Positions 1-64,000 of a DNA stretch of 64,000 nucleotides are shown piece after piece; the first letter of the stretch is position 1, and every line of letters begins with the position of its first letter. Source of the DNA: Bacteroidales bacterium. Its GTDB lineage: Bacteria; Bacteroidota; Bacteroidia; Bacteroidales; UBA7960. Made by a program: the position numbers and the translations under genes. Location of the stretch: NCBI GenBank assembly GCA_019429365.1, contig JAHYJD010000003.1, positions 30,689 through 94,688 of the forward strand. The letters run 5' to 3'. The notes beneath the pieces are model-generated. The model worked only from the letters and a program-made list of their open reading frames with translations. It made no database searches and was not told the DNA's origin.

Positions 1-435
1 AAGCTCAGGGATGAGCTTGAAAAACTAAAGTCCGTTGAGCGGCCAGCAATCTCGCAACAGATTGCCGAGGCCCGTGAAAAAGGCGATCTTTCGGAGAATG
101 CCGAGTATGATGCTGCCAAAAACGCACAGGGTATGCTCGAGCTTCGCATTTCCAAGCTCGAGAAAGTGCTCAGCAATGCCCGGGTAATTGACGAAAGCCA
201 GATCGACGAAAGCAAAGTTTCCATTCTTTCAAGGGTTAAACTGAAAAACCTTAAAAACAAAGCAGAAATGTCGTATACCCTGGTGCCCGAAAATGAGGCC
301 GATATAAAAAACGGTAAGATATCGGTAAGCTCGCCCGTGGCCAGAGGTTTGCTGGGCAAAACCATTGGCGATGTGGTCGACATCAATGTGCCGGCTGGCG
401 TGTTGTCGTTTGAAGTAATGGATATTTCACGATAG
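1..435 (+). CDS. greA: Transcription elongation factor GreA, C-terminal part (5' end outside window)
   Basis: Frame 1 is open from nt 1 (KLRDELEKLKSVERPAISQQIAEAREKGDLSENAEYDAAK...). It carries the GreA coiled-coil signature DLSENAEYxAAK and the C-terminal domain (SPVARGLLGKTIGDVV). Stop at 433-435. Confidence 0.9.
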   Translation, partial: KLRDELEKLKSVERPAISQQIAEAREKGDLSENAEYDAAKNAQGMLELRISKLEKVLSNARVIDESQIDESKVSILSRVKLKNLKNKAEMSYTLVPENEADIKNGKISVSSPVARGLLGKTIGDVVDINVPAGVLSFEVMDISR

Positions 436-457
436 ATATACTGCTTTTTGTTATTTT

Positions 458-496
458 GCCGGATGGTTTTGAAAACAAGCCATCCGGCATTTTTTA
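458..496 (+). terminator. Rho-independent terminator after greA
   Basis: GCCGGATGG (458-466), 13-nt loop, CCATCCGGC (480-488), then ATTTTTTA. Confidence 0.7.
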
Positions 497-497
497 T

Positions 498-505
498 TAA
501 TTTTG
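498..505 (+). promoter_or_regulatory. Candidate Bacteroidota sigma-A -7 box (TAATTTTG)
   Basis: Matches TAnnTTTG. It lies 24 nt upstream of ATG 529, which favours ATG 529 over the TTG at 511 as the HIT start. Confidence 0.4.
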
Positions 506-528
506 GTTAATTGCAAAAACAAACCAAC

Positions 529-924
529 ATGGCAAGTATATTTTCGCGTATTGTAGCCGGCGAGATACCAAGCTATAAAGTGGCAGAAGACGATCGCTTT
601 CTGGCTTTTCTCGACATTAACCCCCTTGCAAAGGGTCACACCCTGGTGATTCCCAAAAAGGAAACCGATAATATTTTTGATATTGACGACGAAGAGTACC
701 AGGGCTTGTTTCTTTTTGCCAAAAAGGTGGCCAAGTCGCTGAAAAAGTGCATCCAGTGCGAAAAGATCGGAATGGCAGTTATCGGGCTTGAAGTGGCGCA
801 CGCGCACATTCACCTGGTGCCCATCAATGGAGTGTATGACATTGATTTTCGTAAGCCCAAGCTTAAGTTAAGCCCTGAAGAGTTTAAAATGATTGCTGAC
901 CGTGTGGCCACCCGAATGGAGTAA
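529..924 (+). CDS. HIT-family (histidine triad) nucleotide-binding protein
   Basis: MASIFSRIVAGEIPSYKV... with the histidine triad HAHIHLVP. The ORF-track start at 511 is a TTG; the ATG is at 529. Confidence 0.85.
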   Translation: MASIFSRIVAGEIPSYKVAEDDRFLAFLDINPLAKGHTLVIPKKETDNIFDIDDEEYQGLFLFAKKVAKSLKKCIQCEKIGMAVIGLEVAHAHIHLVPINGVYDIDFRKPKLKLSPEEFKMIADRVATRME

Positions 925-926
925 GG

Positions 927-1487
927 CTATTTGCTGACTCTGCCGGGGTTATCTGCCATAAAGGCTTTCCAGCCTGTATAGGAGGTTTGCCCTTCGCCGG
1001 AAGCACCCTTGTTCTGAAAAAAATGGCACATGGCTACGGCCAGGGCATCGGTGGTATCGAGATACTTTGGCAGTTCTCCTATGGCAAGAATATTCTGCAA
1101 CATGGCTGCCACCTGTTCTTTTGAGGCGCTGCCTTTGCCGGTGATGGACTGTTTGATCTTGCGGGGCGAATATTCAAACACGGGGATGTCGCGATAAAGC
1201 GCTGCCGCAATAGCTACTCCCTGGGCACGCCCCAGCTTGAGCATTGACTGCACGTTTTTTCCGAAAAAAGCGCTCTCAATGGCCAACTCGTCAGGTTTGA
1301 AATGATCAATGTTGCGCAGCACCGTTTCGAAGATTTTTTTCAACTTCAACGGTTGATTGGCGAGTTTATCAAGTTTTAAAATATCCATGGCAATGACCTC
1401 GGCTTTTTGCTTCTTAATGCCCACAACGCCAACACCCATATTGTTGGTACCCGGGTCAATGCCTAAAATAATTCTGTCGTAATCCAA
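927..1487 (-). CDS. ruvC: Crossover junction endodeoxyribonuclease RuvC
   Basis: N-terminus RIILGIDPGTNNMGVGVV and overall RuvC-like sequence, 186 aa. The start codon is TTG. Confidence 0.85.
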   Translation of the reverse strand: MDYDRIILGIDPGTNNMGVGVVGIKKQKAEVIAMDILKLDKLANQPLKLKKIFETVLRNIDHFKPDELAIESAFFGKNVQSMLKLGRAQGVAIAAALYRDIPVFEYSPRKIKQSITGKGSASKEQVAAMLQNILAIGELPKYLDTTDALAVAMCHFFQNKGASGEGQTSYTGWKAFMADNPGRVSK

Positions 1488-1495
1488 TTTTAAAA

Positions 1496-2518
1496 ATGTT
1501 TATAGATAGCCACCCCACCAAGGGCAAAACAAAAGTACAGAAAATATTTTGGGTGTTTATCCGCTTTGTGATTCCCCTGGCAGCCCTGGGATATATTATT
1601 TATTCACTTAGAAAGATTCCTGCAGATCAGGTTTTGTATTGGCAGCAAACGGTTTCATGGTCATATGTGTCGGTACTTATTATTGCTGTTGTGCTGGCAC
1701 TTACGGCTGTCAACTGGTTGCTGGAGGCCCTCAAATGGCAAAAGCTGGCCCGGCGTTTTGAGCCGGTTAGCCTCAAGCAAGCCTATGCCGGAGTGCTTTT
1801 TGGAATCAGTCTTGGCATGATTACGCCGCGGCGTTCAGGCGAGTTTGCCGGAAGGGTGGTGGTGCTGAAACCTGAGAATCAGGTTAGAGGTATGGTAATA
1901 AATACGGCCGGAAGTTTTACCCAGTTTCTGATAACCTTACTGTTTGGCCATGTGGGCGTTGCTTTGGCCTTGCTGGGCAAAGCCGGCCAGGTAAATGCTT
2001 CGCGCGAAGGCCAACTGCTGCTCTATTCGGGCCTGGCACTGGTTCTGGCCGTTTTGCTGGTGCTTTATGCAAAAAGCTTGCTGGGATGGCTGCAGCAGAA
2101 AAGCTGGTTTCCAAAACGCCTGAAGATCATAGAAGTGGTTATGACCCTGACCAAAAAAGAAATGGCCGTTTTGTTCTCGCTCAGTGCACTGCGTTACTTT
2201 ATTTTCATTACGCAGTTTCATTTGTTGTTGACTTTGTTTGGCATTCAACTTATGGTTTACGATACCTTTATGGTGTTGAGTATTATTTATCTGATCATGG
2301 TTGGCATACCAGTTTCTGGCCTGGCAGAGGTCGGAATTCGAGGTTCAGTTGCTCTTTTTGTCTTCTCGCTCTATCTTGGCGAAAAGCTGGCTGGCTTCCC
2401 TGCCATGGAACTCACCATTGTATCAGCTACACTGCTGCTATGGTTTGTCAACCTGGCCCTTCCGGGGATGCTGGGTGCCATTCTCTCGCTCAGCGGAAAA
2501 TTAAAAATGTCTTACTAG
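1496..2518 (+). CDS. Flippase-like / lysylphosphatidylglycerol-synthase-TM-region family membrane protein
   Basis: 340 aa, polytopic and hydrophobic. Resembles the UPF0104 family that often precedes glycosyltransferases. Confidence 0.55.
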   Translation: MFIDSHPTKGKTKVQKIFWVFIRFVIPLAALGYIIYSLRKIPADQVLYWQQTVSWSYVSVLIIAVVLALTAVNWLLEALKWQKLARRFEPVSLKQAYAGVLFGISLGMITPRRSGEFAGRVVVLKPENQVRGMVINTAGSFTQFLITLLFGHVGVALALLGKAGQVNASREGQLLLYSGLALVLAVLLVLYAKSLLGWLQQKSWFPKRLKIIEVVMTLTKKEMAVLFSLSALRYFIFITQFHLLLTLFGIQLMVYDTFMVLSIIYLIMVGIPVSGLAEVGIRGSVALFVFSLYLGEKLAGFPAMELTIVSATLLLWFVNLALPGMLGAILSLSGKLKMSY

Positions 2519-2523
2519 AAATT

Positions 2524-3645
2524 ATGGCTGTTGTTCTGGTTTTTTCTGGGTTTGCGCTTCTGTATGCAGGACTGATTGCCTGGTTCACTTATGGTTGGAT
2601 GCGCCTGCCTGCATTTTGGCACAAAGAGAACAATGATGTTTCTTTTTCAGTGATTATTCCTGTTCGCAACGAAGCCAGTAATATTATGCAGCTGCTTATC
2701 CTGCTTCGCAATCAGGAATACCCAAAAGGGCAGTACGAAGTGATCGTGGTTGATGACCATTCGTCCGATACCACCGCCTCCATAGTAGAACGCAAAATGG
2801 CATCAGGTTTTTTAACCAATGTGCGTTTGCTGAGAGCTGATCAGTTTAAGCGTGAAGCAGGGAAAAAGAACGCCCTGTCTCTGGGAATTGAAAATGCTGC
2901 AAATCCATGGATTGTTACTGTTGATGCCGACTGTATTTTGAACCGGCACTGGCTTCAGAGCATTGCAGGTTTAATTGAGCAGCAGCAGCCTGATATGGTT
3001 GTTGGGCAGGTGTCTGTGATTCCGGCAAAATCGTTGTTTTCGCAAATGCAAGCGCTGGAGTTTATGAGCCTAACCGGAAGCACAGCAGGTGCAGCCTCCA
3101 TCGGGAAACCCATAATGTGCAATGGTGCCAACCTGGCTTTCCGCAAGGATTATTTTGAAAAAGTGGGAGGTTATGCCGGAAATGAAAATTATGCTTCGGG
3201 CGATGATGTGTTTTTGCTGCACAAATTCAAAAAGCTGAAAGGTGCCCGAATTTCCTTTCTGAAAAGCCACGGAGGTTTGGTCTACACCCGTTCTTCAGTT
3301 AACTTGAAGGAGTTTCTGCAGCAGCGAGGCCGTTGGGCCGGCAAGGCCGGCGGTTACCGCGATGGGTTTACCCTTGTCACCGGATTTGTTGTGGCGGGCT
3401 ACAGCCTGATTATTGCAGCAGGCATTATTTGGGGGTTGTTTTTTTCTGTTTCGCTGCTGACGACCGCCCTGATGGCATTGGTTTTCAAGGCCCTGATTGA
3501 TTTCCCGATCATGTTCAGTGTTTCAGGCTTCCTGCGAAAGCGAGAATTGATGTGGCTGTATCCGGCACTCTCGCTGGTGTATCCCTTTTATGTATCCGCT
3601 TCGCTGTTCTATGGTTTCTTCCTGAAGCCTTCGTGGAAAGCATAA
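2524..3645 (+). CDS. Family 2 glycosyltransferase (membrane-bound)
   Basis: ATG at 2524 (MAVVLVFSGFALLY...). GT2 core FSVIIPVRNE...VIVVDDHSSD...TVDADC...ASGDDVFL, plus C-terminal TM helices. The ORF-track start at 2086 overlaps the previous gene by more than 400 nt and is rejected. Confidence 0.8.
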   Translation: MAVVLVFSGFALLYAGLIAWFTYGWMRLPAFWHKENNDVSFSVIIPVRNEASNIMQLLILLRNQEYPKGQYEVIVVDDHSSDTTASIVERKMASGFLTNVRLLRADQFKREAGKKNALSLGIENAANPWIVTVDADCILNRHWLQSIAGLIEQQQPDMVVGQVSVIPAKSLFSQMQALEFMSLTGSTAGAASIGKPIMCNGANLAFRKDYFEKVGGYAGNENYASGDDVFLLHKFKKLKGARISFLKSHGGLVYTRSSVNLKEFLQQRGRWAGKAGGYRDGFTLVTGFVVAGYSLIIAAGIIWGLFFSVSLLTTALMALVFKALIDFPIMFSVSGFLRKRELMWLYPALSLVYPFYVSASLFYGFFLKPSWKA

Positions 3646-3649
3646 GGGC

Positions 3650-5485
3650 TCAGGGCTCTTCATCGGGCTCGGGGGTAGAAATCAGATGAATTTCAACCCG
3701 GCGCTCTTCTTCACTGAATTCCTCGGAGGAGAATTGATCGCCCAGGGCTTCTGCACTCAGCCGGACTGGGTCGATCCCACAGTCCATCAAAAAATTCAGG
3801 ACGGCTTCTGCGCGCCTGCCCGACAAGATCATGTTGTAAATCGGATCGCCGCTTTTGTCGGTATAGCCCGAAATTTTGCTTAAGAGCAGCGGATAGGCCT
3901 CAAGATCAGCCGCCACTTGTTCCAGTGTTTCCTGATGCGACTCCTGCAACGCAGCGCTGTTGAAGGGGAAGGTAAGAATCACCGGATAACGTGCCATTAG
4001 CGAGTCGGGCACCTGCACAAGAACGACATCCGAAACGATTGAAGGCGTTTCAGTTGCTGTCACCACCGGTTCAACGGGCTCTTTAACAGCCTCCTCTTCC
4101 ACGGGCTCTTGTTTGGCCATTGAAACAGGAGTTTTCACGGTCGAAGTTTTTTCCTGTTTTTCTTTTGCAACCTCAAGCGGCTTTTCAACTTTTGTTTCAG
4201 AAAAAACTTCCTCCGTTACAGTTTCAGTTTGCTGTATTTCGGGCTGAACTTCTTCTGCTGTTTCAATTTCTTTTGTTTCTTCAATTTCTTCAATCTCTTC
4301 TTCCTCTTCAACCACTTCCTCCGGTTCCTTTGGTTTTATTTGGGTTTCAGTTGTCACCGCCTTTGCCTCGGTTTGGCTTATTGTTTCTGTTTCTTTTTCA
4401 GAAACTTCCTCTGTAATAATTTCAGTTTCTAATGGGGCAGCTTGTTTGGTTTCAGTAAATACCTCCCCGCGCACAACCTCAACCTCTTTTTCAATGGTTT
4501 CAGTTTTGACACTTTCAGCTGGCTCTGAGGGGCTTTCAGGAGCAACTGTTTCAGATTCCTCTTCGGCCTCCTCTTCAGTGACTTCTTCGGCTTCTTTTGT
4601 GTCTATTACCACTCTTTTTTCAGTTTCAGTAATGCGCTTATCCCGCAGCATTTGGTGCGCAATGTTGATGGTTACCGCTTCGCCTTCACTCACCCTGATC
4701 TGAATCAGCGTATCGGACAATGAAATGTCGATGCGATTTTCTTCGGATTGGGTAGCCGCTCTGCGCAGTATTACCTTTTCTTCTTCAACCACCCTGGGGC
4801 GGATAATGGGCTGGGGAATGCCCTCCAATTCGTCAAAAGGAATCAGCTGATCTTTCGCTTCCGAGCCTGGCAGCACCGGGAAAAAATCTCCTGCATTAAA
4901 CACCGGTCCGCGGTAACTTATTTTCCTGGCTCCAAAATGGTAAGAGAGGCCCAACTGCCATTGCTGGTAAAAATTCAGTTCGGAAAGTTTGCTGCCCTGG
5001 CTGTCGTTAATGGGGTAATACAAACCAGTAGCGATACGTGCAGAGAAGCGGTCGCTCAACCTGAATTTCAGCCCGTGGGTCATGCCGGCGGCAAACTCGT
5101 GGCTGTCAGAAGCATCGGTACGGGTTTCTCCGGCCAGGTAGCCGGCTTCAATGGTGTGAAAAGGTGCCAGGAAGACGCGTTCGCCCAGCAGCCAGCCATT
5201 GTCCCACCGAAAGCCCAGCGTAAGGGCGGCAAAGCCTGCCTTTTTCAGGTCGCCACCAGCCGGCTTTCCGGCAAAGAGGCTGATCCCTGCGCTGAAGCTG
5301 CGGTTGAGGCTGCGCTCCAGGTGAAGGTTGGCGGCAGTGGATTTGAAGTCTTCCGGAAAACCAAAGGCATTGTCGAACCTGAATGTAGATGCTCCGGCTG
5401 AAAGTTTCCAGTTGAAAATGTCGGTTTGCCCTTGCACTTGCCAGATGCTGAGGAATATGGTTAGGGTAAATATTATTTTTTTCAT
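3650..5485 (-). CDS. OmpA-family outer-membrane protein with long polyacidic linker
   Basis: Signal peptide MKKIIFTLTIFLSIWQVQGQ, then a beta-rich N-terminal domain. A Glu/Thr/Val/Lys-rich segment of about 200-250 aa follows. C-terminal OmpA_C peptidoglycan-binding domain (GYTDKSGDPIYNMILSGRRAEAV). Confidence 0.8.
   Translation of the reverse strand: MKKIIFTLTIFLSIWQVQGQTDIFNWKLSAGASTFRFDNAFGFPEDFKSTAANLHLERSLNRSFSAGISLFAGKPAGGDLKKAGFAALTLGFRWDNGWLLGERVFLAPFHTIEAGYLAGETRTDASDSHEFAAGMTHGLKFRLSDRFSARIATGLYYPINDSQGSKLSELNFYQQWQLGLSYHFGARKISYRGPVFNAGDFFPVLPGSEAKDQLIPFDELEGIPQPIIRPRVVEEEKVILRRAATQSEENRIDISLSDTLIQIRVSEGEAVTINIAHQMLRDKRITETEKRVVIDTKEAEEVTEEEAEEESETVAPESPSEPAESVKTETIEKEVEVVRGEVFTETKQAAPLETEIITEEVSEKETETISQTEAKAVTTETQIKPKEPEEVVEEEEEIEEIEETKEIETAEEVQPEIQQTETVTEEVFSETKVEKPLEVAKEKQEKTSTVKTPVSMAKQEPVEEEAVKEPVEPVVTATETPSIVSDVVLVQVPDSLMARYPVILTFPFNSAALQESHQETLEQVAADLEAYPLLLSKISGYTDKSGDPIYNMILSGRRAEAVLNFLMDCGIDPVRLSAEALGDQFSSEEFSEEERRVEIHLISTPEPDEEP
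4050..4650 (-). repeat. Low-complexity coding region (poly-Glu/Thr/Val/Lys linker of the OmpA protein)
   Basis: Runs such as EEVVEEEEEIEEIEETKEIETAEE, plus a degenerate duplication VFTETKQAAPLETE / VFSETKVEKPLEVA. Visible in the DNA as ttc/ctc-rich + strand sequence. Confidence 0.7.
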
Positions 5486-5566
5486 CGCGATGGGTTTTTG
5501 CCAGTTTGTAATTCAATTTTGGGGCAGTTTCGTCCTTTTCTGCGAAAGCGCCCTGGATGAAAAGGA

Positions 5567-6733
5567 TTAACGGCTCAGACCCAGCCAGAGATTGAGTTCG
5601 AGGCTCAGCCCTACAAAGGGCTTAACGAAAATATTGCTGCTGGAGTTGTTGTTCTTTTCTTCCTGCAGGATGGCCATGCCAGCGTTGAATCTCAGGAAGT
5701 AGGCTGTTTTGTAACCGTAGGCCACATAAATGGGGCGCCCGATCAGCGGCCCGGTAATTTCTCGGCCATCGCCAAAATCGAAATTGGTAAGAAAAAGACC
5801 GGCAGAAATGGAGCTGTTGCTGCGGAACTTGCCGGCAAGGGCAGGATTGCCTAAGGGAAATGATATGCCGGCGTAAGGCGCGCTGTCGTAAGATATGTCG
5901 CTGAATCCGCCTTTATTGTAAATACCGCCAAAACCGAAGTTTATGGGAAGTGTGTTGCGGGTGGGCTCGCTGGGGTAGTCGGGAAGCACCCGCGAGTCGG
6001 CCAGCACCAGCAAATCAAATCCAAGGAACTGGTTCACCTCATGCGCACACATTTGCTGAAGGTCTTCGAGGTTTTGCTGAAAGAAAGCCACACGCAGGGC
6101 CATGTCGTCTTCGCCCTCCTTGCTTAAAATATTGAAACGTGCCCGGCGCAGGCTCAGGTCATTTATGCGCTCCAGCTTATTGTAAACAAGGTCGGAAAAG
6201 CCCGGAAATTCGACCCCTATCTTGTTTCGGTAAAGTTCGAGGCCCTTTGATACGATCTGGTCGAGTTCCTGCCGCATTAACCGAGGATGTTTTGCCAGGG
6301 AAACGCTGTTGCGTCCCGAAACCACCGACATGTTAAGGTAAGCATCGATAGCTTCTCTGATCATTATTCCCAAAAGGTTTACCTCTTCGCGCGAGGCTGG
6401 CCTGAAATAGTTGATGCGCAGGGTGTACTGGTTGTTTCCCCTGAGTACATAGTTTACTGGTATGGAAAAGCTTTGCTCCTGGTAATCTGCAGGCTTCCTG
6501 TAATTGGCAGCAAAAAGTGACTTTTTATCAAAATCAGCAGAGCCGTAAAGTACCAGTTCCACCATGTCTATGCCAGCAGGCAGCATGCCGTTGAGCATCC
6601 ACTGGCTCTCGGCGGGCAAGGGCTGGTTCTCGCCCAGCCAGTTTTTTTCGTAATTGTACTGAATGCTCTTAAACTGGGCATTTATTGTTATTACAGGAAA
6701 GAACAGCAGCAAAAGAGTAAGTTTTTTTAGCAT
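5567..6733 (-). CDS. Secreted hypothetical protein (possible OM-associated), upstream of the OmpA gene
   Basis: ATG 6733 gives MLKKLTLLLLFFPVITINAQ, a signal peptide. The C-terminal third is rich in Gly and aromatic residues and looks beta-like. I recognise no family. Confidence 0.5.
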   Translation of the reverse strand: MLKKLTLLLLFFPVITINAQFKSIQYNYEKNWLGENQPLPAESQWMLNGMLPAGIDMVELVLYGSADFDKKSLFAANYRKPADYQEQSFSIPVNYVLRGNNQYTLRINYFRPASREEVNLLGIMIREAIDAYLNMSVVSGRNSVSLAKHPRLMRQELDQIVSKGLELYRNKIGVEFPGFSDLVYNKLERINDLSLRRARFNILSKEGEDDMALRVAFFQQNLEDLQQMCAHEVNQFLGFDLLVLADSRVLPDYPSEPTRNTLPINFGFGGIYNKGGFSDISYDSAPYAGISFPLGNPALAGKFRSNSSISAGLFLTNFDFGDGREITGPLIGRPIYVAYGYKTAYFLRFNAGMAILQEEKNNNSSSNIFVKPFVGLSLELNLWLGLSR

Positions 6734-6871
6734 AGGAGTATGGTTTAAACGTCGGTAAGAAATTTCTGTCAAAGATCAGACAGACGTGATTTATGAATAA
6801 TGATTAAAGAGTCCCTATTGTCTATAAATATACGTAAAATAATTGAATTTCAAGTGGTTTCTGTTGGGAAA

Positions 6872-6911
6872 TATAAAACGAAATAAGCCACTGGCGCATT
6901 ACCAGTGGCTT
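6872..6911 (-). terminator. Rho-independent terminator after the HMA gene
   Basis: Perfect 10-bp stem AAGCCACTGG (6885-6894) / CCAGTGGCTT (6902-6911) with a 7-nt loop. On the minus strand it is followed by a T-rich tract (complement of ATATAAAACGAAAT). Confidence 0.65.
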
Positions 6912-6943
6912 AAAAAGTTAGATATAAACTGCTGCTTTTTGGT

Positions 6944-7516
6944 TTATTTCTGCTTGTCTGTAACGGAGTAGCCGGTATCAACAATGGTGGCAATTATTTC
7001 TTCTTCCGTTAGCCTGGATTTGTCGTAAACCACCTTGGTTTGCATGGCCACATGGTCGGCTTCCACCAATTCTACTCCCTCAAGGCCACCCACCCGCTTT
7101 TCGATGGCATTTTCACATCCGGTACAGGTCATGCCTTCTACCATGAAAATGGTTTCCATGCGGTTTTCGGGGGCGATTTCGATAGCTTGGGGTTCCTTGC
7201 CCATTTTTTCCTCAAGGGTGTTGAGATAAAGGGGCAGGGCAAGTAAAATCACCGCAAAAACGGTAACAATTCCCAGGAACACGACCGGGTTTAACCCGGC
7301 AGGCCTTCTGCGGCCGGTGTCGCGTCCCCTGCGCATAGTCTTGATGTGCTGATACCACAATACCGCAAGCAACAGCAATACCAATACGACGACAAATGGC
7401 CAGAAAGTTATGATACGGTCAATAATTCCCGTTTCAGTAGCAGGAGCCTGACCAAAAGCAAAATTGCCCGCGAAAAACATACTAAAAAACAGACTGAATT
7501 TGGGAAGTTTCTTCAT
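6944..7516 (-). CDS. Membrane-anchored heavy-metal-associated (HMA) domain protein, putative copper chaperone
   Basis: ATG 7516 gives MKKLPKFSLFFSMFFAGNFAFGQ (signal peptide). Two TM helices flank an Arg-rich loop (RRGRDTGRRR). C-terminal HMA fold carries GMTCTGC. Confidence 0.75.
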   Translation of the reverse strand: MKKLPKFSLFFSMFFAGNFAFGQAPATETGIIDRIITFWPFVVVLVLLLLAVLWYQHIKTMRRGRDTGRRRPAGLNPVVFLGIVTVFAVILLALPLYLNTLEEKMGKEPQAIEIAPENRMETIFMVEGMTCTGCENAIEKRVGGLEGVELVEADHVAMQTKVVYDKSRLTEEEIIATIVDTGYSVTDKQK

Positions 7517-7700
7517 GACGTTTTTTTTGTAAATATAGGGTATATTGTGATATGAGCAGAGGTTTTCACTAAAAAGGATTAGAAAAAACAAGTTAAAATT
7601 AACAAGTAATTAAGTAGATAAATACTGAAAATTAAAAAATATTTTTTAACTTTAGTATAGAAAGCGTCAGAAGAATCTTTAACCATTAAAAATCAGCGTC

Positions 7701-9485
7701 ATGAAAAGCTATTTTCAGAAAAACAAGTGGAGGTTCCACTTGTTTTTATTGTTGTTTCTGTTACCTGGGATTTTTCAAACCTTGAATGCTTGTGAGGCGT
7801 GCAACCGTTTGTTTCTTGCCCAGTTAAAGAACCAGCGGGCTGGTTCGCTGGTTTCGCAGGAGCTGCTTGCCACTATTTCGGCCCAGGAGCACATTGGTCG
7901 TAACAATCAGGCTTCCCTTGAGGCCGGCTGGTCCAACAGCACGCTGATTCCAGCCGATGAATCCGTTGCCTCAATGCAATCGGGCGGCTCCAGTGTGCAA
8001 AACGTGCCGGGAGTCGGAACTACTGTTGCTCCTGGTAGTAATGTTGACTTCATTGACATTATCCGTCGCGACAATCGTTTGCCAATTCCTGCCACCAGTT
8101 TTGTGCCCCAAAACACGCCTGCCAACAAAAAAGTGAGAATAACCCTTGAGGAGGGTGATTCTTATATTGGTAATGGGGTTATTTACAAGGGTTTTACCAT
8201 TGATGGCAAGATTCCGGGTCCGACCATTATCGTTGAGGAAGGCGATATTGTTGAATTTAAAATTGTGAATACCGGCGATTTGCCACACGGGGCTTCCATT
8301 CACTCGGTAAACAGCCAGACTTCAAAATACCTTGGCAAGGTGCAGCCCAACGACAGTGCCACGGTGGTTTTTCAGGCCAATATGCCCGGCGTTTACATGT
8401 ATCACTGCGCTCCGGGAGGCCATGCGATCCCCATGCATATTATTTTCGGGCAATATGGTATGATGGTAGTGCGTCCCAAGAAGAAGTTTGAACTGGAAAG
8501 GATCCTTGGGAAAGAGCCCGATATCGAAATCTTTTTGCTTCAGCATGAATACTATGCTTCAGGAAAAGATGCTGTTGAGGGACAAGGTAAGCCGATGTAC
8601 ACTGCATTCAATGGGAAGTTGTTTCGCTATGTGGAAGAACCCATTGTGGGCAAACCCGGCGATTATGTGCGTATCAACTTCCTGAATGCCGGGCCAAACC
8701 TGCTATCCACCTTTCATATTGTTGGCATTATCTGGGATTTTGCCTACTGGCAGGGCCACCCCGACAATAAGTTTACTGGGGGGCAAACAGTAACAGCCGG
8801 GCCTTCCGATTCGTGGGTGGTGGAATTTCGAATACCGCCCGACGAAGGCAGTTACCTGATGCTTTCGCATGCGGTGGGATCTACTGACAGGGGGGCCATT
8901 GGTTTGCTGGTGTGCGACCGCAATGCAGAACCCAATAAGACCGTCCTGGCAGATGGCATCAAATACACCGAAGAAGAAATGGAAGAGTTCAGGCAAAAAG
9001 CCCTGCGCACCATAACCCCGTTTGGCATTGGATCGCCCGATGTGGACGTTCCTGTGGTGTACGGCAATGAGACAAAAGAAGTTATCGTAAGAATTATTGG
9101 AAATTCCTATCATCCGAAAGTGATAAAGGTAACACCCGGCACCACGGTGAAATGGATCAACGAGGATGTGTTTACTTACATGGAGGGTGAGTTCTCTGGT
9201 ATTCACAATGTGATTGTGAAATCTGGGCCCGAGCGCTTTGCCTCCGATATGCTGGCGCATGCCGAAAGCCATTCACAGTTGTTGACTGTCGAGGGTGAAT
9301 ACACTTACATTTGCACCCCACATCCCTACATGGAGGGTAAAATCATTGTAACCAAGGATACAGCCTCGCCGGGTGTTCAGTATGCTGGCACCGGCTCTGC
9401 CCCAACCAGCAAAATGGTGTGGTTTGTGCTGATACTTGCTGCTACTGCCCTTATGATCGCCTTGATCAGCCTGATCAACAAATAG
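7701..9485 (+). CDS. NirK-like (copper nitrite reductase family) two-domain multicopper protein fused to a C-terminal cupredoxin and TM anchor
   Basis: PHGASIH (H196/H201), YMYHCAPGGHAIPMH (H235, C236, H246), STFHIVG and MLSHAVG align with NirK T1/T2 copper motifs. The C-terminal domain has a plastocyanin-type site (GIHNV...YICTPHPYMEG). N-terminal signal or lipoprotein-like peptide ...LNAC. C-terminal TM MVWFVLILAATALMIALISLI. Confidence 0.7.
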   Translation: MKSYFQKNKWRFHLFLLLFLLPGIFQTLNACEACNRLFLAQLKNQRAGSLVSQELLATISAQEHIGRNNQASLEAGWSNSTLIPADESVASMQSGGSSVQNVPGVGTTVAPGSNVDFIDIIRRDNRLPIPATSFVPQNTPANKKVRITLEEGDSYIGNGVIYKGFTIDGKIPGPTIIVEEGDIVEFKIVNTGDLPHGASIHSVNSQTSKYLGKVQPNDSATVVFQANMPGVYMYHCAPGGHAIPMHIIFGQYGMMVVRPKKKFELERILGKEPDIEIFLLQHEYYASGKDAVEGQGKPMYTAFNGKLFRYVEEPIVGKPGDYVRINFLNAGPNLLSTFHIVGIIWDFAYWQGHPDNKFTGGQTVTAGPSDSWVVEFRIPPDEGSYLMLSHAVGSTDRGAIGLLVCDRNAEPNKTVLADGIKYTEEEMEEFRQKALRTITPFGIGSPDVDVPVVYGNETKEVIVRIIGNSYHPKVIKVTPGTTVKWINEDVFTYMEGEFSGIHNVIVKSGPERFASDMLAHAESHSQLLTVEGEYTYICTPHPYMEGKIIVTKDTASPGVQYAGTGSAPTSKMVWFVLILAATALMIALISLINK

Positions 9486-9552
9486 TGCGGGGTTTAATTC
9501 TCTTTCCAGATCGGGTGATCAATCATGGGGTGCAACAGTATGCTCCATTTTT

Positions 9553-10428
9553 CTAGCGCAGAAGTGCATCAAGCATAAACACCAGCATCATGGCCAGGTA
9601 GAAAAGGTTGATTTTCAGGAAGGCTGGCTTTGGGTCGGGATGGTCGCTTTTTCCGTGCCATTTTCTGAAGGAATAAATCAGTGCAAGTGCCAGGGCGAAA
9701 ACGCTGAGTGAGAGTATTTGCGAATGGATGACACCGAAAAGTGCCGGCAGTATGGCTGCCATGGCCGTGGCTGCCACCCAGATCAAAGTCAGGTTGGCAA
9801 TTTGCCGGCTGGTAAACAAGCGGGTAATTGTTGGAAAACCAGCCTTCTCATAATCGTTACCGTATTTCAGCAAAATCAGCCAGAAATGGGGGATTTGGCC
9901 GATGAAAAAGAAGAAGGCCACCAGGATGATATGCGGATGCAATATGGACCCGCCTGCAGCTGTCCATCCAATTATGGGAGGAAGGGCGCCAACCAGTGAG
10001 CCCGGTACCACGGCAAAGGCTGTCTTTTGTTTCAGCCAGGTATAAATCAGGTTGTACCAGAGCAGGGTCAGGATACCCAGAAGAAGAGGAGTTTTTGAAT
10101 CTAGCCTTGCAAGGAGCAGAATGCCAATGGCAATGAGAATGGCCGAAAAAACAATCGCAATGCTTTTTGAAACCCTTCCTGAGGGGATAGGCCTTTGCCT
10201 GGTACGCTCCATCAGGCTGTCGGGTGTTGCCTCCTGAATATGATTCAGTGTTGCCGAACCTGCCGAAAGCAGATACACCCCCAGAATGGCACCCAACCAA
10301 CCTTTTGCAAAAAAGCCCTGACTCAATAAGAAACCGGTCAGGGCAGTTAAGGCTACAGAAAGGGTGATAATGGGTTTGGTCAGCTGAACCATTGCCAGCA
10401 ACCGACCTCTTATTTCCCGTTTACTCAT
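9553..10428 (-). CDS. ctaB: Protoheme IX farnesyltransferase (heme O synthase)
   Basis: UbiA-family polytopic protein, 291 aa. Overlaps the coxII stop by 8 nt and is the last gene of the oxidase cluster. Confidence 0.8.
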   Translation of the reverse strand: MSKREIRGRLLAMVQLTKPIITLSVALTALTGFLLSQGFFAKGWLGAILGVYLLSAGSATLNHIQEATPDSLMERTRQRPIPSGRVSKSIAIVFSAILIAIGILLLARLDSKTPLLLGILTLLWYNLIYTWLKQKTAFAVVPGSLVGALPPIIGWTAAGGSILHPHIILVAFFFFIGQIPHFWLILLKYGNDYEKAGFPTITRLFTSRQIANLTLIWVAATAMAAILPALFGVIHSQILSLSVFALALALIYSFRKWHGKSDHPDPKPAFLKINLFYLAMMLVFMLDALLR

Positions 10429-11362
10429 TCAGCGATTTAAGGAACTCTACTATTAACTCAATTTGCTGCTCGCTTATTTCACCCTCATATGAAAACATTT
10501 GCCCGGGCCGATAGCCCTGGTGAATGTCATAGTCAGGTTCATAAATCGAGCGACGGACATAATCATAATCAAAGAGCACTTCACGCTGCTGCCCTTGTGT
10601 TATTACCGGCACATTGCTGCCCCATGCTCCTTTAAAGGTAGGTCCGATAATGGTGGAACCATCAAGGGAGTGACAGGCCAGGCAACCCTTGCTTTCCACA
10701 ATTTGGCGGCCGAGCAAGGCCAGGTCGGCGCCTTCTTCCACGGGCAGAGCCACTCCGGTGGTATCAGCATACCAGGTCCAGAATTCCTCCGGTTCCATTA
10801 CGACTACCTCGGTATGCATGTAACTGTGTTGCAAGCCGCAGTATTCGGTGCAGAACAACGAGTAACTTCCCAGCTTGGTGGCCTCGAACCACAATCGGTT
10901 GTTGGCTAGTCCGGGCACCATGTCTTCCTTCACCCTGAAGGCAGGAATATATAGCGAGTGTATCACATCTACGGCATTCAGGGTCAGGATAACGGCCGTG
11001 TCTTTGGGCACGTAAAGCTTGTCGGTAACCCTGCCGTTGTCGTAGCGAAAGGAGAAACTCCACATGCGGGCATTGGCGGTTATCTCAACCCCTTCAGAGG
11101 GGATTCTCTTCATAGGTTTCCAGCCCACATATCCGTAATAAAACATACCCATTACCAGGGCCAGCGGAATCACAGTCCAGATGATCTCCAGTTTGGTGCT
11201 GCCCGCATTCTGAACCGCTTTGGGATGTTTTTTCTTGTTGTAACGATAAAGAAAAAGGATCATCACCAGGGTTATCCCGATCAGGAAGAAAAAGGAAATT
11301 CCCAGGATGAATATAAAGGCATTGTCTACGCCTTCTACAAATGTTGAAGCTCCAGAGTTCAT
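10421..11362 (-). CDS. ctaC: Cytochrome c oxidase subunit II with fused C-terminal cytochrome c domain (caa3-type)
   Basis: CuA site CTEYCGLQHSYMH and a C-terminal heme c motif CLACHS. Confidence 0.9.
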   Translation of the reverse strand: MNSGASTFVEGVDNAFIFILGISFFFLIGITLVMILFLYRYNKKKHPKAVQNAGSTKLEIIWTVIPLALVMGMFYYGYVGWKPMKRIPSEGVEITANARMWSFSFRYDNGRVTDKLYVPKDTAVILTLNAVDVIHSLYIPAFRVKEDMVPGLANNRLWFEATKLGSYSLFCTEYCGLQHSYMHTEVVVMEPEEFWTWYADTTGVALPVEEGADLALLGRQIVESKGCLACHSLDGSTIIGPTFKGAWGSNVPVITQGQQREVLFDYDYVRRSIYEPDYDIHQGYRPGQMFSYEGEISEQQIELIVEFLKSLNE

Positions 11363-11371
11363 AAGGCAATA

Positions 11372-11656
11372 TTATCTGTATGAATAATCGAAAAAGGTAA
11401 CAAGCAGAACCAGCAGAAATACAACCACTACGGCCGAAACCATAAAGGCAAAGAAACGGCTCTCGAACTTGAGGTGCATAAACCAGGCCAGCACAATGGC
11501 GGCTTTAATGCCTGCAATGATCATGGCGGCCAGGGTGTTCATCGGGCCCATTTCCAGTTGGGTTATGGCCACGCTAATGCCTGTTAGTACCAGCAGGGCC
11601 AGTAAAACAAAAGCATGGGTGCGGTAGCTTACTATGTGATGTTTTTCTTCGCTCAT
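11372..11656 (-). CDS. Cytochrome c oxidase subunit IV (small prokaryotic type)
   Basis: 94 aa with three hydrophobic helices, positioned between subunits III and II. Confidence 0.65.
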   Translation of the reverse strand: MSEEKHHIVSYRTHAFVLLALLVLTGISVAITQLEMGPMNTLAAMIIAGIKAAIVLAWFMHLKFESRFFAFMVSAVVVVFLLVLLVTFFDYSYR

Positions 11657-11668
11657 AACAACTCCTTT

Positions 11669-12265
11669 TTAATGGATCAGATAAAACAGGGGGAACAGGA
11701 ATATCCAGATCAGGTCGACCAGGTGCCAGTATAAGCCGGTGTTCTCTAGCCAGACGTAGTCGGTCTGATGTATCTTGTCTTTTCTGATCTGCCAAAACAC
11801 ATAAATGAACAGGGCAATGCCGATGATTATGTGCAGGGCGTGAATGCCTGTCATGATAAAATACAGCCCGAAGAAAAGGATGGTACCAGGACCCAGCTCC
11901 AGCAGCTCAGGGGCTCCGGGGTTGAAACCATACTCAAACTTGGCACCCCATTCAAAATACTTGTTGACAAGAAAAACCACTGCAATTATAAGGGTAATGG
12001 TTAGCAGGGTTAAGGCCAGTTTTTTATTTCCCTTTTGCATGGCCGAGATCGACATGGCCACGGTCATACTGCTAATAAGCAATATTATGGTGTTGATGGT
12101 CCCCATCACCACATCCAGTTCATCTCCGCCAAGTTTGAAGGCTTCGGGGTGCATGGAGCGGTAAACGGCATAAACCACAAAGAGCATCCCAAAAAGCAGC
12201 AGCTCAGTAAAGATAAAGAGCCACATGCCCATTTTGTCTCCCAGGTCATCGCGATGTACGGTCAT
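11669..12265 (-). CDS. ctaE: Cytochrome c oxidase subunit III
   Basis: 198 aa polytopic protein. Typical CoxIII C-terminus ...YWHLVDLIWIFLFPLFYLI. Confidence 0.85.
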   Translation of the reverse strand: MTVHRDDLGDKMGMWLFIFTELLLFGMLFVVYAVYRSMHPEAFKLGGDELDVVMGTINTIILLISSMTVAMSISAMQKGNKKLALTLLTITLIIAVVFLVNKYFEWGAKFEYGFNPGAPELLELGPGTILFFGLYFIMTGIHALHIIIGIALFIYVFWQIRKDKIHQTDYVWLENTGLYWHLVDLIWIFLFPLFYLIH

Positions 12266-12288
12266 AATCTCCTGTATTTTGTTAATGC

Positions 12289-13902
12289 TTAGTCTTCATA
12301 ATCGTAAGGTCCCTTTACGATGGTGGGAATCTCTTCAAAGTTCTCCAGGGTGGGAGGGGTGTCGACCTGCCATTCCAGGGTTTTTCCGCCCCAGGGGTTC
12401 TTATCGGAAGTTTTTTCCCCGTGGCGGGCAGAACGAATCAGGTTGGCAAAAATGATGACAATACCCGAAACCATTACCCAGGCACCCAGCGAAGAAACAA
12501 TGTTACCTCCATGGAAGTCGGGAAGGTAGTCGTAATATCTGCGGGGCATACCCATTATCCCCAGGTAAAACATGGGCAGATACAGGGTATTGAAACCGAT
12601 GAAGAAAATGCCCCAGCCCAGGTTGGCCCAGTTCATGTCGTACATTCGTCCGAACATTTTGGGAAACCAGTAGTGCAGTGCGGCCATGAAGGCATAGCCC
12701 GTTCCGCCAAATACAATAAAGTGGAAGTGGGCCACCACAAAGTGGGTGTCGTGCACATGCACATTGGTGGCCAGCGAGCCCAGCACCAAACCGGTAAGGC
12801 CGCCGATCATAAACACAAAAATGAAAGATACAGCCCAGTAAAAAGGCGTTTGCATATGCAGCGAACCTCTGTGCATGGTGCTCACCCAGTTGAATACCTT
12901 AATGGCCGATGGGATAGCTACCAGGAAGGTGAGGAAAGAAAAGGCGTATAGCGCTCTGCCGCTCATCCCTGATGTGAACATATGGTGACCCCACACAAAA
13001 TACCCCACGAAAGCAATAGCCATGGTAGAAAGTACAATGGCCTTGTATCCGAAAATAGTCTTGCGCGAAAATACGGGAATAATCTCGCTAATGGCACCCA
13101 TACCCGGCAGGATCATGATATAAACGGCTGGGTGGGAATAAATCCAGAAAAGGTGCTGGTACAGAATGGGGTCGCCACCCAGGGCGGGATCAAAGATTCC
13201 GATTCCCATTAGGCGTTCAGCAATAATAAGCAGCAGGGTGATGCCAATTACGGGCGTGGCCAGGATTTGAATCCATGCCGTGCCATAAAGAGTCCACGGA
13301 AAGAGCGGCATCTTGAACCAGGTCATGCCTGGTGCACGCATCCGGTGAATGGTTACCACAAAGTTTATCCCCGTAAGGATGGACGAGAAGCCCATGACAA
13401 AAGCGCCGAAAACCGCTGGCAAAACGTTGGTTGGGGTGCGGAAACTGTAAGGGGCGTAAAAAGTCCAGCCGGTATCGGGGGGGCCATCACCCATAAACTG
13501 GGAAGTTAGCACAATCAGGATGCCGATGATATAAAACCACCACGAAAGCAGGTTAAGCTTTGGGAATGCCACATCCTTGGCCCCAATCATAATGGGCAGG
13601 AAAAAGTTGCCAAAAACAGCAGGAAGTCCCGGCACTACAATAATGAATATCATAATAATGCCGTGCAAAGTAAACAGGCTGTTGTAGGTTTGTGGCCCCA
13701 TGATGGTGTAACCGGGAGCAATGAGCTGGGTTTTCATTAATAAACCCAGGATAGCAGCCACCGAAAAGAAAAGCAGCATGGTGTAAAGATACAGCAAGCC
13801 GATCCGCTTGTGGTCGGTGGAAAATATCCATGCAAAAAGACCTTTATATTGCCCCTTATATTCAAGGTAACTGACGTTGTGGGCGTTGTTTGCTTCTGAC
13901 AT
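12289..13902 (-). CDS. ctaD: Cytochrome c oxidase subunit I (heme-copper oxidase)
   Basis: 537 aa with hallmark motifs GHHMFTSG, WFFGHPEVY-like LFWIYSHPAVYI, and HDTHFVVAHFH. Confidence 0.95.
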   Translation of the reverse strand: MSEANNAHNVSYLEYKGQYKGLFAWIFSTDHKRIGLLYLYTMLLFFSVAAILGLLMKTQLIAPGYTIMGPQTYNSLFTLHGIIMIFIIVVPGLPAVFGNFFLPIMIGAKDVAFPKLNLLSWWFYIIGILIVLTSQFMGDGPPDTGWTFYAPYSFRTPTNVLPAVFGAFVMGFSSILTGINFVVTIHRMRAPGMTWFKMPLFPWTLYGTAWIQILATPVIGITLLLIIAERLMGIGIFDPALGGDPILYQHLFWIYSHPAVYIMILPGMGAISEIIPVFSRKTIFGYKAIVLSTMAIAFVGYFVWGHHMFTSGMSGRALYAFSFLTFLVAIPSAIKVFNWVSTMHRGSLHMQTPFYWAVSFIFVFMIGGLTGLVLGSLATNVHVHDTHFVVAHFHFIVFGGTGYAFMAALHYWFPKMFGRMYDMNWANLGWGIFFIGFNTLYLPMFYLGIMGMPRRYYDYLPDFHGGNIVSSLGAWVMVSGIVIIFANLIRSARHGEKTSDKNPWGGKTLEWQVDTPPTLENFEEIPTIVKGPYDYED

Positions 13903-13920
13903 GTTGTTGCGGAATAATGG

Positions 13921-14703
13921 TTAATTCGTACGTTTTTTAGGCTTAAGAACTAAGAACAGTAAAATGACCAAGGCAAAGAACAGAATCAAAGTGCCGGAAA
14001 CCTTGGTAATGTTCAGCACATATTGTTGTCCTGCCGGGTCAAAGGTATAGCAATAAGAGAGCACTCTGCTAAGCGAAGGGCCCGATTTGCCCTCGGCGGT
14101 TTCAATCACGGCCATCTTAATGTCGATAGGCAAAAAGTAGGTGCCATGCAGGTAGCGGGTTATTTTGCCGTCGTGGGTAATAAAGATCATGGCCGAAGTG
14201 TGAAGAAAGTCAAACCCGGTGCGCTTGTATTTAAAGCCCACTGCCTCGGTAACTCTTTTAATGTTGGCGCTGTCGGCCACGAAAAATTGCCAGCCGTTGG
14301 GGTCGATTTCTTTGTTGATAAGATGATGATAATTGTTGCGGTTGGTGCGGGCCAGTTCGGGGCCTTCGCGCGGGTCGAAACTGATGGAAAGAATCTGGTA
14401 TTCTTTTCCAATGGTCATGTCGCTGCGCGACACCACTTCGGCCATCGACTCCATAAACGGGCTGCAAATGCCCGGGCAACGGTAATATACCAGTGCGATC
14501 ACTGTGGGCTTGTCAACCAGCTGCTCCAGCGTCACGCGCTGGCCAATCTCGTTAATCAGTTCGATGTCGAGGGGCACTTGCTGATCGAGCCGCTCGAAAA
14601 TGCCAATCTCTGGTTCGTTGGGCTGGTAGGTCCTGTCAAGGTCCTGGGCCACAATAGCCAGCGGTGCTGCAAAACACAAAAGAATCAATAGGGCTCGTTT
14701 CAT
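13921..14703 (-). CDS. SCO1/SenC-family copper chaperone (thioredoxin fold)
   Basis: ATG 14703 gives MKRALLILLCFAAPLAIVAQ. CxxxC motif CPGICSP and a C-terminal TM anchor. The longer ORF-track start (14829) overlaps actF. Confidence 0.8.
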   Translation of the reverse strand: MKRALLILLCFAAPLAIVAQDLDRTYQPNEPEIGIFERLDQQVPLDIELINEIGQRVTLEQLVDKPTVIALVYYRCPGICSPFMESMAEVVSRSDMTIGKEYQILSISFDPREGPELARTNRNNYHHLINKEIDPNGWQFFVADSANIKRVTEAVGFKYKRTGFDFLHTSAMIFITHDGKITRYLHGTYFLPIDIKMAVIETAEGKSGPSLSRVLSYCYTFDPAGQQYVLNITKVSGTLILFFALVILLFLVLKPKKRTN

Positions 14704-14714
14704 TGTACTTTTTT

Positions 14715-15875
14715 TTATAAATGATGATGAATACTTTCTTGGAGCATGGGGTGGTTTACCGGCACTACCCTTATCCGCGAAAGCGCAGTGAAAACCATTA
14801 AAAGGTACAAGCCGGCATAGCCTATCCAAATGCCAATTTCAATAAATCCCAATTTCAAAACGCCATAGCTGCCCGGCATAATCTGCAAAAACAGGCTGAC
14901 CCAAAGTCCTACCATGAGCAGGGCGCTGATGCCGATCATCACGGGCTTTTTCTTACCGGTATTGTCGGCCATTACCACAATAAAAGGTATGGCAAAATTA
15001 ATAAGCGGCTCGGCATAGAAAAAGAATTGCCACTCACCCAGGAATCGGGGCGAATAATACACGGTTAGTTCGGGAATGTTGGCATACCAGAGGATCAGGA
15101 ATTGCATGAACCAAAGATAGCCAAAAACAATGCTGAAGCGGAAAAGATACCGCGCCAGGTCGTGGCGGTGGGCTTCGTTAAGCTCTTTCAAAAACCCCAG
15201 GTTTTTCAAATAAAACACCAATAGAATGATTATGGCTGTGCCGTAATACATGCTGGTAATCATAGCCCTGAAACCAAAAATGGTGCTGTACCAATGGGCA
15301 TCTATTGTCATGATCCAGTCGATGGCGGCCAGCGAGAAAATTAGCACGGCGGCAAAAATGAAAACTTTGGAATAAAAAGCACTTTTGATGTACCATTGCT
15401 CGCCGCCTTCCAAATCTTCTTTTTTGGCCATTTTGCGCATCATGATAAAAAGGGGTATCCAAAGGGCAAAATAAATGACCATTCGAATCATGAAAAATGG
15501 CACGTTAAGGAAAGGTGCCTTGTGGGCTATAAGTTTATCGGTTTCGGTAATGCCCGGGTGCGACCATTCGTAAATGTCGTGCAGGCCGAAATACAGCAGT
15601 AACATCAAGATAAAGCCTGCAGGCAGGAAAGCACCTGCCGCCAGTGGAATGCGTTGAAATAGTGCCGACCATGACGAACCAGTAATGTATTGAATGCCAT
15701 AAAACATCAGGGCGCCAATGCTTATGGTAATAAAATACATATTGTTAAGCAGGATGTTGGGCCAGGTCCTGGCGCTGTCGGTGGCAAAACCGGCAATAAG
15801 GGCAACTACACCAATGGCAATCATTGCAGCCAAAATGGCCAGGAGTTTTTTTGAGGGTTTAAAACTTGTATCCAT
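14715..15875 (-). CDS. actF: Alternative Complex III subunit ActF (NrfD-like membrane subunit)
   Basis: Polytopic membrane protein after actE. ATG 15875 (MDTSFKPSKKLL) avoids overlap with actE. Confidence 0.75.
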   Translation of the reverse strand: MDTSFKPSKKLLAILAAMIAIGVVALIAGFATDSARTWPNILLNNMYFITISIGALMFYGIQYITGSSWSALFQRIPLAAGAFLPAGFILMLLLYFGLHDIYEWSHPGITETDKLIAHKAPFLNVPFFMIRMVIYFALWIPLFIMMRKMAKKEDLEGGEQWYIKSAFYSKVFIFAAVLIFSLAAIDWIMTIDAHWYSTIFGFRAMITSMYYGTAIIILLVFYLKNLGFLKELNEAHRHDLARYLFRFSIVFGYLWFMQFLILWYANIPELTVYYSPRFLGEWQFFFYAEPLINFAIPFIVVMADNTGKKKPVMIGISALLMVGLWVSLFLQIMPGSYGVLKLGFIEIGIWIGYAGLYLLMVFTALSRIRVVPVNHPMLQESIHHHL

Positions 15876-15888
15876 AATGGGTTCCGTT

Positions 15889-16500
15889 TTACTTTTCCTG
15901 CAATACTTGTTCAACAAAGGCCACAATCTTCCAGCGATCTTCGGGCCTGATCAGCGAGGCATGTGCTCCCATAACGCCCCAGCCCACCGAGATTACATGG
16001 TAGGTTTCGCCTTCGGGTTTGGCAATAAATTCGGGGGTGATAAGCGAAGCCGGCGGGATAATGTACTTGCCGCTGGTGTGCAGACTGCCTTTTCCGTCGC
16101 CATTTTCACCATGACAATTCTGGCAAAATACCCTGTACAATTCTCTTCCTTCTTCGAGCATTTGCGGGGTCATTTGCAGTGGGTTCTGCAACTTTTGGCC
16201 TGCCAGTTCGCGGCTCTCAAAGTCGTTGCCATAAGGATAGGGCTCCATGCCGCGTGGCACGGTGCCAGCCACCGGTTCGCGCATGGTTTTGCCATCGTCC
16301 ATGGCTTCGTTGGCCGACCAGGTTTTGTATGCCCGGCCGTGCGCCATGTCAGGAAAATACTCGAAGCCCTTGTCCATTCGGGTACGGTCGCAGCCCGCAA
16401 AAACTACAAGGACCATTAATGCCGCCGCCAGGCTAAGGCCTCTTTTCAATACTGTTTTGTAATAGCCACACATAATTAAATGGTATAAGTTAGGCTTCAT
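15889..16500 (-). CDS. actE: Alternative Complex III monoheme cytochrome c subunit ActE
   Basis: Single CQNCHG heme motif and a lipoprotein-like N-terminus (...VVFAGC). The start is uncertain: TTG 16512, ATG 16500 or ATG 16473. Confidence 0.75.
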   Translation of the reverse strand: MKPNLYHLIMCGYYKTVLKRGLSLAAALMVLVVFAGCDRTRMDKGFEYFPDMAHGRAYKTWSANEAMDDGKTMREPVAGTVPRGMEPYPYGNDFESRELAGQKLQNPLQMTPQMLEEGRELYRVFCQNCHGENGDGKGSLHTSGKYIIPPASLITPEFIAKPEGETYHVISVGWGVMGAHASLIRPEDRWKIVAFVEQVLQEK

Positions 16501-17002
16501 TTTCTTCTTCAATGATTTCTTCCACCCCCGAATCCTGCAACCATTGTATTATCTCTTCCGGGTTAAAGTTGCGGTCGAGCACCAGGTAAAAGCGGTCGTC
16601 GAGGCTGCGCGGATGAACAACTTTTGCGCTTTTTCCAGGGAACATCTTTTCGCTGGTGAGAAACGAAAAAGTGGTAAATGCCCCTGTAATAAGAATGCAG
16701 ACCAGGAACAAAATGACCACCATGGGTGGAAAAGCAAAAACCGGCTTTCCGCCATAATGCAAGGGGTAGTCGATTACCGAAACATAATACACAAAAGCAA
16801 AAGTGAGTATTATGGTAATTACCCCTGTGGCCACCGACAGGTAAGGAAGGCGCGATTCTTTGGTGAGTTTTTTGATCAGGTCGTGGTCGGCACTCGGGCC
16901 AAAGATGCCCTTAATGTTGACGCCGTTTTCCTTCAGCTTCTGCGTTGCCTTGAGCAAAACGGACTCGTCGTCAAACACACCTATGATTTGTTTAGTGCTC
17001 AT
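16490..17002 (-). CDS. actD: Alternative Complex III subunit ActD (DUF3341-type)
   Basis: 170 aa with two central TM helices, positioned between actC and actE. Confidence 0.7.
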   Translation of the reverse strand: MSTKQIIGVFDDESVLLKATQKLKENGVNIKGIFGPSADHDLIKKLTKESRLPYLSVATGVITIILTFAFVYYVSVIDYPLHYGGKPVFAFPPMVVILFLVCILITGAFTTFSFLTSEKMFPGKSAKVVHPRSLDDRFYLVLDRNFNPEEIIQWLQDSGVEEIIEEENEA

Positions 17003-18371
17003 GGTCTTGTGCTTTTTGTTTTCTTAATTTTTCGGCCCGGGCAATGGGCTTAACCTCATTAACTGCCACAATAGGTATATACCTTACAAACATCAGCATA
17101 CCACAGGTAAACAGCCCGAAAGTCCCCAGGTAAATGCCAATGTCGACCATGGTGGGGCTGTAATGAGTCCAGCTCGAAGGCAGAAAATCTTCGGCCAGCG
17201 ACGAAACAAGGATAATATACCTTTCGAACCACATGCCAATATTTATGACTATTGAAACCAAAAACAGAATTATCAAATTTTTGCGGGCATTCTTAAACCA
17301 GAAAAGTTGAGGGATGACTGCGTTGAACACAAACATGATCCAGAATGCCACCGAGAAACTGCCTGTGGCACGTGCCCTGAAAAAGGTGTATATTTCGTAA
17401 TCGACGCCCGAATACCACGCGGTAAACATCTCGGTAACATAGGCCAGCCCAATAATGAGCGAGCCATATTTTAGCACATGGGCAATGTTGTCGAGGTGCT
17501 TTTCGGTTATATAGTCAAAAAGATTAAAGGCTTTTCTGAAAAGGATCATCAGGGTAAGCACCATGGCAAAACCGCTGAAGATGGCACCCACAAAGAAGTA
17601 AGGTGGCAAAATGGTGGCATGCCATCCGGGCAGCACCGACACGGCAAAGTCGAGGGCCACAATGGTATGTACCGAAATAACCAGGGGAGCAGCCAGGCCG
17701 CCCAGTATCTTCATCAGGGTTTCGTAACGGTTGTAGGTATAAAGCGATCCGTTCCAGCCCAGGCTGAACATCCCGTAAAGGAATTTGCCTACCTTGTTTT
17801 TGGTACGCTGAGCAATGGTAGCCAGATCAGGAACCATACCCATGTACCAAAGCATGATGGAGGTGATCAGGTAGGTGGATATAGCCAGCACGTCCCAGAA
17901 CAGGGGCGAGTTGAAGTTGAGCCACAGCAGGCGGGTGTTGGGATATGGCAGTATGAAAAATGCCAGCCAGGGTCTTCCCATATGGATGAGCGGAAACAGG
18001 CCTGCACACATTACGGCAAACACCGTCATGGCTTCGGCCGAACGGTTAATGGAGCCTGCCCATTTTTGCCTGAATACCAAAAAGAAAATGGTAAAAGCTG
18101 TGCCGGCGTGACCAATGCCGATCCACCATACAAAGTTTATAATGTCCCAGCCCCAGGCCACGCTGTTGGTAAGGCCCCAAGTGCCAAGGCCCTGGCTCAG
18201 CGACATGTAAAAGGCCCAACCACCAATGGCCAGCAGTATGGTGCCTATGGTCATGCCCGCAAACCACCACAGTGGTGGCTTCTGCTCTACGTTAAGCAGC
18301 AACTCGTCGGTTATCTGCCCGTAGGTCTTGTCTCCCTTTACCAGGGCATATCTTATTTTATTGTTTATCAT
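16992..18371 (-). CDS. actC: Alternative Complex III quinol-binding membrane subunit ActC (NrfD/PsrC family)
   Basis: 459 aa polytopic protein. NrfD-like sequence directly downstream of actB. Confidence 0.85.
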   Translation of the reverse strand: MINNKIRYALVKGDKTYGQITDELLLNVEQKPPLWWFAGMTIGTILLAIGGWAFYMSLSQGLGTWGLTNSVAWGWDIINFVWWIGIGHAGTAFTIFFLVFRQKWAGSINRSAEAMTVFAVMCAGLFPLIHMGRPWLAFFILPYPNTRLLWLNFNSPLFWDVLAISTYLITSIMLWYMGMVPDLATIAQRTKNKVGKFLYGMFSLGWNGSLYTYNRYETLMKILGGLAAPLVISVHTIVALDFAVSVLPGWHATILPPYFFVGAIFSGFAMVLTLMILFRKAFNLFDYITEKHLDNIAHVLKYGSLIIGLAYVTEMFTAWYSGVDYEIYTFFRARATGSFSVAFWIMFVFNAVIPQLFWFKNARKNLIILFLVSIVINIGMWFERYIILVSSLAEDFLPSSWTHYSPTMVDIGIYLGTFGLFTCGMLMFVRYIPIVAVNEVKPIARAEKLRKQKAQDHEH

Positions 18372-18402
18372 ACACGATGTTTATTGTGGTTCAACATCAT
18401 AA

Positions 18403-21363
18403 TTATGTGCGTGGATTTCTGATCTTGGTCAGGTAACCTACCGATGGCAAGGTATGCAATTCCTCGAGCAGGTGGTAGTTGCGCGGATCCTTTATCAGTT
18501 TGGATACTTTGCTTTCCGGGTCGTTCAGATCGCCAAACACCAGTGCATTGCTCGGGCAGGCCTGCGCACAGGCAGGTTTAATCTCTCCATCTTTCAGGAT
18601 GCGGCGCTCGTTTTTGGCGGTGAGTTTTGCTTCCTGTATGCGTTGCACGCAGAAAGAGCATTTCTCAACCACGCCACGTTCCCTTACGGTCACATCAGGG
18701 TTGAGCACCATACGGCCAAGGTCGGTGGTGGTATGGGTGTTGAACTTCTCCTTGGTGGCATACTCGTACCAGTTGAAGCGCCGAACTTTGTATGGACAGT
18801 TGTTGATGCAATACTTGGTGCCTACGCAACGATTGTAAGTAATCTGGTTTATGCCTTCCTGACTGTGTGTGGTGGCGGCTACCGGACAAACGTTCTCGCA
18901 TGGAGCATGGTCACAGTGCTGGCACATGAGCGGCTGAAATACTACCCCGGGATTTTCTGCCTCGCCGGTGTAGTAGCGGTCGATGCGCATCCAGTGCATG
19001 ATGCGGCGGCGACGCACCTGGTCCTTGCCGATTACCGGGGTGTTGTTTTCGCTCTGGCAGGCAATCACGCAAGTGCTGCAGCCAGTGCAGGCATTCAGAT
19101 CGACCATTAGTGCCCAGTGGTGGCCTTCAAACTCCTGCGCAGGGTAAAGGGTGGTTTTATGCTTTTCATGGTATTTGTGCAGTTCGTTGCCTGCGGCGGG
19201 GTCTTCCTTGTATTTATCAAGGGTGGATTCGCGCACAATTGCGCGGCCTTCCATAGAGAAGTGGGTTTGGGTGCGCGCAAATTCGTGCTTGCCACCCACC
19301 TTTTCCCAATGGCTAATATTTCCGCTAAAAAGGCGGCTGTTGTTTAGCAGGAAAGCGTTTCCGCCACGGTCGTCGGCGCTGATGCCTGCATGGCTCCGGC
19401 CATATCCCAGGGCAAAGGCCATGCAGCCGGCAGCCACTCCCGGCTGAATCAAAACCGGCACCCTGGTTTTTTCATTAATCCGGATCACATCGCCCTCGGC
19501 CAGATCAAGACTTCTTGCCGTTGCAGGCGAAACCGCCGCGAAGTTATCCCAGCAAACCGAAGTAATGGGGTCGGGCAGCTCCTGCAGCCAGGGGTTGTTG
19601 GCATCCTGGCCGTCGGCCAGCGAAAGGCTGGGGTAAATGACAAACTCCAGTTCGGCAGCACTGGCAATGCGGTTATTAATTGTGCCAGCAATTAAGCCCA
19701 TGGCTGCTGGATTGAAGTTCATGGCGAGTGCCTGGTTTGGTTTAATTTCAAGCACACCTGCCTGCAAGCTCTTGACCCAGAATAACTCTGCATCGGTAAA
19801 TTCCGATTGCAGGGGCATAAGGTTATTTTGCCACCAGTTCTTCAGGTAAGCATGGAAATCGGAGTCTTTGCCCATCCAGGCAAGCAGGGTGTCCTGAAAC
19901 TGCCGGGTTTTAAAAAGTGGGTGAATCAAAGGCTGCATGAGACTGTAGTGCCCTGACTTAAACTCAGCATCTCCCCACGATTCGAGGTAGTGGTGGTCGG
20001 GTAGAATATACTGGCAAACTTTCGCAGTCTCGTCTTTTAAGGATGAAAAGGAAATGCTCAGTCCGGTCTTTTCAATGCCGCTGACCACTTTTTCGGTATC
20101 AGCATAATGGTAAACCGGGTTGCTGTGGTAAAACATAACCGCATCCACATTTCCCTGGTTCATGTCGTTGAGCAGGTTGTCGAAAGCATTATCACCGGCC
20201 ATTCCAATCATTAATGGCGCGGTTGTTTCTATGGTAGTTCCGTAAGCCCCACACATTTGGTTAATAGCAGCTACAAGCATTTGAACCTCTGCCTGGCTGC
20301 TTCCCGAAACCACCAGGGCCTTTCCCTGATTTTCCATAAGCTGGCGGGCGAGGCTCTCCACATCGTAATCAACGCTTGCGGCGCCGATTCCGGCTTGACC
20401 GGCTAATGCGGCCACCTGGTCGTGGAGTGCAAGCAAAATTTTCAGTTCTTCCGTTGGCTTAACCGGCACCCGCTCGTCGGCACTGGCACCGGTGAGCGAG
20501 AGCATGCTCTCAAACTGAATGTGACGCGACATTTCAGGTTTTTCCTGGCTTAGGCGTCGTCGTTCGGCATAGCGGCCCGCAAATTCAACCGGCGAGAGCC
20601 AGGTGCCTAGAAAATCGCAACCAAAACCCACGATGAGTTCAGCCTTATCGAAACGGTAATCAGGGATTATGGCGTTGCCAAAAAGGTTTTCATGTGCCTT
20701 TCGGAGGCCGTGGTAGGGTATGGCATCCCAGGCAATAACCTCCACTCCCGCAAAAGTTGATTTGAACTCTTCTATCAATGCTTTGGAAGAAGGGCTTATC
20801 AGGGTCGGGGTCACTAGAGCAATTCTTCCGCCACTGTCCGAAATCTCCTTCAATTTTGCAATAATGGCCGTATCGGCTTCTGACCATTCAGTTTCTTCCC
20901 CGTTTTTCAGGGCGGTTTTGTAGCGCGCACCAGTGTCGTAAAGACTCAGTACCGATGCCTGTACCCTGGCCGAAGTGCCGCCTTTGGTTATCCCCGAAAG
21001 GGTGTTACCTTCAATTTTTATGGGGCGGCCATCGCGGCTTTTGACCAGTACCGGGCAGTATTCGTTGCCGTTCAAATAAGTGGAGGCATAATACGAGGCT
21101 TTGCCCGGAACCAGTGTCTCGGGCTGATTCAGGAAAGGGATGGCCTTCTTTACCGGGTTTTCGCAGGCCGAAAGCACTGTGGCCGACACAAAGCTGATGC
21201 CGCACCACTTCAGAAAGTCGCGCCGCGACGAAGATTTATTGTTGGCCTCATCGGCAAGAATCTCAACCATGGATCGGTCCTGGCCGTCTTCGGCAAGCAG
21301 GTCGGCTTGCTGTTGGTCAGTGATTTGAAGCTCGTTTAAACTTTTCCAGTATTTCTTTTCCAT
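18403..21363 (-). CDS. actB: Alternative Complex III subunit ActB (molybdopterin-oxidoreductase-like domain fused to 4Fe-4S ferredoxin domain)
   Basis: 986 aa with a Tat signal SRRDFLKW. The C-terminal part has multiple Cys clusters (CTGCSTCVIAC, CQHCDHAPC, CINNCPY, CAQACP). Confidence 0.9.
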   Translation of the reverse strand: MEKKYWKSLNELQITDQQQADLLAEDGQDRSMVEILADEANNKSSSRRDFLKWCGISFVSATVLSACENPVKKAIPFLNQPETLVPGKASYYASTYLNGNEYCPVLVKSRDGRPIKIEGNTLSGITKGGTSARVQASVLSLYDTGARYKTALKNGEETEWSEADTAIIAKLKEISDSGGRIALVTPTLISPSSKALIEEFKSTFAGVEVIAWDAIPYHGLRKAHENLFGNAIIPDYRFDKAELIVGFGCDFLGTWLSPVEFAGRYAERRRLSQEKPEMSRHIQFESMLSLTGASADERVPVKPTEELKILLALHDQVAALAGQAGIGAASVDYDVESLARQLMENQGKALVVSGSSQAEVQMLVAAINQMCGAYGTTIETTAPLMIGMAGDNAFDNLLNDMNQGNVDAVMFYHSNPVYHYADTEKVVSGIEKTGLSISFSSLKDETAKVCQYILPDHHYLESWGDAEFKSGHYSLMQPLIHPLFKTRQFQDTLLAWMGKDSDFHAYLKNWWQNNLMPLQSEFTDAELFWVKSLQAGVLEIKPNQALAMNFNPAAMGLIAGTINNRIASAAELEFVIYPSLSLADGQDANNPWLQELPDPITSVCWDNFAAVSPATARSLDLAEGDVIRINEKTRVPVLIQPGVAAGCMAFALGYGRSHAGISADDRGGNAFLLNNSRLFSGNISHWEKVGGKHEFARTQTHFSMEGRAIVRESTLDKYKEDPAAGNELHKYHEKHKTTLYPAQEFEGHHWALMVDLNACTGCSTCVIACQSENNTPVIGKDQVRRRRIMHWMRIDRYYTGEAENPGVVFQPLMCQHCDHAPCENVCPVAATTHSQEGINQITYNRCVGTKYCINNCPYKVRRFNWYEYATKEKFNTHTTTDLGRMVLNPDVTVRERGVVEKCSFCVQRIQEAKLTAKNERRILKDGEIKPACAQACPSNALVFGDLNDPESKVSKLIKDPRNYHLLEELHTLPSVGYLTKIRNPRT

Positions 21364-21435
21364 TTGGAAACAGTTTGTATTGCTGAATAATCTTTTTAAT
21401 GGCGCTTTCGCGGAAAGTCATGCCAGGCAAGCTGA

Positions 21436-22695
21436 TCAATAGTGGCACTTCATGCAATCTTCACCTCCGATGCGGGCAGCTTTTACTGCGTCAATCTTTC
21501 CGTCTTTTATGTCCTGATGCAGTTGCTTGTAAATCTGGAAGTATGGGTTGTCAAGAAAATCCACGTCATTGTCGCGGTGGCAGGTGAGGCACCAGCCCAT
21601 GCTCAAATCTTCGACCTGGCTTAAAATATGCATTTCCTCTACCAGCCCGTGGCACTCCTGGCATTCGAGTTTCCCGGCATTCACATGCTGGGCGTGGCTG
21701 AAGAAACTGTGATCGGGCAACTTGTGTATGCGTATCCAGCGGATAGGCTCTCCGGTTTCCACGGCCTGATGTATTTTATTGATCTCGAAGCGGCCGGAAT
21801 TCGTGCCTTCTCTGATCACGTTATGGCAATTGAGGCAGGTGTTGTTTGAGGGTATGCCGGCACTTAAGCTGAAACTGCTGATGGTGTGGCAGTAGTTGCA
21901 GTCGATTTCGTTTTCGCCTGCATGTATCAGGTGCGAAAATTTTATGGGCTGGTCGGGGGCGTAGTCCTGGGTGCGTCCAAGGCTGCGACTTTCGGCCACC
22001 GCAAATTGCATGTGTACGACCAATCCGATGATAAGTATCAGCACGTGGGGAACCTTGAATTTAATTTTTTTGGTTATGAGCAGGTCAACCAGGGCCAGCA
22101 GCATAAGGAAGCCAAGTCCCCAGAAAATAAATGCTTTGACAGGATAAGCCTGGAGTTCACCGGGTCCTTTTTTCAGCACCTCCAGGTAATATGCTTCCAG
22201 TTGTCTCTCTTCATCGGGAGTAATGGTCATGCCCGAGTGATCGGCCATCATGCGCATGCCGGTGGGGCTATTCAGCTTTGCAGCAATGCGGTATTCTTCA
22301 TTGTCGTGCCATAATTTGGCCAGGTCGTAAGCCGAAGGGTTCCAGTTTAGGGTGTCGGTGCGGGAAGTGTAATGGCAGGAGGCGCAGTCGTGCTGCCCAC
22401 TTCCAAAAGGAACCATTCCCTTGAAAAGGCGTTCGCCGCGGCGCAAGTCCTGTTTGCTGTATTCGCCCCTCGTATAGGGTTGGTCCGGCTCGGGTGCAGC
22501 CTCTCCTTCTGCTTCCTCAGCAACCTCTTCCATCAAACTGTCGATGGCAGCAATTACTTCTTCCGCATCGACCGCCAGGGTGTCCTGGCTGAAAAGGGGT
22601 ATGGTAAACCAGCCGATTATACTGAACAGCAACACGAAAAGCCCGGGAAGCAATGCCCCGGTTCTCTTTCTTCCTGCAATTGGTTTGGTGTGCAT
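21436..22695 (-). CDS. actA: Alternative Complex III multiheme cytochrome c subunit ActA (six CxxCH motifs)
   Basis: CASCH, CNYCH, CLNCH, CQECH, CLTCH and CMKCH motifs. N-terminal TM helices. First gene of the cluster. Confidence 0.85.
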   Translation of the reverse strand: MHTKPIAGRKRTGALLPGLFVLLFSIIGWFTIPLFSQDTLAVDAEEVIAAIDSLMEEVAEEAEGEAAPEPDQPYTRGEYSKQDLRRGERLFKGMVPFGSGQHDCASCHYTSRTDTLNWNPSAYDLAKLWHDNEEYRIAAKLNSPTGMRMMADHSGMTITPDEERQLEAYYLEVLKKGPGELQAYPVKAFIFWGLGFLMLLALVDLLITKKIKFKVPHVLILIIGLVVHMQFAVAESRSLGRTQDYAPDQPIKFSHLIHAGENEIDCNYCHTISSFSLSAGIPSNNTCLNCHNVIREGTNSGRFEINKIHQAVETGEPIRWIRIHKLPDHSFFSHAQHVNAGKLECQECHGLVEEMHILSQVEDLSMGWCLTCHRDNDVDFLDNPYFQIYKQLHQDIKDGKIDAVKAARIGGEDCMKCHY

Positions 22696-23182
22696 GGTGA
22701 TTCAGGTTTGTTTGCAAACTTGCTTGTATTCAGGGAAGACCTGAAAATAATTCCAAACAGATATTTATATATTTGTAAGAGCGCACTGAAAACCAGTGAA
22801 ATGCGTATTGTTCTGTTTCTTGAAACAACTGAAATCAAAGGCTTCGGGGGTAAAATTATAAAAAAATATATCTCCGTTCACTGCTTTTGCTTATTCAGAA
22901 TCATTCAAAATAAAAGAAGAGTGTTTGGTCGGGTTTAAACTTTAACACATGCAAAAGATGGGACGGACAGCATGAGAACGTTTAGAACAAGGGTTTTATA
23001 TGGCTGTTTTTGCCGGTGCTTTTAAGTACAGCAACCCAAATATACATTTTTTAAGAAATTAAAATCAACTAAATTCATTAATGATAATAAATTTTCTTTT
23101 TTTTGCAAAACGATAAGCCAAACTGGCTTTTTTTGTGTTTTTGTGCATAAATAAGAATAATTGACGTTTGTTATTTTAAAGT

Positions 23183-24430
23183 ATGCAGTTAATGGCGTTA
23201 CAAAAAAAAAATCTGACTACTCCCGATGGTAATAGCCAGGCTGCTCCTGTTTGGGTGCTTGATGATGACCCCATGATGGTAAATGGCATTGAAAAGAAGC
23301 TGGAATCACATGGCGTTAAGTCGCGCGGCTTTACTGATGCTCATGCTTTTGCTGAAACCTATCTTGCCGAATCGTTTGATGGTTTGCTGATTATTATTGA
23401 CTATCAGCTTGGCACTACCACTGGCCTTGATGTAATTAATGAGTTGCAGCGCCAGGGGCACCGGCCCGATTTCCTTGCAATGACCGGCTATGGAGATGAA
23501 AAAGTAGCAGTATCTCTTATGAAAGCCGGTGCCATAGATTACCTGGTTAAGGAAAAAGGTTTTATTGACCACGTTCCTTTGGCCGTGGAGGCGGCATTCA
23601 AGCGAATGCACATTAACCGCAAGCTCGAAAAAGCTACTTTTTCGCTCAAACGCAGCCTCGAAAAGCAAAAAAAGCTGAATCAACGCATCCAGGCTCAGAA
23701 TCTTGAACTTTCACGCGAAAAAGCAAAAGTCGAGGTGCTGTTGCAAAATATTTTACCCGGCAGGATTGCCCGTGAATTGCTGAGCCATGGCACTGCCAAA
23801 GCCCGGTATTTTCCGTGTGTAAGTGTGTTGTATGCTGATGTGGAAGATTTTTCGGCCAAATCGGCTCTGTTTAAACCCATCGACCTGGTTGAAAAACTTG
23901 ATGAGTACTTTAGCATGTTCGATGGTATTATTGGAAGGCTGAGACTGGAGAAGATCAAAACCATTGGTGATTGCTATATGTGTGCCGGTGGAATTCCTGA
24001 AGCTGACACCCTGAGCCCGGCCCGGGTTGTGCTTGCCGGACTGCAGATTCAGCACGCAGTGGCAATAGAGGCCCTTGAAGCAGCTGCCGAGGAGAGGCCT
24101 TTCTTCACCCTTCGCCTGGGGATTCATACCGGCGAGGTGGTGGCCGGAGTTATTGGCCGCAAAAAATTCTCTTACGATATTTGGGGCAACGCTGCCAATA
24201 AAGCCCATTGGATGGTGCAGGCCGGCGAAGAAAACAAGGTGAATATTTCTTCTGAAACCTTTGAACTTGTTTCTGATTATTTTGAGTGCAGCTACAGGGG
24301 CAAGGTGCAGACCAAGCACTATCAGTTCGAAGAAATGTACTTTGTGTATCGCCTCAAACCCGAATATTCGGTTGATGCCGCAGGTCTGGAGCCAAATATT
24401 AAGTTTCTCGAAGCTACCGGCATGATTTAG
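23183..24430 (+). CDS. Response-regulator receiver domain fused to class III adenylate/guanylate cyclase
   Basis: REC domain (VWVLDDDP...IIIDYQL...MTGYGD...KAGAIDYLVK), a coiled coil, then a CYCc domain (VLYADVEDFS...KTIGDCYMCAGG...LRLGIHTGEVVAGVIG...DIWGNAAN). Confidence 0.85.
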   Translation: MQLMALQKKNLTTPDGNSQAAPVWVLDDDPMMVNGIEKKLESHGVKSRGFTDAHAFAETYLAESFDGLLIIIDYQLGTTTGLDVINELQRQGHRPDFLAMTGYGDEKVAVSLMKAGAIDYLVKEKGFIDHVPLAVEAAFKRMHINRKLEKATFSLKRSLEKQKKLNQRIQAQNLELSREKAKVEVLLQNILPGRIARELLSHGTAKARYFPCVSVLYADVEDFSAKSALFKPIDLVEKLDEYFSMFDGIIGRLRLEKIKTIGDCYMCAGGIPEADTLSPARVVLAGLQIQHAVAIEALEAAAEERPFFTLRLGIHTGEVVAGVIGRKKFSYDIWGNAANKAHWMVQAGEENKVNISSETFELVSDYFECSYRGKVQTKHYQFEEMYFVYRLKPEYSVDAAGLEPNIKFLEATGMI

Positions 24431-24511
24431 AATTGCTCCTGAAAGCAAAGTTTTTTGCAAATGCCGTTTTGGCCTTTAATCCCGGCATGTTGTTTGAATT
24501 GCAGAATAGTG

Positions 24512-24519
24512 TAAATTTG
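24512..24519 (+). promoter_or_regulatory. Candidate -7 box TAAATTTG
   Basis: Matches TAnnTTTG, 32 nt upstream of ATG 24551. Confidence 0.4.
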
Positions 24520-24550
24520 TTTTCCCGAAAAACAGAGTAAAAAGCCAGTA

Positions 24551-26896
24551 ATGTATCAGTTTTTGGAAAAGGCCCGTAACCAGCAGTTTGTCATCACCAT
24601 TGTGGAAGACGACCTTTCGCTAAATTATCTGATCCGGAAAACACTGGAGCGTGAAGGCTATGTTTGCCAGGGTTTTCAGTCAGGGGCTGAAACCTATAAA
24701 TGGATTGTTGAAAATCCCGGGTCGGACACCCTTATTCTGCTCGACTATCAGCTGGCTGATGTGCAGGGCGAAGAGTTTATAAGGCGTTTGAAGCGCGAAA
24801 ACATTGACTTGCCTTTTGTTATCATTACCGGCCATGGCGACGAACGCACGGCGGTCGAAATGATGAAGTTGGGCGCCCTTGACTATATGGTTAAAGACAA
24901 TAGTTTCGTTGACCTTTTGCCTTCGGTCATACATCAGGTGGTTAGCCGTCTCAGCATACAGAAACAACTTACCGAATCGCAGCACGCCCTGCGTCAGAGC
25001 GAGGAAAAATACCGGAGTATCTTCGAAAATATTCAGGATGTGTATTTCGAGCTTACGCTCGAGGGTATTGTGCTTGAGTTGTCTCCTTCCATCGAGCAGA
25101 TCTTTTTATACAAAAAAGACGACCTTCTGGGCAAACCCCTGTTTGAAGACAGAAACAAGCAGGATGTGTTCTTTGAGCACCTGAACGAAAAGGGCTATAT
25201 GTCTGATTTTGAGTTGCTGCTCAACAGAAAGAACAAGCAGAAATTGCCCTGCTCCATCACTTGCAAGTATATCTACGACCATGATGGCGAAGCCACCATG
25301 ATTGTGGGCACCATTCGCAATATAAGTGAGCGCAAGCAGGCCGAAGAAAACCTGCGGATCAGTGAGGAACGCTACCGTATTCTGGCCGAGAACTCCAGCG
25401 ATATGATTTCAAAGCATAGTTGGGATGGCTCCTATGTTTACGTTTCTCCCGCCTCAAAAAGGCTTTTGGGTTACGAGTCGGAGGACCTGGTCGGAAAATC
25501 GGCCTACCTTTTTATTCATCCCGACGACATCGACGGAGTTAGGCGTAGCCACATAGGACTGCTCGAAAACCAGCACGATAATTTTATTGAAAGTTACCGT
25601 ATTTGCAAAAAAGACGGAAACTACATTTGGTTTGAAACCACCAACCAGGTTATTTTTAATCAGAAAACAAACCTGGTAGAGGAGATTGTATGTGTGAGCC
25701 GCGATATTACGGTTCGTAAGGAAAAGGAAGAGCTGCTCAAAGCAAAGGAGGTGGCAGAAAGGGCCAACCAGGCCAAATCGGAGTTTCTGGCCAATATGAG
25801 TCACGAAATCCGTAACCCCCTCAATGCCATCATTGGCATGACCAAAACGCTGTCGAAAACACGGCTGGATTCCGACCAGCAGAGTTATATAAATTCCATC
25901 CTGATTTCTTCAGGCAACCTGCTGCATATTCTGAACGATATTCTCGATTTTTCAAAGATCGAAGCCAATAAGATTGATCTGACCTTTGCCGATTTCAACC
26001 TCAAAATGGCAATTGCCGAGACCCTCTCAGTTTTCGAACCCCAGGCAAATGCCAAGGGCCTTGAGCTTGAAATAAATTTTGACCCCGATGTTCCGGAATG
26101 GGTGCATGGTGATGAAAAGAAAATCTGCCAGGTTCTTAACAATTTGCTAAGCAACGCCCTGAAGTTTACCAACCAGGGAAAAATAGAGATAGGTGTTTCG
26201 AAAAAATCGGTGCAGCAAGAGAACATTCGCCTGGTATTCTTCGTTAAAGATACAGGTATTGGTGTGAAAAATGATGACATTCCACGGCTTTTTGAGTCGT
26301 TTCGTCAGCTCGATATTTCTGCCAGAAAAGAATATCAGGGTACTGGCCTGGGGCTTAATATTGTGAAAAGCCTGGTAGAAATGATGCATGGAAAAGTTGA
26401 ATTTGAAAGTGAATATAACCAAGGCAGCAGGGTTTCGTTTGAAATCCCCCTTGTGGTTGCCAGTGAAAAGAGAACCTTTGGTGATAAAATGCCCATTAAG
26501 GATAATGAAGAGGAACCTGAGATGAAAGAACTGAACATCCTTGTTGCTGAAGACGACGCAATAAACCAGTTGTATCTTGCCGGTTTTTTGCGCTCTCAGG
26601 GCTGGAAAGTGGATACCGCGGCCAATGGCATGGTGGCTATTGAAAAATTTTCTGGAAGTGTATACGACCTGGTGCTCATGGATGGACAGATGCCCAAAAT
26701 GGACGGCTTTGAAACCACCCGGCGCATTCGTGAAATGGAGAAATCATCTGGCAAGCATGTGCCCATTATTGCCATCACGGGTTATGCCATTCCCGGTGAC
26801 CGCGAGCGCTTTCTCGAGGCAGGCATGGACGATTACGTATCAAAACCCATAGATGAACGAAAGCTCATAGAGATAATAAACCGTATGACCCAATAA
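24551..26896 (+). CDS. Hybrid sensor histidine kinase (REC-PAS-PAS-HisKA-HATPase-REC)
   Basis: N-terminal REC (LILLDYQL), two PAS-like segments, H-box FLANMSHEIRNPLN, ATPase G-boxes (DTGIGV, GTGLGL), and a C-terminal REC (LVLMDGQMPKMDG). Confidence 0.9.
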   Translation: MYQFLEKARNQQFVITIVEDDLSLNYLIRKTLEREGYVCQGFQSGAETYKWIVENPGSDTLILLDYQLADVQGEEFIRRLKRENIDLPFVIITGHGDERTAVEMMKLGALDYMVKDNSFVDLLPSVIHQVVSRLSIQKQLTESQHALRQSEEKYRSIFENIQDVYFELTLEGIVLELSPSIEQIFLYKKDDLLGKPLFEDRNKQDVFFEHLNEKGYMSDFELLLNRKNKQKLPCSITCKYIYDHDGEATMIVGTIRNISERKQAEENLRISEERYRILAENSSDMISKHSWDGSYVYVSPASKRLLGYESEDLVGKSAYLFIHPDDIDGVRRSHIGLLENQHDNFIESYRICKKDGNYIWFETTNQVIFNQKTNLVEEIVCVSRDITVRKEKEELLKAKEVAERANQAKSEFLANMSHEIRNPLNAIIGMTKTLSKTRLDSDQQSYINSILISSGNLLHILNDILDFSKIEANKIDLTFADFNLKMAIAETLSVFEPQANAKGLELEINFDPDVPEWVHGDEKKICQVLNNLLSNALKFTNQGKIEIGVSKKSVQQENIRLVFFVKDTGIGVKNDDIPRLFESFRQLDISARKEYQGTGLGLNIVKSLVEMMHGKVEFESEYNQGSRVSFEIPLVVASEKRTFGDKMPIKDNEEEPEMKELNILVAEDDAINQLYLAGFLRSQGWKVDTAANGMVAIEKFSGSVYDLVLMDGQMPKMDGFETTRRIREMEKSSGKHVPIIAITGYAIPGDRERFLEAGMDDYVSKPIDERKLIEIINRMTQ

Positions 26897-26922
26897 AAAA
26901 ACCGGAGTTCGCTCCGGTTTTT
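26893..26922. terminator. Bidirectional rho-independent terminator between the kinase gene and pgk
   Basis: A-run, stem ACCGGAG (26899-26905), loop TTCG, stem CTCCGGT (26910-26916), then T-run. Confidence 0.8.
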
Positions 26923-26944
26923 TTGTGGTCAAGTGGTGCAAGGT

Positions 26945-28135
26945 TTATTCGTTTATGGCCTGCACACCAGGCAGAACTTTCCCTTCCATATACTCCAGCA
27001 GTGCGCCGCCACCGGTGCTTACATAGCTTACCTGGTCAGCCAGGCCCAACTGGTTAATGGCTGCCACAGAGTCGCCCCCGCCAATAAGGGTAAAGGCACC
27101 TTTGCTGGTGGCTTCAACCAGGGCTTCGGCAACTACTTTGGTGCCTTTGGCAAAGTTTTCCATTTCGAATACGCCCATGGGGCCATTCCAAAGTACCGTT
27201 TTCGATTTTTTTATGGTTTCCGCAAAAGCCTTCATGCTTTCTGGCCCAATGTCGAGGCCAAGCCAGCCCTCGGGAATGGCATCGGCAGCACCTTCTTTAA
27301 AACTGGCATCGTTCGAAAACGCATCGGCAATAATGGCATCGGTGGGGATATGCAGCTTCACGCCTTTTTGCTCAGCCTTGGCCATAATTTCTTTGGCTTT
27401 TTCAAGGAAGTCTTCTTCTACCAGGCTTCCGCCGATTCGACCGCCATTGGCTTTTATGAAAGTAAACATCATGCCGCCCCCAATGATCAGGTCGTCCACT
27501 TTGTCCAGGAGGTTTTCGAGGATTTCGATCTTGGAGCTCACCTTGGCACCGCCAATAATGGCCGTGTAGGGCCGCTGTACATCCTTGAGCACCTTGTCGA
27601 TGCTCGAGAGCTCACGTGCCATCAGGTAACCAAAGGCTTTGTCTTTGGGAAAAAATTTCGCAATAATGGTTGTGGAGGCGTGGGCGCGGTGTGCGGTGCC
27701 GAAAGCATCGTTCACGTAAACATCTGCCAACTGTGCAAGCTTACCTGCAAATTCTTCGTTGCCCTTGGTTTCTTCCTTATAAAAACGAAGGTTCTCGAGC
27801 AACAATACCTGGCCTGGTCTGAGGTTCAGCGCTTTCTGGTGCGTCAGGTCGCCAATGCAGTCTTCGGCAAATTTCACCTCAACGCCCAGCAACTTGGCAA
27901 GGTGCTCCCTGATATGGCGAAGTGAGAATTTATCTTCGGGGCCTTCTTTGGGCCGGCCCAGGTGCGACATAACGATTACGGAACCGCCATCGTCGAGTAT
28001 CTTTTTAATGCTGGGAACGGCGGCCCGCATGCGCGAGTCGTCAGTGATCTGAAATTCGCTGTTGAGCGGCACGTTAAAATCTACGCGCATTATAGCGCGT
28101 CTGCCTTTAAAGTTTATTGCATCAATGGTCTTCAT
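26945..28135 (-). CDS. pgk: Phosphoglycerate kinase
   Basis: 396 aa. RVDFNVPL..., SHLGRPKEG and the C-terminal [10 protein letters not shown] motif. Confidence 0.95.
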
Positions 28136-28228
28136 GTTCAGTCGATTTAGGATTTTTATTTGCTAATTTTTTATGATTGTTATAGCAGGGTTATACAAAA
28201 TGTGGCCCTGCTGTTTAATTATTTCTTT

Positions 28229-28236
28229 TAAATTTG
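28229..28236 (+). promoter_or_regulatory. Candidate -7 box TAAATTTG
   Basis: Matches TAnnTTTG. It overlaps the TTG that the ORF track used as start (28234), which supports ATG 28312 as the real start. Confidence 0.35.
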
Positions 28237-28311
28237 TGGCGCCTGATCCGCGTAAAAAGAAGCATAAAATTAATGATTCTAGCGGATTTTTGTATAATTA
28301 ATTGTTCCTTT

Positions 28312-29469
28312 ATGAACCTTTTTCCCGAGGCTGTAATTTCGAAACTCCCGCAAACCGGCACCTCCGTTTTTGCAGTAATGACGCAGCTTGCCCGAGAGCA
28401 CGATGCCATTAATCTCTCGCAGGGGTTTCCTGATTTTCCCGTTTCGGAGAAACTAATTGAGCTTGTCGCTTTGCACATGCGCAAGGGGCACAATCAGTAT
28501 GCCCCCATGCCGGGCTTGCCCTTGTTGCGCGAACGCATTGCCGAAAAAACCCAGTCCCTTTATGGCGCACAGTACAATCCCGATACCGAAATTACGGTCA
28601 CTGCGGGTGCTACACAAGCCATTTTCTCGGCTATCAGCGCTTTTGTGCGCGAAGAAGACGAAGTGATTGTATTCGAGCCCGCTTACGACAGCTACGTGCC
28701 AGCCATCAAGCTTAACGGGGGCGTGCCAATTGTGTCGCAACTTAGACTGCCTGACTACAGCATTATTTGGGATGAGGTAAAGAAACAGGTGAGCTCCCGC
28801 ACCAAGATGATCATTATAAACAGTCCGCACAACCCCAGCGGCAGCATACTGAGTGCTTCCGATTTGGCTGAGCTCGAAAAGCTTACCCGCAACACTGGTA
28901 TCATTATTCTTAGCGATGAAGTGTATGAGCATATCATTTTCGATGGTAAAAAGCACGAGAGTGTTTGCAGCTATCCTGGCCTGGCCGAGCGCAGCCTGAT
29001 AACCTGTTCGTTTGGAAAAACATTTCATGCTACCGGTTGGAAAACCGGCTATTGCGTGGCCCCCGAAAATCTCATGAAGGAGTTTCGCAAATCGCACCAG
29101 TTTATTGTGTTCTGTTCAAACACCCCCGTACAGCATGCCCTGGCCGATTTTCTCAAAGATCAGGAGAACTATCAAGGTTTAGGTGCGTTTTACCAGCAAA
29201 AGCGCGACTTTTTTATTAACGCGCTGAAAGGCTCCCGGTTTGAATGGGTTCCTGCCTCCGGCACCTATTTTCAGTTGCTTAACTACAATAAAATTTCTGA
29301 AGAAGACGAGATGGCCTTTGCCCGGCGCCTCACCAGTGATTACAAAGTTGCTGGTGTGCCTACCTCACCATTTTACAGTAAAACAACCAATAATGGCATG
29401 CTGCGTTTTTGCTTTGCCAAATCAGATGAAACCCTCGAAAAAGCCGCCGAGATATTATGCAAAATTTAG
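28312..29469 (+). CDS. Class I/II PLP aminotransferase (YbdL / methionine or glutamine transaminase-like)
   Basis: MNLFPEAVISKLPQTGTSVFAVMTQLA...INLSQGFPDF...NSPHNPSG...SFGKTFHATGWKTGY (PLP-Lys motif SxxK). Confidence 0.8.
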   Translation: MNLFPEAVISKLPQTGTSVFAVMTQLAREHDAINLSQGFPDFPVSEKLIELVALHMRKGHNQYAPMPGLPLLRERIAEKTQSLYGAQYNPDTEITVTAGATQAIFSAISAFVREEDEVIVFEPAYDSYVPAIKLNGGVPIVSQLRLPDYSIIWDEVKKQVSSRTKMIIINSPHNPSGSILSASDLAELEKLTRNTGIIILSDEVYEHIIFDGKKHESVCSYPGLAERSLITCSFGKTFHATGWKTGYCVAPENLMKEFRKSHQFIVFCSNTPVQHALADFLKDQENYQGLGAFYQQKRDFFINALKGSRFEWVPASGTYFQLLNYNKISEEDEMAFARRLTSDYKVAGVPTSPFYSKTTNNGMLRFCFAKSDETLEKAAEILCKI

Positions 29470-30251
29470 CCGTTTCCATAATCCAGACTACCCTTTACTG
29501 GGAGGACGCCGCCCGCAATCTTGAAATGTTTTCTGAAAAGATTGCAGCTTTGGAAGGCGATACCGACCTCATAGTGCTGCCCGAAATGTTTACCACGGGC
29601 TTTTCTATGAATGCCCGGGTGGCGGCCGAGCCCATGGGTGGCCCTGCCCTGCAGTGGATGCAGAAAACAGCGGCAACGCGCAAATGTGTGATTTGTGGTA
29701 GTATGGCCGTAGAAGAAAACGGGCGTTTTTATAACCGGTTTTTCTGGGTCAGACCCGATGGCTCTTTTGAGTATTACGACAAAAAACATCTCTTTACTTA
29801 CACCGGCGAAAACAAGGACTATACCGCCGGTAAAAGAAAACTGATCGTTGAGCTCAAAGGCTGGAGAATCATGCCGCTGATTTGCTATGACCTGCGCTTC
29901 CCGGTTTTCACCCGCAACCGTTTCCGCGAAAGCGAAGGTTTTGACTATGATGTGCTGCTGTATGTGGCCAACTGGCCAGCAACCCGAAGCCATGCCTGGC
30001 GAATAATGCTCATGGCACGTGCCATCGAAAATCAGGCGTATGTGATTGGGGTAAACCGCCTGGGAGTGGATGAAAATGAAATTACCTATTCGGGCGACTC
30101 GGCCGTGATAAGCCCGCTGGGCGAAAACCTTAGCAACCTAATGCCAAATCAGGAAGGAGTTGAAACCGTGATTATGCCGCGTTGTCAGCTCGACAGCTTC
30201 CGCGACAGTTTCAGGCCTTGGGCCGACTGGGATAAGTTCAGTCTGGAATAA
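29457..30251 (+). CDS. Nitrilase-superfamily amidohydrolase (omega-amidase YafV-like)
   Basis: 264 aa. Catalytic Glu in LIVLPEMFTTGF and catalytic Cys in MPLICYDLRFP. Overlaps the upstream aminotransferase by 13 nt. Confidence 0.8.
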   Translation: MQNLAVSIIQTTLYWEDAARNLEMFSEKIAALEGDTDLIVLPEMFTTGFSMNARVAAEPMGGPALQWMQKTAATRKCVICGSMAVEENGRFYNRFFWVRPDGSFEYYDKKHLFTYTGENKDYTAGKRKLIVELKGWRIMPLICYDLRFPVFTRNRFRESEGFDYDVLLYVANWPATRSHAWRIMLMARAIENQAYVIGVNRLGVDENEITYSGDSAVISPLGENLSNLMPNQEGVETVIMPRCQLDSFRDSFRPWADWDKFSLE

Positions 30252-30268
30252 ACTTTTCTTTCTAAGAT

Positions 30269-32113
<1,845 letters not shown>

Positions 32114-32375
32114 AGTTTGTCGTGCACTAATCAATCTGCAAAGATAACAGAAACACGCCAACCAGCCTGCTTGCTCAGTGTTGGTTTTTATCAACTTGTG
32201 GTTAATAAACCCAGCACAGCAAAGATATTTTTTGGGTTTAGTATTCTTTTTTGTTAAAAATTGTGAACAATTAAACCTTCCCGAACCTTTATTGTCCAAC
32301 TGTCGACCAAAAAATGTTAAACAAACATTCGGCAGTCCTAATCAACTTTGTCAATTTTATAAAAACTAATTTTAT

Positions 32376-34880
32376 ATGTTTAATTTTCTGCACTTTAAGA
32401 AGATTCTTCTGATAGTTCCCTTCTTTTTCTTTTCCATCATTCTGAAAGCCGAGCAGCCTGCCGGCCCTGCCGAGCAATCGGCCCAGCGTCCGCCTGCCAC
32501 TGGTGTGGTTACGGGAACTGTACTCGACGATGCTAACAGCGAACCGCTGATGTTTGCCAGCGTAGTGCTTCACAGCATGCGCGATTCAGCCATGGTTACC
32601 GGTGCCATTACCAACGAAAAGGGCATTTTTATCATTGAGCAAGTTCCCCCGGGAAGGTATTTTGTAGCGGTGAACTATGTGGGTTATCCCCGTAAGGAGG
32701 TAAACGGCATTGTGGTAACACCCCGTGAGCCTGTTTATGAAATGGGCGTTATTCGCGTTGAACCTGGTGCAGCCACCCTTTCTGAGGTTACGGTGGAAGC
32801 TACCCGCCAACTGATGGAGGTAGGTCTCGACCGCAGGGTTATCAATGTCGACAGCGAACTCACTGCCGCGGGCGGCACAGCCCTGGAACTGATGCAAAAT
32901 ATTCCCAGCGTGGCAGTCGATTTCGATGGCAACGTGAGCCTTCGTGGAAGCTCAAACGTGACAATTCTTGTGGATGGACGACCCAGCGGACTTACCGGCC
33001 TTAGCGGCTCTGAAGCCCTGGAACAGATCCCCTCCAATATGATTGAACGTATTGAGGTCATTACCAACCCTTCGGCACGTTATTCGCCTGATGGCACTTC
33101 GGGCATTATAAACATTGTACTGAAAAAACAGCGCCAACCAGGTTACAATGGAATGGTGTCGCTCAATGCAAGCGCAGGAAACCGCTACACAGGCTCGCTC
33201 AACCTCAATTACAAAACCGGTGCTGTAAACTTTTTTGCCAACTACAGTGGCCGTATATTCAACATGGAAGGAAGCGGATATAATTTCCGCTCCAGTTTCC
33301 TTGCCGACACCACTTTCCTCGATCAGGATACCAGGTTTGAGAATGCTATGAACTCCCACAATTTCAGCGTGGGCGCCGACTACCAGGTTAATCAGTATAA
33401 TACCCTTACTTTTTCGGTAATGTATAATTCCTGGCAGCGCCTGTCCGACAACTTTACCGACTACAATAACCTGGATGGCGAAATGTCGCTCATGAATTTC
33501 TTTACCCGCACATCGGGCAACGAAATGGATAACAGCGGCATGAACTACAACTTTAATTACCGCAGGACCTTTTCTCAGAAGATCAAGGAATTCAATACCG
33601 ACATTGTATTTTCGAGCCGTGGCATGAATGCCGCTGAAAATAACATTCAGCGGTTTTTTGACAATACCCGTTCGCCCCTGAGCAGGCCCGATTTGCTCGA
33701 AAACACGCGCACTGATGGGGATAACTGGATGTTTTCGGTACAGATGGACTACATTCAGCCATTGGGCGAAAACCGCAAGCTTGAGCTTGGCGGTCGTGCC
33801 TACCTGCGCGAAATGGGATCAGACTTCAATTTCTTCAACTTCAACCCCGAAGCCCAGCTTTGGGAAAACAATGCCGGTTTGAGCAATAACTTTGTTTACA
33901 ACGAGCAGGTTTACGCCGCATACGGTATCTTTTCGACCATGCTTGGCAAATACAGCTTGCAGGCAGGCCTCAGGCTCGAACAGACTTTGCGCGAAGCCGA
34001 TCAGCGTACCACCAATGAAGTATTTAAGGACGATTACCTGAACCTGTTCCCGACCATGCACCTGCGCCGCAGTTTCGAAAACAATCAGTCGGCCCAGGTG
34101 AGCTACAGCCGCCGAATCAACAGGCCCAACAACCGTTATCTCAACCCCTTTGTGAGCTATACCGACCCCTACGATCTTTCGTTCGGAAATCCGGAGCTCA
34201 AGCCCGAATTTATTAATTCGTTCGAACTGGGGTATACCCGCTTCTGGCAAAAAACCACCATCAATCCAAGCATTTTCTACCGCTATACCGATGGTATGAT
34301 TACCCGTTTCCGCACCATGGATGAGAGTGGCATTGCCTATACCACTTTCGAAAACCTCAACCGCGGCACCTCTTATGGCGCCGAGCTGATCCTGTCGCAG
34401 CAGTTGTTTCCGTGGTGGAGAGCAAATGGCACCTTTAGCTATTACCGCCAGATTATTGAAGGCAGCGACGCCATGATGGAAATGCGCAACGACAGCTACT
34501 CCTGGTCGGCAAGGTTTGTAAACAACATAACCCTTGGCAAAGGCTGGGATTTGCAGGTGAACGGTTTCTACCGCTCGCCGGTGGTGATGCTGCAGGGCGA
34601 AATGAAAGAAATGTTTTCGGCCGATATGGGCTTGCGCAAAACCGTGCTCGACCGCAAAGGAACAATTAACCTCAGGGTCAGCGATATTTTCAATACACAA
34701 TCTTTTAGAATGTACAACTACGGCGATAACTTTACCATTGACATGGAAAGGAAGCGTAATAGCCGTATGGTGTTCTTAGGTTTTACCTATCGCATTAACG
34801 AATACAACAACCGCAGAAATCAGCGTTCGCGCGAGCAAATGGATAACGGCTCGCAGGACTTCGATGACTTCGACATGTAG
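32376..34880 (+). CDS. TonB-dependent-receptor-like outer-membrane beta-barrel with CarboxypepD_reg-like N-domain
   Basis: Signal peptide, then GTVLDDANSEPLMFASVVL (carboxypeptidase regulatory-like fold), a plug-like region (IERIEVITNPSARY) and a long beta-barrel. Confidence 0.8.
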   Translation: MFNFLHFKKILLIVPFFFFSIILKAEQPAGPAEQSAQRPPATGVVTGTVLDDANSEPLMFASVVLHSMRDSAMVTGAITNEKGIFIIEQVPPGRYFVAVNYVGYPRKEVNGIVVTPREPVYEMGVIRVEPGAATLSEVTVEATRQLMEVGLDRRVINVDSELTAAGGTALELMQNIPSVAVDFDGNVSLRGSSNVTILVDGRPSGLTGLSGSEALEQIPSNMIERIEVITNPSARYSPDGTSGIINIVLKKQRQPGYNGMVSLNASAGNRYTGSLNLNYKTGAVNFFANYSGRIFNMEGSGYNFRSSFLADTTFLDQDTRFENAMNSHNFSVGADYQVNQYNTLTFSVMYNSWQRLSDNFTDYNNLDGEMSLMNFFTRTSGNEMDNSGMNYNFNYRRTFSQKIKEFNTDIVFSSRGMNAAENNIQRFFDNTRSPLSRPDLLENTRTDGDNWMFSVQMDYIQPLGENRKLELGGRAYLREMGSDFNFFNFNPEAQLWENNAGLSNNFVYNEQVYAAYGIFSTMLGKYSLQAGLRLEQTLREADQRTTNEVFKDDYLNLFPTMHLRRSFENNQSAQVSYSRRINRPNNRYLNPFVSYTDPYDLSFGNPELKPEFINSFELGYTRFWQKTTINPSIFYRYTDGMITRFRTMDESGIAYTTFENLNRGTSYGAELILSQQLFPWWRANGTFSYYRQIIEGSDAMMEMRNDSYSWSARFVNNITLGKGWDLQVNGFYRSPVVMLQGEMKEMFSADMGLRKTVLDRKGTINLRVSDIFNTQSFRMYNYGDNFTIDMERKRNSRMVFLGFTYRINEYNNRRNQRSREQMDNGSQDFDDFDM

Positions 34881-34919
34881 TTTTGGTTAATTGATAGAGT
34901 TGGTTCGGGAGAGGGGCGG

Positions 34920-36374
34920 TCATTTCTTCTTGACTGCCCTTCCCCGTTTTTTGGTTACGCCATAGCCAAACAGGTTCTTGCTCTTGATAAAGGAAGAAAC
35001 GTAGCGCGGAACCATCTTTTCCCAGGACGGGTCGTTTTCTTTCATTTTTTTCATGACCAGATGCGAAAAGAAGGGCAGAACTTCTTTGCGATAGCCGGGA
35101 ATGTCGACAATCCAGTTGTTTTCTATCAGATACTGGTAAAGGTGTCCGACCTCCTTATCTGTCGGCATATTTTCTATGGTAATGATCTCGCTCTCTTCGT
35201 TTTTGCGGCTTGGGTAAATATATACCTTCAGGTTTTCCATGAAAAGTTTGCCGAAGGCTTCCAGGATGCCGCCCCGAAGGTGGTTGTAGTATTTCTTTTC
35301 GAGCACGTTCTGAAAGGTGTAAGCTCCTATAACCATGCGTATGCTTCCCATGCGGAAGCGCCTGAACCACTCGGCCAGCTTGTAAAACTCCCGGAAATTG
35401 GAGATCATCACGTTTTGGCCCATGCCGCAAAGGATGTCAACCCTGTCAAGGAAGTCGCGCTCGTCGAAGTCGCCCCCGCCCATAAGGTTGTTGAGGGTCA
35501 TTTCGCATAGCACCACGGTGTTTTTCTTGTCGAAGCCCACCTCATCCTTAAAAAGCGAAAAGCCAGTCTTTAACATATCAAAACCCACATAAGTGATGGG
35601 CCTGAAGCTGCCGCGCAGCACCATGGTGTTCTTTTTATAGAGCAGATCGGCGGGTTGCTGCACCTTGCCATGGCGGTCGAACATGGTTACGTTGGTCATA
35701 CCGTTTTTTACCAGCTGAACGGCCAGCAGCCTGTTGTCGACATATTCAAGGTCGGGGCCGTTCATGCGAATCATGTCAATTTCGATGCGGTCGTCGGAAA
35801 TGGATTCGAGCAGCGATTTGAGGAAGCTGTTCGGATACTGATAGTTGTAGTAGCAGGCATAGATGAGGTTAACACCCAGAATGCCCAGGGTTTTTTGCTG
35901 CAGCAGGCTGTCGTTTTCGAGCAGCCGCACATGCAGCACCACATCGTTGGGCGGGTCGCCGGGGTTGAGTTGAAAACGCACCCCTATCCAGCCATGGGGG
36001 TCGTTGTCCTTTTTAAAGTTCAGCGTAGTCACCGTGTTGGCAAAGGCAAAAAACCGGGTATGCTCGCCCCGTTTGCTGCCCAGCAGCTCTTGCAGGCTCT
36101 TGAATTCTATGTCGAGCATTTGCAGGAGACGCTGCTCCGATACGTAGCGCCCGCTGGGGCTTTTCCCGTATAGGGAATTGCTGAACTGCATATCGTAGGC
36201 AGAGATGGTTCGTGCCACCGTGCCCGAAGCGCCACCCGACTGGAAAAAGCAGCGGGCCACTTCCTGACCGGCGCCGATCTCAGCAAACGATCCGAAGATG
36301 CTGTCATCGAGGTTAATAAAAAGGGCTTTGCGGGTTGGATCAAGTACTTCGCGTGCAATATTGGAATGGGGCAT
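34920..36374 (-). CDS. Conserved hypothetical cytoplasmic protein (484 aa), family not recognised
   Basis: Long clean ORF with an ATG start and no signal peptide or TM helix. Basic C-terminal tail (KKRGRAVKKK). A candidate -7 box lies 35 nt upstream. Confidence 0.6.
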   Translation of the reverse strand: MPHSNIAREVLDPTRKALFINLDDSIFGSFAEIGAGQEVARCFFQSGGASGTVARTISAYDMQFSNSLYGKSPSGRYVSEQRLLQMLDIEFKSLQELLGSKRGEHTRFFAFANTVTTLNFKKDNDPHGWIGVRFQLNPGDPPNDVVLHVRLLENDSLLQQKTLGILGVNLIYACYYNYQYPNSFLKSLLESISDDRIEIDMIRMNGPDLEYVDNRLLAVQLVKNGMTNVTMFDRHGKVQQPADLLYKKNTMVLRGSFRPITYVGFDMLKTGFSLFKDEVGFDKKNTVVLCEMTLNNLMGGGDFDERDFLDRVDILCGMGQNVMISNFREFYKLAEWFRRFRMGSIRMVIGAYTFQNVLEKKYYNHLRGGILEAFGKLFMENLKVYIYPSRKNEESEIITIENMPTDKEVGHLYQYLIENNWIVDIPGYRKEVLPFFSHLVMKKMKENDPSWEKMVPRYVSSFIKSKNLFGYGVTKKRGRAVKKK

Positions 36375-36408
36375 TTTTTTGTGGCTTTTGCAATGACTGA
36401 GTAGCTAT

Positions 36409-36416
36409 CAAATTTA
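36409..36416 (-). promoter_or_regulatory. Candidate -7 box (TAAATTTG on minus strand)
   Basis: The + strand reads CAAATTTA. About 35 nt upstream of ATG 36374. Confidence 0.35.
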
Positions 36417-36528
36417 AAAGAAATATTCTATTTTCTGAAATGGTTTTGCCTCATTAAGGCTGTATTTTTATGGTTTGTTATGAAAATCCCTAATTGGACA
36501 AAAAAATATTCCATTCAGAAAAAATGGA

Positions 36529-36536
36529 TAAATTTG
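36529..36536 (+). promoter_or_regulatory. Candidate -7 box TAAATTTG
   Basis: Matches TAnnTTTG, 50 nt upstream of ATG 36587. Confidence 0.4.
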
Positions 36537-36586
36537 CTGCTTGCCGGCTAGAGCTTATTTTTCCGGTGTAAAATTTTTTACTCAGC

Positions 36587-37528
36587 ATGAAAAAACGGAT
36601 TCTGGTTACTGGCGGTGCTGGTTTTGTGGGTTCGCACCTGTGCGAAACACTGCTTGAAAAGGGGCATGAGGTGTTTTGCCTCGATAATTTTTTTACGGGG
36701 CAGAAGCAAAACATCATTCACCTGCTCGACCATCCTTATTTTGAATTAATCAGGCATGATATTACCATGCCTTTTTTTATTGAAGCCGACGAAATTTACA
36801 ACCTGGCTTGTCCGGCATCTCCCATCCATTATCAGTACAACGGTATTAAAACCATTAAGACTTCGGTGATGGGCGCCATTAACATGCTTGGTTTGGCCAA
36901 AAGGCTCAATGCCAAGGTGTTGCAGGCTTCTACCAGCGAAGTGTATGGCGACCCGGAAGTGCATCCCCAGCCCGAAAGCTATTGGGGAAATGTGAACCCC
37001 ATTGGCCCCAGGGCTTGCTACGACGAAGGCAAGCGTTGTGCCGAAGCCCTTTTTGTGAACTACCACCGCCAGAACCGCGTGAAGATTAAGATTGCACGTA
37101 TTTTCAATACCTACGGACCGCGTATGCACCCCAACGATGGGCGCGTGGTGTCGAACTTTATAGTGCAAGCGCTTAAAGGGGAGGACATTACCATTTTTGG
37201 GAATGGCACCCAGACGCGCAGCTTTTGCTTTGTGGACGACATGGTGAAGGCCCTCATTGCCCTGATGGAAACTCCAGATACGGTTACAGGCCCCATAAAC
37301 CTGGGTAATCCCGGCGAATTTACCATGCTGGAGCTTGCTGAGGCGGTACTCAGGCTTACAGGCTCAAGGTCAAAGATTGTATACATGCCACTGCCGCAGG
37401 ACGATCCCATGCAACGCCAGCCCGATATCAGCCTGGCTCGGAAAACCCTGGGATGGCAGCCCGAGGTGCAGCTCGAACAAGGCTTGAAGCAAACCATCGG
37501 CTATTTTAAAAATATTTTGAACCTTTAA
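36587..37528 (+). CDS. UDP-glucuronate decarboxylase (UDP-xylose synthase), SDR family
   Basis: [40 protein letters not shown]...YDEGKR; typical UXS sequence. Confidence 0.85.
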
Positions 37529-37541
37529 GAAACTTCATAGT

Positions 37542-38396
37542 ATGAACATTCTCATTACAGGAAGCGAAGGACAATTGGGTAGCGAGTTTCGTGAGCTGGC
37601 CTCTCAGCACAAAGAGCATCAGTTTTTCTTAACCGATGTGAAGGAACTGGATGTGACCAATTCCGAGAAGGTGCATAAGTTTATGAAAAGCAACAAAATT
37701 GAGTGTGTGGTAAATTGCGCCGGTTACACCCAAGTGGACAAGGCCGAGGACGACAAAGGCCAGGCCACCCTGCTCAATTCAACAGCTACCAAGTATATTG
37801 CCGAAGCTTCGGCCAAGGTGGGCGCCCTAATGGTGCATATCTCGACCGACTATGTTTTTGATGGGAAGAATTTCAAACCCTATACCGAAAACGACACCGC
37901 AAACCCCAAGTCGATTTACGGGAAATCGAAACTCGATGGCGAGATAGAGGTGATGTTTAATGCCAAAAGGGCTGTTATTATCCGTACATCCTGGCTTTAT
38001 TCAAGCTATGGTCACAATTTTGTGAAAACCATTCTAGAGAAAGGGAAAACGGAAAAAGAGCTTAAGGTGGTTTTTGACCAAATCGGATCGCCCACTTATG
38101 CCCGTGATCTGGCCAAAACGATACTGGAAATTATCCCTAAGGTTCCATCCAAAATCCGGGGTGAGATTTACAACTTCAGCAATGAAGGTGTGGCCAGCTG
38201 GTACGATTTTGCCAAAGCCGTGATTGAATACAAAGGGCTGACTTGCAAAATAACCCCGATTCTTACAAAAGACATTAATCAGTCTGCACAGAGGCCTTTG
38301 TACAGCGTACTGAACAAGGGGCGTATAAAAAAGGATTTTGGTGTGGAGATTCCGCACTGGCGCGACAGCCTGAAAGAATGCCTCGGAAAACTGTAG
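37542..38396 (+). CDS. rfbD: dTDP-4-dehydrorhamnose reductase
   Basis: MNILITGSEGQLG...STDYVFDG...YGKSKLDGE...GSPTYARDLA. Confidence 0.85.
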   Translation: MNILITGSEGQLGSEFRELASQHKEHQFFLTDVKELDVTNSEKVHKFMKSNKIECVVNCAGYTQVDKAEDDKGQATLLNSTATKYIAEASAKVGALMVHISTDYVFDGKNFKPYTENDTANPKSIYGKSKLDGEIEVMFNAKRAVIIRTSWLYSSYGHNFVKTILEKGKTEKELKVVFDQIGSPTYARDLAKTILEIIPKVPSKIRGEIYNFSNEGVASWYDFAKAVIEYKGLTCKITPILTKDINQSAQRPLYSVLNKGRIKKDFGVEIPHWRDSLKECLGKL

Positions 38397-38403
38397 AATG
38401 AAT

Positions 38404-38437
38404 AAAAAAACAGCGGGTAAATGCCCGCTGTTTTTTT
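38404..38437. terminator. Bidirectional rho-independent terminator
   Basis: A-run, stem CAGCGGG (38411-38417), loop TAAATG, stem CCCGCTG (38424-38430), then TTTTTTT. It lies between convergent genes. Confidence 0.8.
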
Positions 38438-38457
38438 AGTGCAACTCTCTGACGGAA

Positions 38458-38742
38458 TTAAAACTTCTTCTTGAATTTGTTGAAGGTGTCAGAAAAAGAA
38501 TCGAGAGTTTTTTCAAAACTTTCTTTAACTGACTCCCATGCATCTTCGCCTTTTTCGGTCAGTTCCTTGAATTTCTTTCCCCCTTTTTCTAATTTCCCTT
38601 CCAGTTCTTCAATTTCCTCTTTGTGCTCAATTTTGGCATCAGCTTTTTCACCTTTGGCTTTTGCTTTCAGTTTGTCAAGATCGGCTTCCCACTCTTCGAG
38701 TTTGGCCTTCATTTTTTCCTTATAGTCTTCGAATTTGCTCAT
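38458..38742 (-). CDS. Small Lys/Glu-rich coiled-coil protein (hypothetical)
   Basis: 94 aa, strongly helical and charged (KAKLEEWEADLDKLKAKAKGEKADAK...). Confidence 0.5.
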   Translation of the reverse strand: MSKFEDYKEKMKAKLEEWEADLDKLKAKAKGEKADAKIEHKEEIEELEGKLEKGGKKFKELTEKGEDAWESVKESFEKTLDSFSDTFNKFKKKF

Positions 38743-38824
38743 ATTAGTATGTTTTTTTAAAGTTAAATCGTAAATATACTAATTTTTTTCGAAAAAGGCA
38801 AGGAAGGATGCCTTCAAATATCCA

Positions 38825-39862
38825 TTAGCTGTCAATGCCTTTCAGGTACTTAGCCTCCCAGGCCGTGGCAGTAACTATTTGGTGCAGGGCTTCATTTTCT
38901 ACCAGGAAACCATCGTGGCCGTAAAGGCTTTTCATGGTTTGGTGGGTGGCTCCGGGTATCATTTCGGCCACCTGTTTTACCTCATCCACCGGGAAAAGGA
39001 TATCGGTTTCGATGCTGATGCAATGTACCCTGGTGTTAATACCAGCCAGGGCTTTTTTTACCCCGCCGCGGTGGCGGCCCACATCGTGCGAGTCGAATGC
39101 GCGGGTTATGGTGTAATAGGCGTGGGGGCTGTAGCGGTTCACCAGTTTATTGCCCTGGTAGCGCTGGTAGGAGCAGGCGTTGAAGTCTTCCATGCGGTCG
39201 TCTTCAGGGTCGAATTGGGTTTTCTGAAAGGCTTCAAAACTTCGGTAGCTAACCATGCCAATACCTCGTGCAGCGCGCAGACCGGCTTTGCCTCCATCGG
39301 GGCTGCCGTCAGAAAAAGTGGGGTCGGCCTCCAGGGCCATGCGCTGGGCTTCGTTAAAGGCTTTGGCCCAGGGGCTGGTGCGGGTGCCGGCGGCAATAAA
39401 CAGCAGATGGCCGATAAGACCCGGCTGCATGATGCACCACTCCAGGCCCTGGAAAGCACCCAGCGAACCGCCAATCACCATGTCGATCGACTCAATATGC
39501 AGATGAGCCCTGAGCAGTTCGTGAGCCCTCACCATATCACGCACAGTAATCAATGGGAAGTCGAGCAGGTAAGGCTTACCGGTATTGGGATTAATGCTCG
39601 CCGCTCCAGTGGTGCCATAGCAGGAACCCAGCACATTGGCGCATACGATAGTGTGGTAGCGGGGATCGAATGTCTTTCCGGGCCCGCAAAGGCCAGGCCA
39701 CCATTCCAGGGGGTCGCTGTTGCCCGTAAGGGCATGGCCGATCCATACCACTGGTTTGTCGGGGCTGATGCCGCCATATACATGATATCCTATTTCAATG
39801 CCGGGAAACTCGTAACCCGACTCCGTAATGAAAGGTTTTTCAACCTTTAGGGTCTGAAGCAT
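38825..39862 (-). CDS. metX: Homoserine O-acetyltransferase
   Basis: 345 aa alpha/beta hydrolase. HALTGNSD, the nucleophile elbow GGSLGA and the C-terminal YGHDGFL motif. Confidence 0.85.
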   Translation of the reverse strand: MLQTLKVEKPFITESGYEFPGIEIGYHVYGGISPDKPVVWIGHALTGNSDPLEWWPGLCGPGKTFDPRYHTIVCANVLGSCYGTTGAASINPNTGKPYLLDFPLITVRDMVRAHELLRAHLHIESIDMVIGGSLGAFQGLEWCIMQPGLIGHLLFIAAGTRTSPWAKAFNEAQRMALEADPTFSDGSPDGGKAGLRAARGIGMVSYRSFEAFQKTQFDPEDDRMEDFNACSYQRYQGNKLVNRYSPHAYYTITRAFDSHDVGRHRGGVKKALAGINTRVHCISIETDILFPVDEVKQVAEMIPGATHQTMKSLYGHDGFLVENEALHQIVTATAWEAKYLKGIDS

Positions 39863-40022
39863 ACGGTATTGTGTTTAGGACGTGAAAATACAAATTTTTG
39901 AAAGAAAGTGCCGCTTAATTTTCATATTTAGGTTTTTATCTGTGTTTATGCTTAATGAAATATCCTCGTTTTCTATTGGAAAAATAATTTTGTAGTTTTA
40001 TGTGCCTTCAAATCCATACACC

Positions 40023-40997
40023 ATGAAAAACAAATTCTCTTTGGGTTTTTTCCCCACCCCTTTGCATAAAATGCATAATTTGTCACGCAAGTATCAGCCT
40101 TGTGAACTATATATCAAGCGCGACGATCAGACCGGACTGGCATCGGGTGGTAACAAAACCAGGAAACTGGAGTATCTTATGGCTGAGGCTGTGAAGCAAG
40201 GGTGCGATACAATGGTAACATTGGGCGCCCAGCAGTCGAACCACTGCAGGCAAACAGCAGCCGCCTGTGCTGTGGCAGGGTTGGAATGCCATCTTATCGT
40301 CAGGGGAGAGAAACCTGCACTGCCCGATGGGAACCTGCTGCTTTCGGTTCTGCTTGGCGCGAAAATTCATTATGCTGGAAGTGAGATCACTGATGATTTT
40401 GTTGAGCAGGTAATGTATGTTTTGAAATCTGAAGGAAAAACCCCATATCTTATTCCCTATGGTGGGTCAAATATTACCGGTATTTTTGGTTTTGTTGACG
40501 CCATGCAAGAGTTGAGGCAGCAGCTTTACAGCCTGAATCTTGATCTGGATTACATTTTCTTTGCTTCCTGCTCGGGTGGCACCCAGGCCGGAATGCTTCT
40601 TGGAAAGGAGTTGTACAAGATTAAAGCCAGGCTAATGCCCGTCAGCATTCAGAAGCCCGAGGTTGGTTTTCCTTCACTTGAAGAATTTGTTTTGGAACTT
40701 GCCAACGGAGCAGCGAAGTCCGTCGGCATTGAACGCCTTTTCCGCCAAAGCGATGCTGAATTGATAAAAGGCTACGATGAGGCAGGATACGGTGTGGTTA
40801 CCCAAAACGAACGGCAAGCCATTCACGAACTGGCAAGGCTCGAAGGCATCTTGCTCGATCCGGTTTATACTGCCAGGGCATTTTATGCCATGACAAATTT
40901 CCTGCAAAGGGAGATCATTGAACCTGGCTCAAAAGTGTTGTTCTGGCATACCGGCGGTCTGCCTGCTAATTTTCATTACGGAGAAGAAATCCTTTAA
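40023..40997 (+). CDS. PLP-dependent D-cysteine desulfhydrase / ACC deaminase family enzyme
   Basis: FFPTPLHKM...RDDQTGLASGGNKTRKLEYL (PLP-Lys motif). The ATG is at 40023; the ORF-track start at 40002 is a GTG. Confidence 0.8.
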   Translation: MKNKFSLGFFPTPLHKMHNLSRKYQPCELYIKRDDQTGLASGGNKTRKLEYLMAEAVKQGCDTMVTLGAQQSNHCRQTAAACAVAGLECHLIVRGEKPALPDGNLLLSVLLGAKIHYAGSEITDDFVEQVMYVLKSEGKTPYLIPYGGSNITGIFGFVDAMQELRQQLYSLNLDLDYIFFASCSGGTQAGMLLGKELYKIKARLMPVSIQKPEVGFPSLEEFVLELANGAAKSVGIERLFRQSDAELIKGYDEAGYGVVTQNERQAIHELARLEGILLDPVYTARAFYAMTNFLQREIIEPGSKVLFWHTGGLPANFHYGEEIL

Positions 40998-40998
40998 C

Positions 40999-41676
40999 TC
41001 AGGGCTTGGTTTTATACAGTTGCCACCAGGAAACCCTGGGGTCGTTGTGGTGCTCGCGATGGTAGCCAAAGAAATAGCAGCTGAGCATGGCCCAGAGGTG
41101 GTTTTTACCCTGGGTGCGGGCTTTGTGCGGCCCCATTTCGGGAAGGTGGGGCAGGCGATGAGGCCAGTAAACCCCGGCAGCAAAAAGCTGGAAAGTACCC
41201 AAAATTGCTGCAAGGGCCCAGTAAAGCAATACCGCGGTGTGGTCGAGCTTGAGCAAATGCACCAGCACATTGTATAAAACGGCCATTATTATCAATTGCA
41301 AAATAGTAAGATAGCGCCACATAAACACCGCCCACCAGACAAAGAAGTTCTGCGACTTCACATAAAAATCAGGATCGTTTTCGGATGCCGGGTCTTTATG
41401 ATGAAGCCCATGATTCTTGCGCAACATCTTGTACGACATGCCTGCAAAAAGTGCCACAGAAATGGTACCCAACACCTGGTTCACTTTTTTCGAAGGGTGA
41501 ATGTTGCCGTGCATGGCGTCGTGGCCCGTTATAAACAGGCCAGTGTATAAATAAGCCTGGATAAGAATGTGTATATACATCCAAGGATTGCTCCACGAAG
41601 GTTCGATAAAAAGAAGCATATAGGCCAGATGGCTTCCCCATAAAAGAATAACCGCAATTGCAATAGAAATCCCCAT
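40999..41676 (-). CDS. crtW: Beta-carotene ketolase CrtW
   Basis: His boxes HDAMHG, HGLHHKDP..NDPDF and GYHREHHNDPRVSWWQL, plus FAAGVYWPHR, match the CrtW pattern. The start is either ATG 41676 or TTG 41700. Confidence 0.8.
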   Translation of the reverse strand: MGISIAIAVILLWGSHLAYMLLFIEPSWSNPWMYIHILIQAYLYTGLFITGHDAMHGNIHPSKKVNQVLGTISVALFAGMSYKMLRKNHGLHHKDPASENDPDFYVKSQNFFVWWAVFMWRYLTILQLIIMAVLYNVLVHLLKLDHTAVLLYWALAAILGTFQLFAAGVYWPHRLPHLPEMGPHKARTQGKNHLWAMLSCYFFGYHREHHNDPRVSWWQLYKTKP

Positions 41677-41819
41677 GGCTGTTGTGTTGAAATTAGCCAA
41701 AATTAGCCAATTTTATCCATTGCTGAATTTTTTGTTTTTAAAAACATTTCTACCTGAAAAGGTGTTAAATATGCAACGAATAAGCGTGAAACGAGTTAGT
41801 AAAACTTAAAGATAGTATT

Positions 41820-42506
41820 ATGCAGCAATGGACCTACGCCTTGCTTCTTGCCGGAAGCATTCTTGTCCCCCTGATTCGAAGCTTTGAGCCTCGCATATTT
41901 TTTATCGGAAACTGGCGAGCCCTGCTGGCTGGCATTTTTGTCATGATGCTGGTTTTCATCCCCTGGGATGTGGCGTTTACTGAACACGGGGTGTGGGGTT
42001 TTTCGCACGATTATGTTTCAGGTCTGTTCATTGCTGGCCTGCCCATTGAAGAATGGCTGTTTTTTGTGGTTATCACTTATTGTGTGGTGTTCACCTATGA
42101 GGTAATCAGGTATTTCTTCCCAAAGATCAGCTTCCCGGTTTTGGCAAAATGGATCTCCATATACGCAGGAATTGGCCTTTTGGTAGTTGGGTTTATGAAT
42201 ATCGGAAAACTTTACACCATGATCGTGATGCTCCTGGCAGGTGCATTGATGATTCTTCAACCCATTATTAAAAGCCATAGAACATGGCTGAGCCATTATT
42301 ATGTTACCTACCTGATAACACTGGTGCCATTTCTGATCGTAAATGGGGTGCTTACGGCTTTGCCGGTGGTTTGGTATAACTCCGCCGAAAAGATTGGTAT
42401 TCGTGTTACTTCCATACCCATTGAAGACTCCGTTTATTTTATGGCCATGATGCTGATTGTGATGCCCATTTATGAGCGGCTGAAGCCAAAACGAAAAATA
42501 GCTTGA
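41820..42506 (+). CDS. Lycopene cyclase domain protein (fused CrtYc/CrtYd type)
   Basis: 228 aa membrane protein with the duplicated PxE(E/D) motif (LPIEEWLFF and IPIEDSVYF). Confidence 0.75.
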   Translation: MQQWTYALLLAGSILVPLIRSFEPRIFFIGNWRALLAGIFVMMLVFIPWDVAFTEHGVWGFSHDYVSGLFIAGLPIEEWLFFVVITYCVVFTYEVIRYFFPKISFPVLAKWISIYAGIGLLVVGFMNIGKLYTMIVMLLAGALMILQPIIKSHRTWLSHYYVTYLITLVPFLIVNGVLTALPVVWYNSAEKIGIRVTSIPIEDSVYFMAMMLIVMPIYERLKPKRKIA

Positions 42507-42518
42507 ACCTGATTTATT

Positions 42519-42554
42519 AACCGCTTTGGATATCAGAGCGGTTTCTTTGTTTTT
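42519..42554 (+). terminator. Rho-independent terminator after the lycopene cyclase gene
   Basis: AACCGCT (42519-42525), 11-nt loop, AGCGGTT (42537-42543), then TCTTTGTTTTT. Confidence 0.6.
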
Positions 42555-42602
42555 GCATAAACTAAAGAATTCCTTATATTTACCGAATTCATAGTGCGCT
42601 AT

Positions 42603-42610
42603 TAAATTTG
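42603..42610 (+). promoter_or_regulatory. Candidate -7 box TAAATTTG immediately upstream of the ECF sigma gene
   Basis: Matches TAnnTTTG and ends 5 nt before ATG 42616. This implies either a leaderless mRNA or a downstream start (Met17, nt 42664). Confidence 0.35.
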
Positions 42611-42615
42611 ACAAA

Positions 42616-43167
42616 ATGACCAACGAATTTATAAGCCAATGGGTTTCACTTTACACAGAGGATATGTTTAAGTGGGCTTTGCACAAAACATCTTCCCATG
42701 AAATTTCTGAAGATTTGGTACAGGATACTTTCATGGCTGCTACCGAGAAGATTTCGTCTTTTAAAGGCGACAGCACTCCAAAAACCTGGCTTTTTTCCAT
42801 TTTAAACAACAAAATTGTGGACTATTACCGGAAAAAAGTGAAGCAGGCAGTGCCAATGGAGGATCAGGTTTTTGCCTCGGTTTTCGATGCATCGGGGTCG
42901 TGGGTTAACAACCGGATGCCCCATGAATGGCATGACAGTGAAACCAACCTGCTCGATGACGAAGCGTTTCAAAAGGTATTGAAACACTGCTTGGATGCCT
43001 TGCCCGAAAAATGGAACCTATGCGTTAAGCTGAAATATCTGACCAATAAAAATGGCCAGGAAATTTGTCAGGAATTGAATCTAACCGCGTCCAACTTTTG
43101 GCAAATTATTCATCGGGCTAAATTGCAATTACGGGTTTGTATTGATCAAAACTGGTTTAATAATTAA
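42616..43167 (+). CDS. ECF-type RNA polymerase sigma-70 factor
   Basis: Region 2 (EDLVQDTFMAATEKISSFKGDSTPKTWLFSILNNKIVDYYRK) and region 4 (LPEKWNLCVKLKYL...GQEICQELNLTASNFWQIIHRAKLQLR). Confidence 0.85.
   Translation: MTNEFISQWVSLYTEDMFKWALHKTSSHEISEDLVQDTFMAATEKISSFKGDSTPKTWLFSILNNKIVDYYRKKVKQAVPMEDQVFASVFDASGSWVNNRMPHEWHDSETNLLDDEAFQKVLKHCLDALPEKWNLCVKLKYLTNKNGQEICQELNLTASNFWQIIHRAKLQLRVCIDQNWFNN
43066..43092 (+). promoter_or_regulatory. Candidate ECF-type promoter P0, internal to the 3' end of the sigma gene
   Basis: TGTCAGG (43066-43072), N15, CGTCC (43088-43092). The flank AAATTTGTCAGGA is identical to the one at site 49445-49458. About 80 nt upstream of the anti-sigma ATG. Confidence 0.4.
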
Positions 43168-43172
43168 TTTCA

Positions 43173-43433
43173 ATGAAAAGCATAAAGCATTTTTTTCTTA
43201 TTTCATGTTTAAAGGCCACTGAGTTAATGGAAAAGAATTTTCATTTCAAACTTTCTTTTTCTGAACGTCTTCAGCTAAAGGTGCATAAGTCAATGTGCAA
43301 GGCTTGTGCTCTTTACGACAAGCAAAGTGCCGCGATTGAAAAGGGCATTTCCAGGCAAATCAGCCAAGAGCACATTAAGACAGATATTGAAGGATTAAAA
43401 AACAAAATCCATCAAATGCTTGAAAGTAAATAG
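43173..43433 (+). CDS. Small soluble zinc-binding (ZAS) anti-sigma factor, RsrA-like
   Basis: 86 aa with no TM helix. Ligand pattern C12-x25-H38-x3-C42-x2-C45 (HKSMCKAC). Starts 6 nt after the sigma stop. Confidence 0.7.
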   Translation: MKSIKHFFLISCLKATELMEKNFHFKLSFSERLQLKVHKSMCKACALYDKQSAAIEKGISRQISQEHIKTDIEGLKNKIHQMLESK

Positions 43434-43472
43434 CATTCAAAACTTAAGTCTCTTTTTTTAAATTGGCTCAGA

Positions 43473-44033
43473 ATGGCAAGAATAAAAACCATTTCGCATG
43501 CTGATGCATCGGGAAGATTGCTCGAAATTTATGATGAACTGGTAAGAAAGCGAGGAAAACTTGCTGAGATTCATCAAATTCAGAGCTTAAGGCCCGAAAG
43601 CATTGTAAAGCATATGGAGCTCTATATGGAGATCATGTTCTCTAAATCTGAATTAAGCCGTTCGGAGCGCGAAATGATGGCCGTAGCGGTTTCGGTTGCC
43701 AATGGTTGTGCATATTGCCGCGAGCACCACCTTCAAGCATACAGGTTTTATGAAAAGGACAATTCAAAAGTTTTTTCTGTTATTAACTGGCCATTAAATA
43801 ATGTGCTTTCCGATCGGGAAGCCTCCTTATGCCATTTTGCCCGCTCCCTGACCCTCGATCCCCAAAGCCACGAAAGCAATGATTATACTGCTGCGCTGAA
43901 GACGGTTGGCTTGAGCGATGCAGGAATTCTTGATGCTGTATTGGTAATTGCCTATTTCAATTTTGTAAACCGGATCGTTTTGTCATTAGGCCTTGAATTC
44001 ACTCCCGAAGAGGCCACCGGCTACAAATACTAA
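43473..44033 (+). CDS. Carboxymuconolactone decarboxylase / AhpD-like peroxidase-related protein
   Basis: 186 aa. AhpD-core CxxC motif in VANGCAYCREHH. Confidence 0.75.
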   Translation: MARIKTISHADASGRLLEIYDELVRKRGKLAEIHQIQSLRPESIVKHMELYMEIMFSKSELSRSEREMMAVAVSVANGCAYCREHHLQAYRFYEKDNSKVFSVINWPLNNVLSDREASLCHFARSLTLDPQSHESNDYTAALKTVGLSDAGILDAVLVIAYFNFVNRIVLSLGLEFTPEEATGYKY

Positions 44034-44050
44034 ATTTTTCTCTCTCTCTT

Positions 44051-44077
44051 TGTAAGGAAGCTTCTTTTTATGCGTCT
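44051..44077 (+). promoter_or_regulatory. Candidate ECF-type promoter P1
   Basis: TGTAAGGAAG (44051-44060), then CGTCT (44073-44077). There are 15 nt between TGTAAGG and CGTCT. Intergenic, about 100 nt upstream of the thioredoxin-like gene. Confidence 0.55.
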
Positions 44078-44175
44078 TATCTTTCAAACAAGAAAGCGCC
44101 TGTGCAGTTCTTTGCCAAATTTTTCACGTTGCTTATTTCTTGTTTTGAAACACAAAACTATCAATGTAAACTACA

Positions 44176-44640
44176 ATGCTAAAAACTAAACGTATGAAAA
44201 TGAAAAAACTGGGTTTAATAATCGTGGCTTTTACAGTCACATCTTTATCAATGGTATTTGGTTCAGAAACAAAAAATGAGGCCGGAGAAGCAGGTATCGT
44301 TTTTCATGAAGGAAGCTGGGATCAAGCCCTGCAGCTTGCCAAGGAAGAGAACAAGCTGATATTTCTGGATGTTTATGCTACCTGGTGTGGGCCTTGTAAA
44401 AGACTGAAGGCTAATACTTTTCCTGATGCTGCGGTGGGCGAGTTTTACAATGCCAACTTCATAAATGTGGCCCTGGATGGCGAAAAGGGCGAAGGCCTGG
44501 AGCTTGCCCGAAAGTATAATGTAAGGAGTTATCCCAGCCTCTTGTTCATCGATTCCAACGGCCAGATCGTTGGCAGAACCGCAGGCTTCCACAATCCCGA
44601 CCGGTTTTTGGAACTGGGTCGTGCCATTGTAAACCTGTAA
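44176..44640 (+). CDS. Secreted thioredoxin-family protein
   Basis: Signal peptide (MKMKKLGLIIVAFTVTSLSMVFG), active site WCGPCK. The start may be 44176, 44194 or 44200. Confidence 0.8.
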   Translation: MLKTKRMKMKKLGLIIVAFTVTSLSMVFGSETKNEAGEAGIVFHEGSWDQALQLAKEENKLIFLDVYATWCGPCKRLKANTFPDAAVGEFYNANFINVALDGEKGEGLELARKYNVRSYPSLLFIDSNGQIVGRTAGFHNPDRFLELGRAIVNL

Positions 44641-44680
44641 TCCTTTATTTACCACTTTTTCAGGCTGTCCCTTTTCTGGG

Positions 44681-45643
44681 ATGGCCTTTTTTTTCGGGTT
44701 CAATGGCCTGGCGTCGGTTTATCATCCACACCTGATTGATCCGGGCAGCCCCGATTTTGTCCATCGTTTATTTTATGCTTACCGGCGCGATTTTATTCGT
44801 TTGCGCTTCGATGCTCAACTATACCTTTCAGGGAAAGCATTGCGTTTATTAACCGGATTTACCCACAACAGGTTTTTTGTTGATCCCCCATTGGCCGATG
44901 AATCAACCCGGGCAACAGACCAATCAAAAAGCTTGTTGGAATACTACCAGCAATGGAGCCTCATTGATGCTGGCGAAAGCACGGGTGGTACCATCAACCT
45001 TTTTTCTCTGGGGGTGGTTTACGACACACGCAATGATTATTGCTACTGCACCGATGGAAAGTGGTTTGAAGCTTTTGTGGTTGTTTCTCCAAGAAGCATA
45101 AGCACAAGCAGTTTTTCTAAGTTTATTGTAACTTACCGGCAGCACGCCAGCTTTTTCGGGGAAAACCTGACCTTTTCCTACCGGATTAGCAGCCAGCAAA
45201 AACTTTTTGGGAGGATTCCCTTTTACTTTTTGCCTACCTATATTGACAGTCGATTGAGTCATGACGGAGTTGGGGGCGCATTTAATCTGCGTGGAGCCAT
45301 GCGGAACAGGATGATTGGGGATGGGTTTTTGGTGGGAAACTTTGAAGCCAAAGCGCGAGTGCTTCAATTTGAAGTGGTTGGCCAGGAATTTTTTGCCAGC
45401 CTGGCTGTATTTTTTGATACTGCCATAATTAGTCAACGATTTGAAAAAGATCTTTCCCAAATCCCCGAAGAGGTTTCAGCCATTCATTTCAGGGAAAACA
45501 GGCAAATGCCCCAAATGACTTTTGGACCCGGGCTTTACATTGTTTTCAACAAGAAAAATGCCATTTCGGTTAATTATGGGTTATCTGCAAATCCACAAAC
45601 CGGGATCGGTGGCTTGTATGTTGGCTCAAGTTTGCTGTTTTGA
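44681..45643 (+). CDS. Omp85/BamA-like beta-barrel protein lacking a signal peptide (possible 5'-truncated remnant)
   Basis: 320 aa, beta-rich, ending in ...YVGSSLLF (OMP-type terminal Phe). There is no signal peptide. The frame opens only 48 nt upstream (in-frame stop at 44630-44632) and holds no alternative ATG. Confidence 0.4.
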   Translation: MAFFFGFNGLASVYHPHLIDPGSPDFVHRLFYAYRRDFIRLRFDAQLYLSGKALRLLTGFTHNRFFVDPPLADESTRATDQSKSLLEYYQQWSLIDAGESTGGTINLFSLGVVYDTRNDYCYCTDGKWFEAFVVVSPRSISTSSFSKFIVTYRQHASFFGENLTFSYRISSQQKLFGRIPFYFLPTYIDSRLSHDGVGGAFNLRGAMRNRMIGDGFLVGNFEAKARVLQFEVVGQEFFASLAVFFDTAIISQRFEKDLSQIPEEVSAIHFRENRQMPQMTFGPGLYIVFNKKNAISVNYGLSANPQTGIGGLYVGSSLLF

Positions 45644-45685
45644 TCACAGCAATAAAGGGGGAGTCCAAAAAAACTTGCATTTTTT

Positions 45686-45712
45686 TGTAAGGAAGATGAC
45701 ATGCAGACGTCT
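45686..45712 (+). promoter_or_regulatory. Candidate ECF-type promoter P2
   Basis: TGTAAGGAAG (45686-45695), then CGTCT (45708-45712). Same 15-nt spacing as P1. 49 nt upstream of ATG 45761. Confidence 0.55.
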
Positions 45713-45760
45713 GTTATGCTGAAAAAAAAATCACTAAAATTCAAATTTAAAATTTAAATC

Positions 45761-46117
45761 ATGACAAAAATTGCAATCGTAATTTATTCTGACACAGATA
45801 CCATGGAAGCCCTTGGAAAAGTATCCAATGCATTTGTTTTGGCCAATGAGGCCATTGACCATGGCGACGACCTGAAGATCATTTTTGAAGGGGCCGGGAC
45901 CAAATGGATCGGCGCTCTTGAAGATGAAGGGCATAAGATGCATGGTATGTACAAAGCCCTGAAAAATAGGATTACCGGAGCATGTAAGTATTGCGCCCAA
46001 GCCTTTGGCGTTAAGTCGCAGGTCGAAAAGGCCGGTGTTACCTTGCTGGACGATTACAAGGACCATCCCAGTATGCGAAATCTTGTAGCCGATGGATATA
46101 ACGTACTAATTTTCTAA
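45761..46117 (+). CDS. DsrE/DsrF-like family protein (cytoplasmic paralogue)
   Basis: 118 aa. MTKIAIVIYSD... and the GACKYCA motif. Paralogous to ORF 51754-52179. Confidence 0.6.
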   Translation: MTKIAIVIYSDTDTMEALGKVSNAFVLANEAIDHGDDLKIIFEGAGTKWIGALEDEGHKMHGMYKALKNRITGACKYCAQAFGVKSQVEKAGVTLLDDYKDHPSMRNLVADGYNVLIF

Positions 46118-46232
46118 AACATTTTGTTGTAGCTCACAGGTTTCATTCTCAGGATAATATTCATAAAGTATAATATTGATCGCTGCCTGAAGGAGGCCTG
46201 GGTGCTTCAACCTTTTAAAAAAATTATCACTC

Positions 46233-46706
46233 ATGAACAGAAAAAAAATACTAAAAATTGTAGCAATCCTTGCCGTTGCCGGATTGCTTATCGGAGGAGG
46301 GATCGGTGCCTATATGTTTTTCATGCCGCACCGCGACATCCAGAAATCACCCACTGACTTTGCCCTGACCAGTTCCGAGCTTGTGGCTGAATATCTGAAC
46401 GACATGGAACAGGCTAACCAAAAATATCTTTCTGCAGATGGAGAATCGAAGATTCTCGAAATTACGGGTACAGTAGCCGGCATCACTGAAGATTATAACG
46501 GCCAACAAGTAGTGTTGCTTAAAGAACCGGGCCAGGTGGCCGGCGTGAGCTGCACCTTTATGCAGGAGACCAATTCTAATGCAACAGCCCTTAACATTGG
46601 GCAATCAGTAACCATAAAAGGTGTGATCCGCTCAGGCGTGTTTTACGATCCTGACCTGGAAATGCACCTCAACGCCGTACTCGAAAAGAGCGATGTTGTT
46701 TTTTAA
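46233..46706 (+). CDS. Membrane-anchored OB-fold (tRNA_anti-like family) protein
   Basis: N-terminal TM helix (ILKIVAILAVAGLLIGGGIGAYMFF), then SELVAEYLNDMEQANQKYL...ILEITGTV...SVTIKGV, typical of this Bacteroidota family. Confidence 0.55.
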   Translation: MNRKKILKIVAILAVAGLLIGGGIGAYMFFMPHRDIQKSPTDFALTSSELVAEYLNDMEQANQKYLSADGESKILEITGTVAGITEDYNGQQVVLLKEPGQVAGVSCTFMQETNSNATALNIGQSVTIKGVIRSGVFYDPDLEMHLNAVLEKSDVVF

Positions 46707-46741
46707 CCCAATTTTTTTTTAAACCTTAATGAATTAGAAAA

Positions 46742-47311
46742 ATGAAAACCACGAAAATCCTTTTAACCGCTTTTATTACCATTGTTTTTTCAATGACAGC
46801 CTTTAGCCAGGCAGGTGATCGGCTGGTAAGCAGCAAATCACACATTAAATTCTTCTCCACCACCCCTGCAGAAGACATTGAAGCGAATAACTATTCAAGT
46901 ACCAGCACCATTAATACATCCAATGGCAATGTGGTATTTTCAGTGCCTATGCAGGGATTTGAATTCCCTAAAGCCCTAATGCAAAGGCATTTTAATAATT
47001 CCGACTTCCTGGACACCAAACAATTTCCAAATGCCAGGTTTGTTGGAAAGATTGTAAACCTTGATCAGGTAGATTTTTCGGCCAATGGCACCTACAACGC
47101 ACAGGTGGAAGGCGAAATGACCATAAAAGGAGTAACCAAGCCTATTCGCGAAAGAGGAACCATTACCGTGAGGGGAAATTCCATTGAGATAAACAGCAAG
47201 TTTAACCTTACCCTGGCTGATTATGGAATTGAATTTGTTAAAGGCAAACCGGCCAGCAATATTGCCAAGACCGTAGAGGTGACCTTTGTTGGTGAATATC
47301 AAAAACAATAA
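46742..47311 (+). CDS. YceI-family periplasmic polyisoprenoid-binding protein
   Basis: Signal peptide, then SHIKFFSTTPAEDIEANN...MTIKGVTKPI. Confidence 0.75.
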   Translation: MKTTKILLTAFITIVFSMTAFSQAGDRLVSSKSHIKFFSTTPAEDIEANNYSSTSTINTSNGNVVFSVPMQGFEFPKALMQRHFNNSDFLDTKQFPNARFVGKIVNLDQVDFSANGTYNAQVEGEMTIKGVTKPIRERGTITVRGNSIEINSKFNLTLADYGIEFVKGKPASNIAKTVEVTFVGEYQKQ

Positions 47312-47318
47312 AATAACT

Positions 47319-47364
47319 AAATGGGTGTTGCGCCTCGTCTGGTGCTTCACCCATTTCTTTTTTT
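47319..47364 (+). terminator. Probable rho-independent terminator after yceI-like gene
   Basis: AAATGGGTG (47319-47327) pairs with CACCCATTT (47348-47356) and is followed by CTTTTTTT. The loop is long (20 nt). Confidence 0.5.
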
Positions 47365-47376
47365 AGCTTGATCAAT

Positions 47377-47889
47377 ATGACACGTATTTTACTTCCTGCT
47401 TTCTTCCTGATTTTTATTCTTGTTTTACCTTCTAAGGCTAATCATCCGCAACAAGATCAACTATTGTTTTTAATTAACCGAAGTGTGGACAGAAATGAAG
47501 TTCATTACGTTGTAAACCTGGATAAATCTGGCTTCTTAGATAAGCACCAGCCTGTCAAAGTTTTTTGGGTCAAGCACGAAGAAAAAGGCCAAAGAGAGCC
47601 ATTAACCAGAATTCAGAATAAGTTTTCATATGGGCTTGAATTTATTCATGTAGATAGAGAAAAGGCCACTTTCAGGATAATTGCCCAGGACCAGCTTTTT
47701 GAGGTTTCAAAGGGTGCTAATGGGCGATTTAGGGCTGTGGCCCTGAAACCGAATGCCCAAGTGGTAGTTGAAAGAATTTTTGTACAAATTGATGGGGGTT
47801 CATTTTTGGTACCCAAAGTTTCAAAGGTTGAAATAAAAGGTTTTACTTTGGAAACTGGTAAATATTTTGTTGAAGCCCTGAAGCCTTAA
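47377..47889 (+). CDS. Secreted hypothetical protein (DUF4833-like)
   Basis: ATG 47377 (MTRILLPAFFLIFILVLPSKA). LFLINRSVDRNEVHYVVN resembles the DUF4833 family as I remember it. Confidence 0.45.
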   Translation: MTRILLPAFFLIFILVLPSKANHPQQDQLLFLINRSVDRNEVHYVVNLDKSGFLDKHQPVKVFWVKHEEKGQREPLTRIQNKFSYGLEFIHVDREKATFRIIAQDQLFEVSKGANGRFRAVALKPNAQVVVERIFVQIDGGSFLVPKVSKVEIKGFTLETGKYFVEALKP

Positions 47890-47916
47890 CCTGAAAACAA
47901 TTTAATTTTTTTTACC

Positions 47917-48582
47917 ATGACAAAATCATTGCCTCGCTCAGTCAATTATATAATAGAAGCACTCAATAAAACGGAAGTCATAGATAATAATATCCTTCCG
48001 GAGATTATTGAATCGGCCGGGCTGAAAGAAGAAGATCTTTTGCCCTTTAACAGCTTTCTGCATCCTGAAAGTGAGAGTTATGGTCGCTATCAGATATATG
48101 GCAATGACCGGTATAAGATTTTGTTGATGTCATGGCGGCCAGGCGATTTCACCGCCATTCACGATCATGGACTGGTTGAATGGGGTTGTGTCTGCTTCTT
48201 TGGTAAAACCACTCATCGGACCTATGCGTTTCAGGATGGACAACTTCGATTGAGTAAATGCGATGTTTTTGAAGCAGGACAGATTAGTTTGCTGAAAGGA
48301 GAACTTACCCACATGATGGGAAATGGAAGCAGTGCGAATATTATTACCCTTCACATTTATGGCGCGGATTCAGGTGTCGCTTTTAAAGAAGGACTGGCAA
48401 AAGTTTATGCTCCTGAGGAAAAAAAACTTTTTTATACTTCAGGAGAAGCTTATCTCGACATTTGCCATCGATTCGTTAAACACGAAGAAGATTTTTTTGC
48501 CTTTGATAAAGAAACTGTTTTTGACTACATAAGACTCACCAAATCTTTTTTCCTCAAAAGGAGAAGATTGATTCAAATTTAA
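47917..48582 (+). CDS. Cysteine dioxygenase type I-like cupin (thiol dioxygenase family)
   Basis: LMSWRPGDFTAIHDHG...LTHMMGNGSSANIITLHIYG matches the CDO pattern W-x-PGQ-x-x-x-IHDH ... H-x-V-x-N ... SLH-x-Y (3-His metal site). Confidence 0.65.
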   Translation: MTKSLPRSVNYIIEALNKTEVIDNNILPEIIESAGLKEEDLLPFNSFLHPESESYGRYQIYGNDRYKILLMSWRPGDFTAIHDHGLVEWGCVCFFGKTTHRTYAFQDGQLRLSKCDVFEAGQISLLKGELTHMMGNGSSANIITLHIYGADSGVAFKEGLAKVYAPEEKKLFYTSGEAYLDICHRFVKHEEDFFAFDKETVFDYIRLTKSFFLKRRRLIQI

Positions 48583-48602
48583 AATACCTTGACCCTGAAA
48601 AA

Positions 48603-49235
48603 ATGTTGGAAATGACCTTTTTGCTTGAACAAATTTTTGCACCCTTGTTGATTGGTTTTTTTGCTGCAACTGTTGGTGCCTTGCCTTTTGGGCTGGTTAA
48701 CCTTAATGTGGTAAGATTAGCTCTTCTGGGTCAGAAAAGGTATGCCGTAAAGGTGATCCATGGCGCTGCTTTTATTGAAGTGCTTTACGGATTTTTTGCC
48801 ATTCTTGCCGGCAGTGCCGTTTTTGTTCTTACTGAAGGCAACAACTGGGTTAATGCAATGGTTGTTGTGGTTCTTTTGGTTGCAGGTTTGTATTTCTTTA
48901 CTAAGAAACCTGGCTCAAAAGTTCAGGGTAATAACCAAAACCATGGTTTCTTTTATGGGGCCCTGTTGAATTTGCTTAGCGTACAGGTGTTTTTTTACTG
49001 GATCATTGCCCTGGTTTTTATTCATTCAAGAAATGTGATTACCTTCGATATCCCATCAATAATGGTTTTTGTTTTTGGCCTCTGGTTAGGTAAGATCACC
49101 ACTTTATTGGGGTACTTTTATTTCAGTAATAAGATACTTTCACGTTCACAGTTTTTTGAAAAAAACATTAATCGTGTCATTGGGGCAATTCTCCTGGCAG
49201 CAAGCGTTTTGCAAGGGGTTAAAATAACCCTCTAA
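48603..49235 (+). CDS. LysE/RhtB-family amino-acid (or metabolite) exporter
   Basis: 210 aa with about 6 TM helices. N-terminal GALPFGLVNLNVV segment typical of the family. Confidence 0.6.
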   Translation: MLEMTFLLEQIFAPLLIGFFAATVGALPFGLVNLNVVRLALLGQKRYAVKVIHGAAFIEVLYGFFAILAGSAVFVLTEGNNWVNAMVVVVLLVAGLYFFTKKPGSKVQGNNQNHGFFYGALLNLLSVQVFFYWIIALVFIHSRNVITFDIPSIMVFVFGLWLGKITTLLGYFYFSNKILSRSQFFEKNINRVIGAILLAASVLQGVKITL

Positions 49236-49449
49236 ATCATAAAAAAATAGCGGCAACCACTTTGCCTTTGCATGGTTTGCTTTTCATCCCGAAAGTGAAA
49301 TATACGGGCAACCATAAAATACTTGCTACTCCCGAAAATTAATTTCATTTAAGCTGTTTGTTTTCCCTGGCAGCTCACCACCAATAGGTCATACCGCTTC
49401 TTCTGTTACGGTCGGGCAGGCAAACGGCTTTTTCGATTAATGAAAAATT

Positions 49450-49475
49450 TGTCAGGATTTGATCTTAGGGCGTCT
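49450..49475 (+). promoter_or_regulatory. Candidate ECF-type promoter P3
   Basis: TGTCAGGATT (49450-49459), then CGTCT (49471-49475). 14-nt spacing. Intergenic, 88-127 nt upstream of the OM-barrel gene. Confidence 0.5.
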
Positions 49476-49601
49476 ATTTTTTTGAAACATTTTTTTAGGC
49501 AAAGGCGGGTATAAAAATTTCCTTTTAATAACGCCAATTGATGCGTCAAGTTTATCCACCCAATGACTTGCAAAATCATGTGTTTTAGAAAGAGTCTGGC
49601 C

Positions 49602-50645
49602 ATGAGAAAATCAAAACATACTCAAATTTACAGTAAAGAAAGGCAATCAGGATTCGGGGTGAAAGCCCAGTTTTTCCTTGCAATAGTATTTTCCTTTGTA
49701 TTATGGTTTGTAAATGAAAGGGCATATTCTCAGGCCTGCTGCTCAGGTGGTGTTCCGTTAGGGGGTAGTTTGGGCCTGGGTACGGCTGAGCGCAAATCCA
49801 TTCAATTTCTTGTTACTTATGATTTCAATGCCATTAACGACTTAATGGATGGTTCAAGACGCTTGTCCGATGATACCCGTAGCAGGACGACCCATTCTTC
49901 TATCCTTGAAATTAATTACGGGTTAACGTCACGCTTTTCCATTGCAGGGGTGTTTCCGCTTATTCGCCAGGAACGCGACATAAACGCCTATGCTGGAGCC
50001 AGGGATTTTACAGCTACCCAAGGATTGGGCGATGTGGCCATGCTTTTCAAGATTCGTGTTTTAAATCCTGAAAAGAAATCAGACTGGGAAGGAGTGGTTG
50101 GTGCCGGCCCTAAGTTTCCAACAGGAAGAACTACATTTACTAACAACCTGGGCCTGGCCTTGCCTGCTGATTTGCAACCTGGCTCTGGCTCATGGGATGG
50201 TTTGTTCTGGAGTTTTTTTCAGAAACGCAATGTCTCCCATCCCAACCTAAGCATAATGGGGGTTGCAACCATGCGGATTACGGGTGAGAATAAAAATTAC
50301 AACCAAACCCAGGTGTATCAGTTTGGCAATGAATTTCAGTTTAATCTGGGTGGCAACTATTCAGCTTACCTGCAATGGCCCCTGGATATTTTTGCCTGGT
50401 TCAGATACCGTAACCAGGCCGAGGACTTTATTGATGGGAGTGCTTTTCCAGGTTCAGGGGGGCAATGGGTATATTTCATCCCGGGCGTCAATATCCATTT
50501 CCTCGACAACCTGTCTTTCCGCCTTTCAGGTGATATCCCATTATACAGGCAACTCAACGGAACCCAACTGACTACCAGTTACCGGATAACCTTATCCCTT
50601 TCGTATAATTTGCCTTTGCACAATGAATCATTAATCTTTAATTAA
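49602..50645 (+). CDS. Outer-membrane beta-barrel protein with N-terminal Cys-Cys motif
   Basis: Signal peptide ...FVLWFVNERAYSQ, then ACCSGGVPLGG at the predicted mature N-terminus. Alternating beta pattern to the end. The start may be 49563, 49578 or 49602. Confidence 0.6.
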   Translation: MRKSKHTQIYSKERQSGFGVKAQFFLAIVFSFVLWFVNERAYSQACCSGGVPLGGSLGLGTAERKSIQFLVTYDFNAINDLMDGSRRLSDDTRSRTTHSSILEINYGLTSRFSIAGVFPLIRQERDINAYAGARDFTATQGLGDVAMLFKIRVLNPEKKSDWEGVVGAGPKFPTGRTTFTNNLGLALPADLQPGSGSWDGLFWSFFQKRNVSHPNLSIMGVATMRITGENKNYNQTQVYQFGNEFQFNLGGNYSAYLQWPLDIFAWFRYRNQAEDFIDGSAFPGSGGQWVYFIPGVNIHFLDNLSFRLSGDIPLYRQLNGTQLTTSYRITLSLSYNLPLHNESLIFN

Positions 50646-50656
50646 AACCGACCATT

Positions 50657-51700
50657 ATGAGAACTTTAATTATATCCTCCATGGCTTTTTTGCTTTTTTT
50701 AAGTAGCTGCCAGGATGAAGTAATGACCAATAACCCACCCATGGGTTCCAGTCAATGGCTGGTTCCCAGGGACGAAGTGCTTGACGGTGGCCCAGGAAAG
50801 GACGGGATTCCCGCCATTGACAACCCCCAATTTGTCAATGTGGCTGCAGTGCAATTTTTAACCGACGACGATCTTATCCTTGGCTTTGCCGATGGAGAGG
50901 ATATACGTGCCTACCCCCATCCGATCCTGAATTGGCACGAGATTGTAAATGACGATACCCAAAACCATTCTATTGCGGTAATTTACTGCCCGCTCACCGG
51001 AACAGGAATTGGCTGGGACAGGATGGTGAAAAATACCAAAACCACGTTTGGCGTTTCTGGGCTATTATATAATTCCAATATCATTCCTTACGACAGGCTT
51101 ACCGACAGTAACTGGTCGCAACTGATGATGCGTTCTATAAACGGCGAAATGATTGGAGCCCAGCCCAATTCTTATAGCTTGATTGAAACCACCTGGAAGA
51201 CCTGGAGGCAGTTGTACCCAAATTCAAAAGTATTGTCAACGAATACTGGATTTAACCGAAACTACGAAAATTATCCTTATGGGAGCTATAGATCTGGGGC
51301 GCACCTCATTTTTCCTGTTAATCATACCGATGATCGTCTGCACCCCAAAGAAAGGGTCCTGGCCGCATTTTTTGGTGACAGGCTTATAGCCTATACTTTT
51401 GAACTGTTTGATGAGAACCTCTCTATTGTAAATGATGAGTTCGTGGTAGCTGGAAGCCGTGATTTGAACCTGATGGTGGCATTCAGAAGGGTGCTGGATG
51501 GCACAACACTTGAATTTTCACCCTTACAGGATCAATTGCCCGTGATCATGCAGGACAATGAAGGAAATCAGTGGGATATTTTTGGAAGGGCTGTAACGGG
51601 TCCCCGCCAGGGCCAATCGCTCAGCCAACCAACACAAATGATGGGGTACTGGTTTGCTTTCGCGGCATTTTATCCGGATCTGCAGCTTTTTGAACCCTGA
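50657..51700 (+). CDS. DUF3179-family lipoprotein
   Basis: Lipobox FLLFLSSC. DGIPAIDNPQF...YPHPILNWHEIVND...VIYCPLTGTG resembles the DUF3179 signature. Confidence 0.6.
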   Translation: MRTLIISSMAFLLFLSSCQDEVMTNNPPMGSSQWLVPRDEVLDGGPGKDGIPAIDNPQFVNVAAVQFLTDDDLILGFADGEDIRAYPHPILNWHEIVNDDTQNHSIAVIYCPLTGTGIGWDRMVKNTKTTFGVSGLLYNSNIIPYDRLTDSNWSQLMMRSINGEMIGAQPNSYSLIETTWKTWRQLYPNSKVLSTNTGFNRNYENYPYGSYRSGAHLIFPVNHTDDRLHPKERVLAAFFGDRLIAYTFELFDENLSIVNDEFVVAGSRDLNLMVAFRRVLDGTTLEFSPLQDQLPVIMQDNEGNQWDIFGRAVTGPRQGQSLSQPTQMMGYWFAFAAFYPDLQLFEP

Positions 51701-51753
51701 GGAAGGCAGAAAAATTGTAACTTCATTCATTGGAAATACTAAAAATAAGCAAA

Positions 51754-52179
51754 ATGAAAGTAAAAAAGATTATTCCTTTGTTGTTTGTATTCATGTTCCT
51801 TTCCTTGAATATTAAGGCACAAAGTTCAACAGTTGAAGCAAACCACGATCATCTGGTCATAGTATGGACCAGCGACGACCCCTACATTGCCGAACGTATG
51901 GTTTTAATGTATGCTCATGCATCCAAAACCGCTGGATGGTTTGATGAAGTTACCCTTATCATCTGGGGCCCATCGGCCAAAATGGTTGCCGAGAACCTCA
52001 AAATACAGGAAAAACTGAAGGCCATGCAGCAAGACGGTGTGGAAATCAGGGCATGCATTGTTTGTGCCAACATGTATGATGTAACGGAAGAGCTCAAAGC
52101 CATGGGATTTGATGTGCAGGGAATGGGGAAACCCCTGACGGAATATCTGAAAGGCGGCGCCAAAGTTTTGACTTTCTGA
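51754..52179 (+). CDS. Secreted DsrE/DsrF-like family protein (periplasmic paralogue)
   Basis: ATG 51754 gives MKVKKIIPLLFVFMFLSLNIKAQ (signal peptide). RACIVCANMYDV motif and a ...KVLTF end, paralleling ORF 45761. Confidence 0.55.
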   Translation: MKVKKIIPLLFVFMFLSLNIKAQSSTVEANHDHLVIVWTSDDPYIAERMVLMYAHASKTAGWFDEVTLIIWGPSAKMVAENLKIQEKLKAMQQDGVEIRACIVCANMYDVTEELKAMGFDVQGMGKPLTEYLKGGAKVLTF

Positions 52180-52181
52180 TC

Positions 52182-52859
52182 ATGTCATCAAACCTTAAAC
52201 CTGCCGTCCTTTCTCTGGAGAAATTCAAAGAGATGGACTACCAGGCGGTGGAGAAGTATCAGCTTCCCATTGAATTGATGATGGAAAACGCTGGCCTTCA
52301 ATTGGCCCGGCTTGTTTCAACTTGCGCGAAAGAAAAGGCCAAAGTACTTGTTGGAGTTGGAAAGGGTAACAATGGTGGTGGTGGGTTGGTGGCTGCCCGG
52401 AGGCTTGCAGGATGGGGTTTCAGGGTTTTCCTTCACTTGCCCGAAAAAGATTTGAAGCCTCTTCCGGCATTGCAATTGTCAAGGGCGCTTGCTTTCGGAG
52501 TAAATCCTGAACCCATTCCTGACCCCGATATATTTGTGGAGGCCTACCTTGGCTTTTCACAACGGCTGCCCCTGTCAGCACCTGTTTTTGAAGCGGTTGA
52601 AAAAGCAAACCATTTGCAATGCCTTAAAATCTCGCTTGACCTCCCGACGGGTTTTGATATCAATACCGGTGAAAGCATTTTCAAACCCGACATAATCCTC
52701 ACGCTCGCTGCCATGAAAAAAGAATTGTTACTTCCTGGTGTATCTGCTCAATTGTATGTTGCAGACCTTGGGATCCCAGCTAGCCTTTACCAAAATTTTG
52801 GCGTTCAGCAACCCCGGGAATTTAAAGTTTCTGGTATTTTTAAATTTTCAGGAAAATAA
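52182..52859 (+). CDS. NAD(P)H-hydrate epimerase (YjeF N-terminal domain only)
   Basis: VLVGVGKGNNGGGGLVAARRL and the DLPTG motif. 225 aa stand-alone domain. Confidence 0.75.
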   Translation: MSSNLKPAVLSLEKFKEMDYQAVEKYQLPIELMMENAGLQLARLVSTCAKEKAKVLVGVGKGNNGGGGLVAARRLAGWGFRVFLHLPEKDLKPLPALQLSRALAFGVNPEPIPDPDIFVEAYLGFSQRLPLSAPVFEAVEKANHLQCLKISLDLPTGFDINTGESIFKPDIILTLAAMKKELLLPGVSAQLYVADLGIPASLYQNFGVQQPREFKVSGIFKFSGK

Positions 52860-52878
52860 AATACTTCAGCATAAAATC

Positions 52879-52904
52879 TGTCAGGATTTCCTTTCATGAC
52901 GACA
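52879..52904 (+). promoter_or_regulatory. Candidate ECF-type promoter P4 in front of the pentose-phosphate operon
   Basis: TGTCAGGATT (52879-52888), identical to the P3 10-mer, then CGACA (52900-52904). 14-nt spacing. 46 nt upstream of ATG 52950. Confidence 0.45.
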
Positions 52905-52949
52905 ATATGCATAAAACAGGGTCAATTTGTTCATTTAAAAAAATTAAAG

Positions 52950-53846
52950 ATGAAAATTGGATTTATTGGATTAGGAAAAATGGGTTTCAATATGGTTCAT
53001 CGTTTGTTAAAAAACGGCCACGAAGTGGTTGTCTGGGACCGCTCTGATGAGACCATTAAAGAAATGGAAAAACTGGGAGCGCAAGGCGCCGCATCGCTCG
53101 ATGATCTGGTGTCGAAGTTACCCGAAAGGAAAGCCGTGTGGCTGATGGTGCCTGCCGGCAAACCGGTTGATGAAAACCTCGCGGCTTTGCTTAAGCTTCT
53201 GAATAAAAATGATATCATCATCGATGGGGGTAACTCTTACTGGAAAGAATCTCAGCAACGCGCTCAAAAAGCAGAAGAACAAGGTGTTCACTTCCTTGAT
53301 GTAGGAACCAGTGGGGGCGTATGGGGTCTGCAAAACGGCTATTGCCTGATGTATGGTGGCAATGGAGAAGCCGCTGCTTTTTTGGAGCCTGTTTTTAAAA
53401 CCCTGGCGCCAGAAAGCGGGTATGTATATTGCGGCCCATCAGGAACCGGACACCTGGTAAAAATGGTTCACAATGGCATCGAATATGGTATGATGCAGGC
53501 TTATGCAGAAGGTTTTGAAATCCTTGAAAAATCTCCATATAAAATTGATATTGCCAAAGTTGCGAATGCATGGCGATATGGCAGCGTGGTACGATCGTGG
53601 CTGCTCGACCTGGCCGTAAATGCCCTCGAAGAAGATCCGGGGCTTGATAAGCTGGAGCCGTTCGTGCAGGATAGCGGAGAAGGAAGGTGGACGGTTCAAA
53701 CTGCCATTGACTTTGATGTGCCGGCACATGTAATCACCGCTTCTTTGTTTACCCGATTTCAGTCGAGGCAGAAGGACTCTTTTGCCATGAAAATGCTTGC
53801 GGCTTTAAGAAATCAGTTTGGTGGCCATGCCGTAAAAACCAAGTAA
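52950..53846 (+). CDS. gnd: 6-phosphogluconate dehydrogenase, short (YqeC/Gnd-like) form
   Basis: MKIGFIGLGKMGFNMVHRLLKNGHEVVVWDRS...GHLVKMVHNGIEYGMMQ. The ORF-track start at 52896 would include the promoter-like motif. Confidence 0.85.
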   Translation: MKIGFIGLGKMGFNMVHRLLKNGHEVVVWDRSDETIKEMEKLGAQGAASLDDLVSKLPERKAVWLMVPAGKPVDENLAALLKLLNKNDIIIDGGNSYWKESQQRAQKAEEQGVHFLDVGTSGGVWGLQNGYCLMYGGNGEAAAFLEPVFKTLAPESGYVYCGPSGTGHLVKMVHNGIEYGMMQAYAEGFEILEKSPYKIDIAKVANAWRYGSVVRSWLLDLAVNALEEDPGLDKLEPFVQDSGEGRWTVQTAIDFDVPAHVITASLFTRFQSRQKDSFAMKMLAALRNQFGGHAVKTK

Positions 53847-53847
53847 G

Positions 53848-55383
53848 ATGAAAGGGAATAACAATAAAACCGAGAACCAGCTATTGGTCATCTTCGGGGC
53901 CACCGGTGACCTGAACAAACGCAAGCTCATGCCCTCGCTTTATGCCCTGGATGTTTTGAACCTGTTGCCTGAAAAACTCGCAATAGTCGGGTCAGGTCGG
54001 ACTGTACTCACTGATGAGGAATTCCGGCATTCTATGATTGTTGCCATCAGGGAATTTTCAAAAGAAAAAGACCTCAGCAAAGTGGAAGCATTTGCGAGCA
54101 GGCTTTTTTATCAGACCGTTAACCCATCAAAGGTTGATGATTTTCAAATTCTGAATAAACGGCTTGAAAGCCTGCGCGAGCAACTGGAAATCGGTAGCCA
54201 AAACATTATCTTTTATTTATCAACGCCACCCAGTCTTTACGAAATCATTCCGCAAGGCTTGGCAGCCGCCGGACTCAATAATGAAGAAAAAGGATGGAAA
54301 CGGCTGATTGTGGAAAAACCTTTTGGTTACGATCTGGAAGGGGCAGAAAAACTGAATACAAGCCTGCAGAAAAACTGGAACGAAGAACAAATATTCCGAA
54401 TTGACCATTACCTGGGGAAGGAAACAGTTCAAAACGTGATGGTTACCCGATTTTCAAATGGCATTTTTGAACCATTGTGGAACCGTAATTTTATCCATCA
54501 TGTGGAAATTACATCCGCCGAGAATTTTGGGGTGGGTCAGCGTGGCGGATACTATGAGGGATCGGGTGCTTTGCGCGATATGGTTCAAAACCACCTGCTG
54601 CAGCTTGTCAGCCTAATAGCCATGGAGCCGCCTGCATCTATTGATGCCAACGCCATTAGAAATGAAACCGTAAAGGTGCTTCAATCGCTGCGTCCAATCA
54701 GCGAAGACAAGGTTGGCAGTGTTGCCATTCGCGGGCAATATGTGGAATCACAGATTCAGGGAGCGCATATAAAAGGCTACCGTGAAGAAGCAGGAGTGGA
54801 TCCGGCTTCAAAAACGGAGACCTTTGCTGCGTTGAAGTTTTATATCGATAACTGGCGCTGGGGTGGGGTTCCTTTTTATATCCGCACCGGCAAGCATCTA
54901 CCCACAAAGGTAACCGAAGCGGTCATTCACTTCAAGCCTACTCCCCACCACTTGTTTGCACAAAAAGGATCGTGCGACACCTGTAACCAGCTGATTATTC
55001 GTATTCAACCCGATGAGGGTATTCTGATAAGATTTGCCATGAAAACGCCGGGCGCGGGGTTTCGTGTAGAAAATGTGAGTATGGATTTTCATTATTCCGA
55101 CCTTTCGAATGTTCGGATTCCTGATGCCTACGAGCGCCTTTTACTCGACAGTATGACCGGTGACTCTACGCTGTATGCACGCATTGATGCCGTAATGGCT
55201 GCCTGGAAATTTATTGCTCCGATTCAAAATGCATGGAAAAACAATCCTGAGATACCGGTTTACGGATATCCGGCAGGTAGTTGGGGGCCAGATGTAGCCG
55301 ACAACCTGATCGAAGAACCTGAAATGACCTGGAGGCATCCATGTGCAGCACTTACCAGCGATGAAAACTTCTGTAAATTATGA
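53848..55383 (+). CDS. zwf: Glucose-6-phosphate 1-dehydrogenase
   Basis: VIFGATGDLNKRKLMPSLY and the active-site motif RIDHYLGKE. Confidence 0.95.
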   Translation: MKGNNNKTENQLLVIFGATGDLNKRKLMPSLYALDVLNLLPEKLAIVGSGRTVLTDEEFRHSMIVAIREFSKEKDLSKVEAFASRLFYQTVNPSKVDDFQILNKRLESLREQLEIGSQNIIFYLSTPPSLYEIIPQGLAAAGLNNEEKGWKRLIVEKPFGYDLEGAEKLNTSLQKNWNEEQIFRIDHYLGKETVQNVMVTRFSNGIFEPLWNRNFIHHVEITSAENFGVGQRGGYYEGSGALRDMVQNHLLQLVSLIAMEPPASIDANAIRNETVKVLQSLRPISEDKVGSVAIRGQYVESQIQGAHIKGYREEAGVDPASKTETFAALKFYIDNWRWGGVPFYIRTGKHLPTKVTEAVIHFKPTPHHLFAQKGSCDTCNQLIIRIQPDEGILIRFAMKTPGAGFRVENVSMDFHYSDLSNVRIPDAYERLLLDSMTGDSTLYARIDAVMAAWKFIAPIQNAWKNNPEIPVYGYPAGSWGPDVADNLIEEPEMTWRHPCAALTSDENFCKL

Positions 55384-56111
55384 GCACCAGATCCATCCAT
55401 GTTTTCCCTGCAGTAAATGATTTGGCTGCATTCTTTGCCGATCTGTTAAGCAAAGAGATGGCGCGTTTGAAAACCGGAGAATTCTTTTCTCTGGCACTTT
55501 CGGGGGGCTCCACTCCCAAAGCCGTTTTTGAATACCTGTCACAGCATAAGCAGCACATCCCATGGCAGCGCCTTCAGCTATTTTGGGGTGATGAACGGTG
55601 TGTGCCTCCAGAACATCCTGAAAGCAACTACAATATGGTCCAAAACAGTCTGCTTCGCCATATTTCCATACCAAGTGGCCACATCTTCAGAATAAAAGGG
55701 GAGGCTGAACCTCAAGCTGAGTCTGTACGCTACGCTGAAACCATAGTGGAAAAGATCCCTTCGGTAAATAAGGTGCCTCGCTTTGACCTGGTCATGCTGG
55801 GGATGGGCGAAGATGGCCATACGGCATCTTTATTTCCGGGCAATATCAATGTCGGGGGCAGCCAAAGTTTGTTTGAAGTGGCAACGCATCCGGTATCGGG
55901 TCAGCGCAGGATCACGGCCACCCTCGAGCTGATCAATAATGCCAAAACAATCGTTTTTCTGGTAACCGGCCAGTCGAAAGCCGAAATGCTTTCGCGAATA
56001 TTGGAAAAAAAGGAAGGCTGGGAACGGTATCCTGCTTCAATGGTTAAGGCCAATCATGGAAAAGTATTATGGCTGACAGACAATGCGGCTGCCTCAAAAC
56101 TTAAAATTTAA
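55380..56111 (+). CDS. pgl: 6-phosphogluconolactonase
   Basis: LALSGGSTP...LFWGDERCVP...GMGEDGHTASLFPG. Has a 4-nt ATGA overlap with zwf. Confidence 0.9.
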   Translation: MSTRSIHVFPAVNDLAAFFADLLSKEMARLKTGEFFSLALSGGSTPKAVFEYLSQHKQHIPWQRLQLFWGDERCVPPEHPESNYNMVQNSLLRHISIPSGHIFRIKGEAEPQAESVRYAETIVEKIPSVNKVPRFDLVMLGMGEDGHTASLFPGNINVGGSQSLFEVATHPVSGQRRITATLELINNAKTIVFLVTGQSKAEMLSRILEKKEGWERYPASMVKANHGKVLWLTDNAAASKLKI

Positions 56112-56135
56112 CCTATCGCTAATCATTAAGCAAAA

Positions 56136-58184
56136 ATGCAAAAACCTAAAATATCAAAAGAACTCGAAAAGCGGGTCATTGATACCATCAGAACCCTTTC
56201 AATGGATGCAGTGCAGGAGGCCAATTCAGGCCATCCCGGAACGCCCATGGCCATGGCGCCAGTGACCTTTACGCTTTACAATCGGTTGATGAAGTTCAAC
56301 CCCAAAAATCCAACTTGGATGAACCGCGACCGTTTTATCCTGTCGGCTGGTCATGCTTCAATGTTGCTTTACGCGACACTGCATGTAACAGGATATGAGG
56401 TCAGCCTTGACGAAATAAAATCGTTCAGACAACTTCACAGCGCCACTCCGGGCCACCCGGAATATGGCCACACCCCGGGTGTGGAAACAACCACCGGCCC
56501 ACTGGGACAGGGACTTGCAACCAGCGTTGGCTTTGCCATCGCACAAAAATGGCTGGCTGAGCGATATAACAAGCCGGGTTTTAACCTGATTGATTATCAT
56601 ATTTATTCACTGGCCGGCGATGGTTGTATGATGGAGGGCATTTCGTATGAAGCGGCTTCATTGGCCGGGCATTTAGGCCTGAATAACCTGGTTTGGATTT
56701 ACGACAGTAACAATATCACCATCGAAGGTAGTACTTCACTGGCTTTCTCTGAGAATGTGGCCAGACGTTTTGAAGCGCAAGGCTGGAATGTACTGGCAGT
56801 TGATGATGCAAACGATACCGAAAAATTGCATCAAACGCTTACCAAGGCCAGGAATGCAACCGATGCCCCCACATTGGTTATTGTGAAAAGCCATATCGCT
56901 TTTGGTGCTCCCAATAAACAGGACACACACGGCGCTCATGGCGCTCCATTGGGCGATGAGGAGATCAGAGAAACCAAGAAATTTTATGGTTGGGATCCGG
57001 ATAAAAAATTCTTTGTACCCAATGATGTTTCGCAACACGCCCTTGATATTGCTAACCGTGGCTTGAAACAAAATGCCGAATGGGATGAGCTTTTTGCAGC
57101 TTATCAGAAAGAATACCCGCAACTGGCCTCCGAACTGATTATGATTCAGAATAATGAATTGCCTGAAGGCTGGGACGCCGGATTACCGGTGTTTGAAGCA
57201 GGTACCAAAATGTCGGGCAGGGTTGCCAGCAGTAAAGTGTTGAATATTCTGGCTGGCAACATCCCATTTATGATGGGCGGATCGGCTGACTTATCGCCTT
57301 CCACGCTAACTGATATTAAAACTGAAAGCAGTTTTGAAAGAAATAATCCGGGTGGCAGGAATATGCACTTCGGTATCAGGGAGCATGCCATGGGCGCCAT
57401 CGCCAACGGAATGGCACTGAGTGGCCTGCGGACTTATGCTTCCACATTTCTGGTTTTCTCAGATTATATGCGTGGATCCATCCGCTTGTCGGCGCTGATG
57501 AAGCTGCCGGTAACCTATGTTTTTACCCACGATAGCATTGGGGTAGGCGAAGATGGCCCAACCCACCAACCCATTGAGCAGGTGGCTTCGCTTCGGGCAA
57601 TACCAAACCTGGAGGTGATCCGACCTGCCGACGCCAATGAAGTAGCTGTGCTTTGGAAACACATTGCTGCACAAAAACAAAATCCTGTAGCCCTGATCCT
57701 AAGCCGTCAAGACTTGCCGGTGATCGACAGGGATGTTTATGCCTCAGCCAATGAAGCATTGAAAGGAGCTTACGTATTGATGGACAGTAGCCAGAATCCC
57801 GATATAATACTGATGGCCACCGGTTCGGAAATTCAGCTTGCGTTACAAGCCGCTGAAAAATTAAAAGACCGTAACATCCAGGTCAGGGTGGTGAGCATGC
57901 CATCCTGGGAGCTTTTCGACCGGCAAGACGAAGCCTACCGCCGGTCAGTCCTTCCTCATCATGTTAAAGCTCGAATAGCAATAGAAGCCGGGGCGCATAT
58001 GGGCTGGCATAAATATGTTGGGCTGGATGGGGCTGTCATCGGCATGCAATCTTTTGGCGCCTCCGGAAAATTACCACAACTTTTGTCAGCATTTGGGTTT
58101 ACAGCCGACAATATTACTGAAACGGCACAATCACTTTTAAATATCGAAAAACTAAAAACAAATTCAAATGAACCAAAACACTAA
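56136..58184 (+). CDS. tkt: Transketolase (full-length, single polypeptide)
   Basis: ANSGHPGTPMAMAP, GDGCMMEG, and the HDSIGVGEDGPTHQPIE motif. Confidence 0.95.
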   Translation: MQKPKISKELEKRVIDTIRTLSMDAVQEANSGHPGTPMAMAPVTFTLYNRLMKFNPKNPTWMNRDRFILSAGHASMLLYATLHVTGYEVSLDEIKSFRQLHSATPGHPEYGHTPGVETTTGPLGQGLATSVGFAIAQKWLAERYNKPGFNLIDYHIYSLAGDGCMMEGISYEAASLAGHLGLNNLVWIYDSNNITIEGSTSLAFSENVARRFEAQGWNVLAVDDANDTEKLHQTLTKARNATDAPTLVIVKSHIAFGAPNKQDTHGAHGAPLGDEEIRETKKFYGWDPDKKFFVPNDVSQHALDIANRGLKQNAEWDELFAAYQKEYPQLASELIMIQNNELPEGWDAGLPVFEAGTKMSGRVASSKVLNILAGNIPFMMGGSADLSPSTLTDIKTESSFERNNPGGRNMHFGIREHAMGAIANGMALSGLRTYASTFLVFSDYMRGSIRLSALMKLPVTYVFTHDSIGVGEDGPTHQPIEQVASLRAIPNLEVIRPADANEVAVLWKHIAAQKQNPVALILSRQDLPVIDRDVYASANEALKGAYVLMDSSQNPDIILMATGSEIQLALQAAEKLKDRNIQVRVVSMPSWELFDRQDEAYRRSVLPHHVKARIAIEAGAHMGWHKYVGLDGAVIGMQSFGASGKLPQLLSAFGFTADNITETAQSLLNIEKLKTNSNEPKH

Positions 58185-59244
58185 ACTTATTTATTCAAAG
58201 GGAGTTAGCCTTTGGCTCGACAATATCACCCGCACGATGCTCGATGATGGCACGCTCAAACAATACATCCAGGAATTAGGCATTACAGGCCTGACTTCCA
58301 ACCCGACCATTTTTGAGAATGCCGTTGCCAAGACCAATGATTATGATGCTGCAATACAGCAGGTTGCTACCAAAGAAATGACCGATGAAGACCTGTTCTT
58401 CACCTTGGCTATTGAAGACATTCAGCGGGCTGCCGATTTTTTCAGGCCTGTTTTTGAACGAACCAACGGTCTCGACGGATTTGTGAGTATCGAAGTATCC
58501 CCGCTGCTTGCCTACGATACTGAAAATACGCTGGCTGCAGCCAAAACGATTTTTAAGGAAGTCAATCGGCCCAATGCCTTTATTAAAATTCCGGGAACGC
58601 CCGAAGGCCTTCCTGCCATAGAGAAAGCCATTGCTGAAGGCATTCCTGTTAATGTTACGCTCCTATTTTCGGCTGAGCAATATAAAGCCGCAGCAGCAGC
58701 CTACCTCAAAGGCATTCAGCAACGTATTGCAAAGGGCTTAAACCCCGATGTGCGCTCGGTAGCTTCGGTATTTGTGAGTCGTTGGGATAAAGCCGTTGCC
58801 GATCAGCTTCCCGATGATTTGCAAAATCGCCTGGGTATTGCCGTGATGCAAAAAACCTATCAGGCTTATCTCGAATTTTTGGCTTCGACCGAAGTTCAAA
58901 CGGTGATGAATGCGGGTGTTTTCCCGCAGCGCTTATTGTGGGCAAGTACTGGGACCAAAGATCCAAAAGCATCCGATATATTGTATGTAAAAGAATTGGT
59001 CGCCCCATATGTTGTGAATACTGTGCCTGAAAACACCCTGCTTGCCTTTGCCGATCATGGTGAAGTTAACAATATGATGCCGAAAAACCTTTCAGAAGCT
59101 GACGATATCCTGGCTGAGATGGCAAAATACAAAATTGATTACAAGCAACTTGCCATCCAGTTGCAAAGCGCAGGAGCCGAAGCATTTATCCAATCGTGGA
59201 AACATTTGGTTGAAGCCATTCGGATAAAAAGATCACAACTTTAA
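58168..59244 (+). CDS. tal: Transaldolase (long, about 360-aa type)
   Basis: [11 protein letters not shown]...[13 protein letters not shown]...FIKIPGT. Overlaps tkt by 17 nt. Confidence 0.9.
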
Positions 59245-59254
59245 ATCTATAGAA

Positions 59255-60871
59255 ATGAAGAAAACAAAATTGACGGAATCGGCCGTCTGGAAAAAACTTG
59301 ACAGGCAAAGCCAGAAAATAAAAGAGGATTCGCTTAGGGCGCTTTTTGAGCGGAACCCTGATCGTGTTAAGGACTTTTCATTGCAATCACAGGGTATTTA
59401 CTTTGATTACTCTAAACAGCTTATTGACAAAGAGACCATGGGCCTCTTGCTTGAGCTGGCAAGAGAACAAAAAGTAAAAGAACGCATGGATGCTATGTTT
59501 GCCGGTAAAAAAATCAATTCCACCGAGAACCGGGCTGTTTTGCATATGGCCCTGAGGGCCCCTGCCAATGCCGAATATTTGGTGGATGGCAAAAATGTGA
59601 TGCCCGAGGTTCACCAGGTACTCAGTAAAATGACCGCTTTTGCCGAAAAGGTGCGGAATGGACAATGGCTGGGTTATTCCGGAAAACCCATAAAAAACAT
59701 TGTCAATATTGGTATTGGCGGGTCAGACCTTGGCCCTGTTATGGCTTACGAAGCCCTGAAACATTACGCTCCATCCGATATGGTGTTTCGCTTTATTTCT
59801 AATATCGACGGCAGTGACTTTGCTGAAGCTACAAAAGACCTTGATCCGGAAGAAACTTTGTTTATTGTGGCTTCCAAAACCTTTACCACACTCGAAACCA
59901 TGACCAATGCCCAAACGGCCAGAAAATGGTTTTTGGAAAAAGCCAGGAATGAATCTTCCGTTGCAAAACATTTTGTGGCGGTTTCAACCAATACGGCTGA
60001 AGTACAAAAATTCGGCATCGATCCGGAGAATATGTTCGGGTTCTGGGATTGGGTTGGCGGTCGCTACTCCATGACCTCATCCATTGGGCTCTCAACAATG
60101 ATAGCCATCGGAAGTGAATTATATGGAGAAATGCTTAAAGGCTTTCATTTAATTGACGAGCACTTCCGCAACGCTCCTTTTGAACAAAATATACCGTTAA
60201 TAATGGGTTTGCTCAACATCTGGAACAATAATTTTCTGGATGCGCATACGCAGGCCATTCTGCCTTATGATAATTATCTGAAGCGCTTTCCTGCTTATCT
60301 GCAGCAACTTACTATGGAAAGCAATGGAAAGCATGTGACCCTCGATGGGGAAACAGTTAATTATCAAACCGGAACCATTTACTGGGGCGAACCCGGCACC
60401 AATGGACAACATTCTTTTTATCAGCTTATACATCAGGGAACACGGCTCATCCCCTGTGATTTTATTGGGTTTAAACAAAGCCTGAACCCACTAAAGCCAC
60501 ACCACGATTACCTGATCGCAAATATGATTGCCCAGGGCGAGGCACTGGCTTTTGGCAAAACCCTTGAAGAAGTCATTGGCGAGGGTATCGAAGAGTCGTT
60601 GGCTCAGCACAAAGTTTTTGAAGGGAACCGTCCATCTTCAACTTTCTTTCTGGAGAAACTAACCCCCGAAAACCTGGGTAAGCTGATTGCTCTATATGAA
60701 CACAGTGTTTTTGTGCAGGGTGCTGTCTGGAATATCAACCCCTTTGACCAAATGGGCGTGGAATTGGGTAAAGTGCTCGCACAAAAAATCATTCCAGAGC
60801 TGATGAATAAAAGCACTCAAATAAACCATGATGCTTCTACCAATGCCTTAATAGAACTTTTCAGGCAATAA
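59255..60871 (+). CDS. pgi: Glucose-6-phosphate isomerase (long, about 540-aa type)
   Basis: [11 protein letters not shown]...[11 protein letters not shown]...GGRYS...ESNGK...[15 protein letters not shown]. Confidence 0.95.
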
Positions 60872-60919
60872 CGAGTCATTCTGAAAAAGTACAAAGAGCA
60901 ACTCTTCAACTCCAAAAAC

Positions 60920-61114
60920 TTGCTCAGGCATATTAAGACGGCCCTTTTTGTTGGAATCATACTTAATCTGATCAACCAGGGCTATCTGCTCTGGGGTTTT
61001 CAATGGTCGGATATTAAGTTAACAAAATTCGTCCTTACTTTTTTCGTGCCTTTTGCAGTGTCGGTTTACAGCGCTGCGCAAGCTCGTATTCATTCAGATA
61101 AAAATCAAGAGTAA
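60920..61114 (+). CDS. Small membrane protein, possibly NrtS family
   Basis: 64 aa. IKTALFVGIILNLINQG...FFVPFAVSVYSAA resembles the NrtS-type small transporters as I remember them. TTG start. Confidence 0.4.
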   Translation: MLRHIKTALFVGIILNLINQGYLLWGFQWSDIKLTKFVLTFFVPFAVSVYSAAQARIHSDKNQE

Positions 61115-61845
61115 TGATAAAGGCAGTCATTTTTGACCTCGATGGAACCCTGGTTCAGACCGAAATCCTTAAGGCAGGGTCATACGCCCAAGCCATGCAC
61201 CAAATTAGCCATGGCCAGGTAACAGAAAGTGAAGTTGAGGCAGCATTTAAGGACCTAGTGGGGTTGAGCAGGGCTGAAGTGGCCGGCAATTTGGTACAGC
61301 AACATCTGCAGCACCTTATTCCTGATGCTTTTCCTGATATGGAGGCTGCCGTAAGGGAATTAATATCGCTCAGGCTTGATATTTATGCCCAGATGACTTC
61401 CGATCCGGCGGTCTTGCCTAAATATAGCTGCGAATTTAATATTGGCCTGTTGAATACTTCACGCCAGTTAAAAATGAAAACCGGATTGGCTACCATGTCG
61501 CATCAGGTGCAGGTAGAAAAGGTGCTCAACATCCTGCAGTTGCAAGATCATTTTGACCGGATCATTACCCGCGACATGATTCAGAATGGAAAACCAGATC
61601 CAGAAATTTACCTGAAAATGGTTGAGCAGTTGCAGGTACAACCACAGGAAGCCATAATTATTGAAGATTCCGTAAGTGGAATTAAGGCTGCCATGAATGC
61701 AGGTATTCAAGTGTTTGCGGTTACCAACAGGCTCACTCGGTTCAGCGTCAACAGCAGCAATATGCTTGATCCCCAATTTATTATTAATGATGTAAAGGAA
61801 CTAAACCTGAGGGTTATGGATTTTATAAAAAGTAAAGCAGCTTGA
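61114..61845 (+). CDS. HAD-superfamily hydrolase (subfamily IA, beta-phosphoglucomutase/phosphatase-like)
   Basis: MIKAVIFDLDGTLVQTE (DxDGT), ...GKPDPEIYL..., IIEDSVSGIKAA. Confidence 0.8.
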   Translation: MIKAVIFDLDGTLVQTEILKAGSYAQAMHQISHGQVTESEVEAAFKDLVGLSRAEVAGNLVQQHLQHLIPDAFPDMEAAVRELISLRLDIYAQMTSDPAVLPKYSCEFNIGLLNTSRQLKMKTGLATMSHQVQVEKVLNILQLQDHFDRIITRDMIQNGKPDPEIYLKMVEQLQVQPQEAIIIEDSVSGIKAAMNAGIQVFAVTNRLTRFSVNSSNMLDPQFIINDVKELNLRVMDFIKSKAA

Positions 61846-61895
61846 TGGTTGCCCTTTTAATTTTCGGAATCGGATTTTTTTATTTCGGTTTTAGT

Positions 61896-61922
61896 TGTAA
61901 GGATGACCTTCGGCCAGCGACT
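61896..61922 (+). promoter_or_regulatory. Candidate ECF-type promoter P5
   Basis: TGTAAGGATG (61896-61905), then CGACT (61918-61922). 15-nt spacing. Intergenic, 128 nt upstream of the rhodanese-thioredoxin gene. Confidence 0.45.
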
Positions 61923-62049
61923 CTTTGATCGTATTAAATCAAAGTAATTTTTTAAAACTGATCAAATAAGCATGTGCACATTCGTTCACACACAGGAGAA
62001 TGTCCACACAGGCGATTCCATGTACCCGAAATATTAAAATTATGAACAC

Positions 62050-62772
62050 ATGAAAAAGAAAATAATAATTGCAGCCCTCTTTTTTGCTTTCTCCGGCCTG
62101 CAGGTTTTTTCGCAAAAGGCCGAAACGCTACAACTAAGTTCCAAAGAGTTTAAAAACAAAATCGAATCTGGCAATGGTGTTTTGCTTGACGTAAGAACCC
62201 AGCGCGAATTTGAAAACGGACATCTGGAGGATGCCGGCCAGTTGAATTATTATGCCTTGGATTTCAGAAGGCGTTTGCTGCTGTTGCCAAAGGATCAACC
62301 CATTTATCTTTACTGCAATACTGGATATCGCAGCGACCGCGCAGCAAGTTTCCTGGTAAGCAACGGCTACACCCAGGTGTACAACCTGCAACATGGAATC
62401 ATGGAATGGGAACTGGCCGAACTCCCTGTGATTGTCGAAGCCAATGCCATGCCCGATTTAGATGATAAATTTGAACCTGCTGAGTTTGCGGCACTGATAA
62501 AAGAAAATGAATTGGTTTTTATTGATTTTTATGCACCCTGGTGCGGACCCTGCCGGCAAATGATGCCCATGATCGACAGCCTGAAAGTGGAATACCATGA
62601 AAGAATACCGATCGTTAAGGTGAACGCCGACGCCAGTAAGCGATTGATGCGTGAATACAAAATAGTAAGCGTACCTTACCTGGTTATGTATCAAAACGGT
62701 GAAATGATTTTTGAGCACAAGGGCATTATTGACCGGAAAAACCTGATCGAAGTATTGGATGCACAATTATAA
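62050..62772 (+). CDS. Secreted rhodanese-thioredoxin fusion protein
   Basis: Signal peptide MKKKIIIAALFFAFSGLQVFSQ. Rhodanese active-site loop YCNTGYRS. C-terminal thioredoxin domain with WCGPC. Confidence 0.8.
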   Translation: MKKKIIIAALFFAFSGLQVFSQKAETLQLSSKEFKNKIESGNGVLLDVRTQREFENGHLEDAGQLNYYALDFRRRLLLLPKDQPIYLYCNTGYRSDRAASFLVSNGYTQVYNLQHGIMEWELAELPVIVEANAMPDLDDKFEPAEFAALIKENELVFIDFYAPWCGPCRQMMPMIDSLKVEYHERIPIVKVNADASKRLMREYKIVSVPYLVMYQNGEMIFEHKGIIDRKNLIEVLDAQL

Positions 62773-62783
62773 AACGCCAAACC

Positions 62784-64000
62784 ATGGAGGATTTAAAACG
62801 CATACAAAACATTCCTGACACCGATAAAAAACGTGTGGTGATTATTGGTGGAGGATTTGCCGGCTTGCAATTGGCTCAGAAACTTTGTACCAAGCCATTT
62901 CAATTGGTCATGCTCGATAAGAATAACTATTATCAGTTTCAGCCACTCCTGTATCAAATTGCCACGGCTGGCCTGGAACCTGGTTCCATCTCGTTCCCGC
63001 TCCGGAAATTCTTTCAAAAGTATAAAAACGTGCATTTTCGCATGGCCGAAGTGCAGCAGGTTAATCCTGAAAAAAATGAAGTAGTTACCGATATTGGAAA
63101 CATTCATTACGATTATCTGGTCATTGCTTCTGGCGCTACAAGTCACTTTTTTGGTTTGGAAAATATCCAAAAATATGCCTTGCCCATGAAGTCCCTTACT
63201 GATGCCATCTTTATCCGTAATTACCTGCTTTCTAACTTGGAAAAAGCGCTCAACGAAACGGATCCTGAACGCATTGAAAGCTACCTGAACATTGCCATTG
63301 CAGGGGGTGGCCCAACGGGAGTTGAACTTGCCGGGGCTCTTGCTGAAATGAAAAAATATGTTTTTAACAAAGATTATCCCGAGCTCGATTTGAGCCTGAT
63401 GAGGATCATGCTTTTTGAGGGTTCGCCCGCTTTGCTGTCGGGTATGTCTGATTCGGCATCTCAAAATGCCAAACGTCACCTTGAGAAACTGGGCGTTGAG
63501 GTGAATTTGCAATCGCGGGTTACCAATTTTGATGGAAAAAAACTTTTCCTCAAGGATGGCAAGAGTTTTAACACCCACACGCTAATATGGGCGGCAGGAG
63601 TAGCGGCCAATAAGCCCGGGGGTATTTCAACGGAAGTTTTGGGCCGCGGCGGCCGCATTATGGTTGATCGGTTTAACCGGGTAAAAAACCACAACAATAT
63701 TTTTGCAATTGGTGATGTATGTATCATGGAAACACCGGCCTATGCAAACGGGCACCCTCAGGTAGCCCAGGTGGCGTTGCAGCAGGGCGCCTTGCTGGCA
63801 AAAAATTTTCAGCGGATCACCAACAATAAAGCGATGGTGGAATTTGAATATAAGAACAAAGGCATCATGGCTACCATTGGGCGCAACCTGGCCGTTGCCG
63901 ATTTGCCCTGGATCAAAATGAGTGGCTTTCTGGCCTGGGCGCTTTGGTCGGTCATTCACCTGATCAGCATTGTTGGTGCAAAAAATAAAATCTCGGTGCT
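62784..64000 (+). CDS. ndh: Type II NADH:quinone oxidoreductase (NDH-2), 3' end outside window
   Basis: Absent from the ORF track because no stop occurs before the window end. ATG 62784 gives MEDLKRIQNIPDTDKKRVVIIGGGFAGLQLAQKL (first Rossmann GxGxxG). A second motif follows (IAIAGGGPTGVELAG). The frame is open to nt 64000. Confidence 0.85.
   Translation, partial: MEDLKRIQNIPDTDKKRVVIIGGGFAGLQLAQKLCTKPFQLVMLDKNNYYQFQPLLYQIATAGLEPGSISFPLRKFFQKYKNVHFRMAEVQQVNPEKNEVVTDIGNIHYDYLVIASGATSHFFGLENIQKYALPMKSLTDAIFIRNYLLSNLEKALNETDPERIESYLNIAIAGGGPTGVELAGALAEMKKYVFNKDYPELDLSLMRIMLFEGSPALLSGMSDSASQNAKRHLEKLGVEVNLQSRVTNFDGKKLFLKDGKSFNTHTLIWAAGVAANKPGGISTEVLGRGGRIMVDRFNRVKNHNNIFAIGDVCIMETPAYANGHPQVAQVALQQGALLAKNFQRITNNKAMVEFEYKNKGIMATIGRNLAVADLPWIKMSGFLAWALWSVIHLISIVGAKNKISV

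Follow-up and report, generated by a model that had tools for sequence, protein, structure and literature searches.

A probable membrane-tethered copper nitrite reductase of the TsNirK type in a Bacteroidales genome

The stretch of Bacteroidales DNA analyzed here, referred to as the window, comprises 64,000 nucleotides and contains a gene whose product resembles the copper nitrite reductase NirK. A preliminary description of this gene had noted a serine in place of the catalytic aspartate, a glutamine in place of an axial methionine, a fused C-terminal cupredoxin and membrane anchors at both ends of the protein. The locus raises the question whether the product reduces nitrite to nitric oxide or serves another purpose. 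[quoted passage not shown] The data presented below suggest that the gene specifies a membrane-tethered variant of this already characterized, unusual type, and the product is probably a periplasm-facing, membrane-tethered copper nitrite reductase of the TsNirK subgroup that converts nitrite to NO.

Results

Coding region and domain organization

The open reading frame at positions 7701..9485 of the window (plus strand) was verified and encodes a protein of 594 amino acids, in which every residue named in the preliminary description was recovered at its reported position. The translation contains H196, S199, H201, H235, C236, H246 and Q251 as well as the motifs STFHIVG (residues 336-342, with H339), MLSHAVG (387-393, with H390) and YICTPHPYMEG (536-546). 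Pfam searches matched Cu-oxidase_3 to residues 162-261 and the plastocyanin/azurin domain PF00127 to residues 469-550, the latter confirming the fused C-terminal cupredoxin. Hydropathy analysis revealed an N-terminal hydrophobic stretch (12-32) and confirmed a strong C-terminal transmembrane helix (approximately 570-592). Both the membership in the NirK family and the membrane anchoring of the product are supported. The automatic gene call P0001 begins at the TTG codon 28, by which the signal peptide would be lost. The following features were assigned to the coding region:

7701..7790, plus strand: predicted signal peptide, aa 1-30, with a positive n-region, a 12-residue h-region and a c-region ending in LNA, followed by Cys31
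7791..7892, plus strand: conserved N-terminal module, aa 31-64, with the motif C31-E-A-C34-N35-R and helices at 30-43 and 50-63
7893..8045, plus strand: variable low-complexity flexible linker, aa 65-115, differing in length and sequence among homologs
8046..8936, plus strand: NirK catalytic core, domains I and II, aa 116-412, mapped to TsNirK and TIGR02376
8295..8297, plus strand: S199 codon (Ser-CAT), aligned with the catalytic Asp of canonical NirKs
8451..8453, plus strand: Q251 codon, specifying the axial Gln of T1CuN and aligned with the axial Met of canonical NirKs
8937..9068, plus strand: inter-domain connector, aa 413-456, including a helix at 424-433 in the AF2 model and aligning with the TsNirK connector
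9069..9353, plus strand: domain III, amicyanin-like cupredoxin, aa 457-551 (PF00127 at 469-550; amicyanin model TIGR02657)
9354..9407, plus strand: short flexible tether, aa 552-569, variable in the alignment and with pLDDT values of about 52-66
9408..9482, plus strand: C-terminal transmembrane anchor, aa 570-594, ending in Asn-Lys, with a Kyte-Doolittle mean of up to 2.67

The NCBIfam equivalog model for NirK, TIGR02376, which was built on canonical NirKs, aligns to residues 135-404 with 133.6 bits and remains below its cutoff of 296.3. Relatives of the protein are labelled by NCBI only as 'multicopper oxidase domain-containing protein', and the JGI name for the clade is 'nitrite reductase (NO-forming)'.

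Copper sites and substituted residues

The catalytic core contains the His-Cys-His set of a type 1 copper site, the adjacent pair H235-C236, three type 2 copper histidines and the His-CAT residue H339, whereas the Asp-CAT and the axial Met are absent. The ligands assigned to T1CuN are H196, C236 and H246 with Q251 in the axial position, and those assigned to T2Cu are H201, H235 and H390, the last of which is contributed, by homology, from the neighbouring subunit. V341, Q362 and T363 complete the set of core residues considered here.

The substitution of both canonical residues, originally proposed from a manual alignment, was confirmed by a HMMER alignment to the canonical Geobacillus NirK (3X1E), which placed PHGASIH opposite PHSMDFH and HIIFGQYG opposite HIANGMHG without gaps, so that Ser falls on Asp and Gln on Met. 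A shifted Asp or Met that might restore the canonical motifs was not found, and neither site shows a gap when the protein is aligned with 3X1E or 6HBE. The Ser and Gln columns are uniform among the homologs (78/78 each), and the copper ligands, H339, V341, Q362, T363 and E497 are likewise invariant in the 78 sequences.

Relation to TsNirK

The preliminary description had placed the protein outside the known types of tethered NirK and had deduced a different substrate or role from this position. This deduction is not borne out, as TsNirK combines the same features, namely a C-terminal cupredoxin, a His2-Cys-Gln T1Cu site and Ser-CAT, and reduces nitrite with a kcat of 65 s-1, a Km of 27 uM and a kcat/Km of 2.4e6 M-1 s-1 (PMC6400189). 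TsNirK is about 7-fold slower than AxNiR and about 12-fold slower than GkNiR, it reoxidises pseudoazurin when nitrite is present, and T. scotoductus possesses NirS in addition (PMC6400189).

A phmmer search of the PDB with the window protein retrieved 6HBE with E=1.7e-117 over residues 148-550 and aligned the Ser and Gln residues with Ser78 and Gln130 of TsNirK. With a profile built from the 149 sequences of alignment A2, 6HBE was detected at 2.4e-159 and the next structure at 3.2e-52. A neighbour-joining tree was calculated from Kimura distances over 266 core columns for 129 NirK cores, 97 of them with Asp and Met at the two positions. In this tree, TsNirK and the window protein fall into an 18-member clade that consists exclusively of Ser/Gln sequences and has a bootstrap support of 300/300. 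The protein accordingly clusters within a clade characterized as nitrite-reducing, which is one of the two outcomes named in the preliminary description as refuting its reading; the other, an Asp or Met at a shifted position, did not occur. P0181, considered as a candidate for a second Ser/Gln lineage, proved to be an alignment artefact, as this degenerate fusion of NirK with cytochrome c no longer has the T1 Cys.

The AF2 monomer model, calculated with 149 diverse sequences as input, reached a pLDDT of 86.6 and replaced an earlier model from 20 close homologs (pLDDT 58.8). Foldseek superimposed it on 6HBE_A with a target TM score of 0.91 and, across 430 columns, an rmsd of 2.1 A; the docked domain III is part of this superposition. 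Among 26 TsNirK positions that were mapped onto the window protein, 21 are identical. These include all copper ligands, Ser-CAT, His-CAT, Val-CAT, Gln239/Thr240 and Glu385, and the five that differ belong to the second shell. The core residues H196, S199, H201, H235, C236, H246, Q251, H339, V341, Q362 and T363 have their TsNirK equivalents in H75, S78, H80, H114, C115, H125, Q130, H216, V218, Q239 and T240, and the domain III residues H502, C538, H541, M544 and E497 in H390, C428, H431, M434 and E385. Sequence, tree and model together demonstrate that the three-copper, three-domain design of TsNirK is present. Three features of exotic appearance thus match an enzyme that has been solved and assayed, and no new chemistry is needed to account for them.

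The window protein and TsNirK share 45% identity over 422 aa. This limited identity to the assayed enzyme, the TIGR02376 score below the cutoff, the generic NCBI label of the relatives and the slower turnover of TsNirK count against the reading as a nitrite reductase.

The combination of two cupredoxin domains with a pendant third one is also known from the archaeal multicopper oxidase MCO4 (Nmar_1354, PDB 9CCK), and a two-domain multicopper oxidase with a trinuclear copper cluster was considered as an alternative. This assignment is in agreement with an alignment of 9CCK over residues 146-550 (E=4.6e-23), with its third rank in the Foldseek search and with the Pfam labels, which denote multicopper oxidase domains. 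The ligand motifs, however, do not agree with it. In enzymes such as MCO4 and SLAC, an H-C-H triad and paired H-x-H motifs provide eight His for the T2/T3 cluster, whereas the window sequence reads H235-C236-A237 instead of H-C-H, with Ala in 77 of the 78 homologs and Ser in one, domain I contains H-x4-H (H196...H201) instead of H-x-H pairs, and only three type 2 histidines plus His-CAT are available. Moreover, the T1 sites of 9CCK use an axial Met, and the fold comparison yielded a TM score of only 0.59 and an rmsd of 10.5 A to 9CCK versus 0.91 and 2.1 A to 6HBE. A trinuclear-cluster oxidase of the 9CCK type is therefore ruled out by the motif HCA in place of HCH, by the remaining ligand motifs and by the fold, and this reading is regarded as extremely improbable.

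The N-terminal region

The N-terminus had been described as a signal or lipoprotein-like peptide followed by a low-complexity stretch of about 110 aa. This region is in fact composed of the signal peptide (1-30), a CxxCN helical hairpin (31-64), the linker (65-115) and an arm (116-147) that is conserved and part of the NirK core. In the AF2 model the hairpin module has pLDDT values of about 86-91, and residues 69-105 of the linker are below 50. C31 and C34 are retained in 78/78 homologs and N35 in 74/78, and alignment A2 shows a conservation of at least 90% for F38 and Q62. The module has no match in Pfam or NCBIfam, and in the homolog-locus DNA examined it was seen nowhere but ahead of this NirK core (78/78).

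The cysteine that directly follows the signal peptide in all 78 homologs could alternatively be that of a lipobox, diacylated after cleavage by signal-peptidase II. In that case both termini would be attached to the membrane, after the fashion of the AniA and Geobacillus NirK lipoproteins, and the CxxC motif would not represent a free pair. Position -1, occupied by Ala in 68/78 homologs and by S, T or G in the others, is compatible with lipidation, lipoboxes of Bacteroidetes are relaxed, and the closest two-domain NirKs, those of Neisseria (AniA) and Geobacillus, are themselves lipoproteins with flexible linkers. In the Geobacillus enzyme, a linker follows LLAAC. Position -3, on the other hand, is A, L, S, V, G, I or T and often A, S or G, and position -2 tolerates any residue, including R, K, D, E, H and Y; it is mostly charged or bulky, with R, K, D, E, H, Q, Y, F or N in the majority of homologs, which is atypical of L-[ASTVI]-[GAS]-C. 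Lipidation would furthermore leave the equally invariant Cys34 and Asn35 unexplained, and two gammaproteobacterial members possess CxxC without a C-terminal transmembrane helix. The residues around the cleavage site thus appear to fit the (-3,-1) rule of signal-peptidase I better than a lipobox. Of the initial assignment, the plain signal peptide is favoured, while its lipoprotein part is the less likely alternative and is considered rather unlikely.

A monophyletic CxxC subclade was without support in the tree (4/200 bootstraps). P0122, which has the transmembrane helix and no CxxC, and the fragment P0125 nest among CxxC sequences, indicating that the CxxC module and the anchor are separable. 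Within a literature search of partial coverage, the anchored or CxxC form was not found to be described beyond the TsNirK paper. The mature N-terminal C-x-x-C-N with its helical hairpin and the C-terminal anchor thus look undescribed, and the best guess for the role of the hairpin is either the capture of Cu(I) for metallation or a thiol redox site.

Domain III and C-terminal anchor

The T1CuC ligands H502, C538, H541 and M544 of domain III are invariant in 78/78 homologs, and E497 is the equivalent of TsNirK Glu385, which lies on the proposed path from T1CuC to T1CuN. The AF2 model shows a helix at residues 570-593, and the C-terminal anchor is present in 76/78 homologs. Since the homologs shown end in K/R or possess longer tails containing K/R, the C-terminus is predicted to be cytoplasmic.

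Genomic context

Three further features were assigned to the flanking DNA:

6944..7516, minus strand: divergent gene for a membrane protein with a C-terminal HMA domain (MTCTGC; PF00403, E=6.5e-14)
7607..7656, plus strand: conserved upstream block, TAATTAAGTAGATAAATA ... TTAACTTTAG, from aligned 200-nt upstream regions of 12 close relatives
9525..9548, plus strand: terminator-like hairpin between the convergent nirK and ctaB genes, weak, from a consensus scan with 4 sites versus 2.9 expected

The second element of the upstream block, TTAACTTTAG, resembles the Bacteroidetes -7 promoter box TAnnTTTG, and the block is a putative promoter or operator. The HMA gene product comprises about 190 aa when started at a Met located 26 codons into the open reading frame, and a 190-aa version adjoins nirK in the loci L001-L003. 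A topology prediction by the positive-inside rule suggests that it is possibly a periplasm-facing Cu(I) chaperone. Downstream of nirK, and convergent with it, lies a ctaB/caa3/Sco/ACIII operon.

The adjacency of the HMA gene and the caa3/ACIII cluster reported earlier was thus found again, although the link suggested by it does not hold as a property of the family. The caa3/ACIII and HMA neighbours are present at 13/79 and 7/79 loci, respectively, all from close Bacteroidales relatives, and this lineage-specific synteny is absent in L004, L005 and L006, so that a functional coupling deduced from adjacency was rejected. As a separate observation, the immediate neighbours are genes of aerobic respiration and a scan of the 64-kb window detected no nar, nap, nor or nos genes, both of which count against a nitrite reductase.

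At least 274 species-level genomes contain relatives of the window protein; they belong to the Bacteroidales, Balneolales, Ignavibacteria, Opitutales and other groups. The most common neighbour across phyla is RIC/ScdA (18/79 loci), located mostly 170-870 bp upstream, followed by Rrf2 (11/79 loci) and qNorB (3/79 loci). In L005 the homolog is located directly 3' of qNorB, inside an Rrf2/RIC/hemerythrin/Crp module, and a norB-nirK arrangement is present at L025 of the cultivable carrier Bacteroidales bacterium 6E. These qNor, RIC and Rrf2 neighbours may be taken as indirect support for a nitrite to NO activity.

The genomic data also bear on the view that the Ser and Gln changes mark a retuned enzyme that oxidises hydroxylamine or some other small molecule, reduces O2 or serves purely in electron transfer and is no physiological nitrite reductase. 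In favour of this view, canonical NirKs cannot do without Asp-CAT, and exchanges of D98 strongly impair AxNiR (work cited in PMC6400189). The equivalog score far below the cutoff, the adjoining aerobic oxidase operon and the lack of nor and nos nearby point in the same direction, as does the related Nmar_1354, which has a C-terminal cupredoxin and oxidises NH2OH to HNO. Against this view, TsNirK as the sole biochemically characterized member of the clade does reduce nitrite with a micromolar Km, and the residues lining its active site are all conserved in the window protein. Genes of the NO response (RIC, Rrf2) and qNorB recur beside relatives across phyla, and Nmar_1354 relies on a trinuclear T2/T3 cluster, the ligands of which are missing here. 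A function other than nitrite reduction is therefore judged to be improbable.

Discussion

Proposed mechanism

As a TsNirK-type nitrite reductase, the product would be exported by a Sec signal peptide, the cleavage of which before Cys31 is suggested by sequence statistics. The C-terminal transmembrane helix, located about 20 residues past the cupredoxin, would hold the enzyme on the outer face of the cytoplasmic membrane, and this short distance would bring the electron-entry copper close to membrane donors, e.g. ACIII or membrane-bound c-type cytochromes. If the protein works like its homolog TsNirK, the distal blue copper T1CuC in the C-terminal cupredoxin would be reduced by an external donor, and the electron would pass from there to T1CuN over approximately 14 A within the same subunit via the contact between E497 and H246. 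The path from T1CuC over T1CuN to T2Cu was proposed from the TsNirK structure (PMC6400189). In the window protein, the electron would proceed from T1CuN, with its axial Q251, to the catalytic T2Cu through the Cys-His bridge formed by C236 and H235. In a trimer such as that of 6HBE, H201 and H235 together with H390 of the neighbouring subunit would hold the T2Cu, at which nitrite would be reduced, with S199 and H339, linked by Q362/T363 and water molecules, replacing the canonical Asp/His pair. The invariant CxxCN helical hairpin would hang on the disordered linker of about 50 residues.

Implications

The TsNirK type has been described from Thermus and a few uncharacterized sequences and is actually widespread in bacteria of the FCB and PVC groups, whose carriers come from sediments, digesters and saline lakes. 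In these groups the form is almost always membrane-anchored and often encoded beside NO-stress or NO-reductase genes. Pipelines for the curation of nirK require both Asp and Met (PMC4770552). The Ser/Gln sequences would all be discarded by a survey that relies on these two residues for validation, and the capacity for nitrite conversion to NO in the phyla concerned may consequently be underestimated. Moreover, the CxxCN hairpin and the C-terminal anchor bear on the metallation of periplasmic copper enzymes and on their wiring to membrane donors.

A more far-reaching interpretation, which is put forward tentatively and is judged less likely than not, regards the anchored branch as a distinct, undescribed Ser-CAT subfamily, with CxxCN as a fourth functional site, an anchor to membrane complexes and an uncounted guild of NO producers. 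If this were true, the CxxCN site might be, for example, a built-in arm for Cu(I) capture and metallation, or a thiol redox or NO-sensing switch, and the anchor would hold the electron-entry copper where it can take electrons straight from membrane complexes such as ACIII. The guild would then extend over the 274 or more species-level genomes that carry the clade, from Bacteroidota, Ignavibacteria, Balneolales, Verrucomicrobiota and other groups, and would be largely uncounted.

Comparison with known copper enzymes

The closest two-domain NirKs are the Geobacillus enzymes GtNirK/GkNirK (3X1E, 3WI9) and Neisseria AniA (1KBV), which have the same core fold as the window protein with 32-34% identity and TM scores of 0.8-0.9. 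Like it, they have Val in place of Ile-CAT, as PMC6400189 states for GkNiR, and they begin with a signal peptide that ends in Cys and is followed by a flexible low-complexity linker and then by an N-terminal arm. In contrast, they possess Asp-CAT (PHSMDFH) and the axial Met (ANGMHG), lack a third domain and the C-terminal transmembrane helix, and carry their N-terminal Cys in a classical lipobox (LLAAC) without a second Cys.

The fusion of a redox partner to NirK is also found in HdNiR (2DV6), with an N-terminal cupredoxin, and in RpNiR (3ZIY) and PhNiR (2ZOO), with a C-terminal cytochrome c. In these enzymes, however, the extra domain is of another type or in another position and contacts the neighbouring subunit instead of its own core (PMC6400189), and Asp and Met are canonical. 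A C-terminal cupredoxin after the NirK core is present in the uncharacterized proteins P0129, P0145, P0151 and P0173, of which P0145 also ends in a transmembrane helix. These four proteins differ by Asp-CAT and the axial Met, by only about 29-35% identity and by their position outside the Ser/Gln clade. Nmar_1354 of Nitrosopumilus maritimus, which couples NH2OH oxidation to O2 reduction (PMC11761707), resembles the window protein in its trimeric two-cupredoxin core with a pendant C-terminal T1 cupredoxin and differs in its trinuclear T2/T3 cluster, the ligands of which the window protein lacks, and in its axial Met.

The system most similar to the window protein is TsNirK. Both proteins consist of NirK domains I and II followed by an amicyanin-like cupredoxin that is docked on its own subunit, and both contain a His2-Cys-Gln T1CuN, a His2-Cys-Met T1CuC, Val in place of Ile-CAT, a Gln/Thr pair linking Ser-CAT to His-CAT and a Glu on the path from T1CuC to T1CuN. 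The sensing loop reads H196-G-A-S199-I-H201 in the window protein and H75-G-L-S78-I-H80 in TsNirK. The deposited TsNirK chain has 451 residues, of which about 19 precede the core and about 4-11 follow the cupredoxin, and it was aligned to residue 447. These short flanks imply that the CxxCN hairpin, the long linker and the transmembrane anchor are missing in TsNirK, whereas the window protein has all three. The genomic settings differ as well, since TsNirK belongs to the nirS-containing denitrification cluster of a thermophile, whereas the window gene is located beside the caa3/ACIII genes in a Bacteroidales-type genome.

Domain composition and active site of the NirK-like protein

The open reading frame at positions 7701-9485 of the forward strand specifies a NirK-like protein of 594 amino acids with two Pfam domains, and its hydropathy profile revealed a strong transmembrane helix at the C-terminus, the N-terminus being signal-like. 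All residues named in a preliminary description of the gene were found at their positions in the reading frame, and its view of the protein as a membrane-anchored NirK whose active site is altered and which carries a tethered cupredoxin was borne out by motifs, domain assignments and hydropathy. The NCBIfam NirK model matched residues 135-404 with E=9.5e-39, at a score of 133.6 bits that lies below the cutoff of 296.3. In the HMMER alignments with the canonical Geobacillus NirK (GtNirK; PDB 3X1E), PHGASIH stands opposite PHSMDFH and HIIFGQYG opposite HIANGMHG, in both cases without gaps. Accordingly, the proposed replacements of the canonical Asp by Ser199 and of the canonical Met by Gln251 are real and not the result of alignment slips.

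Motifs and domains of the window protein, with the corresponding residues of TsNirK, the copper nitrite reductase of Thermus scotoductus SA-01
aa 162-261: multicopper-oxidase cupredoxin domain (Pfam)
H196, S199 and H201 in PHGASIH: TsNirK H75, S78 and H80
H235 and C236 in YHCA: TsNirK H114 and C115
H246 and Q251 in HIIFGQ: TsNirK H125 and Q130
H339 in STFHIVG, and V341: TsNirK H216 and V218
Q362 and T363: TsNirK Q239 and T240
H390 in MLSHAVG
aa 469-550: plastocyanin/azurin domain (Pfam)
E497: TsNirK E385
H502, C538, H541 and M544: TsNirK H390, C428, H431 and M434
aa 536-546: cupredoxin motif YICTPHPYMEG

The database copy of the protein (P0001, 567 aa) begins at the TTG codon 28 and is thus devoid of the signal peptide (codons 1-28, window positions 7701-7784). 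Since the homologs keep the full upstream signal peptide, the start codon to be preferred is the ATG at 7701. The signal-peptide coding region also contains a terminator-like hairpin with a 13-bp stem (7719-7747), which is probably a by-product of Leu/Phe-rich codons and not a terminator.

Relationship to TsNirK and phylogenetic placement

The structure of TsNirK (PDB 6HBE) was by far the top PDB match of the window protein (E=1.7e-117; residues 148-550, covering core and cupredoxin), with both Ser and Gln conserved in the alignment. A profile of the 149-member family retrieved 6HBE with 2.4e-159, followed by the runner-up structure with 3.2e-52, and BLASTP yielded 45% identity to TsNirK over 422 aa. 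According to the TsNirK study (PMC6400189), the enzyme is a three-copper, three-domain NirK in which a C-terminal amicyanin-like cupredoxin carries the copper T1CuC, the core blue copper T1CuN shows His2-Cys-Gln coordination, and the sensing loop H75-G-L-S78-I-H80 contains a catalytic Ser (Ser-CAT) in place of Asp-CAT. The same study reports nitrite reduction with a kcat of 65 s-1, a Km of 27 uM and a kcat/Km of 2.4e6 M-1 s-1, as well as the reoxidation of a pseudoazurin by TsNirK with nitrite. The three unusual features of the window protein are therefore those that define a nitrite reductase already published and shown to be active. The preliminary description had placed these features outside the known NirK types and had taken them to suggest a different substrate or role; they are not outside those types and do not point to a new substrate, since TsNirK, a member of the same clade, shows all three and reduces nitrite.

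Among 26 TsNirK positions mapped from PMC6400189, 21 are identical in the window protein; the others are the second-shell positions L77, N92, 121, V265 and R389 (TsNirK numbering), with residue 121 being Ile121 in that source and Gly by our numbering. An AF2 model calculated from the 149-sequence alignment (pLDDT 86.6, pTM 0.83) was superimposed on 6HBE_A with a target-normalised TM of 0.91 and an rmsd of 2.1 A over 430 columns, including the docked third domain.

Placement in the NirK phylogeny was addressed with a neighbour-joining tree of 129 sequences, based on 266 columns of the catalytic core. The input comprised 50%-identity representatives obtained by exhaustively searching 1.84 billion proteins, genome homologs, TsNirK and GtNirK, the latter two being taken from HMMER alignments to PDB. 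The window protein and TsNirK fall into an 18-member clade (bootstrap 300/300) that consists entirely of Ser/Gln sequences, without any Asp/Met sequence inside it; Geobacillus-type NirKs, which carry Asp and Met, form its nearest outgroups. Four more distant NirKs (P0129, P0145, P0151 and P0173) possess a C-terminal cupredoxin and keep Asp and Met, so the fused cupredoxin is more widespread than the Ser/Gln site. The canonical Asp/Met protein P0145 additionally carries a C-terminal transmembrane helix; such anchoring therefore arose more than once. Another NirK-like protein, P0181, carries a fused cytochrome c domain and no longer has the T1 Cys (YHSATP).

These data indicate that the window protein is a membrane-anchored nitrite reductase of the TsNirK type with an invariant CxxCN module of uncharacterised kind, its activity being predicted from this relationship.

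Family conservation, membrane anchor and CxxCN module

A scan of one genome per species detected relatives in 274 genomes, from which 79 loci were kept. Their titles name Bacteroidales, Prolixibacteraceae or Mariniphaga, Lentimicrobiaceae, Chitinophagales, Balneolales, Ignavibacteria, Opitutales or Verrucomicrobia, Kiritimatiellae, Lujinxingiaceae and a few Gammaproteobacteria. Across the window protein and 77 homologs (78 full sequences), Ser199, Gln251, the ligands of all three coppers, Val341 and His241 are invariant, and the T1 Cys is followed by Ala in 77 cases and by Ser in one. Cys31 and Cys34 are likewise present in all 78 sequences, Asn35 in 74 and the C-terminal transmembrane helix in 76. 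The two members devoid of the helix are gammaproteobacterial proteins that keep the CxxC and stop directly after the cupredoxin. Since P0122 has the anchor only, and P0124 and TsNirK have neither, CxxC and anchor are separable.

The cupredoxin is followed by about 20 variable residues and a helix of about 22 residues. The window protein ends with Asn-Lys, and the aligned homologs end with K or R or have longer K/R-containing tails, a pattern also seen in P0121 and P0122. By the positive-inside rule, these ends point to a cytoplasmic C-terminus and a periplasmic enzyme. The anchor would thereby put the T1CuC domain close to the membrane surface; T1CuC is the electron entry point proposed for TsNirK in PMC6400189.

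At the N-terminus, Cys31 is preceded by Ala in 68 of the 78 sequences and by S, T or G in the rest; the residues found at position -3 are A, L, S, V, G, I and T, and position -2 accepts any residue, with R, K, D, E, H, Y and F among them. This arrangement appears to follow the signal-peptidase I pattern and would fit a lipobox poorly. For this reason, the mature protein probably starts with C-x-x-C-N; lipidation of Cys31 is kept as a rival reading. Helices are predicted at aa 30-43 and 50-63 (pLDDT about 86-91 in the AF2 model), whereas aa 69-105 are predicted to be disordered and vary among homologs. No Pfam or NCBIfam model matched residues 1-135, and in the DNA of the loci examined every signal-plus-CxxCN pattern preceded this NirK core (78/78). 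In Cu(I)-binding (HMA-type) and redox-active motifs, the CxxC usually sits where a helix begins, at its N-terminal end; as a guess, the CxxCN module might serve metallation or as a redox switch.

Gene neighbourhood in the window

The following genes surround nirK:
3650-5485, reverse strand: OmpA-family protein (611 aa) with a very long Glu/Thr/Lys/Val-rich low-complexity insert between beta-barrel and OmpA domain
5567-6772, reverse strand: 401-aa protein without Pfam match, adjoining the OmpA-family gene
6944-7516/7591, reverse strand: membrane HMA-domain gene, diverging from nirK
9553-22695, reverse strand: operon of ACIII, Sco-like, caa3 and ctaB genes, converging on nirK
23183-26896, forward strand: response-regulator-adenylate/guanylate cyclase fusion and hybrid PAS histidine kinase, directly beyond the ACIII operon
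52896-60871, forward strand: compact pentose-phosphate and glycolysis operon (gnd, zwf, pgl, tkt, tal, pgi)

The HMA-gene product has a signal-like N-terminus, two transmembrane segments with an Arg-rich loop between them and, at its C-terminus, an HMA domain (MTCTGC), which by the positive-inside rule would face the periplasm, an unusual location among HMA chaperones. Its clients could be NirK and/or the CuA site of caa3. The converging operon is a Bacteroidetes-type ACIII-caa3 respiratory module, ordered as ACIII (multihaem ActA, ActB, ActC, ActD, cytochrome c ActE, ActF), Sco-like, caa3 (COX1, COX3, COX4 and COX2 fused to cytochrome c) and ctaB. The cyclase fusion and the PAS kinase might take part in redox or O2-linked regulation. 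The 64-kb window contains no nar, nap, nor or nos genes.

Upstream of nirK, a block common to ten of twelve close relatives (7607-7656) consists of TAATTAAGTAGATAAATA, about 22 nt and TTAACTTTAG. The latter is similar to the -7 promoter box of Bacteroidetes (TAnnTTTG), and TAATTAAGTAGATAAATA could be an operator. The region at about 42000-50000 has a GC content of 0.40-0.43, compared with about 0.48 elsewhere, and may be an acquired segment; its genes encode a lycopene cyclase, fatty-acid-desaturase-like, thioredoxin-like and cysteine-dioxygenase-like proteins, an ECF sigma factor, YceI and DUF4833.

Gene context across relatives

The HMA/ctaB-caa3-ACIII arrangement is kept in the loci L001-L003 (81% identity) and L007 (74% identity) and is missing in more distant members; the OmpA-family and 401-aa genes are syntenic in L001-L003. 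When the neighbours within 6 kb of nirK at the 79 loci were clustered in an unbiased way, the following counts were obtained:
RIC/ScdA: 18/79 loci, more than any other family, in most cases 170-870 bp upstream, found in Ignavibacteria, Balneolaceae and Prolixibacteraceae
caa3 genes: 13/79 loci, close Bacteroidales relatives only
Rrf2: 11/79 loci, always together with RIC
HMA: 7/79 loci, close relatives only

The caa3-linked and RIC-linked loci do not overlap. In L005 (71% identity), nirK is the last of the same-strand genes RIC/ScdA, hemerythrin, qNorB and nirK, and on the opposite strand upstream lie two regulator genes, Rrf2 and Crp-family, together with a DUF438/hemerythrin gene; a separate tblastn screen detected the L005 qNorB in three further loci. 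In this Prolixibacteraceae-type arrangement (L005 921-9791, L023, L025 and L040), nirK closes the set, and the upstream opposite-strand genes are Rrf2, DUF438/hemerythrin/PAS, DUF1858 and Crp. RIC, NsrR-type Rrf2 regulators and qNor are hallmarks of NO response and NO consumption, and these neighbours therefore provide independent cross-phylum support for NO formation by the enzymes. Among these genomes is that of the isolate Bacteroidales bacterium 6E (L025), which offers a cultivable system for functional study of nirK.

Comparison with known copper enzymes

Nmar_1354 (9CCK), which oxidises NH2OH to HNO (PMC11761707), is a two-domain multicopper oxidase that has a T2/T3 trinuclear cluster and carries a pendant cupredoxin. 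The window protein differs from it in having H-C-A instead of H-C-H and H-x4-H instead of H-x-H pairs, and consequently is devoid of the trinuclear-cluster ligands; on these grounds an oxidase of the 9CCK type was rejected. Superposition of 9CCK and the AF2 model gave a TM of 0.59 and an rmsd of 10.5 A.

Within the NirK family, a widely used classification required Asp62 and Met115 for inclusion (PMC4770552) and would therefore exclude the Ser/Gln clade. NCBI names the relatives only 'multicopper oxidase domain-containing protein', and JGI 'nitrite reductase (NO-forming)'. PMC6400189 mentions that Thermus, Fraserbacteria and Crenothrix have uncharacterised relatives whose C-termini are extended; its accessible part describes neither membrane anchors nor an N-terminal CxxC, and the terms 'transmembrane' and 'signal peptide' do not occur there. 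No later description of the anchored or CxxC form was found in the part of the literature covered. The Ser/Gln site and the C-terminal cupredoxin are already known from TsNirK; the membrane-anchored architecture and the CxxCN module appear to be additions to what that literature describes.

Follow-up and report, generated by a model that had tools for sequence, protein, structure and literature searches.

The window (the whole stretch of DNA analysed, 64 kb) carries an island of about 20 kb with an ECF sigma factor gene at its 5' edge. Its genes and candidate promoters P1 to P6 are given below with weight-matrix scores and predicted transcription starts; profile matches (Pfam, NCBIfam) upheld the gene names assigned in an earlier, sequence-only reading of this DNA.

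42616..43167, + strand: ECF sigma gene, 183 aa (Pfam Sigma70_r2, r4_2)
43066..43095, + strand: P1, putative internal promoter in sigma codons 151-160, -35 TGTCAGGAAT, -10 CGTCCAAC (matrix 22.1; predicted start ~43101-43103)
43173..43433, + strand: small cytoplasmic ZAS-type anti-sigma, 86 aa (NCBIfam NF052368, Cys/His signature)
43473..44033, + strand: AhpD/CMD-family peroxidase-related protein with CxxC (Pfam CMD; TIGR01926 at 138 bits, above cutoff)
44051..44080, + strand: P2, TGTAAGGAAG-N12-CGTCTTAT (matrix 15.3, the weakest; predicted start ~44086)
44176-44640, + strand: secreted thioredoxin-like protein (Pfam Thioredoxin_2/7)
44681-45643, + strand: possible beta-barrel protein (Omp85, below cutoff)
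45686..45715, + strand: P3, TGTAAGGAAG-N12-CGTCTGTT (matrix 20.4; predicted start ~45721)
45761..49235, + strand: operon of DsrE-like, OB-fold (tRNA_anti-like), YceI, DUF4833, cupin (CDO_I-like) and a 210-aa unknown protein (Pfam)
49450..49478, + strand: P4, TGTCAGGATT-N11-CGTCTATT (matrix 29.7, the best score; predicted start ~49484)
49563..52859, + strand: operon of a 360-aa unknown protein, DUF3179, a second DsrE-like protein and YjeF_N (NAD(P)HX epimerase-like) (Pfam)
52879..52907, + strand: P5, TGTCAGGATT-N11-CGACAATA (matrix 28.1; predicted start ~52913)
52950..61845, + strand: pentose-phosphate block gnd-zwf-pgl-tkt-tal-pgi, then a HAD hydrolase (Pfam NAD_binding_2/6PGD, G6PD_N/C, Glucosamine_iso, Transketolase, TAL_FSA, PGI; HAD_2)
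58084..58113, + strand: candidate seventh promoter, TGTCAGCATT-N12-CGACAATA (matrix only, 21.8)
61896..61925, + strand: P6, TGTAAGGATG-N12-CGACTCTT (matrix 17.3; predicted start ~61931)
62050-62772, + strand: rhodanese-thioredoxin fusion (Pfam Rhodanese and Thioredoxin)
62784..64000, + strand: NDH-2-type NADH dehydrogenase, truncated by the window end (Pyr_redox_2, NDH2_C)

The ECF sigma/anti-sigma pair that had been placed at the start of the block is supported by the Pfam sigma domains and by a ZAS signature in the next gene. The closest NCBIfam model for the sigma was TIGR02943, matched below its cutoff, and the failure of any specific NCBIfam model to reach its cutoff with this protein counts against our main reading. 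Its best PDB sequence match was M. tuberculosis SigH (E 1.6e-9), and orthologues with 58-85% identity were found in Marinilabiliales-like Bacteroidales. The anti-sigma matched NF052368 ('antisigmaE') with E 6e-11 and 42 bits, below the cutoff of 50. Its signature, C-x25-H-x3-C-x2-C, is formed by Cys12, His38, Cys42 and Cys45, all 100% conserved among 75 anti-sigma orthologues, and has the same spacing as in RsrA and NMB2145 (PMC2893595). Most of these orthologues begin 5-13 nt past the sigma stop codon. The predicted structure consists of four helices (pLDDT 89), and a fold search with this model returned a single relevant match, the ZAS protein RsiW, which was non-significant (E 2.9, TM 0.58 on the target). 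This weak fold match and the sub-cutoff NF052368 score both count against the main reading.

Six copies of the motif TGT[AC]AGG-N14/15-CG[AT]C had been reported on the + strand. A regex scan of both strands of the window, together with fixed-gap scans, returned exactly these six, with N15 at 43066, 44051, 45686 and 61896 and N14 at 49450 and 52879, and found no match on the - strand and none on either strand in the remaining ~42 kb outside the island. Dinucleotide-preserving shuffles with both strands pooled gave means of 0.04 (N14) and 0.08 (N15), and no shuffle attained the observed counts for either spacing; the total expected is ~0.12. The gap between the last base of CG[AT]C and the start codon that follows measures 81, 99, 49, 88, 46 and 128 nt in order, in agreement with the claimed range of 46-128 nt. 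That five of the six sites are intergenic also holds, provided that gnd starts at 52950; an alternative ATG at 52896 falls within the P5 motif. A weight matrix trained on the 80 related loci only (see below) and then applied to the window gave seven matches versus 0.07 expected, adding one candidate at 58084, so that the count of six stands and a seventh copy is probably to be added. Three of the six sites carry TGTAAGG and have the lowest matrix scores in the window (15-20); C occupies the variable position family-wide in 94-100%, a discrepancy that counts against the main reading.

The comparison set comprised 80 loci from other species with an orthologue of this sigma, 1.09 Mb in total. On this independent sequence the post hoc pattern held, with 160 regex matches on the sigma strand and 3 on the opposite strand, and the matrix (score >=15) gave 215 versus 5. 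The 10 kb upstream of the sigma gene contained only 11 matrix matches, the sigma 3' end carried one (within a 500-nt bin) in 77 of 80 loci, and the 10 kb beginning 500 nt past the sigma start contained more than 120 further ones. In these 80 species, the cluster starts with the sigma gene and extends to its 3' side, on the sigma strand. The two blocks are coupled, as 84 of 96 sense-strand TGTCAGGWWT boxes are followed by CGWC at N14/15, versus 1 of 10 antisense boxes. Immediately downstream of the motif, the first gene encoded the anti-sigma in 74 cases, rhodanese-thioredoxin in 23, OB-fold in 16, DsrE in 11, thioredoxin in 5, gnd in 4 and YceI in 3; others encode a WCPAC thioredoxin-like protein, DinB, AhpC/TSA, DUF4395, DoxX and NDH-2. 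Median leaders are typically 28-56 nt long, and spacers have diverged between orthologous target promoters of different species. A signature of ECF promoters is a -10 element of CG(T/A)C followed, some 6 nt later, by a start region rich in A, and intergenic sites of the related loci have A at that offset in about 70-78%.

The island motif closely matches the Neisseria sigma-E promoter consensus, which has GTMAGBWTT at -35, CGTCTAAH at -10 and a spacer of 12-13 nt, with transcription starting at an A 6 nt past the -10, as mapped in gonococci (PMC2893595). A is enriched at this same offset in the related Bacteroidales loci. By our count the spacer here is one nucleotide shorter, which counts against the main reading. 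In Neisseria, sigma-E is kept in check by a ZAS anti-sigma, a small cytoplasmic zinc protein (PMC2893595); the gene next to the sigma of the island encodes a protein with the same Cys/His signature. Strand, position, coupling, targets and consensus match all support the earlier proposal that these are promoters of the adjacent pair, and we consider it probable that RNA polymerase with the ECF sigma of 42616-43167 recognises the motif.

At the site within the sigma gene, synonymous positions are under selection, which gives it the appearance of a genuine internal promoter that serves the anti-sigma. Among orthologues, Cys151 was TGT in 75/75 and Gln152 CAG in 74/74. Compared with matched codons within the same sigma gene, TGT was fixed at Cys151 (55/55), compared with splits of 31/24 and 44/11 in a further pair of invariant Cys codons (Fisher p = 1e-7), CAG was fixed at Gln152 (54/54) against 48/7 and 38/17 (p = 3e-5), and Asn160 was AAT in a 50/5 split against 28/27 (p = 6e-6). 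It could be argued that only the intergenic sites are ECF promoters and that P1 is an unused by-product of the region-4 peptide ICQEL..(T/P)(S/T)N, with the anti-sigma made solely by read-through from the sigma gene. The invariant Cys151-Gln152-Glu153 do spell the -35 box, about half of the internal sites have CCTACTAAT in place of a CG at -10 (NCG in 38/75), and the window -10, CGTCCAAC, scores poorly (3.4). The constraint on third positions well beyond the same-gene controls speaks against such a by-product, as do the frequency of NCG codons at the -10 position (52% versus a 9-19% background, about 3-5 fold) and the resemblance of CCTACTAAT to -10 variants of intergenic sites. In C. glutamicum, a SigH-dependent rshA promoter within the sigH coding region was demonstrated experimentally (PMC3489674), a parallel to the predicted arrangement here. 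We therefore regard the by-product explanation as unlikely.

The motif might also be read by a paralogous ECF sigma encoded elsewhere, with the local sigma a regulon member or bystander. Bacteroidetes genomes encode ~22 ECF sigmas on average (PMC7826278), overlap between ECF promoters is known, and no cognate promoter precedes the local sigma, as regex and matrix scans found no motif upstream of its gene in the window and only 2 of 80 loci have one there. Against this, the cluster starts exactly at the local sigma in 80 species, the sigma/anti-sigma pair is the sole constant (79-80 of 80 loci, the anti-sigma in 79, versus at most 27 for any target), and the motif is of the promoter type used by a sigma with a like anti-sigma in Neisseria, all of which makes a paralogue elsewhere very unlikely. 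An operator of a conventional repressor or activator is more improbable still: conserved upstream motifs may in principle be operators and nothing more specific favours one, but these two asymmetric blocks at a fixed gap of 11-12 nt lack dyad or direct-repeat symmetry, are strictly co-directional with the downstream gene, have the -10 and start of a published ECF consensus, and accompany the pair as the only constant regulator genes. A chance cluster, conceivable for a pattern set by eye after the sites were seen, was rejected on the shuffles (0.12 versus 6) and on the strand bias of regex and matrix matches in the related loci.

In the model that we favour, the sigma would recognise a -35 element tTGT(C/A)AGG(A/T)(A/T)T and a -10 element CG(T/A)CTAT separated by 11-12 nt. 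The anti-sigma would hold the sigma in the unstressed cell, and a stress that oxidises or modifies C12, C42 and C45 would release it to transcribe six or seven co-oriented units. One would carry the anti-sigma and the AhpD-like peroxidase, another the secreted thioredoxin. Two operons that each include a DsrE gene would add OB-fold, YceI, DUF3179 and NAD(P)HX epimerase, and the rest would cover the entire pentose-phosphate pathway and rhodanese-thioredoxin together with NDH-2. A housekeeping promoter probably serves the sigma gene. That no autoregulatory promoter lies upstream of it is atypical among ECF sigmas and counts against our reading; without one, the loop would feed back on the anti-sigma and not on the sigma. 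The sole feedback would then be P1, embedded in the codons of sigma region 4, which would boost anti-sigma synthesis and therefore help end the response. Most likely, this is an island of thiol/sulfur-redox and NADPH-producing genes switched on by the sigma at its start, and a further, solid case of a stress switch of known type.

Individual targets recur to different degrees. Among intergenic targets, rhodanese-thioredoxin recurs most often, with the motif ahead of it in 23 cases among the 27 loci that have an orthologue; the distance from P6 to the gene, 128 nt versus an orthologue median of 28 nt, counts against the main reading. The AhpD/CMD-like gene, present on the same strand in 25/80 loci, is predicted to be cotranscribed with the anti-sigma. 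In the P3 operon, orthologues of OB-fold, YceI and DUF4833 were found in 24, 23 and 18 loci respectively, always on the + strand, and the DsrE orthologue has a motif match 43-47 nt ahead in 11/11 loci carrying it. Orthologues of the P4 operon were found in 2-9 loci, all co-oriented. The pentose-phosphate block presumably supplies NADPH to reduce thiols, and gnd is preceded by the motif, with unrelated spacer sequence, in all 4 loci that carry it. The candidate at 58084, within the 3' end of tkt and 58 nt ahead of tal, is a weakly supported but probable seventh site; a tal homologue follows the motif in one related locus. Thioredoxin orthologues with the motif ahead were found in 5 loci. A terminator-like hairpin lies at 44662-44687, between the thioredoxin-like and possible beta-barrel genes.

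A sequence-only reading of the window had described six copies of the bipartite motif TGT[AC]AGG-N14/15-CG[AT]C, all on the + strand, as a candidate ECF-sigma regulon. Regular-expression searches of both strands found the pattern exactly six times, at 43066, 44051, 45686, 49450, 52879 and 61896 (sites 1 to 6), all on the + strand, with no match in the first 42 kb of the window or on the entire − strand. In fixed-gap searches with shuffles, the chance expectation for both strands together was 0.04 (N14) and 0.08 (N15), and no shuffle reached the observed counts. The copies and their coordinates were thus confirmed by both kinds of search. From the −10 core, sites 1 to 6 lie 81, 99, 49, 88, 46 and 128 nt ahead of the next start codon, likewise in agreement with the 46-128 nt read by eye, and Pfam and NCBIfam bore out the gene names given to the block, which is composed as follows.

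Genes of the block
42616-43167, + strand, ECF sigma factor (Pfam, NCBIfam)
43173-43433, + strand, 86-aa protein without a Pfam domain (putative anti-sigma factor)
43473-44033, + strand, AhpD/CMD 'peroxidase-related' protein (TIGR01926)
44176-44640, + strand, secreted thioredoxin
44681-45643, + strand, possible β-barrel protein
45761-48582, + strand, DsrE-like, OB-fold (tRNA_anti-like), YceI, DUF4833 and cupin (CDO_I-like) proteins
48603-49235 and 49563-50645, + strand, two unknown proteins
50657-52859, + strand, DUF3179, second DsrE-like and YjeF_N proteins
52950-60871, + strand, gnd-zwf-pgl-tkt-tal-pgi
61114-61845, + strand, HAD hydrolase
62050-62772, + strand, rhodanese-thioredoxin
62784 to the window end (64000), + strand, NDH-2, truncated

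The longest gnd reading frame opens at an ATG at 52896, within the motif of site 5. Because the Rossmann motif MKIGFIGLG and a Pfam match from residue 20 mark the true start, gnd almost certainly begins at 52950, which makes site 5 intergenic. A − strand reading frame at 62793-63578 (261 aa) was discarded as spurious, having no family match and overlying the clear + strand NDH-2 gene. A TGTCAGG on the − strand at 62820 falls inside this frame, antisense within ndh; it is followed by CGTT instead of CGWC, scored under the matrix threshold described below and was rejected. Scanning the block with generic sigma-70 promoter and terminator models gave counts at chance level and was useful for two hairpins only (42519-42543 and 44662-44687). 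The latter, with a 10-bp stem and a T-run, sits immediately 3' of the gene for the secreted thioredoxin, overlapping the annotated β-barrel-like frame at its start, so the unit behind site 2 may be monocistronic. Scanned against Rfam at gathering thresholds, the entire window gave no match, so the conserved leaders do not belong to any known RNA element.

Orthologues of the sigma factor, at 58-85% identity, are numerous in Marinilabiliales-like Bacteroidales, including Draconibacterium, Prolixibacter, Labilibaculum, Thermophagus and Geofilum. We compiled 1.09 Mb of sequence in 80 loci, drawn from different species and turned so that sigma reads on the + strand. The original pattern, left unchanged, had 160 + strand and 3 − strand matches in this set, and a weight matrix built from the non-coding matches gave, at a score of at least 15, 215 + strand matches versus 5 on the − strand. 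The two halves of the motif are coupled: CG[AT]C stood at the right distance for 84/96 sense-strand TGTCAGGWWT boxes outside the sigma gene, versus one of the 10 antisense boxes. Applied to the window, the matrix recovered the six sites plus one extra at 58084 and gave zero − strand matches, with 0.07 matches per 64 kb expected in random sequence of the same composition. Since the matrix inherits the original pattern, the independent evidence lies in the locus counts and their strand bias, not in its recovery of the six sites.

The position of the matches around the sigma gene was also skewed. The 10 kb 5' of the sigma start held only 11 matches across the 80 loci, the 3' part of the sigma gene itself held one in 77 loci, and more than 120 further matches lay in the 10 kb from 500 nt past the sigma start. 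The sigma gene therefore bounds a co-oriented regulon island on its 5' side. Counterparts of window genes came first after the motif as follows.

First gene after the motif in the 80 related loci
Anti-sigma, 74 cases
Rhodanese-thioredoxin, 23 cases
OB-fold protein, 16 cases
DsrE, 11 cases
Secreted thioredoxin, 5 cases
gnd, 4 cases
YceI, 3 cases
tal, 1 case

The motif preceded gnd in all four loci that carry it and the DsrE orthologue in 11/11. Both boxes were kept between species while the spacer and flanks were unrelated, the pattern of a classic phylogenetic footprint, and leaders were short (medians 28-56 nt). Targets with no counterpart in the window, namely a WCPAC thioredoxin-like protein (13 loci), DinB (7), an AhpC/TSA peroxiredoxin (5), DUF4395 (4), DoxX, DUF427 and NDH-2, are of the same flavour as those within it.

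The family consensus of the related loci, tTGTCAGG(A/T)(A/T)T-N11/12-CG(A/T)CTAT, is nearly identical to the promoter of Neisseria sigma-E, with −35 GTMAGBWTT, −10 CGTCTAAH and a spacer of 12-13 nt (PMC2893595); in the window system the corresponding boxes are GT(C/A)AGG(A/T)(A/T)T and CG(T/A)CTAT. Each of the six window sites agrees with the −35 core GTMAGB and carries CG(T/A)C at the −10, three of the six deviate from the trailing WTT, and the spacer of 11-12 nt is, by our count, one nt shorter. The window sites thus match the target-promoter type of Neisseria sigma-E. At the intergenic sites of the related loci a position about 6 nt past the −10 was A in about 70-78% of cases; a conserved A 6 nt after the Neisseria −10 coincides with the transcription start found by experiment for msrAB in gonococci (PMC2893595). 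Predicted starts in the window lie 5-8 nt beyond CG(T/A)CTAT, near 43101, 44086, 45721, 49484, 52913 and 61931, and possibly 58119. Taken with locus conservation and the strand and target bias, this match to a published consensus supports reading the sites as promoters of the adjacent ECF sigma/anti-sigma pair.

Site 1 lies within the sigma gene, where a conserved region-4 peptide, I-C-Q-E-L ... (T/P)-(S/T)-N, spells it, and so could conceivably be a by-product of coding. Codon counts argue otherwise. Cys151 was TGT in 75/75 orthologues (55/55 in the full-length set), compared with 31/24 and 44/11 at the invariant controls Cys125 and Cys175; Gln152 was CAG in 74/74 (same-gene controls: Gln36, 48/7; Gln163, 38/17); and at Asn160, inside CTAAT, the AAT count was 50/5 (Asn64, 28/27). 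Fisher tests against these controls gave p values of 1e-7, 3e-5 and 6e-6, respectively. The codon providing CG in the −10 was NCG in 52% of species, versus 9-19% for comparable codons in the rest of the gene, and species without NCG carried CCTACTAAT instead, a −10 variant also present at some intergenic sites. Given this codon constraint, the internal site is kept at the DNA level, and it probably serves as a promoter from which sigma drives the anti-sigma and AhpD genes.

The sigma factor (183 aa) shows Sigma70_r2 (E 8e-14) and Sigma70_r4_2 in Pfam and is an ECF (group 4) sigma factor by the definition of sigma-70 regions 2 and 4 only and a length of about 170-200 aa. TIGR02937 (sigma70-ECF) scored 88.9 bits, over its cutoff of 42.9, while the closest NCBIfam model, TIGR02943, scored 138.7 bits, under its cutoff of 162; the best PDB sequence match was M. 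tuberculosis SigH. The matrix found no cognate motif 5' of the sigma gene in the window, and only 2/80 related loci had a cognate promoter within 400 nt 5' of it, which departs from the upstream autoregulation of ECF13/ECF293. What precedes the gene is a strong terminator-like hairpin with a T-run (42519-42543), after the gene 5' of sigma, and a Bacteroidetes housekeeping −7 box, TAAATTTG, at 42603-42610, ending 5 nt before the sigma ATG. Together these suggest that sigma is transcribed separately and constitutively, possibly as a leaderless mRNA. TAnnTTTG occurred in 18/56 orthologous sigma upstream regions, versus 0.07 expected per 150 nt. The wiring would then be a constitutive sigma factor with an inducible anti-sigma factor, that is, negative feedback only. 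The gene directly 5' of sigma on the same strand (41820-42506) encodes a lycopene-cyclase-domain protein (carotenoid synthesis) and has no motif; as a homologue adjoined sigma in 0/80 related loci, this neighbour looks incidental.

The putative anti-sigma factor starts 5 nt past the sigma stop codon, most of its 75 orthologues begin 5-13 nt after theirs, and it is probably cotranscribed with sigma. Its 86 residues contain Cys12 ... His38-x3-Cys42-x2-Cys45, all four invariant among the 75 orthologues, which is the signature of the small downstream zinc-binding anti-sigma (ZAS) factors of ECF13/ECF293 (C/H-x23-26-H-x3-C-x2-C). Cys and His are 26 residues apart, as they are in RsrA (C11/H37) and NMB2145 (C4/H30). 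NCBIfam NF052368 ('antisigmaE') matched at E 6e-11, under its curated cutoff; the Pfam scan found no domain and a PDB sequence search returned noise only. AlphaFold gave a confident model of four helices (pLDDT 89), for which Foldseek found no significant match, the ZAS anti-sigma RsiW appearing only at E 2.9 (probability 0.51). The putative assignment to the ZAS class I domain draws on the sequence motif, as strong evidence. A profile search with the alignment found 1,697 homologues, the 120 listed matches all coming from closely related Bacteroidales. Databases label most copies 'hypothetical protein'; one RefSeq genome has 'anti-sigma factor family protein'. The public gene call for the window protein (P0124, 68 aa, 79% coverage) starts at Met19 and loses the 100%-conserved Cys12; the 86-aa start agrees with conservation across the 75 orthologues.

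Among characterized systems, the closest in promoter and anti-sigma is sigma-E (Ecf)–MseR (NMB2145) of Neisseria meningitidis and N. gonorrhoeae, which, like RpoE2-HrsE of Haemophilus influenzae, was placed in the original ECF13, since merged into ECF293 (PMC2893595, PMC7907618, PMC7826278); the window sigma factor is a candidate member. Both neisserial sigma-E and RpoE2 are under small cytoplasmic ZAS anti-sigmas (HrsE has 67 aa), and the window system shares with them a soluble anti-sigma of the 67-86 aa class directly after sigma, with the same Cys...His-x3-Cys-x2-Cys spacing, and a presumed output of oxidative or thiol-damage repair. The neisserial sigma-E regulon, however, is tiny (its own operon and msrAB) and autoregulated from upstream, whereas the window system belongs to Bacteroidota, has no such promoter upstream of sigma, and comprises six or seven units clustered as a single island, the pentose-phosphate pathway among them, with no msrAB seen.

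An alternative is that the sigma factor belongs to ECF114 instead of ECF293; we set it beside both groups by description. Its members Porphyromonas gingivalis SigH and B. thetaiotaomicron BT1197 are Bacteroidales ECF sigma factors that are oxygen-induced and tied to aerotolerance and co-expressed thioredoxins; for ECF114 neither an anti-sigma nor any other regulator is on record. The ECF12 systems, C. glutamicum SigH-RshA, Streptomyces SigR-RsrA and M. tuberculosis SigH-RshA, have a cytoplasmic ZAS redox-switch anti-sigma, as is proposed for the window system, and resemble it in a regulon of thioredoxin and thiol-homeostasis genes. The likeness to C. glutamicum extends from the thiol theme to the wiring: a SigH-dependent rshA promoter within the sigH coding region, corresponding to site 1, was demonstrated experimentally and proposed to speed shut-off, while sigH is transcribed from several promoters 5' of the gene (PMC3489674). 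ECF12 differs in being actinobacterial, in a regulon that is centred on mycothiol and heat shock and scattered over the genome instead of clustered, and in its promoter, GGAAT-N16-19-GTT; the window sites have TGTMAGG at −35, CGWC at −10 and a shorter spacer. EcfO-Reo of Bacteroides fragilis and Phocaeicola vulgatus is also a Bacteroidales ECF system, first described in oxidative-stress protection, but was rejected as a homologue, because Reo is large and spans both membranes from cytoplasm to cell surface and the regulon consists of NigD lipoproteins, whereas the window protein has 86 residues, is modelled as all-helical and carries a ZAS Cys/His signature, and no NigD-like targets were seen. 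No matching motif or system was described for the Flavobacterium psychrophilum ECF motif SM6 (T9SS genes) or in the B. thetaiotaomicron modulon study.

In the model we favour, RNA polymerase with the local sigma factor would read the motif once oxidation or modification of the anti-sigma cysteines has released sigma. The island would then supply thiol/sulfur redox repair (thioredoxins, AhpD-like, DsrE, rhodanese, NDH-2) with NADPH alongside via the pentose-phosphate pathway, and the induced anti-sigma would close the loop. Disulfide stress, HOCl or peroxide, as in Haemophilus, are candidate inducers by analogy, and the DsrE, rhodanese and DoxX content hints at reactive sulfur species. A bolder reading, which we think rather unlikely, is that a thiol/sulfur-stress switch widespread in Bacteroidota would be described here for the first time, marked by three joint features: a small ZAS anti-sigma (~1,700 homologues) almost everywhere annotated hypothetical, which could be the 'missing' regulator of ECF114 of the P. 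gingivalis SigH type; DNA that encodes the sigma region reading the −35 and would double as its own −35 box, held by synonymous-site selection in every species examined; and direct control by sigma of the entire pentose-phosphate pathway in one contiguous regulon island.

The system is a known kind of stress switch, and its value lies in the regulon map, the context for DUF families and the coding-embedded promoter. For understudied Bacteroidales of the environmental, Marinilabiliales-like and uncultured-rich kind, it offers a testable map of one sigma, one sensor and about seven promoters. One redox switch would join poorly characterised families (DsrE-like, OB-fold tRNA_anti-like, YceI, DUF3179, DUF4833, DUF4395, DoxX and DinB) with thioredoxins, rhodanese and NADPH supply through the pentose-phosphate pathway, allowing guilt-by-association annotation. 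A promoter type defined in Neisseria appears to operate in more than one phylum, in keeping with conservation of sigma, promoter and anti-sigma as a module. Site 1 is also a clean natural case of a coding-embedded promoter with measurable synonymous constraint, and since synonymous mutations separate protein from promoter, it lends itself to a simple experiment on feedback design.

Three further details of the sites were observed. TGTAAGG occurs in three of the six window sites, whereas related species have almost solely TGTCAGG (94-100% C); the Neisseria consensus permits the A variant (M = A/C), and these sites may be weaker promoters or reflect a lineage-specific shift. The extra matrix match is a seventh promoter-like site on the + strand at 58084-58113 (TGTCAGCATT-N12-CGACAATA, matrix score 21.8), reading TGTCAGC-N15-CGACAAT within the 3' end of tkt, 58 nt 5' of tal; the motif precedes a tal homologue in only one related locus, and the site may be an internal promoter boosting tal-pgi. 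Finally, 11/23 promoters of rhodanese-thioredoxin orthologues have a conserved TATCTGTT(C/T)A immediately after the −10 (for example L004:4824, L013:6557, L048:7544 and L064:11946). The window counterpart lacks it, and its leader exceeds those of the orthologues by about 100 nt (128 nt versus a median of 28); the element may mark where transcription starts or act as a second regulatory signal.

Follow-up and report, generated by a model that had tools for sequence, protein, structure and literature searches.

A putative minimal CHCC anti-sigma factor, possibly thiol-responsive, encoded next to an ECF sigma factor in Bacteroidota

Among the described systems closest to the one analysed here, SigR-RsrA of Streptomyces coelicolor and SigH-RshA of mycobacteria (ECF12) rely on a small soluble anti-sigma factor without a sensor domain. 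In RsrA, the residues E39, E40, L45 and E46 flanking the CxxC motif are determinants of the redox response (PMC3177212), and the related proteins ChrR and RsiW are insensitive to thiol oxidants (Jung et al., PMC3177212). Zinc motifs are over-represented among soluble class-I anti-sigma domains (ASDI), a finding that has been linked to sensing of the intracellular redox state (PMC7406223). Redox sensing may also reside in the sigma factor, as a cysteine pair of SigK forms a redox-sensing disulfide that is conserved in ECF18 and ECF19 (PMC7826278). Bacteroidota carry the most ECF sigma factors per genome of the phyla analysed, with a mean of 22.5 (PMC7826278), yet a class-I anti-sigma domain can be recognised near only about 6% of the ECFs of Bacteroidetes (PMC7406223).

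Here we have analysed a locus in a window of 64 kb, meaning the whole stretch of DNA under study, in which an ECF sigma factor gene, a small ORF and a gene for an AhpD-like protein follow each other on the forward strand (Table 1). The small ORF is preceded by only 5 bases (TTTCA) after the stop codon TAA (43165-43167) of the sigma gene. The initial annotation had described its product as an 86-aa protein lacking a transmembrane helix, and this was confirmed, since the maximum of the Kyte-Doolittle 19-residue mean was 0.71 (0.47-1.34 in 73 orthologues), indicating a soluble protein. The protein is a single domain with no extra domain, and its only cysteines, C12, C42 and C45, belong to the motif C12-x25-H38-x3-C42-x2-C45 (CHCC), which was likewise found as annotated. 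The recorded gene call for the window (P0004, 68 aa) begins at M19 and lacks C12, and an identical 68-aa shortening occurs in some Elizabethkingia records. We favour the 86-aa start because residues 1-18 are conserved, with S11-C12-L13 being invariant. An AF2 monomer model of moderate confidence (pLDDT 74) is helical, with helices spanning residues 2-24, 29-65 and 72-85, the second and third of the four helices expected of an anti-sigma domain being unseparated and drawn as one; in this model C12 is predicted to face residues 38-45 across an antiparallel hairpin.

Table 1. Features of the 64-kb window around and downstream of the ECF sigma factor gene.
Feature	Coordinates	Strand	Evidence or remark
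Terminator-like hairpin, 11-pair stem and T-rich tail	42519..42543	+	Ends lycopene cyclase unit, separates it from sigma operon
Candidate Bacteroidota housekeeping -7 box TAAATTTG, consensus TAnnTTTG	42603..42610	+	Ends 5 nt before sigma ATG
ECF sigma factor, 183 aa	42616..43167	+	Sigma70_r2, Sigma70_r4_2, TIGR02937
Internal regulon motif TGTCAGG-N15-CGTC	43066..43091	+	Motif scan, synonymous-site conservation
Putative ZAS-type anti-sigma factor, 86 aa, CHCC	43173..43433	+	Conservation, synteny, profiles
AhpD-like / peroxidase-related CxxC protein	43473..44033	+	TIGR01926, Pfam CMD
Regulon motif TGTAAGG-N15-CGTC, upstream of exported thioredoxin	44051..44076	+	Motif scan
Exported thioredoxin-like protein, signal peptide, WCGPC	44176..44640	+	Pfam Thioredoxin_2, Thioredoxin_7, Thioredoxin
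Omp85-like beta-barrel ORF	44681..45643	+	Weak Omp85 match, E 1.6e-4; homologues in 8 loci
Regulon motif TGTAAGG-N15-CGTC	45686..45711	+	Motif scan
DsrE-like, tRNA_anti-like membrane protein, YceI, DUF4833, cysteine dioxygenase type I, 210-aa membrane protein	45761..49235	+	Gene run behind 45686 motif
Regulon motif TGTCAGG-N14-CGTC	49450..49474	+	Motif scan
360-aa unknown protein, DUF3179 lipoprotein, exported DsrE-like, YjeF_N (NAD(P)HX epimerase-type)	49563..52859	+	Gene run
Regulon motif TGTCAGG-N14-CGAC	52879..52903	+	Motif scan
Pentose-phosphate operon: 6-phosphogluconate dehydrogenase-like, G6PD, 6-phosphogluconolactonase, transketolase, transaldolase, phosphoglucose isomerase (NADPH supply)	52896..60871	+	
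Regulon motif TGTAAGG-N15-CGAC	61896..61921	+	Motif scan
Exported rhodanese-thioredoxin fusion	62050..62772	+	Pfam Rhodanese + Thioredoxin

The small protein belongs to a large family with 2,209 representatives (50% identity clusters, E <= 1e-3) that is present in at least 302 species genomes. Its members are typically about 87 aa long (66-118 aa among the 150 matches listed) and are annotated nearly everywhere as hypothetical proteins, some Elizabethkingia members carrying the UniRef name 'Zf-HC2 domain-containing protein'. The hosts are Bacteroidota, many of them sediment Bacteroidales and Marinilabiliales, so that the Bacteroidota-like background suggested in the initial annotation was correct. 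C12, H38, C42 and C45 do not vary among 38 close relatives, and they form the only invariant columns in an alignment of 58 diverse relatives with 30-59% identity, indicating that the CHCC motif has not arisen by chance. Furthermore, in 80 of 80 genome loci the small gene lies directly 3' of the orthologous sigma gene in the same orientation, with a median gap of about 8 nt, and the protein thus shares with ZAS-type (class-I) anti-sigma factors an adjoining co-oriented ECF sigma gene. It also carries their signature H-x3-C-x2-C as H38-x3-C42-x2-C45, as well as a fourth ligand in helix 1, C12, which lies 25 residues ahead of H38 compared to 25 in RsrA, 26 in RsiW and 24 in ChrR.

Profile searches gave a more graded picture. 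The NCBIfam model NF052368 'anti-sigma factor family protein' matched residues 10-55 of the window protein with E 6e-11, although the score of 42 bits is below the curated cut-off of 50 bits; the same model matched 38 of 38 family members, the best with E 1.3e-14. The dCas12f-associated sigma-E of Flavobacteriia, considered as the source of the NCBIfam name 'antisigmaE', proved to be unrelated. Pfam zf-HC2 (PF13490) weakly matched 19 of the 58 relatives (best E 6.8e-5) and gave no match to the window protein at E <= 1. Solved structures searched by sequence, with the single protein as well as with the family profile, yielded no anti-sigma domain, the top matches (CP190 BTB protein and Atx1) being chance matches to a stretch rich in histidine and cysteine. 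Likewise, Foldseek of the AF2 monomer against the PDB returned nothing at E <= 0.001 and just generic helical hairpins at E > 1. The proposed anti-sigma (ZAS) identity is hence backed by the invariant synteny and by the resemblance to NF052368 and zf-HC2, while the window protein itself stays below curated cut-offs. Taking these observations together, we consider it likely that the 86-aa protein is the anti-sigma factor of the ECF sigma factor whose gene ends 5 nt before its own.

The initial annotation had gone further and read the CHCC spacing as that of RsrA, the disulfide-stress sensor partnering SigR. The ligand spacing is indeed identical to C11/H37/C41/C44 of RsrA, as verified in the RsrA sequence. 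However, RsiW (C3-x26-H30-x3-C34-x2-C37, sequence verified) has a similar CHCC arrangement, and ChrR (H6-x24-H31-x3-C35-x2-C38, sequence verified) shares the HxxxCxxC core with an upstream fourth ligand; the spacing is therefore generic to ZAS proteins and not specific to RsrA. The RsrA family model TIGR02949 did not match the window protein at E <= 1, and hhalign of the family against an alignment of 21 RsrA sequences was not significant (probability 0.66%, E 0.086), nor was it against RsrA as a single sequence. The same method placed the family core closer to ChrR (E 0.00075) and RsiW (E 0.018). Moreover, where RsrA has its redox determinants E39, E40, L45 and E46, the family has S40, M41 and two variable positions (46 and 47), and the determinants are thus absent. 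Unlike at sigR, an ECF-type -35 element also precedes the sigma gene in just 2 of 76 loci. The specific link is not supported, and the 86-aa protein is not a demonstrable relative of RsrA. Since the spacing is generic, the RsrA model does not match and the determinants are absent, the CHCC motif does not establish a thiol switch, and RsrA-like spacing alone is no evidence of one.

The ECF sigma factor passes the general model TIGR02937, and the best subfamily model was TIGR02943 with 138.7 bits, under its cut-off of 162.2, compared to 46.3 bits for the actinobacterial SigH model TIGR02947. Among solved structures, its best match was M. tuberculosis SigH (E 1.6e-9, 41 bits). In 73 orthologues, three cysteines of the sigma-4 region are conserved almost throughout (C125 100%, C151 99%, C175 99%). 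In an alignment with SigK, C125 and C175 correspond to C133 and C183, and C136 to C144, within an overall similarity to SigK that is low (30.8 bits, 21% identity). The third gene had been annotated as encoding an AhpD-like CxxC protein, and its product indeed passes TIGR01926 'peroxidase-related enzyme' with 138 bits (cut-off 81.8), matches Pfam CMD and carries C79-A-Y-C82 in a protein predicted to be cytoplasmic. Of the 80 loci, 23 have a homologue in the 4 kb that follow, showing that the AhpD-like gene is not an obligatory partner. The -7 box ahead of the sigma gene is inferred to be a housekeeping promoter for all three genes; of 76 orthologous loci, 17 have an exact TAnnTTTG in the 80 nt before the sigma ATG, compared to 4.9 in shuffles. 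Positive autoregulation from a promoter preceding the sigma gene was looked for as well and not found, an ECF-type -35 element being present in just 2 of the 76 loci. Carotenoid genes lie just upstream (lycopene cyclase and a desaturase-family ORF) and raised the idea of a system like ChrR/CarQ that responds to light or singlet oxygen; this was set aside as the lycopene cyclase, the one of the two that was compared, has no homologue in any of the 80 related loci. Elsewhere in the window, cytochrome oxidase-type ORFs at 9.5-22.7 kb represent an aerobic respiratory chain.

The motif TGT[CA]AGG-N14/15-CG[AT]C occurs at six sites in the window, all on the forward strand, compared to 0.12 expected, and at 159 sites in the 80 loci, 158 of which are on the strand of the sigma gene. 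It precedes genes for exported thioredoxins, DsrE, rhodanese-thioredoxin and cysteine dioxygenase as well as the pentose-phosphate operon, and many of the products are exported. In other genomes the commonest first gene after the motif encodes a thioredoxin-type protein (31 sites, 30 loci), the rhodanese-thioredoxin gene of the window falls in the cluster of the commonest motif-associated gene elsewhere, and motif sites of other loci are repeatedly followed by genes for DsrE and tRNA_anti-like proteins. The thiol, sulfur and NADPH functions that the initial annotation had predicted for the regulon are thus supported by a highly non-random motif, which is linked to the sigma factor by genomic association. 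In the literature searched, the motif string TGTCAGG came up in primer sequences only. Two gene models of this region deserve comment. The motif at 52879..52903 overlaps the mechanically called ATG 52896, and the true start of this gene is probably M19 at 52950, the homologue L059_6652 beginning MKIGFIGLGKMG. The Omp85-like ORF appears N-terminally truncated compared to its homologues, one of which (L004) is 443 aa long with a signal peptide.

One of the motif sites lies within the 3' end of the sigma gene, with its -10 element ending 82 nt before the ATG of the small ORF. Of 72 orthologues, 41 retain the full motif at the corresponding position. Codon 151 of the sigma gene is TGT in all 72 (background 68%), codon 152 is always CAG in the 68 cases where it encodes Gln (background 51%), and codon 158 has CG as its last two bases in 42 of 72 (background 10-26%). 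This conservation at synonymous sites suggests that the internal motif is probably a feedback promoter from which the sigma factor drives the anti-sigma and AhpD-like genes.

Based on these features, we tentatively propose, as an explanation not far from evenly balanced, that the 86-aa protein is a minimal, cytoplasmic and thiol-responsive ZAS-type anti-sigma factor. In unstressed cells, sigma and anti-sigma would be co-transcribed from the housekeeping-type promoter and translated near 1:1, leaving the sigma factor sequestered. The CHCC centre would bind a metal, most likely Zn2+, and thereby join C12 in helix 1 to H38, C42 and C45 (i, i+4, i+7) in the next helix. Thiol-reactive stress (disulfide stress, oxidative stress or reactive sulfur species) would then attack the metal-thiolate centre, leading to metal loss, disulfide formation and release of the sigma factor, which with RNA polymerase would recognise the motif promoters and induce the exported thioredoxins, rhodanese-thioredoxin, DsrE, cysteine dioxygenase, the AhpD-like protein and the NADPH-supplying pentose-phosphate operon. 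From the sigma-internal motif, more fresh, reduced anti-sigma factor and AhpD-like protein would be produced, providing negative feedback that resets the system, with the sigma gene itself escaping positive autoregulation. The SigK-like pair C125/C175 may offer a second redox input. The idea of a thiol switch in the 86-aa protein follows from the regulon and the absence of any other sensor domain, and is plausible but unproven; that its own CHCC centre acts as the stress sensor could well be the case, with somewhat more weight lying on the doubtful side.

A possible alternative is that the protein is an anti-sigma factor with a purely structural metal site, as in RsiW and ChrR, and that the signal is sensed elsewhere, through C125/C175 of sigma-4, proteolysis of the small protein or transcription of the operon only. 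ZAS motifs are often structural (PMC7406223; PMC3177212), RsrA gave no better hhalign scores than ChrR or RsiW did, and the redox determinants of RsrA are not conserved, while the sigma cysteines aligned to the SigK redox pair are almost perfectly so. On the other hand, no other signal-receiving domain is present in the small protein, and no conserved protease or partner gene was seen beside the pair in the 80 loci. The four ligands being the sole invariant residues of the 58 relatives, together with a regulon theme that suits a thiol-based trigger, likewise argues for a sensing role of the CHCC centre.

It is unlikely that this centre binds an iron-sulfur cluster instead of zinc and senses O2, NO or iron-sulfur status. 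Three cysteines and one histidine are able to bind such clusters, sediment-dwelling Bacteroidales and Marinilabiliales are common among the hosts, and a study of RshA reportedly found an iron-sulfur cluster. That study opens by questioning the view of RshA as a zinc protein (PMC3427169). However, the sequence does not favour iron-sulfur over zinc, the models that match the family are those of zinc-finger anti-sigma factors, and the window organism has an aerobic respiratory chain. It is very unlikely, finally, that the protein is no anti-sigma factor at all but a small accessory protein that binds metal, such as a metallochaperone, a co-factor stabilising the sigma factor or a redox client of the AhpD-like protein, and that its gene is merely co-transcribed with the sigma gene. 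Such a role would agree with curated profile matches that are all sub-threshold for the window protein and with structural searches that found no anti-sigma domain, but in every one of the 80 loci the gene directly follows the sigma gene at a distance of a few bases, as is standard for sigma and anti-sigma genes. NF052368 also matches all 38 members down to E 1.3e-14, and the AhpD-like gene, in just 23 of 80 loci, is no constant companion.

The family provides a candidate regulator for one widespread ECF group, and the defined promoter motif allows its regulon to be predicted from sequence alone. The locus also offers a compact system for studying cytoplasmic sensing of thiol or sulfur stress with a largely envelope-directed response, the carriers including the clinically relevant Elizabethkingia. 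More speculatively, the pair may form the core of a Bacteroidota-wide response to thiol and reactive sulfur stress that combines a search-evading minimal CHCC anti-sigma factor, a SigK-like sigma-4 disulfide input and a sigma-internal promoter inducing only the inhibitor and never the sigma factor. In that case, such anti-sigma factors, being missed by standard searches, would account in part for the low proportion of Bacteroidetes ECFs with a recognisable anti-sigma domain in their vicinity.

Within the same phylum, EcfO-Reo of Bacteroides and Phocaeicola and SigH of Porphyromonas gingivalis (ECF114) share the link to oxygen or oxidative stress. [quoted passage not shown] Compared to RpoE-ChrR of Rhodobacter sphaeroides, in which ChrR has a C-terminal cupin domain, the window protein has a single domain, and compared to SigW-RsiW of Bacillus subtilis, in which RsiW is membrane-anchored and removed by proteolysis, it is soluble. 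The sigma-4 pair C133/C183 of SigK-RskA (Mycobacterium tuberculosis, ECF19) is matched by C125/C175 of the window sigma factor, whereas the partner in ECF18 and ECF19 is an RskA-like anti-sigma factor (PMC7826278) and here an 86-aa soluble protein with a zinc-type motif. The comparison with SigR-RsrA and SigH-RshA is two-sided. The sigR gene has a sigma-dependent promoter upstream, while the corresponding motif of the window lies inside the sigma gene, and many motif-linked products are exported here. SigR promoters have the form GGAAT-N18-GTT, from which the window motif differs. In common with SigR-RsrA and SigH-RshA, however, the putative anti-sigma gene directly follows the sigma gene, and the predicted regulon comprises thiol redox proteins together with functions supplying reducing power.

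The putative operon consists of three forward-strand ORFs (see table), and its initial annotation as an ECF sigma gene, an 86-aa CHCC ORF and an AhpD-like gene proved accurate in coordinates, ligand spacing and CxxC. Translation of the 86-aa ORF gives three cysteines in total, in the pattern C12-x25-H38-x3-C42-x2-C45, and the highest 19-residue hydropathy mean is only 0.71, so the reported lack of a membrane helix was borne out. The third gene was rightly called AhpD-like, its product carrying the CxxC motif and scoring above the curated threshold of TIGR01926 (peroxidase-related enzyme). Gene callers frequently choose an internal Met19 for the small-protein gene, leading to a 68-aa product; the gene call on record in the window (P0004, 68 aa) begins at this residue of the 86-aa form, so that C12 is missing, and the same start recurs in several Elizabethkingia records of the UniRef cluster. 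The Met19 start drops window positions 43173-43226 and hence the first metal ligand; since residues 1-18 are conserved, the 86-aa form is the favoured one.

Features of the sigma operon and of the gene units behind the five external motif sites in the window
Feature	Position	Strand	Remark
TAnnTTTG, Bacteroidota housekeeping box	42603-42610	+	upstream of sigma gene
ECF sigma ORF	42616-43167	+	ORF translation
Sigma C125 codon	42988-42990	+	
Sixth motif site	43066-43091	+	within sigma gene, 82 nt ahead of anti-sigma ATG
Sigma C175 codon	43138-43140	+	
86-aa small-protein ORF	43173-43433	+	5 bases past sigma stop codon
AhpD-like ORF	43473-44033	+	39 bases past small-protein ORF; C79-A-Y-C82
Unit behind one external site			exported thioredoxin; Omp85-like ORF
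Unit behind one external site			DsrE; tRNA_anti-like membrane protein; YceI; DUF4833; cysteine dioxygenase; membrane protein
Unit behind one external site			unknown 360-aa protein; DUF3179; exported DsrE; YjeF_N
Unit behind one external site			6-phosphogluconate dehydrogenase; G6PD; 6-phosphogluconolactonase; transketolase; transaldolase; phosphoglucose isomerase
Unit behind one external site			exported rhodanese-thioredoxin fusion

The small protein belongs to a real, large and uncharacterised family. A word-indexed search identified 76 relatives of about 87 aa each, the named ones being 'hypothetical protein' bar one evident misannotation, and an exhaustive profile search covering 1.84 billion cluster representatives gave 2,209 matches at E <= 1e-3, of which 485 reached E <= 1e-10, with lengths of 66-118 aa throughout the best 150 of the 2,209. 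Carriers were found in Marinilabiliales, Prolixibacteraceae, Lentimicrobium, Chitinophagales (Ferruginibacter) and Flavobacteriales (Elizabethkingia), and full-text literature searches found no experimental work on the family. While C12, H38, C42, C45 and ten more positions are invariant in 38 close relatives, the four ligands are the sole invariant columns in 58 diverse relatives (30-59% identity), apparently the signature of a metal site. An AF2 model from the 38-sequence alignment was helical (helices 2-24, 29-65 and 72-85; moderate confidence, pLDDT 74), with C12 opposite residues 38-45 in an antiparallel hairpin and H38, C42 and C45 (i, i+4, i+7) on one helical face, a geometry that we consider compatible with a tetrahedral site bridging two helices. 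A Foldseek search of this model against the PDB gave no significant match.

No Pfam family was matched by the window protein. The model NF052368 ('anti-sigma factor family protein') aligned with its residues 10-55 (E 6e-11) at 42 bits, under the 50-bit cut-off, and was matched by 38/38 close relatives (best E 1.3e-14), while Pfam zf-HC2 was weakly matched by 19/58 diverse relatives (best E 6.8e-5). These matches make membership of the broad ZAS (zinc-type anti-sigma) superfamily likely, at sub-threshold scores; UniRef labels some members 'Zf-HC2 domain-containing protein'. The profile comparison makes the ZAS part of the initial annotation likely, but not its likening of the protein to RsrA, the Streptomyces disulfide-stress sensor of SigR, which failed every test run. 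The RsrA family model TIGR02949 was not matched by the window protein, hhalign gave E 0.13 against the single RsrA sequence and 0.086 against a 21-sequence RsrA family, and the RsrA residues to which redox sensitivity was mapped, E39, E40, L45 and E46 (PMC3177212), align with S40, M41 and two variable residues. For the small-protein family hhalign gave E 0.00075 with ChrR and 0.018 with RsiW, the aligned part being the HxxxCxxC core alone in all these comparisons, including RsrA. The match in spacing between C12/H38/C42/C45 and RsrA C11/H37/C41/C44 did hold, C11-x25-H37 being confirmed from the RsrA sequence, and similar spacing in RsiW (C3-x26-H30) and ChrR (H6-x24-H31), both reported to be insensitive to thiol oxidants (Jung et al., PMC3177212), shows it to be a general property of the fold. 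The RsrA, RsiW, ChrR and SigK sequences used were confirmed against PDB chains 5frf, 5wuq_C, 2q1z_B and 4nqw_A, respectively. In our reading, the putative 'RsrA-like thiol switch' is an analogy, not homology.

When one genome of each species was scanned, a relative of the small protein was present in at least 302 genomes, and in 80/80 fetched loci its gene lay directly 3' of an orthologue of the window sigma gene (46-65% sigma identity; median gap about 8 nt). This pair alone was constant across the 80 loci; AhpD-like (23), thioredoxin (17), DsrE (11) and Omp85-like (8) genes recurred within 4 kb. Two separate pairs, and hence paralogous copies within a genome, were seen in one metagenome-assembled genome (loci L027 and L069, both from PCUL01).

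The promoter-like motif TGT[CA]AGG-N14/15-CG[AT]C has six sites in the window, all on the + strand within 43-62 kb, compared to 0.12 expected by Markov shuffles; five are external and the sixth is inside the sigma gene. A relaxed form, with either G or T as seventh base of the -35 part and a spacer of 14-16, gave 159 sites across the 80 loci, of which 158 are on the sigma strand, and the sequences 5' of thioredoxin and DsrE orthologues in other genomes share TGTCAGG-N14/15-CG(A/T)C. With 31 sites in 30 loci, thioredoxins and rhodanese-thioredoxins are the commonest products of the first gene past the motif elsewhere, followed by tRNA_anti-like (18), DsrE (8), 728-aa secreted (7) and small secreted CxxC (7) proteins, and then by peroxiredoxin-like, NADPH-dependent FMN reductase-like (read from sequence by eye) and 6-phosphogluconate dehydrogenase genes. 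The gene content behind the motif, in the window and in other genomes, therefore supports the thiol, thioredoxin, rhodanese, DsrE and NADPH theme proposed earlier, and from this association we infer that the window sigma factor reads the motif.

In two related loci (L021 from 2114, L068 from 5110) the motif precedes small secreted proteins with Cys/His-rich repeats, such as 'KDHVCT(S/A)AC..GNHVYAHGEKGHVC' and 'KEAKCGEGKCG', possibly periplasmic metal- or sulfur-binding members of the same regulon. Compared with its homologues (443 aa in locus L004), the Omp85-like ORF of the window (44681-45643, 320 aa) is shorter by about 125 residues at the N-terminus, signal peptide included, and its ATG is overlapped by a terminator-like hairpin (44662-44687); the ORF is possibly a truncated remnant. 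The mechanical start of the 6-phosphogluconate dehydrogenase-like ORF (52896) falls within the promoter motif, and the true start is probably M19 (52950), matching homologue starts.

The internal site spans sigma codons 151-159 (C-Q-E-L-N-L-T-A-S). Among 72 sigma orthologues, all 72 have TGT as codon 151 (background 68%), the 68 with Gln at codon 152 all use CAG there (background 51%), codon 158 ends in CG in 42 (background 10-26%), and 41 carry the whole motif at the aligned position. Such a bias at synonymous sites speaks for selection acting on the DNA, and suggests a sigma-dependent promoter for the anti-sigma and AhpD-like genes only. An ECF-type -35 element occurred within 160 nt 5' of the sigma gene in only 2/76 loci, and the housekeeping box TAnnTTTG within 80 nt in 17/76 (4.9 in shuffles). 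The housekeeping promoter would thus provide basal sigma and anti-sigma expression and stress would, through the internal promoter, add anti-sigma and AhpD-like protein, the outcome being negative feedback with no positive autoregulation.

The small protein is most probably the cognate anti-sigma factor of the adjoining ECF sigma, and context gives good support to its being the anti-sigma factor of a thiol/sulfur stress regulon; another role for this constant partner of the sigma gene is improbable. How stress is sensed is a more tentative matter. The window sigma factor clears TIGR02937, its best subfamily model being TIGR02943 (138.7 bits, cut-off 162.2); the actinobacterial SigH model TIGR02947 scored 46.3 bits and, among solved structures, the closest relative is SigH of M. 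tuberculosis (E 1.6e-9). Its cysteines C125, C151 and C175 are kept in 100%, 99% and 99% of orthologues, and SigK C133, C144 and C183 align with C125, C136 and C175 (BLASTP); C133/C183 is described as a disulfide that senses redox state and is conserved in both ECF18 and ECF19 (PMC7826278). Given this match the sigma factor may be a second redox input, and the main rival, which we find rather unlikely, holds that the metal site is structural and that a sigma-4 cysteine pair or proteolysis senses. An Fe-S cluster instead of zinc at the four invariant ligands is improbable. The most economical model has the metal-thiolate centre sense stress directly, since the protein has no other domain, its invariants are the metal ligands alone and the regulon comprises thiol, sulfur and NADPH genes, and we favour it at a little under even confidence.

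Directly 5' of the sigma operon (40999-42506) lie a desaturase-family ORF (-) and a lycopene cyclase gene (+), indicating that the organism probably makes carotenoids; no lycopene cyclase homologue was found in the 80 related loci. A long ORF run at 9553-22695 (-) looks from its translations like an aerobic respiratory chain, with subunits of the cytochrome oxidase type and a molybdopterin-type protein of 986 aa, of the kind seen in alternative complex III.

A class-I anti-sigma domain was detectable near just 6% of Bacteroidetes ECFs, and near none of the ECF12 members from Bacteroidetes (Casas-Pastor et al., PMC7406223). Such surveys would miss a divergent 86-aa protein that is outside Pfam and in some records begun at an internal start. 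The present pair also differs from Bacteroidota oxidative-stress ECFs described so far, namely P. gingivalis SigH (ECF114), which has no known regulator (PMC7826278), and EcfO-Reo, in which EcfO is paired with Reo, a protein that extends across five compartments (PMC13114119).
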